Below are positions 1 through 39,939 of a DNA stretch of 39,939 nt, piece by piece. Below the pieces are notes generated by a model, which had not been told where the DNA came from, made no database searches, and worked only from the letters and a program-made list of their open reading frames with translations. This stretch comes from Pachysolen tannophilus NRRL Y-2460 (taxonomy: Eukaryota): positions 1,322,848-1,362,786 of the forward strand of contig KV454012.1 of NCBI GenBank assembly GCA_001661245.1, in the 5' to 3' direction. Position numbers and translations under genes: made by a program. Position 1 is the first letter of the stretch; each line of letters opens with the position of its first letter.

Positions 1-3000
1 GGTTGAACAACACCACAAAAGGAAACAATGAAATTGAAAAATAATGAAAACAAAACATTAGCTGATGGTAAATCTGGAGACATATATACAACCCATAAAC
101 TGAATGAAACATAATAAAATTGGAAAAAGAAAGAATAATTTAACCAAAAAACACCTGAACGAGTAACATTATTATCCAATTGTACTGTGAAATAAAATAT
201 AACAAAATACATGGTTGAAAATAAAAGGGAATAAGGAATTTCATTCAAAAATTGAGCAATTAATAAAGTTGACCAATGGAAAGTATTTGATTTCGATTCT
301 CTAACTTCAAATAATTCTCTAGATGCAATAGCTCTAGCTTGTACTTGATTTCCTAAAGGAGCACTCAAAATCATACTAATGAAAACAGCAAACATACAAT
401 TTTGTAAACCAATTCTTGTATGTTTCAAGTTCCAGTATGAAAACCCAATTAATAAAGCACCAGTAAGGAATAACATGAATTTAGCCATAATATAGTCAAG
501 ATCTCTGTAGAATTGGGTAGCAGTTCTTGTAACAACCAATCTGAATTGATACCAATATGGAGTTGCATAAATTCCAGCATTTTTATTAACTGATTCCTCT
601 GGATTAGAAGCCTGGGTAGATTCAATTAACTTGGTAACTTCAACAGTTGTGTCATTAAACTCCTTACTTTGAGTCCACTTTTCATACCAATTTTCCTGAA
701 CTGCTGCTGTAGCACCCGCTCCAATAGCTTCTAAGATATATTCAGCAGGGTTCTCATGCGGTTCACAATGTCTAGCCCCATTCCTTTCAAAATAGCTTAA
801 TATTGTTTCTGAATTCTTACCAATGTCACCAAAGTAAACGGTTTGACCACCTTTACGTAACAATAATAATCTGTCAAATTGCTCGAATAAGGTAGCAGAA
901 GGTTGATGGATAGTACAAAGAATAGCTTGTCCTGCATTTGCCAAACTTCTTAATAATTGTACAATGGCCCAGGCAGACTGGGAGTCTAAACCTGACGTTG
1001 GTTCATCCAAAAATAACAATAAATCTGGTTTAGCAACTAACTCTGTAGCAATAGAAAGTTTTTTCCTTTGTTCAACGTTAAGCCCATAACCAGGATCTCC
1101 GGCAACAGCATCTGCATAATCTTGCATCTGTAAAATGTTGATAATTTCTTCAACGTATTCCATTTTTTCTGCATCTGGAACTGAAAGAGGCCTTCTTAAT
1201 CTGGCGGCAAATCTTAACGATTCTCTAACTGTAAGTTCTGCAATGTGCAAATCTTGTTGCTGAACGTAACCAGTTCTTCTTTGAAATGAATTATCAACGG
1301 ATCTACCATTTACCAATATATCACCAGTAATCACACCTACCTCATTACGTTGCGAAAGTGTATTTAATAACGTTGTTTTACCGGCACCAGACTCACCCAT
1401 AAGAGCTGTCAATGTACCAGGTTTAACATAACCTTGGATATCGTCCAAAAGCTTTCTAGTACTACCTTTGTAAGGTATAACATAATCAACGTGCTGCCAC
1501 ATAAATATTTCATCGGAACCTAAAAGACGTTCGCCATCTTCAGCAACCGCCTTAGAAACCGGCTTTTTGGCGTTATCAACTTCGTTTTCTGTGGTGTCTT
1601 TTTCAGATAAAGGTCCGTTCTCAACATCAGAAGATGGTGCAACATCAGCTGGATTCAAAATTGTATCAGGAATTCGAGCACCTCTGATGAAAGAAAGGTG
1701 ATCACCACCACCTTTAGATTGTTTTAAAAGTTCGGTAAGAATACAATTTATAGTAATGAAACCAATCCAGAAACAACACAATATTCCAAAATTTCTCCAA
1801 ACATGCCAGAATTTGTATGTATATGAAACATAGACAAAAGTGTCACCATCAACTACAGTGCTACCATCACTACCAGTAAATGCACAAACTTGATTAGCAC
1901 TTGATACATTTTCATACCCTGTACCTGAAGGAACCAACAAATCAGACTGGCATTCCATATGACGGCCATGAAATTCTGTTGTAATGATTGCTTCAAAACC
2001 GAAAAGAACAGGATTCATGTAAGAAAACCATTTAAACCACGGCACCATAGATGGACGTTGAATCATATATGACGAATAAAGAATAGTAGACAACATCATA
2101 ACACCTGAGACAGCATTTGCTGCAGAAATAGTTGAGCAAAAAGCGGCCAACATCTTAAACATAGCAGAAACGACTTGAGCATTCAAATTTACAAATAATA
2201 TGTAAGTGAAAAATGCACCAGCGTCAACTTTCAAATCTGCCAAAAAATACACAATTAAACCAAAACAAACAACTGATAAAAATTTAATTGGGGTCAATGT
2301 TACTGTTTCGGATAAAATTTCAGCAGAAGGATGATAGAAAGAATAACCTTTTTGTTTCAAAAGAATAGGACGATCAGAGAAAACAGTTGGCATTTCAGTT
2401 AAACCCATAAGAGAAAAGTATAAACAACTGTAAAACATACAACCACCTCTACCGAAAGCACCTTCTGTTGAGCTAGGAGTTTTCCAATATAAAGAACCAA
2501 CAATCAAGGATTGAATAATAGCTGCAGCCACTGTAGTAACTGTATAAGATCTATCATTAATAATTTTCTGGAAACCTCTTATTGTACATAATTTTAATTG
2601 CATAAAAAAGTTAATAGTATATCTTGATGTTGAACGTTGATACTTCATCTTTTCTTGTTGTTTTGATTTAACAAAAGCTTCCTTTGTTTCATCTGGAGAT
2701 ACTTTAGCTCTCTTATCTTGAATATCACGCATCAATTGATGATATTCATTTGAATTTAACCAATATTCTTCAAATTCTGCAGCAGTTTTTGGAACTTTAT
2801 TTTCAAAACCAGGTTTTGGGAAACGACCAATTGGATCTGTAACAGCAGTTAAAAATTCAGCAGTTGATTGACGAGCTGGACATTCAAATCCCATGTTTTC
2901 AAAATAACTTTTGGCATCAGTAGCAGGACCAAAATAAACTTGTCTACCTTGATATAATACAGTTACTTTATCAAATTTTTCGTAAATATTTTCACCAGCT

Positions 3001-4217
3001 TGATATATAGTCACAAAAGAAGAAATTTTTGATAAATTTGTTGAGGTTCTAATTGCTTGAGAATATTCTAATGCTGTTGAAGCATCCAAACCTCTTGTAG
3101 CATTATCCCAGCAGAAAATTTTACCCTGTGTTGCCATAGCTTCTGCAATACTAACTCTTTTCCTTTCACCTCCAGAAACACCACGAACAAAATCATTTCC
3201 TACTCTTGTATTTAAAGTATGGGTTAACCCAAAGACTGTACACCATAAATCTCTCATTGTAGTGATATATTTTTCTCTAGATATATTATCGACTCTTATA
3301 CTTGGTGTACGACAACCGATAGCGAATCTTAAAGTTTGATTTACCGTTAAGAAGGGGAAATGGACATCCAATTCCGGGTTATAGATAACGTCTTTTTTAA
3401 AATTTTTCATCATTTCTGGTTGAGAAATGTTATTATATGTGATATCACCATTTACTTTAACAAATTGTTCATTTTCACCAGCAACAACTTTCAAGAAAGA
3501 AGAGCAACCAGCACCTGGTCTACCCAAGACTAAACACATTTCACCTGGATTTACCAAACAATTAATATTTCTTAAAATTTTTCTATATTTATCATCTCCT
3601 GTTTTTTTCTCCTTTTTCAGATCATTTTTACCACGAGAGAAAAGTTTTTGTAAACCTAAAAAGGGCCCCATAGCAATATCACCTGCAGTAACAACAACAG
3701 AAGTAGAGTCATCAACACCCAACACAGACACATCCGACATCTCAACCCCAATCTCTTTAAATTGAATACCTTGTTCCTCGGCCTTACCAGCAAGAAGGGC
3801 CAAAAGTTCTTGCAAGTCGAAATCATTTTTATCAATAACAAAATTGTTCATATCTTTTGCTGTCATATGCGACAATGTCTTTGATAACGTTGACAACCTT
3901 GTCAACGCATCTCCTCTATAGTGTCCCAAACTTGTTGCTTCCGCATCTGCATCTGCATCTGCCTCTGCACCTTCATCGTCATCTTCCATATATTCTCCAT
4001 CACCAATTGTACCTTCAACGCCGCCACTACCATGAGAAACACGCCCACGGAAAGTACCACGGAATCCACCGTGGCCGCCACCGCCATTTCCGCCACCGCC
4101 GAGCGTATCAGGCCCACGAAACGAGTCTACATCCTTTTCAGAATATGTATCGCTACTTTTACCATTTGACTCTGATGTTTCACCACTACCTTGATTATAT
4201 TCCATGGGAGCAGACAT
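1..4217 (-). CDS. SNQ2: PDR/ABCG full-size ABC multidrug transporter, Snq2/Pdr12-like; 3' end lies beyond the left window edge
   Basis: Manual minus-strand translation from the ATG at 4217 (MSAPMEYNQ...). The same frame holds at the window edge (...SFCGVVQP). NBD1 has the degenerate Walker A GRPGAGCS, VSGGERKRVS and CWDNATRGLDASTALEY. NBD2 has GESGAGKTT, LNVEQRKKLSIATEL and FLDEPTSGLDSQSAW. Order is NBD-TMD-NBD-TMD. Family is certain; the SNQ2 versus PDR12/PDR18 orthology is not. Confidence 0.9.
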   Translation of the reverse strand, partial: MSAPMEYNQGSGETSESNGKSSDTYSEKDVDSFRGPDTLGGGGNGGGGHGGFRGTFRGRVSHGSGGVEGTIGDGEYMEDDDEGAEADADADAEATSLGHYRGDALTRLSTLSKTLSHMTAKDMNNFVIDKNDFDLQELLALLAGKAEEQGIQFKEIGVEMSDVSVLGVDDSTSVVVTAGDIAMGPFLGLQKLFSRGKNDLKKEKKTGDDKYRKILRNINCLVNPGEMCLVLGRPGAGCSSFLKVVAGENEQFVKVNGDITYNNISQPEMMKNFKKDVIYNPELDVHFPFLTVNQTLRFAIGCRTPSIRVDNISREKYITTMRDLWCTVFGLTHTLNTRVGNDFVRGVSGGERKRVSIAEAMATQGKIFCWDNATRGLDASTALEYSQAIRTSTNLSKISSFVTIYQAGENIYEKFDKVTVLYQGRQVYFGPATDAKSYFENMGFECPARQSTAEFLTAVTDPIGRFPKPGFENKVPKTAAEFEEYWLNSNEYHQLMRDIQDKRAKVSPDETKEAFVKSKQQEKMKYQRSTSRYTINFFMQLKLCTIRGFQKIINDRSYTVTTVAAAIIQSLIVGSLYWKTPSSTEGAFGRGGCMFYSCLYFSLMGLTEMPTVFSDRPILLKQKGYSFYHPSAEILSETVTLTPIKFLSVVCFGLIVYFLADLKVDAGAFFTYILFVNLNAQVVSAMFKMLAAFCSTISAANAVSGVMMLSTILYSSYMIQRPSMVPWFKWFSYMNPVLFGFEAIITTEFHGRHMECQSDLLVPSGTGYENVSSANQVCAFTGSDGSTVVDGDTFVYVSYTYKFWHVWRNFGILCCFWIGFITINCILTELLKQSKGGGDHLSFIRGARIPDTILNPADVAPSSDVENGPLSEKDTTENEVDNAKKPVSKAVAEDGERLLGSDEIFMWQHVDYVIPYKGSTRKLLDDIQGYVKPGTLTALMGESGAGKTTLLNTLSQRNEVGVITGDILVNGRSVDNSFQRRTGYVQQQDLHIAELTVRESLRFAARLRRPLSVPDAEKMEYVEEIINILQMQDYADAVAGDPGYGLNVEQRKKLSIATELVAKPDLLLFLDEPTSGLDSQSAWAIVQLLRSLANAGQAILCTIHQPSATLFEQFDRLLLLRKGGQTVYFGDIGKNSETILSYFERNGARHCEPHENPAEYILEAIGAGATAAVQENWYEKWTQSKEFNDTTVEVTKLIESTQASNPEESVNKNAGIYATPYWYQFRLVVTRTATQFYRDLDYIMAKFMLFLTGALLIGFSYWNLKHTRIGLQNCMFAVFISMILSAPLGNQVQARAIASRELFEVRESKSNTFHWSTLLIAQFLNEIPYSLLFSTMYFVIFYFTVQLDNNVTRSGVFWLNYSFFFQFYYVSFSLWVVYMSPDLPSANVLFSLFFNFIVSFCGVVQ

Positions 4218-4463
4218 CAATTAATAAATATTTTTAAAGCAAAATGCAAAATAAACAATAACAGACAAAAATTAATAAAATAATAAAAAAATTTTTAAAA
4301 AAATTAAAAAATTAAAAAATTAAAAAAATTAATTTTTTGTATTGAAAATTTGAAAAATTTAAAAATTGAAAAAAAGAAAAGAATATCAACAAAGAAAAAA
4401 AAATAAAATTAGAAAGGGTACTTATTATCTACTAATATACTAATCAACTAATTGATTAATTAA

Positions 4464-4637
4464 TTAGTAAAATAAAATAAATTAAATAATTATTATAATT
4501 AATAAAAATAATAATAATAAATTAATTATAAATAATTCGGAATAACTTATATACTTGTATTTAATTTTTATTAAATACCCAAAATCTACTTTTACAAGAA
4601 TATTGCTTTTTCTCCGATTAGTAATAGTTTAATAATA

Positions 4638-4677
<40 letters not shown>

Positions 4678-4960
4678 ATAATAATTAATATTCATAGATT
4701 TTACTATAATACAATTGAAATTTAATGTATTTGAGATACATTTTTGTACAGCAATAACGTAAATAGGAAATAGGATATAAATATTTTCTTTTAGTAATAA
4801 AAGTAAATAACGGGTCTTAAGAAAAGTAGTGTCGGCGCCAACGAAAAAAACAATACACATCATCTATTTTGAGTAATAGTAAAATAAAAAAATAAACTAT
4901 TAAATAGGGAATTGGGAAATGTGTTAGCCGTGCAGTGCTTTAAATCCGTTATTTTACTAA
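4464..4960. promoter_or_regulatory. Cluster of candidate Yap1/AP-1 response elements upstream of the PDR transporter
   Basis: TTAGTAA at 4464, 4618 and 4791, TTACTAA at 4954, and variant TGAGTAA at 4870. The AT-rich background weakens the signal. Confidence 0.35.
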
Positions 4961-5567
4961 AATGAATTTAAAGGAAATAAGGGAAACGAGAACGATTTTT
5001 AAAATTTAATTGTAAACAAAAGCCGAAAAAAAAAAAAAGCGTATGCGAACACACACATACATACACATTTAAGAATGTTAGTGCGTATTTGATTTATTAA
5101 CAAATGTATATTCATTCATAGGTACGCAAAATTCTGCATTTTAACTGGTCAGTAAAGATAGTACCCGCTCTCGTTTATGTAAGCAAACAACTGTAATAAA
5201 AGTCGTAGTAGCAATAACAACAACGAGAACAACTTCTCAACTTTATTAAAAAAAAAAAAAAAAAAATTTTTTTTTTTTTTTATATGAAAACCCCGTTAAC
5301 TGCTTTGGGAAAAGTACGTATTTTGTCTTGTTGGCACGTGCAGCAAAGTCTTGTTATCACTTTTTCCGTTTTTGTGGCAGATGGCAGCAGATGGTAGCAG
5401 ACAGCAGACTTCGAGATGACTAATTTCCTAATTGGGATGCATAAGGTGCATAGAATCTTTTCTTGTCTTTCTTCTTTGATCCGATCCTTTACCCCCTTTT
5501 TTTTAAAATTTTATTTTTATCATTATTTTTATTATTATTATTATTATTATTATCTTTTAATAACAAA

Positions 5568-5610
5568 GAGAACAAGAGAACAAGAGAACAAGAGAACAAG
5601 AGAACAAGAG
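5568..5610 (+). repeat. Tandem repeat (GAGAACAA)5
   Basis: Five perfect 8-bp units plus a partial unit, read directly. Confidence 0.95.
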
Positions 5611-5784
5611 GCAATAAGAAATAAGCATTTAAGTAATAGGCAATAATCATTAGGCAATAGGCAATAAAATTATTATTTTCATTGATCCTCTTGAGAATGA
5701 CTCGATTAAGCAATAAGATGGATTCAATTGTGGGTTGTTTGTTATTTTATTTTATTTTATTTGTTTTTTAATTATATTTGTTTT

Positions 5785-5837
<53 letters not shown>

Positions 5838-6070
5838 NNNNNNNNNNNNNNNNNNNNNNNNNNNNNNNNNNNNNNNNNNNNNNNNNNNNNNNNNNNNNNN
5901 NNNNNNNNNNNNNNNNNNNNNNNNNNNNNNNNNNNNNNNNNNNNNNNNNNNNNNNNNNNNNNNNNNNNNNNNNNNNNNNNNNNNNNNNNNNNNNNNNNNN
6001 NNNNNNNNNNNNNNNNNNNNNNNNNNNNNNNNNNNNNNNNNNNNNNNNNNNNNNNNNNNNNNNNNNNNNN
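5838..6070. other. Assembly gap flanked by poly(T)
   Basis: N run bordered by long T homopolymers on both sides. Confidence 0.99.
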
Positions 6071-6163
6071 TTTTTTTTTTTTTTTTTTTTCTTTCTTTCT
6101 TTCTTTCTTGTTTTTCTTTTTTTTTTTTTTCATTTATCAATTTTGAATGGGTTGTTTCTGTAA

Positions 6164-9100
6164 ATGAGCGATAAATTGGCATCTTACTCGCCAGGTGGTA
6201 GCGTTGGCGGTAGCGGCAATAGTGCCAACAGCAATAGTGCCAACAGCAGTAATAATACAAATTCCATTGGTATGGGTGTTGGTATTGGAATTGGAATTAG
6301 TAATGACAATCGCGGTTACAGTGGTTGTGACAAGGATGAAAAAAAGTTTGAGAAATGGATGCTGCACAACCAGCGGGAGCAAGAACAAGAACAAGAGCAA
6401 GCACGGGCTCGGGCTCGGACTCGGGCACAGGAGCATGAGCAGGTGCGCGAGCATGAACGGGTGCATGAGCATGAATACATTGGTTTAAGATTAGGGGTTT
6501 CGTCAAATTATTCAGATACTTTGAAAACTCTGATTGAATCTATAAATACAAGCGTGTTACTGGAAGATAATTTGAGCATGGATAAAGGTGCAGAAGAATT
6601 GGTATGTCTATTCATGACAAACGATGGTATTTTTGAAGAATTATCAGAAAAACTTTATAAGGATGAAACAGTTAATAATGGAGATTTATTAGAAATTATT
6701 TCAATTTTAATTATAGTTGGATCTTCTCATAAAATTAATGCTATAATGAATCCATCAACACTTGAAAATATAACTATTACACAATTGAAAACTGTTTTGA
6801 TCCATTATAATCAAGTATTACATATTATTCAAAAACAACTGTTTTCTAGATTTTCCTTCTTATTCAACAAATTTCCAATTTCAATTATAACCCCTTTAAT
6901 TAATGTAATTGATTTATTATCACGTAAATTTAATTATCAAAATCAAAATTTTTTAATTCAAGTATTGGCAGTTTTAATCTCGTTTCATTGTCATTATAAT
7001 TTTTTATTTTTTGAAATTTCTAAAATTTTACAAAATCAATTTTTTTGGAAAATATTGATGCAAAGAATAAATAATGGTTCTAAAAATTATCAACAACAAT
7101 ATCCTGCAGAACTGGGTATAATTAGTATATATCAAAATTTTAAATCTTATGAATCTAATCAAAAAGTGAAAATGATTGATTTAATGGGGATTGTTTTCCC
7201 TTATGATTTGACTCAATTATTATTGGAAACAATGCAAGGAGCTTCCACTATTGAAACTGTTTTTAACCAAATTATTAATTTAAATCATAATAATAACAAT
7301 ACTCATAATGAAGGAGGAATTGAATCTTCATTAGCTTCTTTGTTAATTTTCCAAAATTCAAACAGGTTGAATCAAGAAATATTTGGCATATATTGCATGA
7401 ACCATACTAATGTATTGAAAAGATTACAGGAGTTGTCATCGTTGTCGTCATTACCATTATCATCATCATCATCAACATCAACATCGGCAACAGCAACAGC
7501 AACAGCAACAAATTCTTTATCATCATCTCCATCTGCTTCTGATGCTGCAGCTGCGGCTGCCGCTGCTGCTTCACCATCTTCGTCACAATCTTCTTCACCT
7601 TCTTCTTCTTCTTCTTCACCGATGCCTCTGTCTCCATTATCCCCTTTATCGCCTCTGTTGAAAATAAGTGATTTAGCATGTGAACTATCCAATATTTTGT
7701 GTATTTATATTTCAGAATCTTTACTTTCAATTCAATTTTTATCATCAAGAGATAAGTTTCTAACTTTTTTTGTCAATCAATTTTTAAATTTAAATTATCA
7801 AAAATTATGGATTGGAAATTATAGTACAGAATTATTCCCAGATTTTATTTTTAAAATTATTTTTGAAATTGTTGACCATAATTTGAAATTAAATTTATTG
7901 GAAGAATCTAATTTAGTTAAATTATTAGAATTGGGTTTAAATATCATTGACAATAATTTAACATCAACTTCTTCTTTTATTGAAATTCATAATAAATTTC
8001 ATGATTTAGGATCTTCTTTATCATTGCCAGCATTATTAAGTTATTTGAATTATATTTTAAATTATAATTTAACTAGAAATTCAGATTTATTTTCAGATGG
8101 TTGTCCTAATTACCTTAAGATTCCAATTTCTTTTGAAGAAGTTTTTTCATTTGATTCTATTCCACCAATTTCTAAATCAAATTTTATCTTTGAAAATAAC
8201 TTTGAAAAAGAATATGAAAATAATAACTTTGTTAAAATGTTAGAAAAAAAAGAATTACAAAAAACTAAAAATACTGATTGTATTTTACGTTGTATTTATA
8301 CATTATGCAAGATTATGCGTAATCTTTTAGAGGATTTAACTAAAACTAATAAAAATACAAATTTTTTGAATTATGGTATTGAATCAGTTAATGAATCTTT
8401 ACCTGCATCAGATTATAATTTAAAATTTAAATTTTTAACTAAATTTATTGATTTAAACGTTGATTCATTATTATCAAGTATGATTACTATGGAAAATTGT
8501 AATCAAAAAATGAATCAACAAGATCAAAAAGGTAATATTTCTTCAATTATTGTCTTGACTAAAAAACAAATTATTTCTTCAATCACACACATTGTTGAAA
8601 TTCATAAAGATTTTGGTTTATATTGTATTTTGAAAAATTTAAACAATATTTCACTTGGTGATTTAAGATTTATTAAATTTAATTGTTGTTTGTTAGATGA
8701 ATTGATTTATAACGATCAAATTTCTGAAAATGTTATCAAAGATTTAATTTTTGGAAATGATTTATGCTATCATGCATATTTACAATTTCTTAATTTATTT
8801 GATGATCCAAATCTTGAAACTTTTAACAAGCTTCATGATTTAATTTCCAAAGAAGAAGTAAAAGAAGGACACGAAGAAGGGAACTTTAGATCTAAAGAAA
8901 TGGTGTACATTAATCTTAATAATTTTTTGCCATTGTTAAAAATGGACCAATTTCAAAAAACGGTTTCAAATCAACATTCGTTTGTTGATCAAAGCTATAA
9001 CTGTGTTTCTCATAATGCAAATAGCAAAAATGTTGATGGTAATTCTAATATGAAAAATAATGTTTATGCGTCTATGAATATTAATAGTATTCCTAATTTC

Positions 9101-10096
9101 AATGTTGCTCAGACTGCAGCTTTAGAAAGACAGCAGCAGCAGCAACAGCAGCAACAACAACAACAACTACTGCAACAGCAGCAACAACAAAATCAAAATC
9201 AAAATCAAAATCAACAGCAACAGCAACAACTACGCCAGGGAAGTTTATTGCTGAAAGTTCCTCCAAGTAGTTTAACACCTCAACTGTCACAAATTCAGAT
9301 GAATACGTTATCCACTCCTGCTGGATCTAACAATTTTGAAAATTTAAATGAAAGATTTATTTCGTCTCAGCAACAGTATCCTAATAGTACCAATCAAGTC
9401 AATAGTCCTGTTCCGCGGACAACCATCTCAAATCCATCTTTAGGAATGGAGAGCTATTACAAGAGTAGTAGCGCGTTAACGAATATTTTAGATGATTTTT
9501 ACAATAACGGTGGTCAGAATTATCAGTATAATATTGGAGGTCTGCAACCACATCAACAACAACAACCTCCAGGTAGCTCTGTCAGCAATATATTTGAGAA
9601 AAATTTCAGTAGTAGTGGTCTTTCTGAATCTAATACTGCTCCTTCTTCTTCTTTTTTCACCAATTATAATCCATTATCAGCGAACAGTGGTACAAGTTAT
9701 TTAGGTTTAGGAAGTACAAACGGTAGTAACGTTGGTAATAATAGTATGTCTTCTAATTTTTTCAATACTCAATCCCAATCCACCACGTACCTGCTTGATA
9801 AACAAACTCAGCAGCAACAGCAAACGTTAATGACACCACAACCACAATCACAATCACAACAACCGCTACCGCAACCACCACCACTGCTGCTGCTGCTGCT
9901 GATACTCACTGGTAGCGGGTATCTAAATAATTTACAAAATGCTTCTTCACTTGCATCGCCAAGAAGTCAACTTATGAATAATGATTCTAATACCGGTGAC
10001 CTATCAATTTCAAGTGCTTATCAGCATACAAAACAAGTTCCGAATACAAGCAGAGCTCAGAGTATTCATGTTGATGAATTTGAAAAGAGAAATTGA
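6164..10096 (+). CDS. VIR1: Probable virilizer/VIRMA homologue (Vir1/Ygl036w), scaffold of the mRNA m6A methyltransferase complex
   Basis: 1310-aa ORF with a Leu/Ile/Asn-rich helical-looking body and a Q/N/S-rich tail. It ends in NTSRAQSIHVDEF, matching the virilizer motif NTSRPPSMHVDDF as I recall it. It is adjacent to OCH1, and YGL036W is near YGL038C in S. cerevisiae. Confidence 0.7.
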   Translation: MSDKLASYSPGGSVGGSGNSANSNSANSSNNTNSIGMGVGIGIGISNDNRGYSGCDKDEKKFEKWMLHNQREQEQEQEQARARARTRAQEHEQVREHERVHEHEYIGLRLGVSSNYSDTLKTLIESINTSVLLEDNLSMDKGAEELVCLFMTNDGIFEELSEKLYKDETVNNGDLLEIISILIIVGSSHKINAIMNPSTLENITITQLKTVLIHYNQVLHIIQKQLFSRFSFLFNKFPISIITPLINVIDLLSRKFNYQNQNFLIQVLAVLISFHCHYNFLFFEISKILQNQFFWKILMQRINNGSKNYQQQYPAELGIISIYQNFKSYESNQKVKMIDLMGIVFPYDLTQLLLETMQGASTIETVFNQIINLNHNNNNTHNEGGIESSLASLLIFQNSNRLNQEIFGIYCMNHTNVLKRLQELSSLSSLPLSSSSSTSTSATATATATNSLSSSPSASDAAAAAAAAASPSSSQSSSPSSSSSSPMPLSPLSPLSPLLKISDLACELSNILCIYISESLLSIQFLSSRDKFLTFFVNQFLNLNYQKLWIGNYSTELFPDFIFKIIFEIVDHNLKLNLLEESNLVKLLELGLNIIDNNLTSTSSFIEIHNKFHDLGSSLSLPALLSYLNYILNYNLTRNSDLFSDGCPNYLKIPISFEEVFSFDSIPPISKSNFIFENNFEKEYENNNFVKMLEKKELQKTKNTDCILRCIYTLCKIMRNLLEDLTKTNKNTNFLNYGIESVNESLPASDYNLKFKFLTKFIDLNVDSLLSSMITMENCNQKMNQQDQKGNISSIIVLTKKQIISSITHIVEIHKDFGLYCILKNLNNISLGDLRFIKFNCCLLDELIYNDQISENVIKDLIFGNDLCYHAYLQFLNLFDDPNLETFNKLHDLISKEEVKEGHEEGNFRSKEMVYINLNNFLPLLKMDQFQKTVSNQHSFVDQSYNCVSHNANSKNVDGNSNMKNNVYASMNINSIPNFNVAQTAALERQQQQQQQQQQQQLLQQQQQQNQNQNQNQQQQQQLRQGSLLLKVPPSSLTPQLSQIQMNTLSTPAGSNNFENLNERFISSQQQYPNSTNQVNSPVPRTTISNPSLGMESYYKSSSALTNILDDFYNNGGQNYQYNIGGLQPHQQQQPPGSSVSNIFEKNFSSSGLSESNTAPSSSFFTNYNPLSANSGTSYLGLGSTNGSNVGNNSMSSNFFNTQSQSTTYLLDKQTQQQQQTLMTPQPQSQSQQPLPQPPPLLLLLLILTGSGYLNNLQNASSLASPRSQLMNNDSNTGDLSISSAYQHTKQVPNTSRAQSIHVDEFEKRN

Positions 10097-10154
10097 TGAA
10101 TCAATTAAACTTTCAAAATAACAATAAGTTTTTACGCATTTTACGATGGTTAAG

Positions 10155-10185
<31 letters not shown>

Positions 10186-10819
10186 GTTTAACTGTCAATG
10201 ATTACGAGTAGATAAAATTTTTATTTATTATGTTTGATCTCTTTTGTTGTCTTTATTTTAATTTATTATGATCATTTAAGGATGATTAAATATTAGAATT
10301 TGGTACTTTTTATTTTTTCTCTTTTTATACTTTTATACTTTTTTTTTTCTTTTTTTCTTTTTATTACTCTTTTATTGAAACTTGGTTAGATTGAAATAAA
10401 TTAAAGAAATATATCTTTAAGCACAACTATCATCTTACCATTGATATCGTTGTTGTTGGTTATGAATTCTTTTGAACAAATTATTTTAAAATTCTTAAAA
10501 TTTTTAAAAAATAAAAAATAAAAATAAAAAGGATTACGTAATCTATTTTTCCAAAAGTTCTTGATGTATTTTGTGCACAGCTTCTTCTTATACAGGGTTT
10601 ATTAGTTTGAATTTTTAATTGAAAAGAACAAAATATTGTTTTATATCTAGATAGAAGGGGACTAGGCTGGAAAGTGTGATTTAAACACATAGCTTCATTT
10701 AGTCACTATCGTCTTTGAGACTCTTTCTTTTTTTTTTTTTTTTTTTTTTATTTTTATTTTTTTATTTCTATTTTTTTTTTTTATATTTTATTTCACTGGA
10801 TGAAATATTGGGTTTAATT

Positions 10820-12028
10820 ATGTCCCATTTTTTAAAGCCCTCTCATGATTACCCGTATAAGCTTAACGATTCATCCTCTGGAATTAGGAAGATTCTTCAT
10901 AATAAAAAATTTAAGTTGATTACATTTATAATAGCTGTTTTTTATATTCTGAGTTCTTTAATTGCACATCACAGGAATTTTTCATTAAAGGAATTAAACG
11001 CCAAATCGATTAAGGCTAAAACTGAATTAGAGAAACATACAAATTTTAAAAAAATTGGTTCAAATTTGATTGGTATACATAAATTACCTCCCGATACAAC
11101 TTTAAGAGAAAAGTTAACTTTCCATTTCCCCTATGAACCAGAGAAGTCAATTCCTAAAAAAATATGGCAAACTTGGAAAGTAGAAGAAGATGATGAAACG
11201 TTTCCTAAAAATTTTAGAGCATTTGTTAATTCTTGGAAAACGAAAAATCCAACTTTTAACCTGATGGTGATACCAGATTCACTGTGTGATGAATTAATTA
11301 AACATTTATATGAAACTGTTCCAGAAGTATTGAAAGCTTATCAATTAATGCCAAAGAAAATTTTAAAAGCTGATTTTTTTAGGTATTTAATATTATATGC
11401 AAGAGGAGGAACTTATTCCGATATCGATACTGTTAGTTTGAAACCAGTTTCTACTTGGTTAACTTTTAATGAAACGATTGAAGGTGTTACAAATAATCCA
11501 GGGTTAGTTGTTGGTATTGAAGCTGATCCTGATAGACCAGATTGGGCTGAATGGTATGCAAGAAGAATTCAATTTTGTCAATGGACAATACAGGCAAAAG
11601 CAGGACATCCAATGTTAAGAGAATTAATACTGAAAATAACTGAAATCACACATTCAAAGTTGGAAAGGGGAATGTTGAATAAGATTGAAGGAAAAGATGC
11701 TGGTGGTGATATAATGAATTGGACAGGACCGGGTATATTCACCGATACTGTCTTTGAATATTTGAACAATATATACAGTAACGGTATCGCAACTGTTGAG
11801 CCTCAAATAGATTGGAAATATTTTACAGGAATGAAGATTCCTAAAATCGTAGATGATGTGTTGGTTTTCCCAATTACATGTTTTTCTCCGGGAGTTGGTC
11901 AAATGGGATCAAAATCAATTTCAGATGAATTGGCATACGTTAGACATATGTTTGAAGGAAGCTGGAAACCAGAAGACGAACGAAACATTGGTAAGAAGAA
12001 GACAAAGAAAGAGAAAAAGAAAAATTAA
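10820..12028 (+). CDS. OCH1: Golgi initiating alpha-1,6-mannosyltransferase (GT32)
   Basis: First ATG is at 10820; the ORF-track start at 10715 is a TTG within T-rich sequence. Type II membrane anchor, IPKKIWQTWK, KADFFRYLILYARGGTYSDID (DxD) and GIEADPDRPDWAEWYARRIQFCQWTIQAK. Confidence 0.93.
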   Translation: MSHFLKPSHDYPYKLNDSSSGIRKILHNKKFKLITFIIAVFYILSSLIAHHRNFSLKELNAKSIKAKTELEKHTNFKKIGSNLIGIHKLPPDTTLREKLTFHFPYEPEKSIPKKIWQTWKVEEDDETFPKNFRAFVNSWKTKNPTFNLMVIPDSLCDELIKHLYETVPEVLKAYQLMPKKILKADFFRYLILYARGGTYSDIDTVSLKPVSTWLTFNETIEGVTNNPGLVVGIEADPDRPDWAEWYARRIQFCQWTIQAKAGHPMLRELILKITEITHSKLERGMLNKIEGKDAGGDIMNWTGPGIFTDTVFEYLNNIYSNGIATVEPQIDWKYFTGMKIPKIVDDVLVFPITCFSPGVGQMGSKSISDELAYVRHMFEGSWKPEDERNIGKKKTKKEKKKN

Positions 12029-12445
12029 CTTGAACTAAAATTTGTTTTCATATACCCTATGTTTTGTATTTTTTTATGTTTTTTATTTTTTTTTTTTTTT
12101 TTTATTATTATTTTTATTATTTAACATTACATTTTTCACTTTTTAGAAAAGTATTGTCATCTTCAAAAGTTCAATAAAATTTAGAAATTCTAGTTTTGAA
12201 TTTGATTTGTGAGCTTTTCTTTTAATTCAATTATGATATTAATATTATCATTGAATTTATTAACATACATATATAATACAAAATCAAAGATCATTATTTT
12301 CATTTGTAATGAATTAAGATCCAAAGATAAACTTCAAAAAGAATCTAAATAAGATGAAAAACAAAGTAAATAAAACAATTTTGATAAAAAGATGCTTCGA
12401 CACCTGAACGCCATGCAAACTTAAAAAAAAAAAGAAATAAACAAA

Positions 12446-14596
12446 TCACAAATGTATAGTTAGCAAATCATTGACAGAAAATTGCTTATTACAGGAAGGA
12501 CATCTTCTTAATCTGGCAGCTAATCTTTCATGAGCACATTCATTACAAAATACGTGTCCACAAACTTTGATTGCAGTGTTTTTCCAATTCTTGGAACATA
12601 CAGGACATTTAGCAATTTTTCTAAATATTTCAATATTTTTCTCTTCTTCTTCAAGCATAAATTTGTTTGCATTTGCAGATTTATATTTATCTAATAATGT
12701 TTCTATTGATTTATATCTAGATTGCAACTTCACCAATTCACTTTCTTTCTGTTTTCTCAAATTCAATTCTAGCTCTTGTTTTGATAATGAAGATGTTGAT
12801 GTTGCAACCAATTTTTCATTGTTTCTTTTCAATAATTCATAAGAATTTGATAACTCCCTTAAGCTTTTCTTTAATTCTCTGTTTTCATTAGATAAATTGT
12901 TTTCTAAATATTTTAAATCTTTTAAATTTGATTCCAAAGTTTCACATTTAAGCAAATAATTTTTTTCAACTTCTTTCAAAGTTCCAATCAATTCTGACTG
13001 TTTATTTAGAGTTGATTTCAATGCCTTATTTTCTTGCGATAAAGAATCCTTTACTCTCATAGCTGAAAAATATTTTTGATCTGCTTTATTTTTTTCTACT
13101 GTCAATTTACTAATTACAGAATCCGAATCAGCATATTGCCCTAATTTTTTAACGGATATGTCATGAACATTTTTAAAAGCATTTTCCAATTCTTTTAATT
13201 CGTTTAGAAGAGCCAGGTTCTGTTTTAATAATGATTCTCTATCTGCATTTTGATCAACTTCTGAAAATTCTTTTACGGTTACTCCAGATTCTAAATTTTC
13301 AATTTTCTTTTTCTGAACATCGATTAAAGATTTAAATTCTTCTATTAATTCTTGGTTTGGTTGAGCTGATTTCAATATTGTGTTTTTAGAAATCAAATCA
13401 TCCCTTGCAGTTCTTATTCTAACCAAATCCTGCTCCGATTTTTTCAAATTTTTCCTCAACTCTTCGTATTCTTTTTTTAGTAATTCTTCCACAGAATTTC
13501 TAAATTTACTTCTTTCAGTTTCTAAATCACTGATTCTCGCAAAAAGTTGTTTATCTTTTAGTTTATAATCATCAAGCTCTTCTTTTAAAATATCCTTTGA
13601 TTTTAACAGATTTTGGAAAGGAATACAATTATGTAAATCCACTTCAGTTAAATTTTGTAATTTTAACGATGCTTCCATTGAATCTTTTTTCAACTTTGCT
13701 GAAAGTGATAATTCCTCATTTAATTTCCGTGTTAAATCTTGATTTAAAGCTTTTAATTCTTCAAATTCAACTGTTAATTTTTCTAATTCTTCTTTATTAA
13801 CTAAATCATCCGTATTTTCCTTTTTTAAATCTGGTGTACTTGATTCAATTTTCACCTGCTGAGAAGTAGCATCTTTACCATTTATGCGATCTGAATCGTG
13901 ACTTAGTTCTTTATCATCATCGTTATTAATTTCACTTATTCTTTTCAAAGTTTTAGAATTTGCTCTTTCAGATTCTTTTGTTAAAAGATAAATTTCATCT
14001 TGAAAATTTCTTAAATTTTCTTCCAATAAATTTTTTGACCTTACAAGTGTATCATTTTCGGACTTTATTTCCATCAACTGATAATTCAAATCTTGTACTT
14101 TTGCATTCAAATCATCAGAATCAATATTAGCTGTAGCTGAAGTTGTTGTTGAATTTGAGCCATTATTTCCAATATCGTAGCGGCTCAAAAATTCCAACAA
14201 AGCATCCCGTCTTTTTTGTAATAATTCAAGCAATTCATCTCCATCATCTTCAGGAAGTCTAACCAATAATTTTTGATTTAATGCCGTTGTTGGTGATTCA
14301 TTGGAGCTAGATACTTTATTATTCAAATCATCTATAATTTGTTTATACCAACCATCCAAAACTGAAATTTTTTTTTGATTCAGCATGAATCTTGTCTTAT
14401 AATTTGTAAGTTCCATACTTAATAATTTACATTCTTTCTTATATTTTTTCATTTGCCTAAAAATCGCCTCCTTTTGAAAATAAACTACATCTTCTTGAGT
14501 TAATGGACCATCTTCACTAAGCGTATCCAACACACGTCTCTTGGAAATACCATTCAATTCCTCCCCAGCGGATCTCTTCTTCTCGTCATCAGTCAT
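12446..14596 (-). CDS. BRE1: E3 ubiquitin ligase for histone H2B
   Basis: N-terminal PLTQEDVVYFQKEAIFRQM, a long coiled coil, KNKADQKYFSAMR, and a C-terminal C3HC4 RING (CPVC...CGHVFCNEC...CPSC). Confidence 0.95.
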   Translation of the reverse strand: MTDDEKKRSAGEELNGISKRRVLDTLSEDGPLTQEDVVYFQKEAIFRQMKKYKKECKLLSMELTNYKTRFMLNQKKISVLDGWYKQIIDDLNNKVSSSNESPTTALNQKLLVRLPEDDGDELLELLQKRRDALLEFLSRYDIGNNGSNSTTTSATANIDSDDLNAKVQDLNYQLMEIKSENDTLVRSKNLLEENLRNFQDEIYLLTKESERANSKTLKRISEINNDDDKELSHDSDRINGKDATSQQVKIESSTPDLKKENTDDLVNKEELEKLTVEFEELKALNQDLTRKLNEELSLSAKLKKDSMEASLKLQNLTEVDLHNCIPFQNLLKSKDILKEELDDYKLKDKQLFARISDLETERSKFRNSVEELLKKEYEELRKNLKKSEQDLVRIRTARDDLISKNTILKSAQPNQELIEEFKSLIDVQKKKIENLESGVTVKEFSEVDQNADRESLLKQNLALLNELKELENAFKNVHDISVKKLGQYADSDSVISKLTVEKNKADQKYFSAMRVKDSLSQENKALKSTLNKQSELIGTLKEVEKNYLLKCETLESNLKDLKYLENNLSNENRELKKSLRELSNSYELLKRNNEKLVATSTSSLSKQELELNLRKQKESELVKLQSRYKSIETLLDKYKSANANKFMLEEEEKNIEIFRKIAKCPVCSKNWKNTAIKVCGHVFCNECAHERLAARLRRCPSCNKQFSVNDLLTIHL

Positions 14597-14794
14597 ATTT
14601 TCAAGTTAAGCGCCGTTCACTTATGTATTTAATTTGAAATTTTTTAAATGATTTACCCTTAAACCAATACAAAACTGATTTATCAATTGCAAAAAGTTAG
14701 CAAATCTGATAAACCAAACCAAATCAAACAACAAAACAGAGGAAAAAAAAAATACAACAACAAAAAGAAAACACACAAAAAAAAAAANAAAAAN

Positions 14795-14902
14795 ANNNNN
14801 NNNNNNNNNNNNNNNNNNNNNNNNNNNNNNNNNNNNNNNNNNNNNNNNNNNNNNNNNNNNNNNNNNNNNNNNNNNNNNNNNNNNNNNNNNNNNNNNNNNN
14901 NN
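14795..14902. other. Assembly gap, probably false (overlapping contig ends)
   Basis: N run sitting between two near-identical ~400-bp copies. Confidence 0.95.
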
Positions 14903-15300
14903 AGCATGAATCTTGTCTTATAATTTGTAAGTTCCATACTTAATAATTTACATTCTTTCTTATATTTTTCATTTGCCTAAAAATCGCCTCCTTTTGAAAA
15001 TAAACTACATCTTCTTGAGTTAATGGACCATCTTCACTAAGCGTATCCAACACACGTCTCTTGGAAATACCATTCAATTCCTCCCCAGCGGATCTCTTCT
15101 TCTCGTCATCAGTCATATTTTCAAGTTAAGCGCCGTTCACTTATGTATTTAATTTGAAATTTTTTAAATGATTTACCCTTAAACCAATACAAAACTGATT
15201 TATCAATTGCAAAAAGTTAGCAAATCTGATAAACCAAACCAAATCAAACAACAAAACAGAGGAAAAAAAAATAACAACAACAAAAAGAAAACAACACAAA
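14903..15300 (+). repeat. Direct duplicate of 14382-~14780 (BRE1 5' end and upstream), likely assembly artefact
   Basis: Identical at offset 521/520 except for homopolymer-length differences, such as T6 versus T5 near 14445/14965, and the ragged end next to the gap. Confidence 0.9.
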
Positions 15301-16003
15301 CACTCCTAGTCTTTACTATTTAGCTATATTTTAAGCCAATATAAACAAATATTTAACTATATTATAACGATAATTAAAATACAAATATTTTTATTTAAAA
15401 TATAATATATATGGGAAACCGTTGTTTTCAATTTTTTTTTTTTTTTTTTTTATTTTTTTCGTTTTTTTCCATTTCCATTTATGAATGACAGAATTTTTTT
15501 TTTAAACAAAGTGACGTGTCAATAAGTTTTTCAGGAATTTGGTAACATGAAACACTACTTTTTGAGGTTTTTTGTTTATTTAGTAAATTTATTAAAGTAT
15601 CAAATCCCAGTACAAGGAAATAGAAGTAAAAGTTGAAGTAGAAGTCGTAATCTAATTGATGTATTAAATGTTTAATTATTAAGTATTAAAAATGTAACGA
15701 CATTAGTAATGGAAAACGTGATAAACCTAACCGTGAAATTAAATCACTTATGATAAATGGAACTAAAAAAAAAAATAAAAAAAACTAAATAAATAAATTA
15801 TAAAAAAAAATATAAGATTCCCCCCAAAATTGCGTAATATTAATTAATTAAAAGATAAAAAAAAGAACTCCTGAAATAGTGTGTAATAGAAAATCAAAAA
15901 ATGACAACAGTTTAGATGAAAACAATGAAGTAGTAATGAAACAATAATAATAAAAAAAAATGTTTTAAAGAAAAAAAGAAAGAAAAAAAAAAATTTAATT
16001 GAT

Positions 16004-19000
16004 TTAATAAGCATTGACCACTTTATTTGGTGACTCAAAAGTTAACAAAGGAATGATTTTTGATAATGAGCCAACTCTATCAGGACTATCTTGTAATTGA
16101 TTCTCAACAAAACCTTCAAATTCTTCCACGATTAGATTCCACTCATTAAGGGATTTACCAAGTAATCCCCAATTTCTTAAATTATCAAATTTATTTTCAC
16201 TATCGTAAAAAGTTAATCTTGAAGTTGTTGGATTTCTCTTTATATATATAAATTCATCCGAATCATCATCACATTCATCTTCATCGTGATCTGAGCTTAT
16301 ATCTGAATCAATAAATCCAAGACGGTGTTGGGCAGTTAATGAAGATCCATTAAATGTAAAACGTGGTAATCTTGGGAATTCTGGGAAATGATTAGCAGTA
16401 TCTTTAAAAAATTTAATCCTTCTGTTATTTACCATTGATAATCTAGATTGTATTGAATCTTCAGTGAATACCAATTGAAATTTGAACAAAGGCCTTTCTA
16501 AATCAGGTGCTCTTTTATCCAATTCTGGAGGAGGAGGAGTAGACCATATAGCCAGCAGTTGTTCGTCAACATCTTCCATCTTCTTTGAATCTAATGAATC
16601 TAAATCTGATAAAGTAATCAACTCATTTATAGAAGTAGATGACGATGGTGGTGAATTGCTCAAAGATACAACACTTGGACTTGAAGATCTTGAAGATATA
16701 GACAATAAGGAAAAAGATTTTGATAAATTTGATGGAGGTGTTAAACAATTGACATTTAATTTAACCAGTGATAATACATTTTGGGTTGGTTGGCGGGGTG
16801 TTTCCTCAGTTGATTCCTCTGGTAAAATCAATTTAGGTTTGATAATAACAGGAACTTTAACTAACTCACTATCATCAGTAGTTTCATCTTCTCCGGATTT
16901 ATTTTCCCTTTCCGGTGATGACGTTGAAGATTTTGTCGGACTACCTTCGGAATATTTATTACCATTACCATTACCATTACCCTCAGCACTCTTCGATGGG
17001 GTTTTCTTAAAAAACTTTAATGCTGATTCAATACCATTAACCAAAGTAGAAGCTGAACCATTTTTCTTTGTTAATTTCGTGGAACCTAACGATTTTTCAA
17101 CTATCGTAGATGAACTATAAATGGCATCATCAAAGATTTCAAATGAATGGATCTTACGAATTTGACCATTTCTATCACTAGAAATCACTGTTAATGGACT
17201 CATGACATCAATTGATGGCGCCATTAAGCTTTTGATATCCAGACATGATGAGTTATTACTATTATCAGTATTAAGTTGAGTTGAAACAATGATCATCTTT
17301 CTATTAACTAATGGCGATGATGAAGTCATATCTGGTAATTTGAAATATCCTTCCTCAGAATCAGTAACTAATTTACCAAGACATTCGTAAGATAACATTA
17401 ATCTGCTTTCTATCATTCTTCTGATATTATCTTGCTCAGAAACTGTACTATCAACAATTTCATCAAGGGCAAAACCGTTTAACCTCCAACAAACCAATCT
17501 TTGAAAATAACATCTAACTAGAGGTTGCCAATGACAAAAATACCTTTTCCAAACAGGAATAGATAAAAGCCAACAACTTATATTAAATCTAATACTTTCC
17601 TGTGGGTTTATAAACCATTTAGGTACTTCGCTTGATGATGTTGGAAATGGATAATTTGGAATAAGATCCCAAATATTAAAGATCATTGATAACGCTTTTA
17701 ATTCTGAATTAATATTTTCAGTAGTAAGCATATTTTGAACTGCGGATAACCAAAAATTCCAATCTATAGAAAGCATTAAAGTAACAGGTGATTTATATTC
17801 ATTTCTTTGACCAACATTAATCATAAATTCATAAGATATATCAAGAATAAATCCAGCAATATCATAATCATATGCACTTACATGCAATGCATAACATTGT
17901 AAGATTTGATCAAATAATTTTACTATTGTTGGAGCCAAAAGTACTTCATTCTCATCGTATGCATTATGTAAATAATCTCTAATAGTTTTAAAAATTTTAT
18001 TAATTGCAACTGGTAAGACTCCTTGAGATACTCCATTTTGAATATTACCATTATTACTATTTGATAAGAAACTTATATTATAATCTTTTTCCTTTTGTTG
18101 ATTTTTAATTTTTCTTTGAGAAGCACAATGATGAATTAATTCATAGAAATGATTTAAAATAATAAGAAAACCTGGAGAAGCAACAACAACATTCCAAGGT
18201 AAATGATTTAATTCAGTACTATTTGAACAATTTAAAACTATGAATTCTGAAAGAATATGCAAATAATGTCTCAAGAAAGAACAAAAAATATCACTATCAA
18301 ATGAACTCCATCTTTTAACCCATAATCCTCTAGGATCAGAAATTCCTGGTACAGGATGAGTTGGTGGGAAACAAGCATTTATATATTTTTTTTCAGATCT
18401 TGGTACATTTGACCTTCCACCATATCCAGCCAATGATTTAACTTCTTGTGGGAAAAAATGAACCATTTTAGAGCCAGATTCTTTTAATTTTTTACAAGAA
18501 TCAACATATCTTGGATTTTTGTAAAGATTATTTACCAAATTTTCAAGGGTAAATTGTTTGACACCTAATAAAAATAATAATGCATTTGCAACACCTGGTA
18601 AATGGAAAAAAGAATACGCAAAGACTTTACCTATAAAAGCTGATAATGATAATGATACTGATTTCAAATCTAATTTTTTAATACTATAATCCAAGGTTTC
18701 AGTTAACAAGTTTTTATATTGGGCATTATTTGGAACTAAATTCCATTCTTTCATTGATAAAATTCTTGAAATACATTCTAAATAAACAGCTCTATCTGAA
18801 GAAGAAATTGGATGAGTTTTTTCACGTAGGGAAGCCAATAAACTTTTCCACCAATGAGTCAAAATTTGAATACATGTAATAATCACAGATTTTGAATTCG
18901 GAAAATTTAAATGAACGTTATTATTATGAGTTCTTAAAAATGGAAGTAATGTTATTCTAAGAATATTTGTTTTCATTAAACAATTATGTTTACTATTAAA

Positions 19001-19528
19001 TTTGATTAAAGATTGATCTAATTTTTTGTATCCTTTTAAAATTTTTTTTGTATGGTCGTTTAATTTCGGAGAATGAGAATTCCCGGAATTTTTAATACCT
19101 GTCTTTGTTGTTATTGTTGATGATGTTGTTGTTGTGGTTGTAGTTGTTGTTGCTGGCAGCAGCAGCAGCAGCAGTTTTTCCTTTTTTAATTTATCCAAAG
19201 AAGAAGTAGAACAAGAAGATAATTGTTGTTGTTGTTTTTTTTTTGTCTCCTTTATACAAGTGCTTGAATCTTTTTCTGATATTATTTCGGGAGTTGATGA
19301 AAAATTTTTATGATTCAAATGCAAATTGGATATGATTGCCGAAGATTTTTTCATTAAAAAAGATGAGGATGAAGACACTGATGCTGATGCTGATGACGAT
19401 GACGGAGATGGCGATGAAGATGAAGACGAAGACGAAGAAAAAGTCTTGGCTTTCAAAGCCAACGTTCCAGCAAGTTGTGATGTCGACAATGATGATAAGG
19501 GCTCATGCTTCCCATTTGCACCCATCAT
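16004..19528 (-). CDS. AHK1: DUF1765/UPF0592 family protein, Ahk1 (Ydl073w)-like scaffold
   Basis: First ATG is at 19528. Motifs KTNILRITLLPFLR, GKVFAYSFFHLPGVA, IDWNFWL and FCHWQPLVRCYFQRLVCWR resemble DUF1765 as I recall it. It lies next to BRE1, as YDL073W lies next to YDL074C. Confidence 0.7.
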   Translation of the reverse strand: MMGANGKHEPLSSLSTSQLAGTLALKAKTFSSSSSSSSSPSPSSSSASASVSSSSSFLMKKSSAIISNLHLNHKNFSSTPEIISEKDSSTCIKETKKKQQQQLSSCSTSSLDKLKKEKLLLLLLPATTTTTTTTTSSTITTKTGIKNSGNSHSPKLNDHTKKILKGYKKLDQSLIKFNSKHNCLMKTNILRITLLPFLRTHNNNVHLNFPNSKSVIITCIQILTHWWKSLLASLREKTHPISSSDRAVYLECISRILSMKEWNLVPNNAQYKNLLTETLDYSIKKLDLKSVSLSLSAFIGKVFAYSFFHLPGVANALLFLLGVKQFTLENLVNNLYKNPRYVDSCKKLKESGSKMVHFFPQEVKSLAGYGGRSNVPRSEKKYINACFPPTHPVPGISDPRGLWVKRWSSFDSDIFCSFLRHYLHILSEFIVLNCSNSTELNHLPWNVVVASPGFLIILNHFYELIHHCASQRKIKNQQKEKDYNISFLSNSNNGNIQNGVSQGVLPVAINKIFKTIRDYLHNAYDENEVLLAPTIVKLFDQILQCYALHVSAYDYDIAGFILDISYEFMINVGQRNEYKSPVTLMLSIDWNFWLSAVQNMLTTENINSELKALSMIFNIWDLIPNYPFPTSSSEVPKWFINPQESIRFNISCWLLSIPVWKRYFCHWQPLVRCYFQRLVCWRLNGFALDEIVDSTVSEQDNIRRMIESRLMLSYECLGKLVTDSEEGYFKLPDMTSSSPLVNRKMIIVSTQLNTDNSNNSSCLDIKSLMAPSIDVMSPLTVISSDRNGQIRKIHSFEIFDDAIYSSSTIVEKSLGSTKLTKKNGSASTLVNGIESALKFFKKTPSKSAEGNGNGNGNKYSEGSPTKSSTSSPERENKSGEDETTDDSELVKVPVIIKPKLILPEESTEETPRQPTQNVLSLVKLNVNCLTPPSNLSKSFSLLSISSRSSSPSVVSLSNSPPSSSTSINELITLSDLDSLDSKKMEDVDEQLLAIWSTPPPPELDKRAPDLERPLFKFQLVFTEDSIQSRLSMVNNRRIKFFKDTANHFPEFPRLPRFTFNGSSLTAQHRLGFIDSDISSDHDEDECDDDSDEFIYIKRNPTTSRLTFYDSENKFDNLRNWGLLGKSLNEWNLIVEEFEGFVENQLQDSPDRVGSLSKIIPLLTFESPNKVVNAY

Positions 19529-20185
19529 ATGGATATATATATATATATATAAATATATATATATAATATCCAATCTATGATATTATATTTTTGTTTTTTT
19601 AAAGAAAAAAAAAGAGAGAAAAAAAAAAAGAAAGGGTTCAAATTTAAATCCTTTGTAGTAGTAATATTACGAGAAACTCAATTGATTATTTTCTCGTAAA
19701 ATCAAATGCACTTCCACGCACCGAAGATAATATTTTTCTTTTGGAAAAAAAAAAAATACAAAATTGAAACACGCAATTCAACTTAAATTAAATAGCAGAA
19801 TCCAGAGCAAAAAAAAAAGTTTTTAAAAATAAAATAAACAAAAACAAAAAAAAAAATTAAATGATTAAATGATTAAATGATTAAATGATAATGATACAAG
19901 TAACAAACAAATAACAGAATTAAAAAAAAAAAAAAAATTTATCTTTTTTTTTATTATTTATTTTGTTTCGTTTCCTTTGAGGAAATATATCTAGTTAAAT
20001 GTGGATTATCGATAAAGGGAGTGAAATGAAAAATTGAGAGAATAAATAGAAACAAATAACCAAAAACGAATGCTTAATTTTTATTTTATTTTTCTTTTTT
20101 TTTTTTTTCTTTTCAAATTGGAAAACACTCCCTAAAGAGAGTAAGTATATTTTAAATATACCAAAAAAAAAAAAANAAAAAATAA

Positions 20186-20563
20186 NNNNNNNNNNNNNNN
20201 NNNNNNNNNNNNNNNNNNNNNNNNNNNNNNNNNNNNNNNNNNNNNNNNNNNNNNNNNNNNNNNNNNNNNNNNNNNNNNNNNNNNNNNNNNNNNNNNNNNN
20301 NNNNNNNNNNNNNNNNNNNNNNNNNNNNNNNNNNNNNNNNNNNNNNNNNNNNNNNNNNNNNNNNNNNNNNNNNNNNNNNNNNNNNNNNNNNNNNNNNNNN
20401 NNNNNNNNNNNNNNNNNNNNNNNNNNNNNNNNNNNNNNNNNNNNNNNNNNNNNNNNNNNNNNNNNNNNNNNNNNNNNNNNNNNNNNNNNNNNNNNNNNNN
20501 NNNNNNNNNNNNNNNNNNNNNNNNNNNNNNNNNNNNNNNNNNNNNNNNNNNNNNNNNNNNNNN
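20186..20563. other. Assembly gap flanked by poly(A)
   Basis: N run bordered by A-rich homopolymers. Confidence 0.99.
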
Positions 20564-21274
20564 AAAAAACCAAAAAAAAAAAAAAAAAAAAAATAATAAT
20601 AATAAAAGCGAATGAATTAGTTTAACAGCGGTAAATCAATTTTCTTTAGCAAGACGATATAAGCTCTTTAATTTATTTTTGGATTTTTATTTTTAATTTT
20701 TATTTTCTCTCCCTTAGTCTTTAAACTATATTAATAAATAAATAAAAGATTATATATAAAATATATAAAAACCTTGAATTAAGCGCCCATGCGAGAAATA
20801 ATTCATTTCATAATACGAAATTAAAAGAGAAAGTATAGATTCTATAAATATAAAGTAAAATTGCTTAAAAAAAAAATCACTTTTTATTTATTTATTTTTT
20901 TTTTTTTTTGTGTGTATTTTTCATAGAAAGTTAAATTTTTTTTTTTTTTTTATATTTTCTGTTAAAAATGTTACATATATACTGTAAAATGTCTACGTAA
21001 TTTTATGTAATTTATGTAATTTATGTATGTATAAATTGTATAAATGGGGGAAACCTTATATAGTATTATAAACTTTTTAAAAGCTTAAAAAACTAAGCAT
21101 TAAAAAAACGAAATTTCCTCATTTGGAATGATAGTTTGTTTGTAAAAAGTAATTTTTTTTTTTTTTAAAACAAAAAAAAAATTTAAAATTTTAGAAACCT
21201 CGGTTACACAGCGGGAATTTAATTTTAATTTTTTTTTTAAAACAAAAAAACACATAAAAAAGAAAAACGTATAT

Positions 21275-21397
21275 TTAGAAACATTCTTTAATAATTTTAG
21301 AATTTGAAACTATAATACTCCATAATAAAAATTTTCCACAAGTAACACAATTACCGCATATAGGAATTAAATTTTTAAATTCCTTTTTATGGTTTAA

Positions 21398-21434
<37 letters not shown>

Positions 21435-22174
21435 GTTTTTAAAAAAAAAAGTGCTAAACATTTTAAATGACATATGCTTTCACAATTTTCATGATAACAT
21501 ATATTAATTAATAAATTCAGATTAATATCTAGATGTTGTATACAAATCTGGCATATTAATTTAGTATTAATTGATAAAGATGAAAAGATTTTTTCAATTT
21601 TTTCAATATAAAAATTTTTATTATCATTATAAGATTTAAAAAATTCTTTTAATTGATTATAATTACCTCCTTTGATAAATTCTTGAGAATTTTCAGAATC
21701 TTGAAAATTTTGAAAATTAGAATTTATCATTATATTATCTTTTATATTTATACAAGCCTTGTTTAAACACCAATTTTCATAAATTTTCTTATCAAATAAA
21801 AATAATTTTAAGCTCATTTTTAAAAAAAAATTTGAGTTTAATAATAATTTTAAATTTCCTAATCTATTATGTATACTATAATGAGTTTGTTTATTTTTCG
21901 AAATTTTTAAATCTTTAGAAATATGACGTGTTTGATATGGATGTTGCCAAGCATGTTCAAACATTAAAGCACTGATTTTCGATGGGAACCCATAAATAAT
22001 CAATACTATTTTCCAAGGTCGAAACCCTTTTTTACTTGTTTTAAATGCACCACCTTGTTTAAGATCTCCATTATGTTGTCTTAATCTTCTTATTGGATCA
22101 GGTGTAGAACCAATATAAAAAGATTTTGGTTTTTCAATTGATTGTAATAAATAACAACAATAAAAATTATTCAT
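21275..22174 (-). CDS. SLX1: Structure-specific endonuclease catalytic subunit (GIY-YIG plus C-terminal RING/PHD-type zinc finger)
   Basis: FYCCYLLQS...[19 protein letters not shown]...GGA...RPW...[18 protein letters not shown], then C-terminal CxxC...C...C...HxxC...CxxC. Confidence 0.95.
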
Positions 22175-22709
22175 TGTTTAATATGAAAAAAAAATAAAAA
22201 TAAAAATAAAAAATGAACGGAAGAAAACGGAGAGAGTAAAATAAATAAATAAATAAAAGAAAAAATTTAATTTTAATAGTGTTGTATAATCAATCAGTTT
22301 ACACTATATATAAATAATCATTATCATTATCATTTTTTTTTTTTTTTTTTTTTTTTTNTTTTTTTTTTTTTGATTTTTTCATTTGTTTCCTTTTAGTAAA
22401 ATGTCATCGACCGCCCTTGGAATTGTTATTTAACTAAAGATCTTCTTCTTCTTCTTCTTCTTCTTTATTTTCAACACCACCCACCGCCCGCTTGTTGCCT
22501 TAATTATACTTCCTAAAAAAGAAAAATCAGAGAAGAGATGAGCTGCGCAACTGCGCAACTTGCAGCATTCTATTACAATCAATTAAGCATCTCGACATAA
22601 ACTTGGGTGGCAACACTTGATATTAATAGTCAAAGAAAAAAAAAAAAGAAAGAAAAAACAGGGTCTTTCATTATTCTTATTTATTGTATTTATTTTTGAA
22701 CTTGTAGTA

Positions 22710-22769
22710 AACCTATTGGCTTAAGCTTAACCTAGGCTTAAACCTAGCCTAGGCTTAAGCCAATAGGTT
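22710..22769. repeat. Perfect 17-bp inverted repeat with a palindrome-rich spacer
   Basis: AACCTATTGGCTTAAGC (22710-22726) and GCTTAAGCCAATAGGTT (22753-22769). Confidence 0.9.
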
Positions 22770-23502
22770 AAAAAAGTGAAAAAACCTGGGATAACATGGG
22801 CGCAACTTGTAAAATAATCAATATACCCAGCCGCGAACTCGCGAACCCGTGAACCCGCCAATCCGCGCCAATCCGCCTGTATTCCTACCGGTAATTTGAG
22901 GGATTGCAAACGAAAAAATGCACCTGGAAGGGTAATTTCGCGCAGAGAAAGAATTAAAATAAAATAAAGAATTAAAAGAAATAAAGATTAATAGAATTAT
23001 ATAATTAAAATAAGTATTAATCTAGAACTATAATAATATAATAGAATTAATAGTATATCATCATCATATATTTATTTGCCTTAATAAATTTTTTTTTTCT
23101 TTTTTTTTTTTTTTTTTTTTCTTCTCTTTCAAATATTAATTCATTTTATAAAAAAATAATCTTTAATCTTTGATAGGTTCGGTTCGTGTTTAACAAAGAT
23201 AGAAATTATTAATAATAATAATAATATTAATAAAAAGTATTTACTTCAATACTCATTTATCTGTTAAGTTCAGTTCAATCTTTTAGTAATTTGTTAAATT
23301 TTTTTTTTTTTTTTAAAAAAAAAGAAAATCATTTTATCAATTTATATTTTTTAAAAGAGTTAAAAGTTTTGAGTATTAAAGATTATTTTATCAATTAATT
23401 TGGTTTCATAATTGGATTCCATTGAATTTAGTTCAATTATTATTATTATTATAGAATTTTTTTATTTTTTTTTTTTCAAATTGGTAAATCATTTCTGAGG
23501 AA

Positions 23503-26232
23503 ATGGAATTAGGAGAGAAAAATTCAAATGCTGTACAATTACTGAAAGATGAAGATATCAACGATTTAGAATCATTTCATAATGATCATGAAACTTATGT
23601 TAATAGGTATGGTAATAGACCTTGTCCATCTGCTTTATATATTAAATCTAACATCGATATTGGAGATAGAGTTAAACATATTGCGATTGATTATGATGCT
23701 ATAGAAGTGTTGGTGTTTGCAAGTCAGCCCAGTACAGCTTCGGATTCTATAGCTATAACTATTGGTGATGGCGCTTCTAAAAATGCTGCTGCTCAAACTC
23801 TGAAACTGGATCAAAACTTGGATCAGGTTAAAACTTTTGATAAATCTCCAAATGAAACAACAATTTTTACAAAGACAACAAAAACCGGTTCTAATGAAAT
23901 TAACAAAAATGATGACGTAGATTCAAGTTCTGGAATTGGTACAAGTACATCGTCCACTGTTGAAGCTAATACCGATGTTCAAGTGGCCCAAGATGGGATT
24001 TTGAAAAATGATTCAATAAAATCTACAACAGGTCAAGGTCAAAGTCAAAGTCAAAGTCCTGCTACTAGCCCTTCTTCAGGTCAAAAACTGAAAAATCCAC
24101 AACATATAACAATAAGGTTCAAAGATGCAAGTCCTGCAGAAGCATGCAAAGAAAGTATTGAGAAAGAATTTTCAAATGATGATATAAGTATTGAAATCAC
24201 TTATGATACTATGTCACACCCTGGTAATATATATATTAGAGGTTTATTACCACAAACTACAAGAGAAGCATTGGAAAAAATGTTTGAACCTTATGGTCAG
24301 ATTACTTCTTGTAAAGTTATAATGGATGAAGAAAATAATAGTAAAAGATATGGTTTCATCAATTATACTTTAAAATCATCTGCTGATAGAGCTATAAGAG
24401 AATTACACGGTAAAGTAATTGATGGTAACGAATTATATGTAAATCATCATATTTCTAAAAAAGAAAGATTGGAAAAATTGGCATTAGAAAAAATTAATTA
24501 TACAAATTTATACATTAAAAATATCCCAGAATCAATGAGAGAACTGGATTTAATAAAATTATTTGAAAATTATGGGAAAGTGGAATCTGTTTTCTTACCA
24601 AGAGAAGAACCAGATATTGAATCTCTGGATAATAATAATAATACAGTTCAAGAAAGTGAAGAGAATAAACAAAAACAAGAAGATCTTCCTATAAGAGGTT
24701 TTGGATTTGTCAATTTTACAAATCATAACCATGCATTACATGCACAACAAGCTTTAAATAATTATGAAATATTACCAGGAATTCGTATTTCAGTATCAAA
24801 AGCTCAAAAGAAAGAAAAAAATAATACAGGAAATTTAAGCCCTTCAACAAATAGTGTAATCAATGAATCACTTCCTTCATTTGATTTTAATAGAGCTTTC
24901 AGTCGCATGTCAATTGCTCCCAATCTTTATGCACCACCGCCTCCCACAAATTATGGAATGGCCCCTCTGTCGCTTTCATCTAATCCGCTGCTGCTGCTGC
25001 TGCTGCAATTTTATTTACTGCAATCAATGATGGCTACTTCTGGCCAACAGCTGTCACCACACTTACAGCAACAGCAGCAGCAACAACAACAACAACAACA
25101 GCAACAACAACAATCACTGGTCCTGCAACAGCAACAGCAGCAACAACAGCAACATCATCATCATCATAATCGTCATCATCAAGATCAGCAATCACAGCAA
25201 CAGCAACAAAAGCGTTACAACAACAAAAAACAACATCCTCAACAAGTAATATTTCCTCCTAATAGTTCTTTACCAATGGCAGGTCCTGCATATCAAGATT
25301 CCAACCTTTACATTAAAAACTTGTCATTAGATATAGGTGATGATGAATTAAGTGAATTATTTGGAAAATACGGAGAAATAGTAAGTGCAAAAGTTATAAC
25401 TAGCGATGGTACAAAATCAAAAGGTTATGGATTTGTTTGTTTTAAGACTCCGGAGGAAGCAGCTCAAGCTTTAGTGGATATGAACGGCTTTGAACTTGAT
25501 GATACTCATGTTTTACATGTTTCATATGCTCAACGCAAGGATAATAGAGTTGGACCTAACGGAGTTGTTCATCATTACATTCAAAATCATTTTTTGAATA
25601 ACTATGGAGGACCAGCTACCGGTTTACCTCAACCTTCATTAGCGCCAGGCACTAAAAAACCACCGAATAATCTGTTTTACCCGCAATCTCCGGCTGCATA
25701 CTATTATTACCCGCCTACAGCTGCATCTGCTATGCTGGGTCCTGCAAACCCTTACTATGGTTACCCAGCACCACCATATTCAATGATGCTGCCAATTCCA
25801 TCTGCAAAAGCTGCTAATGAATATGATATTTATTCTCATCAACAACAGAAACAACAGCAACAACAACAGCAACAGCAATACCCATACCCGCAACTGCAAA
25901 ATCTTTCTGCTCCCGGTGGTGGATTAGAGAATAGCAATACCTATAATTCCACAGATTATTATCCTTATCCTCAACCTCCGAGGCAGCCATCTTATCAAGA
26001 GCCACCTTATAGTGCGTACCCGAGGACGACGCCTAATTTGAGATACCAAGGTTTTCCTACATCATCTGCAAGTCCTGCTCGAGGTGCTTATTCGCCCACT
26101 AAGGTGCTTGCTAGTCCATCTGAAGGTTCATCTTACGGAGCTGGTATACCTCTTCCATTACCTGTATATAATCAGAAAAAGAGGACCAGTTGGAGTGGAA
26201 CTGGAGGTGGATCAAAGAACTACGACATCTAA
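23503..26232 (+). CDS. PES4: PABP-related multi-RRM RNA-binding protein, Pes4/Mip6-like
   Basis: Three clear RRMs (NIYIRGL/RYGFINY; NLYIKNI/RGFGFVNF; NLYIKNL/KGYGFVCF), polyQ/H linkers, a Pro/Tyr-rich tail and no PABC domain. Orthology is inferred. Confidence 0.65.
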   Translation: MELGEKNSNAVQLLKDEDINDLESFHNDHETYVNRYGNRPCPSALYIKSNIDIGDRVKHIAIDYDAIEVLVFASQPSTASDSIAITIGDGASKNAAAQTLKLDQNLDQVKTFDKSPNETTIFTKTTKTGSNEINKNDDVDSSSGIGTSTSSTVEANTDVQVAQDGILKNDSIKSTTGQGQSQSQSPATSPSSGQKLKNPQHITIRFKDASPAEACKESIEKEFSNDDISIEITYDTMSHPGNIYIRGLLPQTTREALEKMFEPYGQITSCKVIMDEENNSKRYGFINYTLKSSADRAIRELHGKVIDGNELYVNHHISKKERLEKLALEKINYTNLYIKNIPESMRELDLIKLFENYGKVESVFLPREEPDIESLDNNNNTVQESEENKQKQEDLPIRGFGFVNFTNHNHALHAQQALNNYEILPGIRISVSKAQKKEKNNTGNLSPSTNSVINESLPSFDFNRAFSRMSIAPNLYAPPPPTNYGMAPLSLSSNPLLLLLLQFYLLQSMMATSGQQLSPHLQQQQQQQQQQQQQQQQSLVLQQQQQQQQQHHHHHNRHHQDQQSQQQQQKRYNNKKQHPQQVIFPPNSSLPMAGPAYQDSNLYIKNLSLDIGDDELSELFGKYGEIVSAKVITSDGTKSKGYGFVCFKTPEEAAQALVDMNGFELDDTHVLHVSYAQRKDNRVGPNGVVHHYIQNHFLNNYGGPATGLPQPSLAPGTKKPPNNLFYPQSPAAYYYYPPTAASAMLGPANPYYGYPAPPYSMMLPIPSAKAANEYDIYSHQQQKQQQQQQQQQYPYPQLQNLSAPGGGLENSNTYNSTDYYPYPQPPRQPSYQEPPYSAYPRTTPNLRYQGFPTSSASPARGAYSPTKVLASPSEGSSYGAGIPLPLPVYNQKKRTSWSGTGGGSKNYDI

Positions 26233-26900
26233 AATTTGAAAAGAATTTAAAACAAAATAAAAATCAAAAATGCTGTTATGAATTTCATGAAAATAAGGAA
26301 TAAGGAATACGGAACAAGGATTTTAGGAAAACAGGCAAAATAATTTAAAAAACCAAAAAACCAAAAAACAAAAAATAAAAAAATAGTAAAATAAACTAAA
26401 ATTCAAAAAAAAATTTTAAAAAAACAAATTAAAAGTAAAATGGAAAAAAAATATTATTCTGGTGATTGGGTTTTGGCTTTAAATCTTTTTATTTTTTTTT
26501 TTCTTTTTTTTCTTTTTTAATCATTTTTTTCGTTGATATTAATAATTTTAATATCCTGATTTGTTGGTTTTCTTTTTTTTTATTTTATTTTATTTTATTT
26601 TAGTTTAAATAGGAGGAGAGTGTAATGTTAGTTTTTCTTTTTTTTTTCTTTTTTGTAAATTTATAAATTTTATATTCCCAAGTCCTTATTCCTTATATTT
26701 AATTATATTTTCGAATATTTACATACCTAAACAAAATGACCAAAAAAAAAAAAAAAGAGAAAATGAATAACATGATATAGATAGAGACTTGTTATAAAGA
26801 AACACACAAAATTATTTTTTTTTTTTTTTTTGCCATTATGAAAGAAAAAAAAAAAGAAGAAAAAGTCATAAAATCATCAAATTATCTTTTTATAAAATTT

Positions 26901-27767
26901 TTATAAAATAGGAGGAACATCATCAGCCATTTCTCTATTCAATTTTGCCAGATTTGTTAATCTTTGTTTTTCTAATTCCATCAATGCAGCTTCATTTTCC
27001 ACTGGAGGTTCTTCTATTTGTTCCACATTTTTAACTTCTTCAATATAATGTTTTAACATGGATTCAATACCATTTTTTAAAGTAACAGCAGATGAACTAC
27101 AAGATCTACAAGCACCTCTTAATTTTAAAAAAACAGTGCCTGAATCTTCATCAAAACTAACAAAATCAATATCTCCACCATCATCTTGAATAGCAGGTCT
27201 AATTCTTGTAAAAATTAATTCTTTAATCATCAAGACAATTTCATCATCATCTTCATCAAATCCAGGATCTTCTATTTGTTCATGACCTTCAAGAAAAATT
27301 GGTGTACCAGAATTAAGAAATTCTGTTAATATTGCAAAAATTTCTGGTTTTAATAAACTCCAATCTTCTTCTATAGATTTTTCCACAGTAATAAAATCAG
27401 ATCCAAACATTACAGCTTTTATACCATCAATAGCAAATAATTTCATTGCTAATGGTGATTTATAAGCCTCTCTACCAGATAAAAATTCCAAAGTTTGATC
27501 ATTTTCTAAAATCTTTATCGATGGTAGAAATTTTAAAGCTGAATCATTAGGTGTTGTTTGAGTTTGAATAAATAAACTTCTCCTTGAATTAACTCCTCTT
27601 AAAGCTAGATTTAATGAATTCACACCACTCACACCACTTGCACCACTCGCACTACCAAAAACATTACCATTTATTATTAAATCTCTTTTAACCGCCATTA
27701 CATTTAATCCAAAACCTCTCATCACACCTCTCCTATAAAAAGTTGAAAACCCTCTTTGACTTATCAT
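26901..27767 (-). CDS. NFU1: Mitochondrial Fe-S cluster carrier, NifU-like
   Basis: First ATG is at 27767. Arg-rich presequence, LFIQTQTTPNDSALKFLP, RIRPAIQDDGGDI and GACRSCSSSAVTLKNGIE (CxxC). Confidence 0.95.
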   Translation of the reverse strand: MISQRGFSTFYRRGVMRGFGLNVMAVKRDLIINGNVFGSASGASGVSGVNSLNLALRGVNSRRSLFIQTQTTPNDSALKFLPSIKILENDQTLEFLSGREAYKSPLAMKLFAIDGIKAVMFGSDFITVEKSIEEDWSLLKPEIFAILTEFLNSGTPIFLEGHEQIEDPGFDEDDDEIVLMIKELIFTRIRPAIQDDGGDIDFVSFDEDSGTVFLKLRGACRSCSSSAVTLKNGIESMLKHYIEEVKNVEQIEEPPVENEAALMELEKQRLTNLAKLNREMADDVPPIL

Positions 27768-28226
27768 TATATCCGAGCTAAAATGAAAAAACCCCAAAAA
27801 AAAAGAAAAAGAAAAAAAAACCCACAACAAAACTATACTATGTAACTCAAATTTATTTTAATATTATAAAAAATAAAAAAAAAAAAAATAATTTAAACAA
27901 AATATAAATGAATTAATAATTTAGACGGGAATCTCTTTCTCCATCGAGACAAAATCGAATTTTTTAGAAAAAAATTAAAAAAAAAAAAAAATTCCGGAGA
28001 AAAGTAGTGTTAACAATTACAAAGATTCCATTTACGGTAATTTACAGTAATTTGCGGTAAAATTACTGTTTTAGGTTATTAACCCCGGTTTTATATTTGA
28101 GAAACCTATTATTATTAGTATTCTTTAGTACTCTATTTGACTATATGGGTATAATTGAATGAAAAATGTATATACATATATCTATAGATCTATCTATCTA
28201 TCTATCTATAGATTGATTTGAGTTTT

Positions 28227-31200
28227 TCAAGATTTTCTGTTAAAATCTAAAGCTGTAATTTTTGATCTTTCACACATTTTTTGGAAAATACCTTCTTTGT
28301 TGAATAATACCCATGGAGTATTAAATTGTTGGACTTGACCTTTATCTAAGACTAAAATTCTATCATAATCAACAATAGTTTTCAATCTATGAGCAATACA
28401 TAAGATTGTACAAGAACTAAATTCTTGAACAATTGTTTTTTGAATTTTAGCATCTGTTTCATAATCAACTGATGAAGTAGCTTCATCTAAAATTAAAATT
28501 TTTGAATTTCTAACAACTGCTCTAGCTAATGCAATTAATTGTTTTTCACCAAGTGAAAAATTTGATCCATCATCTTCAACAACTTGATCCAAATGGAATT
28601 TATGCAATTGTGGATCTGTTAATGCTTGACATTTAACTTTTGATAATTCAGATTCTTCAATTAATCCACTTCTTCTTAATGCTCCCCATAATTCATCATC
28701 ATTATGTTTGTTAAAAGGATCAAGATTCTTCCTAATATTACCTCTAAATAAAACTGGATCTTGTGGAATAATGGAAAGTTTGGATCTTAAAGAATTTAAT
28801 CCAATCTTAGCAATATTAATACCATCAATATTAATTTCACCATTGGCCAATTCAGCTAATCTATATAATGCAGTCATTATTGAAGATTTACCAGCTCCTG
28901 TTCTACCACAAATACCAATTTTTTCACCAGCCTTGACACTAAAAGAAATATTATTCAAGACTAATGGTAATCCAGGTCTATAAGCTAAAGAAACATTTTT
29001 AAATTCAACAACTCCATGTTGTGGCCATGTTGGTGGTGGTGCTGTTTCAGGAATATCAAATGGAGCTTCACTAGGTAAATGGAATGCATAATAATCTAAT
29101 CTTTCAACAGAATTCATTTCATTCTCAACTTGTGTCATTGCTCTAATTAATAATGACAATTGACCAGCAATTTGCATAACATAAGAAACTAATAAACCTA
29201 CAGATGCAGCACTGATTTGGAATTGTCTAGTAACCGATAATAAAGCTATAATTAGGGCAAATGCAGAAGCAACCAAATCCAAATGAATACCTAACCATCT
29301 TTGATTAGAAAGTGAAATGAAATATGCTTCATTCATACGATTGATATATAGATTATTCTTTATTAAAAATCTGCTTTCTGCTTTAAACGATTTAATTGTA
29401 GTCATTCCTCCTAAAGTTTCATTGAAATTGTTATAGACAAAAGATCTCAGAAGTGCTTCCAATCTTTTAATCTCTCTTGAAGAAGCTTGATAGAAATTAG
29501 CAAATCCAATGAAAAGCAGAACCAAAAATGGAACAGCTATAGCAAACCAAGGTAAATAAATAATACAAAGAATAAGAACACCACAAACATTAGCAGTAGG
29601 ATATATGAACAATCTAAGTTGTTGCGAAATTTCATTATCCAATGCATCGGTGTCCTTGGTGAATCTATTCAAAATTCTACCAATAGGAGTAGTATCAAAA
29701 AATGACATTGGTGCATGCAATAAATTCGTGACTGCTGCAATATTTAATAATTTTGATGCCTTGTTAGTAATGAAAACAATCAAGGAAAATTCTGTGCTAA
29801 CAAATATAATGGTAAGGCAAGTGAACAGTACATAGAGTCCAATATAAAAACCAGAAGATCTCCCTGGAAATTTTTCCTCTGTCCAAAAGGATAACCAAGT
29901 ATTTGTAAATAATTGAAAAAAAGTTGCCAAAATCACAAAGAAAAAGAAAACAGGGGTCATTCCTGCTTTTAGAGCGCCTGAACCAGCCATAACATAGTTT
30001 TTGTAAATGCTAAAGCTAATACCGTTAATAGCTCTTTCTTCCTTTTGGATCAACTGTGCTTCTCCTGTTTTGGAAGTAAAATCTTTTCTACTTTCTTCAT
30101 CATCTTCATCATTATCATTCAATAATGATTTTTCTGTCATCTGTCTCTTTAACTCCTTATCTTCTTCATCATTCATTTCTTTCTGTTCTTCTTCAGTATT
30201 TTTTTCATCATTACTAAACTCCATCAAGTTCAAAAATGCTGCATTACTCTTTAATAGCTCATCAGGTGTCCCAATATCGACTGTACCATCTCCATTCAAG
30301 AATATAACTCTATCTGCAGAATTAATCATAGACAACTGGTGAGTAGCCAAGATTCTCGTTTTATCTTTTAAAAGACCCATAAAGCAATTATCCATAATAT
30401 GTTTACCAACTCTGGCATCTACAGCGCTCAAGACATCATCCAATAAGATGATATCATTAACAGCATAAACTGCCCTTGCCAAGTTAATTCTCGCTTTTTG
30501 ACCACCAGATAGAGTTATACCTCTCTCACCGATTTCGGTTCTATCACCAGCTGGTAATATATCCAAATCCGCATCCAAAGAGCATGCATATATTGTGTCT
30601 TTATATTTTTTTTCATCATATTCTGAGTCGAACAATATATTTTCTTTTACCGGAGCATTTTGAATCCATGGATAACCACATAACAACAAAGAACCATTTA
30701 TCTTTAGTTCTCCTTCTTCCTTATCCATAAATCCTGCAAGAGCGTTCAACAACGAAGATTTACCACTTCCAATAATACCTGTGATAATAATAAATTCTCC
30801 TTGTTTGATATCAAAATCCAAATGTTTCAAGCCTGGAAATTTTGTATGTTTAACTGAGAGTGAAGATGACTGATCAAAGTTCCCGGAAAGCTGTTTATTT
30901 ATATTGTTTAATCTTTCTTCTTCTCTTTCAATTTGCTTCTCTTTTTCTTCTTCTTCTTTTGATGGAGATACGCTTTCATCAATTTGTTCAAATGTTTTCC
31001 ATTGGAAAGTTGCATTTCTCACTGAAATAGCCAATTTTTTTTCTATTAATTCATCTACATCAACATAACTTGATTCTCTATCTTTTGGGTCATCTTCACC
31101 ACTTTGTAATAAACCTCTTACTCTATCAATACCCACCAAAGCGTCGGATCCAGTAGCCAACAGAAGGGGTAACATCATAATTTGTTGGGATAAGACGTTG

Positions 31201-32492
31201 AACAAACTTAACGAAGCAAAAATTTGTCCTGCACTTCTATTCTTATCGACTGCATACATAACTAAGAAAGAAACCATTGAAGAAATTTGAGGCAAACAAA
31301 CAGCGTAAGCAGTAAGGAAATTTCTCAAAATTTGTAATTTAAAAATATTATACATTTCTGAAGTTCTCACATCAGCAATTGTTTCTTTATAAGATGGTTC
31401 CCAAGAATAATACTTGATAATTCTTACATTATTTAACAATTCTTTCATGTAGTTAATTCTACTATCAGTAAACTTGGTTATCTTCTTTCTGTAAGAAAAC
31501 AATTTCTTTGTAGCAAGTGCAATAATTATTGTTGAGATAATGAAAATACCAATACCTGCCAATGAAGAAACACCTATATTAACGATTAATAAGGCAATTG
31601 AAATTGCAACTGGTATTGGAAATACAATCAGAATAGGTTGAAACCCAATACCTAAATCGACTCTTGATAAATCTGTACCCAACATTGAAGTTATCTTACT
31701 TGCTGGATAATTATGTCTTCCTTTTGCATTTAATTTGAAAGATTTTTCCAACATGGCTTTAGTTAAAGTAGCCTTTGATTTCGCACCAACTTGAGTAGAA
31801 AGATTGAAAAAATGATTAATTAAAATACCTGAAACTGAAACTAACAGAGAACACCCTATAGCATAACCTACACCATGTCCTATATTAGTTTTATAACCCA
31901 AGACTCTATCCTCCACAAAGTCAATTAAGGCTTTTGATAAAAGAGGGTTTAAAGTAAAACCAACATCAGCTAGTGCAACAAATACAATAGAAAGTGAATA
32001 TTCCCATTTAAAAGTATCAAATAAAGCCCACACTAAAGAATATCTTGGATATTCGAATTCAAATTCGTTATCCTCATTTGGATCAAACGTTCCATTTTTC
32101 TTTTTTTCTTCTAATAATTTTAAATGTGCTTCTCTTGCCTTTTGAGTTCTCTTTGCTAATCTTTTTTCAAAAATTGCATAATATTCTTCAATTTTTAAAT
32201 CACCATCTAAATACCATAAATCTTCTTGTTGTAAAGTTCTCTTATATCCTGTATTCATAAGCGGCATTAACCACCAGAAAAAAATTTTATAAATAATATT
32301 TGCTTTACGGAAGGGGTATGGTTTCCTTTCATCAGGTGTTGGAATTGGAGGTACCTTTTTAGAAAATAAAAAAGAAAACAACCTTCTCTGTTTCATATAT
32401 TCAACAGGTTGAGCTTCCTCAATCATAGCATGAGACTTGCCATTTTTTTCCTTTTCAAACACTTGAATAGAAGAACTTTCATCTTCAGCCAT
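28227..32492 (-). CDS. YOR1: ABCC/MRP-type plasma-membrane ABC transporter
   Basis: TMD-NBD-TMD-NBD order. GIIGSGKSS, NGSLLLCGYPWIQNA (Yor1-type), LSGGQKARINLARAVY, GRTGAGKSS, HKFHLDQVVEDDGSNFSLGE and LDEATSSVD. Confidence 0.92.
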   Translation of the reverse strand: MAEDESSSIQVFEKEKNGKSHAMIEEAQPVEYMKQRRLFSFLFSKKVPPIPTPDERKPYPFRKANIIYKIFFWWLMPLMNTGYKRTLQQEDLWYLDGDLKIEEYYAIFEKRLAKRTQKAREAHLKLLEEKKKNGTFDPNEDNEFEFEYPRYSLVWALFDTFKWEYSLSIVFVALADVGFTLNPLLSKALIDFVEDRVLGYKTNIGHGVGYAIGCSLLVSVSGILINHFFNLSTQVGAKSKATLTKAMLEKSFKLNAKGRHNYPASKITSMLGTDLSRVDLGIGFQPILIVFPIPVAISIALLIVNIGVSSLAGIGIFIISTIIIALATKKLFSYRKKITKFTDSRINYMKELLNNVRIIKYYSWEPSYKETIADVRTSEMYNIFKLQILRNFLTAYAVCLPQISSMVSFLVMYAVDKNRSAGQIFASLSLFNVLSQQIMMLPLLLATGSDALVGIDRVRGLLQSGEDDPKDRESSYVDVDELIEKKLAISVRNATFQWKTFEQIDESVSPSKEEEEKEKQIEREEERLNNINKQLSGNFDQSSSLSVKHTKFPGLKHLDFDIKQGEFIIITGIIGSGKSSLLNALAGFMDKEEGELKINGSLLLCGYPWIQNAPVKENILFDSEYDEKKYKDTIYACSLDADLDILPAGDRTEIGERGITLSGGQKARINLARAVYAVNDIILLDDVLSAVDARVGKHIMDNCFMGLLKDKTRILATHQLSMINSADRVIFLNGDGTVDIGTPDELLKSNAAFLNLMEFSNDEKNTEEEQKEMNDEEDKELKRQMTEKSLLNDNDEDDEESRKDFTSKTGEAQLIQKEERAINGISFSIYKNYVMAGSGALKAGMTPVFFFFVILATFFQLFTNTWLSFWTEEKFPGRSSGFYIGLYVLFTCLTIIFVSTEFSLIVFITNKASKLLNIAAVTNLLHAPMSFFDTTPIGRILNRFTKDTDALDNEISQQLRLFIYPTANVCGVLILCIIYLPWFAIAVPFLVLLFIGFANFYQASSREIKRLEALLRSFVYNNFNETLGGMTTIKSFKAESRFLIKNNLYINRMNEAYFISLSNQRWLGIHLDLVASAFALIIALLSVTRQFQISAASVGLLVSYVMQIAGQLSLLIRAMTQVENEMNSVERLDYYAFHLPSEAPFDIPETAPPPTWPQHGVVEFKNVSLAYRPGLPLVLNNISFSVKAGEKIGICGRTGAGKSSIMTALYRLAELANGEINIDGINIAKIGLNSLRSKLSIIPQDPVLFRGNIRKNLDPFNKHNDDELWGALRRSGLIEESELSKVKCQALTDPQLHKFHLDQVVEDDGSNFSLGEKQLIALARAVVRNSKILILDEATSSVDYETDAKIQKTIVQEFSSCTILCIAHRLKTIVDYDRILVLDKGQVQQFNTPWVLFNKEGIFQKMCERSKITALDFNRKS

Positions 32493-33037
32493 TTTTTTTC
32501 AATGAAAAATTTTTAGATAATTATCAATCTATCTATCTATGTTAAAAATAAATATTTTTTTTTTGAAAGACCAGCTCCAAAGATGAGTGAAATAGATGAG
32601 TGAAATAGATGAGCGAAAAATTCAAAAACAAAAAAAAAAAAAATAATTAGAATACAAGTAAATAAAAAAATTAAAACTGAATAATGCAACAAATCTTTTT
32701 AAATTTTGAATTTTCCTTTCCACCAAGCAATTATAGCTTATAAATTTTCTCTATGATTTTATTGATCTTTTCGTTTTCTTTTATAGGATGAAAGATAGGC
32801 CTTTTAAATATATGATCGAGTACGAGCTCGAGATGAAAAAAAAGACAAAAATCAAAAAAAAATAAAAAATTTTTAGCTCCGAGTTTTTGTCTGTTTAGCG
32901 TTAATTCCGAGTCTAAGAAATTAGCGAAACTTTGATGTTATTAATACCGAACACCATAAAAATTTCGGAAAAGGATAGTTGCCGCTTATCTAATCAAGAC
33001 CGGAGTTTACAATTTAAGAATTCCAGAGAAAAAAAAC

Positions 33038-33183
33038 TACCACCCTGCACCACACACACCACACACACCACTTAGACACCACCAGTACCACCCTGCACCA
33101 GAAGCACCAGAAGCACATCTTGCACCACACACACCATGCACACCATGCACACCACCTTCTCTAACTTTTCTACACCCTACACC
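33038..33183 (+). repeat. C/A-rich, strand-asymmetric imperfect repeat tract in the YOR1-GAS divergent intergenic region
   Basis: TACCACCCTGCACCA twice (33038, 33086), CCACACACA units, GCACCAGAA twice and CACACCATG twice. Confidence 0.85.
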
Positions 33184-34202
33184 TTTTGCGGCTTTGCTTC
33201 CCCTTTACAGATAAATATACTCACAGATTTTAATTCTAAATGTTTTTCGTATTGATTCAAATTTCCCGCTTTTTTCATTTTGTCTTTTTTTTTTTTGAAG
33301 TCTACACTAACGTTATTGAATTACGAGAGATGTACTAACGAATGTTACTATTAATTATTAATTGCCAAAGCAAATTTAAGTTTTGAGACTTTAACATTTT
33401 CTTTTGAAAAAAAAAACATAAAAATAAATTTTTTTTATTTATTTTTCCTGAGTGCAATAACCGCTTCAACAACACACACACACACACAATCAATTGGACA
33501 TAAAGAACGAGATGTTACAATACGAAATGGTGAAGAAAAGCTAAGCCAACCTTTTTCTTTTATCATTTTCTCTTCATTTTCCCACTAATTTTTAACAATA
33601 AGGAGGGAAAATACAGAAAAAAAGAAGATACTTGTAGGCTGATTTGATAAATATATGCAAACAGCCGAAAAGGGATAATAACAATAAGAGATCACGATTT
33701 TTAACGGTAGTCCCAAAAGGGAAATTCAAGTTTTAATTGGTTGTCTTTGTTGACAATTTTTAAAGTTTCAAGCGAAAAAAAGAAAAGAATGTGGAAATTT
33801 TGAAAAACAATAACCAAGCCGCCTCGGGAAATTCCCCATATCACGTAGTGGTAATGTAAGTACAATGTAGTACTAAATACCCGCGAATAATACAAAATAA
33901 TACCACTGAGATGTGCATGATATCCCATTTGAAATGAGGTTCATTTTCTATATTTTTTTTTCATCTCGATGAATAATTTCTTTTTTTTTCTTTTTTTTTT
34001 TTTTTCATTTACTTTCTCTGTCTCTCTTTACGTTCCAAGATCTCTCGCTTAACCCATAAACAATAAAAAAAAAACATATATTTATATAATCTGCTCTTTT
34101 CATCCAACTTTGAAAAAAAAAAAAAGTTTATTGTTTTGAATCTACATCTTATCAATAGGTTTATAAAAGAGAAGAAGGTTCAATAATAATCATCATTCGA
34201 GA

Positions 34203-35897
34203 ATGTTGTTTAGGTCCCTCAGTACGACATTAGCTCTGGCTATACTTTCATTTACTTCAACTTTAACCACAGTTCATGCTGAAGATTTACCAGCTATTGA
34301 AATTGTTGGTAACAAGTTTTTCTTTTCAAATAACGGATCTCAGTTTTATATTAGAGGAGTTGCTTACCAATCAGATGTTACCAGTACTTCAACTTCAAGT
34401 TTCACTGATCCATTAGCTGATGCGGATACTTGTAAAAGAGATATTCCATATTTACAACAAATAAACACAAATGTTATTAGGGTATATGCTGTTAACAGTT
34501 CTTTAGACCATTCTGAATGTATGGAACTGTTAAATGATGCTGGAATATACGTTATTGCCGATTTATCTGAACCTACCCTTGCTATTGATAGTAGTGATCC
34601 AACATGGACTTTGGATTTATATAATAGATATACATCTGTTGTTGATATGTTTGCTGAATATAGTAACGTCTTGGGTTTCTTTGCAGGTAATGAAGTTATT
34701 GTAAACACAACATCATCTGATGCTGCCCCATTTGTTAAAGCTGCTATTAGAGATATGAAACAATACATGGAAGATCAAGGTTATAGAGCTATTCCTGTCG
34801 GTTACTCTGCAAATGATGATTCAGATACTAGAGTTTCAAGTGCTGATTATTTTGCCTGTGGTGATTCTGATGTACATGCTGATTTCTATGGTATTAATAT
34901 GTATGAATGGTGTGGTGATTCTACATTTTCTGAATCTGGTTATGAACTGAGAACTGAAGAATTTTCAAATTTAACAATTCCTGTCTTTTTCAGTGAATAT
35001 GGTTGTAATACTGTTCAACCAAGAACTTTTACTGAAATTGCAACTTTATTTTCAAGTGAAATGACAGATGTTTGGTCAGGTGGTATTGTTTATATGTATT
35101 TCGAAGAAACTAATGATTATGGTTTAGTTACTATTGAATCAGATGGTGATGTTTCAACACTTACTGATTTTGATTATTATTCATCAGAAATTAATGATAT
35201 TTCACCAACATCTGCGACCAACACATCAGTTTCTACTGCAACAAGTGATTTTACATGTCCAACAACAGATTCATATTGGATAGCAAATACTGCACTTCCA
35301 CCAACTCCAAGTGAAGATGTTTGTGAATGTATGTATTATGCATTACAATGTGTTGTTGATGATAGTGTTAGTTCAACAGATTATTCTGAATTATATTCAT
35401 ATGTTTGTGCTGAAGTTACTTCATGTGATGGTATTACTGCTAATGGTACTTCAGGTAGTTATGGTGCATATTCATTCTGTTCAGAAAAGGAAAAATTATC
35501 CTTTGTCTTAAACTTATATTATCTTGAAAATGATGAAGATGAAAGTGCATGTTCATTTTCAGGTTCTGCATCATTGAATACTGCTGCCACCACATATTCA
35601 GTTTGTTCAGCAGTTTTCTCTGAAGCTGGAACATTAGGTACTGGATCTGTTACAGCAACTGTAACTGCTGGAAGTCTTCCATCAGATAGTACAACTGATG
35701 ATTCTACTGATCTGAGTTCAGATGATACATCATCTTCATCATCATCATCATCATCATCTTCATCGTCTTCATCATCCAGCACAGCTTCATCCACCAGCAC
35801 AAGTGCAAGTTCAAAGACAATATCATCATCAGAATTCACAATGACTTTGTTATTAGCCACATTTGTTCTTATTGGTACCTACTTCATCTTTGAGTAA
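34203..35897 (+). CDS. GAS1: GPI-anchored beta-1,3-glucanosyltransferase (GH72 plus X8/CBM43), Gas1/Phr family, copy A
   Basis: Signal peptide, [12 protein letters not shown], catalytic AGNEV and FSEYGC, Cys-rich X8 domain, Ser-rich linker and hydrophobic GPI tail. Confidence 0.9.
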
Positions 35898-37400
35898 AAG
35901 TTAAGCCACATTTAGTACCGCAAATTGCAAACAAGTTTTTTTTTTTTTTTTTTTGATTCTTTAAAAAATTTGATTTCTTTAATTTTTTTTTATTTTTTTT
36001 TTGGCCATCACAAGTTTTAGACCGTGTTCAAGTAAGGCTCTAAATTGACATTTTTGCTGCAAATGAATGATAATATATATAAAGAGCGAGATGGATAATT
36101 AGATTTAAAAATTATTAATATATTTATATATATAATTTACGATAGAATTTAAAGATATATATATATATATATATATAGATATATATATGATATATTTATA
36201 TAATATATTTATTTTGTAACAGTAATATAATCCGATTTAAACCAAGTTGTCTTAACAATCGAGTATCTTTTAACAATGATTTTCTATTATTATTCTTCTA
36301 TTTAAGTTGAATTTTAACTCAAGCTCAAATCACATATTATTTACATTTTCCAGTTCGCGTATCATTTTCAAAAAAACTTTATTATATAAACACAACAAAC
36401 AAGCTAAGCTATAAAAGCAATACGCTCTCAAGGAAGGCAATACGCTCAAAGCTATAAGCGATAAGCTATAAGCTTATAAGCGCTTATAAACCGAAACTCA
36501 AAGAAAGAAAGAAAAAAAAAAAAAAAAAAAATAGAGATGATCGAGACTCGAGACATTCAACTCGAGACATTAGGGACTCGAGACTTTGAGATTCGAATAA
36601 TAAAAAAGGAAAAATAACTTTTACCTTCTCTTACAGTCCCGCGAAATCCATTTATCTCATTAATCCGCAGCAGTAGGCTTTTTAAGCAGGTGGAACTTTG
36701 GAGGCAATGCAATAAATTTAGCGTCTGTACTTACATAACAAAAAAGTACGTAATACAAAAAAAAAAAAAAAATTTTTTGGGACGTAAATGTATTTATAGA
36801 AACACAAATTAATATACGATTATGCGGTTATGCGGTTATGTGGTTATGTCATAGTTTTATCTTTTAATAAGCAGACAAAAAACAACACAAAAAAAAAAAA
36901 AAAAAGGTCGTGGATTCTAAGGAGGGAAATAAATGCTTAATTATTATTGAACTGCTGAACTTTTTCAATCGCTCAGTTCGATGAATCGCGGAACAGCAGG
37001 AGATCGAGATCCAGACCCGGACCCATACCCATACCGATACCCATCAAGGTTATCGAGAATAATAAGAATATTATTAACAATAATTATTTAAAATCACGAG
37101 GAAAAAAAATTTTTTTTTTTTTTTTTTTAATTAAGTAGATTTTTTAAATTTAAAAGGAACAATTTTTAAATTCTTGGCTGATTTAATTGATTTAATTCTT
37201 AATATTAGTCTTGAATTATACTCGAAATTTTTCCATTTAATCTGGCTTTAATGTATCCTTGTTATATAGGCTTATTGCCTAGAAAACTAAAAAAAGGAAC
37301 CTCAAAGTAAATGGCTGTAAATTACTGTAAATTACTGTAAAAATATGTGAAAAACTGCATATTTTCAATTACCAAAATAAAAACAAATATGTACCTTATA

Positions 37401-37447
37401 TGCATTAGAATGCATCTAAGGTGCATAATGAATGCATAATATTGCAT
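37401..37447. promoter_or_regulatory. Five phased TGCAT motifs (candidate APSES-factor sites)
   Basis: TGCAT at 37401, 37411, 37422, 37433 and 37443. The pattern is directly visible; function is inferred. Confidence 0.4.
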
Positions 37448-38117
37448 AAACTAGTTTTTTTTGGCTTTTTGGCTTTTTGGCTTTTTTTCTTTTTTTCAAT
37501 AATGTTTCATTTCCTTTTTACTCCAATGAATTCCAGTTAATGGATCTTCTCTTTTGTGAATCAAAATTTCGTGTTTAGAAGCTGGGCTGTTACTGTTTTT
37601 ATTTACCATTCACTTCTCCTTCTTTCTTTTTTTTTTATTTTACTTTTTTTTTTTAAGTTAACGGTGTTGTTTTCATTATTTACCCTTTTTCTTTTTCTTT
37701 TTTTTTTAAACTCATTCTCTTTCTCAGCGATTAAAATTAATCTGCTAATTCTATTATAGCCCACTGCTATATATATATATTTCAATTCCTCGCTTCAAGT
37801 TAATTTTTATTTTTTATTTTTAACTAGATTTTTTTCTTTTTTGTTTTTTTCGAGTTGTGGTTTTTTTTTTTGTTTTGAATCAAGAGTTTTCATTCGCTTT
37901 AGTTTTAGCACATTAAAACACTCGTCAATTAATTAAATTTGTCTTTTTCTTTTTCTTTTTTTTTTTTATTTTCCCCAGTCTTTCTTTATATCTATATTTT
38001 TTATATATTTTTTTTTTTTTTTTAATAATTTTTTCATTTTTCAAATAAAAAGAAGAAAGAAAACCAAAAAAAAACTTTACTGAAATATATATATTTACTT
38101 TCTTTTTTTAAGAGAAA

Positions 38118-39707
38118 ATGTTGTTTAAATCACTTTTTTATTCTGCGATTTCGTTATTTGCGTTATCTACAAAAGTTTATGCAGATGATTTACCAACAAT
38201 TGAGGTTGGTGGTAATAAGTTTTTCTTTTCAAATAATGGATCCCAATTTTATATTAAAGGTATAGCTTATCAAGCAGATGTTTCCAATTCATCAGATTCA
38301 AGTTTTACTGATCCTTTAGCTGATGCAGATTCATGTAGGAGAGATATTCCTTATTTACAAGAGTTGTATACAAATGTTATTAGAGTTTATGCTGTTAATG
38401 TTTCATTGGATCATACTGAATGTATGGAACTGTTTAATGATGCAGGTATTTATGTTCTTGCTGATTTAGCTGAACCTTCTGTTTCTATTGATACTACAGA
38501 TCCAGAATGGACTTTGACTCTTTATGAAAGATATGCTTCTGTTGTTGATCTGTTTGCCAATTATTCAAATGTCTTGGGTTTCTTTGCTGGTAATGAAGTT
38601 ATTACAAACTCAACCACATCAGATGCTGCTCCATTTGTTAAAGCTGCTATTAGAGATACAAAAGAATATATGTCAAATTCGGGTTATAGAGCTATTCCAG
38701 TTGGTTATGCAGCAAATGATGATTCAGATACAAGAGTTTATAGTGCTGATTATTTTGCATGTGGTGATTCTGATGAAAGAGCAGATTTCTATGGTATTAA
38801 TATGTATGAATGGTGTGGTAATTCAACATTTGCTGAATCTGGTTATGAACTGAGAACTGAAGAATTTTCAAATTTAACAATTCCTGTTTTCTTTTCAGAA
38901 TATGGTTGTAATACTGTTCAACCAAGAACTTTTACTGAAGTTGCTGTTTTATATTCTGATGAAATGACAGATGTTTGGTCAGGTGGTATTGTTTATATGT
39001 ATTTTGAAGAAACTAATGATTATGGTTTAGTTACTATTGAATCAGATGGTGATGTTTCAACTCTTGAAGATTTCAATTATTTAAAATCTGAATTAGCTGA
39101 TATTTCTCCAACATCAGCAACTTACTCAGATGTCACTGCTACTGCATCTGCTTTATCTTGTCCAGGAACTGATACTTATTGGTTAGCTTCCACTGATTTA
39201 CCTCCAACACCAGAAGAAGAAGAATGTACTTGTATTTATGATGCAATGTCATGTGTTCTTAGTGATAGTGTTTCTTCATCAGATTATGCAGACTTATTTT
39301 CTTATGTTTGTGCTTTAATTGATTGTACTGCAATTGAAGCAAATGGTACATCAGGTGTTTATGGTAATTATTCTTATTGTACATCAGAAGAACAATTATC
39401 TTATGCTTTGAACTTATATTATGATGATAATGATGAATCATCAAGTGCTTGTGATTTTAGTAGTTCTGCAACTTTGAAATCTGCTTCAAGTGGTACTTGT
39501 TCTGCTTCTTATAGTGCTGGACTTACTGCTTCAAGTAGTGGAAGCTCGGATTCTTCCGGCTCCAGTTCTTCATCTTCATCATCATCATCATCATCTTCGA
39601 GTTCTTTAGGTTCAATTGTCAAACCATCAAAGAGTGCCTCGGAATTATTTGTTCTAACTTTCTTTATTACTTTTATTGTAGGTGGAGTATCATACTTAGT
39701 CATCTAA
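38118..39707 (+). CDS. GAS1: GPI-anchored beta-1,3-glucanosyltransferase (GH72 plus X8/CBM43), tandem paralogue, copy B
   Basis: Same architecture and catalytic motifs (AGNEV, FSEYGC) as copy A, with long identical peptide blocks. Confidence 0.9.
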
Positions 39708-39939
39708 GATTTTAGAACATGAACATATTAATATATGCTGACCGTTTGAAATTTAAATTAATTAATTAAGAAAACTAGAAAAAAAATTAAAACCAAAAAA
39801 ACAACAAAAGAAGGCAAAAAACCTAATCAAAAAAAAAAAAAGAAAGAAGAATAAATTATAAGAAATATAAGATGAATTCATCTTTTAATGAAGGAAAAGG
39901 AGAGGCAAAATGTCTTCAAAATGTATTATTTTTTTTTTT

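Follow-up and report, generated by a model that had tools for sequence, protein, structure and literature searches.

Translation of the codon CUG as alanine has been published for the yeast Pachysolen tannophilus (PMC4937558), and the clade that shares this code is described as including Nakazawaea and Peterozyma too (PMC5951914, PMC11182611). The code was published in 2016 and has its own NCBI table, and a yeast order is now defined by it (PMC11182611). Proteomics of Pachysolen gave 97.2% alanine at 907 CUG positions, and the codon is judged in that report to be unambiguous like AUG (PMC4937558). The same codon has undergone a sense reassignment to serine in a neighbouring yeast lineage, that of Candida and its relatives (CUG-Ser1, NCBI table 12). 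Budding yeasts are also described as having reassigned CUG independently in Ascoidea and Saccharomycopsis, with the CUG-Ser2 code and stochastic Ser/Leu decoding (PMC5951914, PMC6041473).

According to the literature, the CUG-Ala code would have arisen through loss of the ancestral tRNA-Leu(CAG) and a drop in CUG usage, after which the codon would have been captured by a tRNA-Ala with an anticodon mutated to CAG. In this account the capturing tRNA keeps the alanine identity elements G3:U70 and A73 and lacks a long variable arm. Present-day CUG codons presumably post-date this capture and would consequently lie mostly at weakly conserved sites.

Here we compare with these systems a window of 39,939 nucleotides (the whole stretch of DNA that was analysed), whose eleven open reading frames (ORFs; Table 1) contain 72 CTG among 9,027 codons (0.8%). 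The window DNA is very AT-rich; the G+C content of Pachysolen is probably about 30%. We conclude that the window very probably stems from the nuclear genome of a budding yeast belonging to the CUG-Ala clade (order Alaninales, with Pachysolen, Nakazawaea and Peterozyma), in which CUG is translated as alanine (NCBI table 26), so that the 72 CTG codons in frame within the eleven ORFs are all best read as alanine. An earlier note on this DNA had proposed the same reading, which is supported by the present analysis: CTG does not behave like a leucine codon, alanine is the best fit and public copies of window proteins carry alanine. The note's statement that this code is known from Pachysolen tannophilus and relatives likewise agrees with published work (PMC4937558; PMC5951914, PMC11182611), and the code found here has been described before (Mühlhausen 2016; Krassowski 2018; order Alaninales). 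As in the Pachysolen tannophilus code (table 26), CTG codons of the window are scarce, shun conserved leucine columns and fit alanine best, and, in agreement with reports on that yeast (PMC4986446, PMC4937558), most of them occupy weakly conserved sites. No difference from the Pachysolen code was found in the window.

Table 1. ORFs, individual CTG codons and CTG repeats of the window (A, L, M and S, residues of homologues in the aligned column; aa, codon number)
Feature	Position	Strand	CTG codons and remarks
PDR5/CDR1-like ABC transporter ORF	3..4217	-	1 CTG (aa 200); runs off window end
orf2, 1,310 aa	6164..10096	+	18 CTG; no Pfam family
OCH1-like alpha-1,6-mannosyltransferase ORF	10820..12028	+	4 CTG (aa 44, 148, 155, 271)
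BRE1 E3 ubiquitin ligase ORF	12446..14596	-	3 CTG (aa 72, 330, 461)
DUF1765 protein ORF	16004..19528	-	10 CTG
SLX1 endonuclease subunit ORF	21275..22174	-	1 CTG (aa 219)
Four-RRM-domain protein ORF	23503..26232	+	21 CTG
NFU1 iron-sulfur scaffold ORF	26901..27767	-	1 CTG (aa 273), in C-terminal tail, outside both Pfam domains
YOR1-like ABCC transporter ORF	28227..32492	-	6 CTG (aa 216, 288, 444, 889, 992, 1015)
GAS1-like beta-1,3-glucanosyltransferase paralogue A (GAS-A) ORF	34203..35897	+	4 CTG (aa 12, 109, 249, 504)
GAS1-like paralogue B (GAS-B) ORF	38118..39707	+	3 CTG (aa 105, 145, 245)
OCH1 codon 271, CTG	11630..11632	+	LRELI[CTG]KIT; Ala-majority column: 94/119 A, 1 L, 4 S
BRE1 codon 330, CTG	13607..13609	-	Leu-majority column: 53/81 L, 4 A; speaks against a simple Ala pattern
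YOR1 codon 444, CTG	31161..31163	-	LPL[CTG]LATG; strongest single column: 118/119 A, 1 S, 0 L
YOR1 codon 288, CTG	31629..31631	-	Leu-majority column: 72/119 L, 10 A
GAS-A codon 12, CTG	34236 (start)	+	LA[CTG]AIL
GAS-A codon 109, CTG	34527..34529	+	CME[CTG]LND; mixed column: 69 A, 34 L, 10 M of 120
GAS-B codon 105, CTG	38430..38432	+	CME[CTG]FND; homologous to GAS-A codon 109
(CTG)6 run, orf2	9884..9901	+	in frame; Pro/Gln-rich low-complexity tail
(CTG)6 run, DUF1765 ORF	19157..19174	- (sense)	in frame; poly-Thr tract follows
(CTG)6 run, RRM ORF	24988..25005	+	in frame; low-complexity linker

The decoding of CTG was examined by masking the codon as X and aligning five proteins with 81-120 homologues each. 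This placed 20 of the 72 CTG codons in family alignments, and removal of four (two with occupancy below 70%, two paralogous duplicates) left 16 independent columns. Fifty of the 72, mostly in low-complexity sequence, belong to orf2, the DUF1765 ORF, NFU1 and the bulk of the RRM protein, which lie outside the alignments. The earlier note had proposed to align all eleven proteins and to tabulate the residues opposite CTG. For the five of the eleven that are covered, the tabulation yields a codon that is unlike leucine and for which alanine is best, together with two Leu-majority columns among 16.

CTG differs from the other leucine codons of the window beyond chance across these 16 independent columns. 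At least 80% leucine is found in none of the 16 CTG columns, whereas TTA, TTG, CTT, CTC and CTA fall in such columns in 124 of 349 cases. At a threshold of at least 50% leucine, the counts are 2/16 for CTG, 204/349 for the other leucine codons and 2/218 for the alanine codons (GCN). For columns with at least 50% alanine, the counts are 3/16 for CTG, 1/349 for other leucine codons and 111/218 for GCN, and the mean leucine fraction over 13 columns is 0.135 for CTG versus 0.622 for the other leucine codons. The window CTG columns are only partly dominated by alanine, which we attribute to an origin of these codons after the proposed tRNA capture, at weakly conserved sites.

Solved-structure alignments touch several CTG codons. 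BRE1 codon 461 lies opposite an aspartate of S. cerevisiae Bre1, and SLX1 codon 219 faces a non-leucine residue in the two distinct solved SLX1 chains among those listed, in a gappy stretch. Codon 348 of the RRM protein (RRM helix 1) is opposite leucine in 0 of 13 aligned RRM segments and opposite alanine in 1 of 13, and codon 375 of the same protein falls within an unaligned insertion. PDR5-like codon 200 is uninformative, because it lies near the N terminus, where the protein aligns poorly and the solved-structure alignments begin raggedly.

The five CTG codons cited by the earlier note were checked within the window ORFs; their coordinates are correct and all are in frame. The range that it gave for the effect, 9884..38852, has a CTG codon at each end: 9884 starts a (CTG)6 run and 38850-38852 is GAS-B codon 245. 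Its comparison strings were checked against the homologues. The S. cerevisiae Gas1 string CMKALND was confirmed (P0289 and P0314). LRELIAKIT, attributed to C. albicans, is present in OCH1 of Candida maltosa (P0202), and OCH1 of C. albicans is absent among the named matches. For the Yor1 string LPIAIGTG, alanine at the column is found in Yor1 of C. albicans and C. dubliniensis (LPMALASGAD), and S. cerevisiae Yor1 itself is absent among the 120 matches listed. The signal-peptide comparison at GAS-A codon 12 proved uninformative, as the position is not alignable and is a gap in 119 of 120 homologues. As a set, these examples are a favourable subset of the CTG codons, for alanine is the majority residue in only 3 of the 16 columns and leucine in 2 of the 16. 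The alanine majority is moreover weaker than it appears in two of these three columns, because the named Pichiaceae relatives have hydrophobic residues there (L, L, L and M at GAS 109; V, I and I in three relatives at OCH1 271). Two of the three CTG codons of GAS-B occupy columns shared with CTG codons of GAS-A.

A Codetta-type likelihood over the 16 columns places alanine first at all three pseudocounts tried, with leucine second (1.9-7.1 nats behind) and serine further back (10.3-25.2 nats behind); the Ala-over-Leu margin is smallest, 1.9 nats, at the heaviest pseudocount. As a control, the method returns the standard-code amino acid for every one of the 50 other codons that are represented by at least 5 columns. 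The preference for alanine over leucine from the window by itself is moderate, and it is here that the standard code, with CUG as leucine and the alanine-like columns as chance at variable sites, must be weighed. Such a reading would account for leucine coming second by so few nats, for the two Leu-majority columns, for leucine as the plurality at OCH1 44 (36/110) and for the L, M, V or I of the Pichiaceae relatives at GAS 109 and OCH1 271. It is nonetheless highly improbable given how genuine leucine codons behave in these proteins: when sets of 16 columns were drawn at random from those of the other leucine codons, leucine came out best in 20,000 of 20,000 sets, and 0 of 100,000 leucine-codon draws attained the LL(A)-LL(L) that CTG gives over the first 13 columns. 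The absence of CTG from strongly conserved leucine columns, the near-invariant alanine at YOR1 444 and the alanine of public protein copies also stand against it, as do several polar CTG columns with little or no leucine. Among these are OCH1 148 (H 99, Y 13, no L), GAS 249 (D 77, A 17, with L outside the seven commonest residues) and YOR1 1015 (Q 101, L 3).

Translation of CUG as serine, as in Candida (table 12) or in Ascoidea and Saccharomycopsis, would fit the origin of the top named YOR1 and OCH1 homologues, which come from CUG-Ser1 species; the window also shares with CUG-Ser1 the avoidance of conserved leucine columns. An alignment-free comparison of hydrophobicity within ±10 neighbours (56 CTG sites after collapsing adjacent CTG) also leaves room for serine: the CTG mean of 0.294 is below that of leucine codons (0.353, p = 0.0016) and alanine codons (0.338, p = 0.024), and CTG neighbours are about as non-hydrophobic as those of serine codons (Mann-Whitney p = 0.25). 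This test has little power and cannot separate alanine from serine, because even alanine and leucine codons are hardly distinguishable by their neighbours (p = 0.07). The aligned columns make serine exceedingly improbable, whether of the Ser1 or the Ser2 type. In contrast to the CUG-Ser1 code, serine is rejected in the window by the 10-25 nats given above and reaches at least 50% in 0 of 16 columns, and no serine signal of the kind expected from CUG-Ser2 was seen in the window columns. Alanine outnumbers serine 118 to 1 at YOR1 444 and 94 to 4 at OCH1 271, the public copies read alanine, and in the tree described below the window YOR1 branches outside the core Ser1 group. An ambiguous code, with CUG mostly alanine and a functional leucine share by analogy with the stochastic Ser/Leu decoding of Ascoidea asiatica, would explain why Leu-majority columns are commoner for CTG than for GCN and why CTG columns are intermediate between those of leucine and alanine codons (0 of 100,000 draws of 13 alanine-codon columns were as low as CTG). 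We consider it very unlikely. The Pachysolen proteomics argue against it (PMC4937558), and simpler causes could produce an intermediate pattern, namely young CUG codons at variable sites and the single mutation that separates CTG from TTG and the CTN leucine codons. For the over-representation of Leu-majority columns (YOR1 288 and BRE1 330 among 16, against 2/218 for GCN), there is likewise only a slim chance that CUG keeps a functional minority leucine decoding or that relic CUG-Leu codons survived the reassignment.

The lineage of the window was approached through a YOR1 tree, built from a single gene (18 rows, none a named Ala-clade sequence). For the Ala clade, a position beside Pichiales and Serinales would be expected. 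The window protein forms a deep isolated branch that belongs to none of the groups standing for the Ser1, Leu2 and Leu1/Ser2 codes: the core of CUG-Ser1 (9 rows with support of 100/99), the three Pichiaceae rows (100/99) and the Phaffomycetaceae/Saccharomycopsis group (99/96). Its own attachment has support of 62/85, which does not fix a sister group. Identity to proteins of other genomes nowhere exceeds 64%, which, together with the very AT-rich DNA, makes Pachysolen the probable genus. The best named matches of YOR1 and OCH1 come from CUG-Ser1 species.

Database copies of window proteins have alanine at 13 of 13 CTG codons (YOR1 P0004, 6/6; OCH1 P0124, 4/4; BRE1 P0364, 3/3), which indicates that NCBI table 26 has already been applied to the record. 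The database copy of GAS-A itself is absent among the 120 matches listed. ARAGORN detected no tRNA gene anywhere in the window. Sequencing runs with the YOR1 stretch comprise 5 rows from two studies, one of which may be the source, with no RNA run listed; reads do not in any case reveal the decoding of a codon.

A quarter of the CTG codons (18/72) lie in three exact (CTG)6 microsatellites, which encode poly-alanine under the CUG-Ala code alone; the orf2 repeat, for example, reads AAAAAA by table 26 and LLLLLL by the standard code.

With respect to method, these results indicate that reassignment of a sense codon can be recognised without tools from about 40 kb of DNA, the statistical support from such a window being only moderate. 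To the biology of these yeasts they add nothing new, as the public protein copies for this record already use the CUG-Ala code. The practical consequence lies in translation: under the standard code, leucine would replace alanine at 72 positions in eleven proteins, and three six-residue poly-alanine runs would become poly-leucine.

CTG accounts for 72 of the 9,027 codons in the window's 11 long ORFs, all of which have a standard ATG-to-stop structure (other Leu codons: TTA 479, TTG 214, CTT 116, CTA 29 and CTC 5). Pfam assigns names to nine of these ORFs: a PDR5/CDR1-like ABC transporter, an OCH1-like mannosyltransferase, BRE1, SLX1, a protein with four RRM domains, NFU1, a YOR1-like ABC transporter and two tandem GAS1-like glucanosyltransferases, GAS-A and GAS-B. 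The tenth has only a DUF1765 match and the eleventh, without a family, holds 18 CTG codons and is non-repetitive in its N-terminal half but rich in Gln, Asn and Ser in its C-terminal half. The whole 39,939-base window is AT-rich, at 15–36% G+C per 2-kb bin, and its 722 N, present as short gaps and four single N, all fall between ORFs, a sign of a scaffolded draft assembly. What defines the CUG=Ala code at the molecular level is the identity of tRNA(CAG); an ARAGORN search of the 39,939-base window found no tRNA genes.

Coordinates of features in the window
Feature	Position	Strand	Description
N gap	5838-6070		233 bases
ORF without Pfam family	6164-10096	+	1,310 aa
(CTG)6 run	9884-9901	+	18 bases
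N gap	14796-14902		107 bases
(CTG)6 run	19157-19174	-	18 bases
Extremely AT-rich 2-kb bin	20001-22000		14.9% G+C, around an N gap
N gap	20186-20563		378 bases
(ATT)12 run	21398-21433		In the adjacent SLX1 gene; twelve consecutive Asn on the coding strand
(CTG)6 run	24988-25005	+	18 bases
GAS-A	34203-35897	+	GAS1-like
GAS-B	38118-39707	+	GAS1-like

Three exact (CTG)6 runs, in frame in three separate genes and located in low-complexity Pro/Gln/Thr-rich segments, contain 18 of the 72 CTG codons. Shifted by one base such a microsatellite reads GCT, so that under table 26 it encodes Ala in two of three frames.

The earlier note had read CTG as Ala from a handful of sites, and a sequence check found an in-frame CTG at each of them in the context it described. 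Its S. cerevisiae Gas1 string, CMKALND, is correct. The OCH1 string LRELIAKIT, given in the note for C. albicans, was seen in Candida maltosa OCH1, and at YOR1 codon 444 the Yor1 of C. albicans and C. dubliniensis has LPMALASGAD. The signal-peptide example, GAS-A codon 12, falls in a column that is not alignable (gap in 119 of 120 homologues).

Window proteins were translated with CTG masked as X to keep homologue searches unbiased. Homologue sets comprised the best 119–120 listed each for YOR1, OCH1 and GAS, and 81 near-full-length BRE1 homologues kept from 90 at E-value <= 1e-30. The five aligned genes (YOR1, OCH1, GAS-A, GAS-B and BRE1) hold 20 CTG codons; dropping GAS-A codons 12 and 504 (<70% occupancy) and GAS-B codons 105 and 245 (paralogous duplicates) left 16 independent columns. 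Fifty of the 72 CTG codons lie outside any alignment, mostly in low-complexity sequence. The GAS paralogues, a same-strand tandem with 65% identity (369/564 aligned positions), share CTG at homologous codons 109/105 and 249/245, and the third CTG of GAS-B, codon 145, is Met in GAS-A.

Ala holds the majority in three columns: YOR1 444 (118/119), OCH1 271 (94/119) and GAS 109 (A 69, L 34, M 10 of 120). At GAS 109 the named Pichiaceae relatives have L, L, L and M, and at OCH1 271 they have V, I and I, so YOR1 444 is the sole column decisive alone. Leu has the majority at YOR1 288 (72/119) and BRE1 330 (53/81) and a plurality at OCH1 44 (36/110). Other residues dominate at YOR1 889 (M 110), YOR1 1015 (Q 101), OCH1 148 (H 99), GAS 249 (D 77, A 17) and YOR1 992 (F 60, A 14), and YOR1 216, OCH1 155, GAS-B 145, BRE1 72 and BRE1 461 are mixed.

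The pattern that would speak for Leu or Ser, CTG mostly at conserved columns of either residue, was absent. Columns with at least 80% Leu included 0/16 for CTG, 124/349 for other Leu codons and 0/218 for GCN; at least 50% Leu was found at 2/16, 204/349 and 2/218, at least 50% Ala at 3/16, 1/349 and 111/218, and at least 50% Ser at 0/16 CTG columns. Conservation at CTG sites is much weaker than at ordinary Ala sites. A Codetta-type analysis, as suggested in the earlier note and here done by summing log column probabilities, ranked Ala best across the 16 columns from five genes at pseudocounts of 0.5, 2 and 5, with Leu behind by 7.1, 4.0 and 1.9 nats and Ser by 25.2, 16.3 and 10.3 nats, respectively. 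As a control, the same procedure returned the standard amino acid for 50/50 other codons with at least five columns, and random 16-column draws returned Leu for Leu codons in 20,000/20,000, Ala for Ala codons in 19,968/20,000 and Ser for Ser codons in 19,999/20,000. On the first 13 columns, LL(A)-LL(L) for CTG was +5.5, a value that 0/100,000 draws from Leu codons (mean -33) reached and to which 0/100,000 draws from Ala codons (mean +30) dropped. The draws and the likelihood ranking clearly show that CTG is not an ordinary Leu codon in the window, and give a moderate signal that points to Ala as its best single reading.

Database copies of the window proteins have Ala at the CTG sites of YOR1 (6/6), OCH1 (4/4) and BRE1 (3/3); their translation thus already used NCBI table 26, titled 'Pachysolen tannophilus nuclei: CTG=A'. 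Alignments to solved structures contribute a little more to the Ala reading: at RRM codon 348, Leu occurs in 0/13 aligned RRM segments and Ala in one, and the partners of SLX1 codon 219 and BRE1 codon 461 are polar. Overall, the earlier observation stands confirmed, with its interpretation as Ala supported.

Among the matches listed, the best named homologues in the YOR1, OCH1 and GAS searches are all from budding yeasts, and no homologue, own copies apart, is above 64% identity over aligned columns. With no congener among these homologues, the genus would probably be the monotypic Pachysolen, in preference to Nakazawaea or Peterozyma. In the YOR1 tree, the window protein forms an isolated deep branch, with an attachment point not fixed by the tree, outside the core CUG-Ser1, Pichiaceae and Phaffomycetaceae/Saccharomycopsis groups. 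A lineage of its own, for example the Ala clade, would fit this position. The best BRE1 homologue (P0365, 46% identity) has L opposite BRE1 CTG codons 330 and 461, two of the three in BRE1; should its source be an Ala-clade yeast with standard-code gene calls, these residues could be CTG codons themselves.

The moderate signal matches Pachysolen as published. CUG codons are described there as missing wherever Leu or Ser is highly conserved (PMC4986446), with few or no CUG positions reported as common to Pachysolen and other yeasts (PMC4986446, PMC4937558), and are held to postdate the loss of tRNA-Leu(CAG) and the capture of the codon by tRNA-Ala (PMC4937558). That CTG lies one mutation from TTG/CTN (Leu), ATG (Met), CAG (Gln) and GTG (Val) codons would, we infer, explain the dominance of L, M and Q at several CTG columns. 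With an NCBI code table, proteomics reporting Ala at 97.2% across 907 CUG positions in Pachysolen (PMC4937558), a defined CUG-Ala clade (PMC5951914) and a yeast order named after the Ala code (PMC11182611), the CUG=Ala phenomenon is already known, and the record is already translated accordingly.
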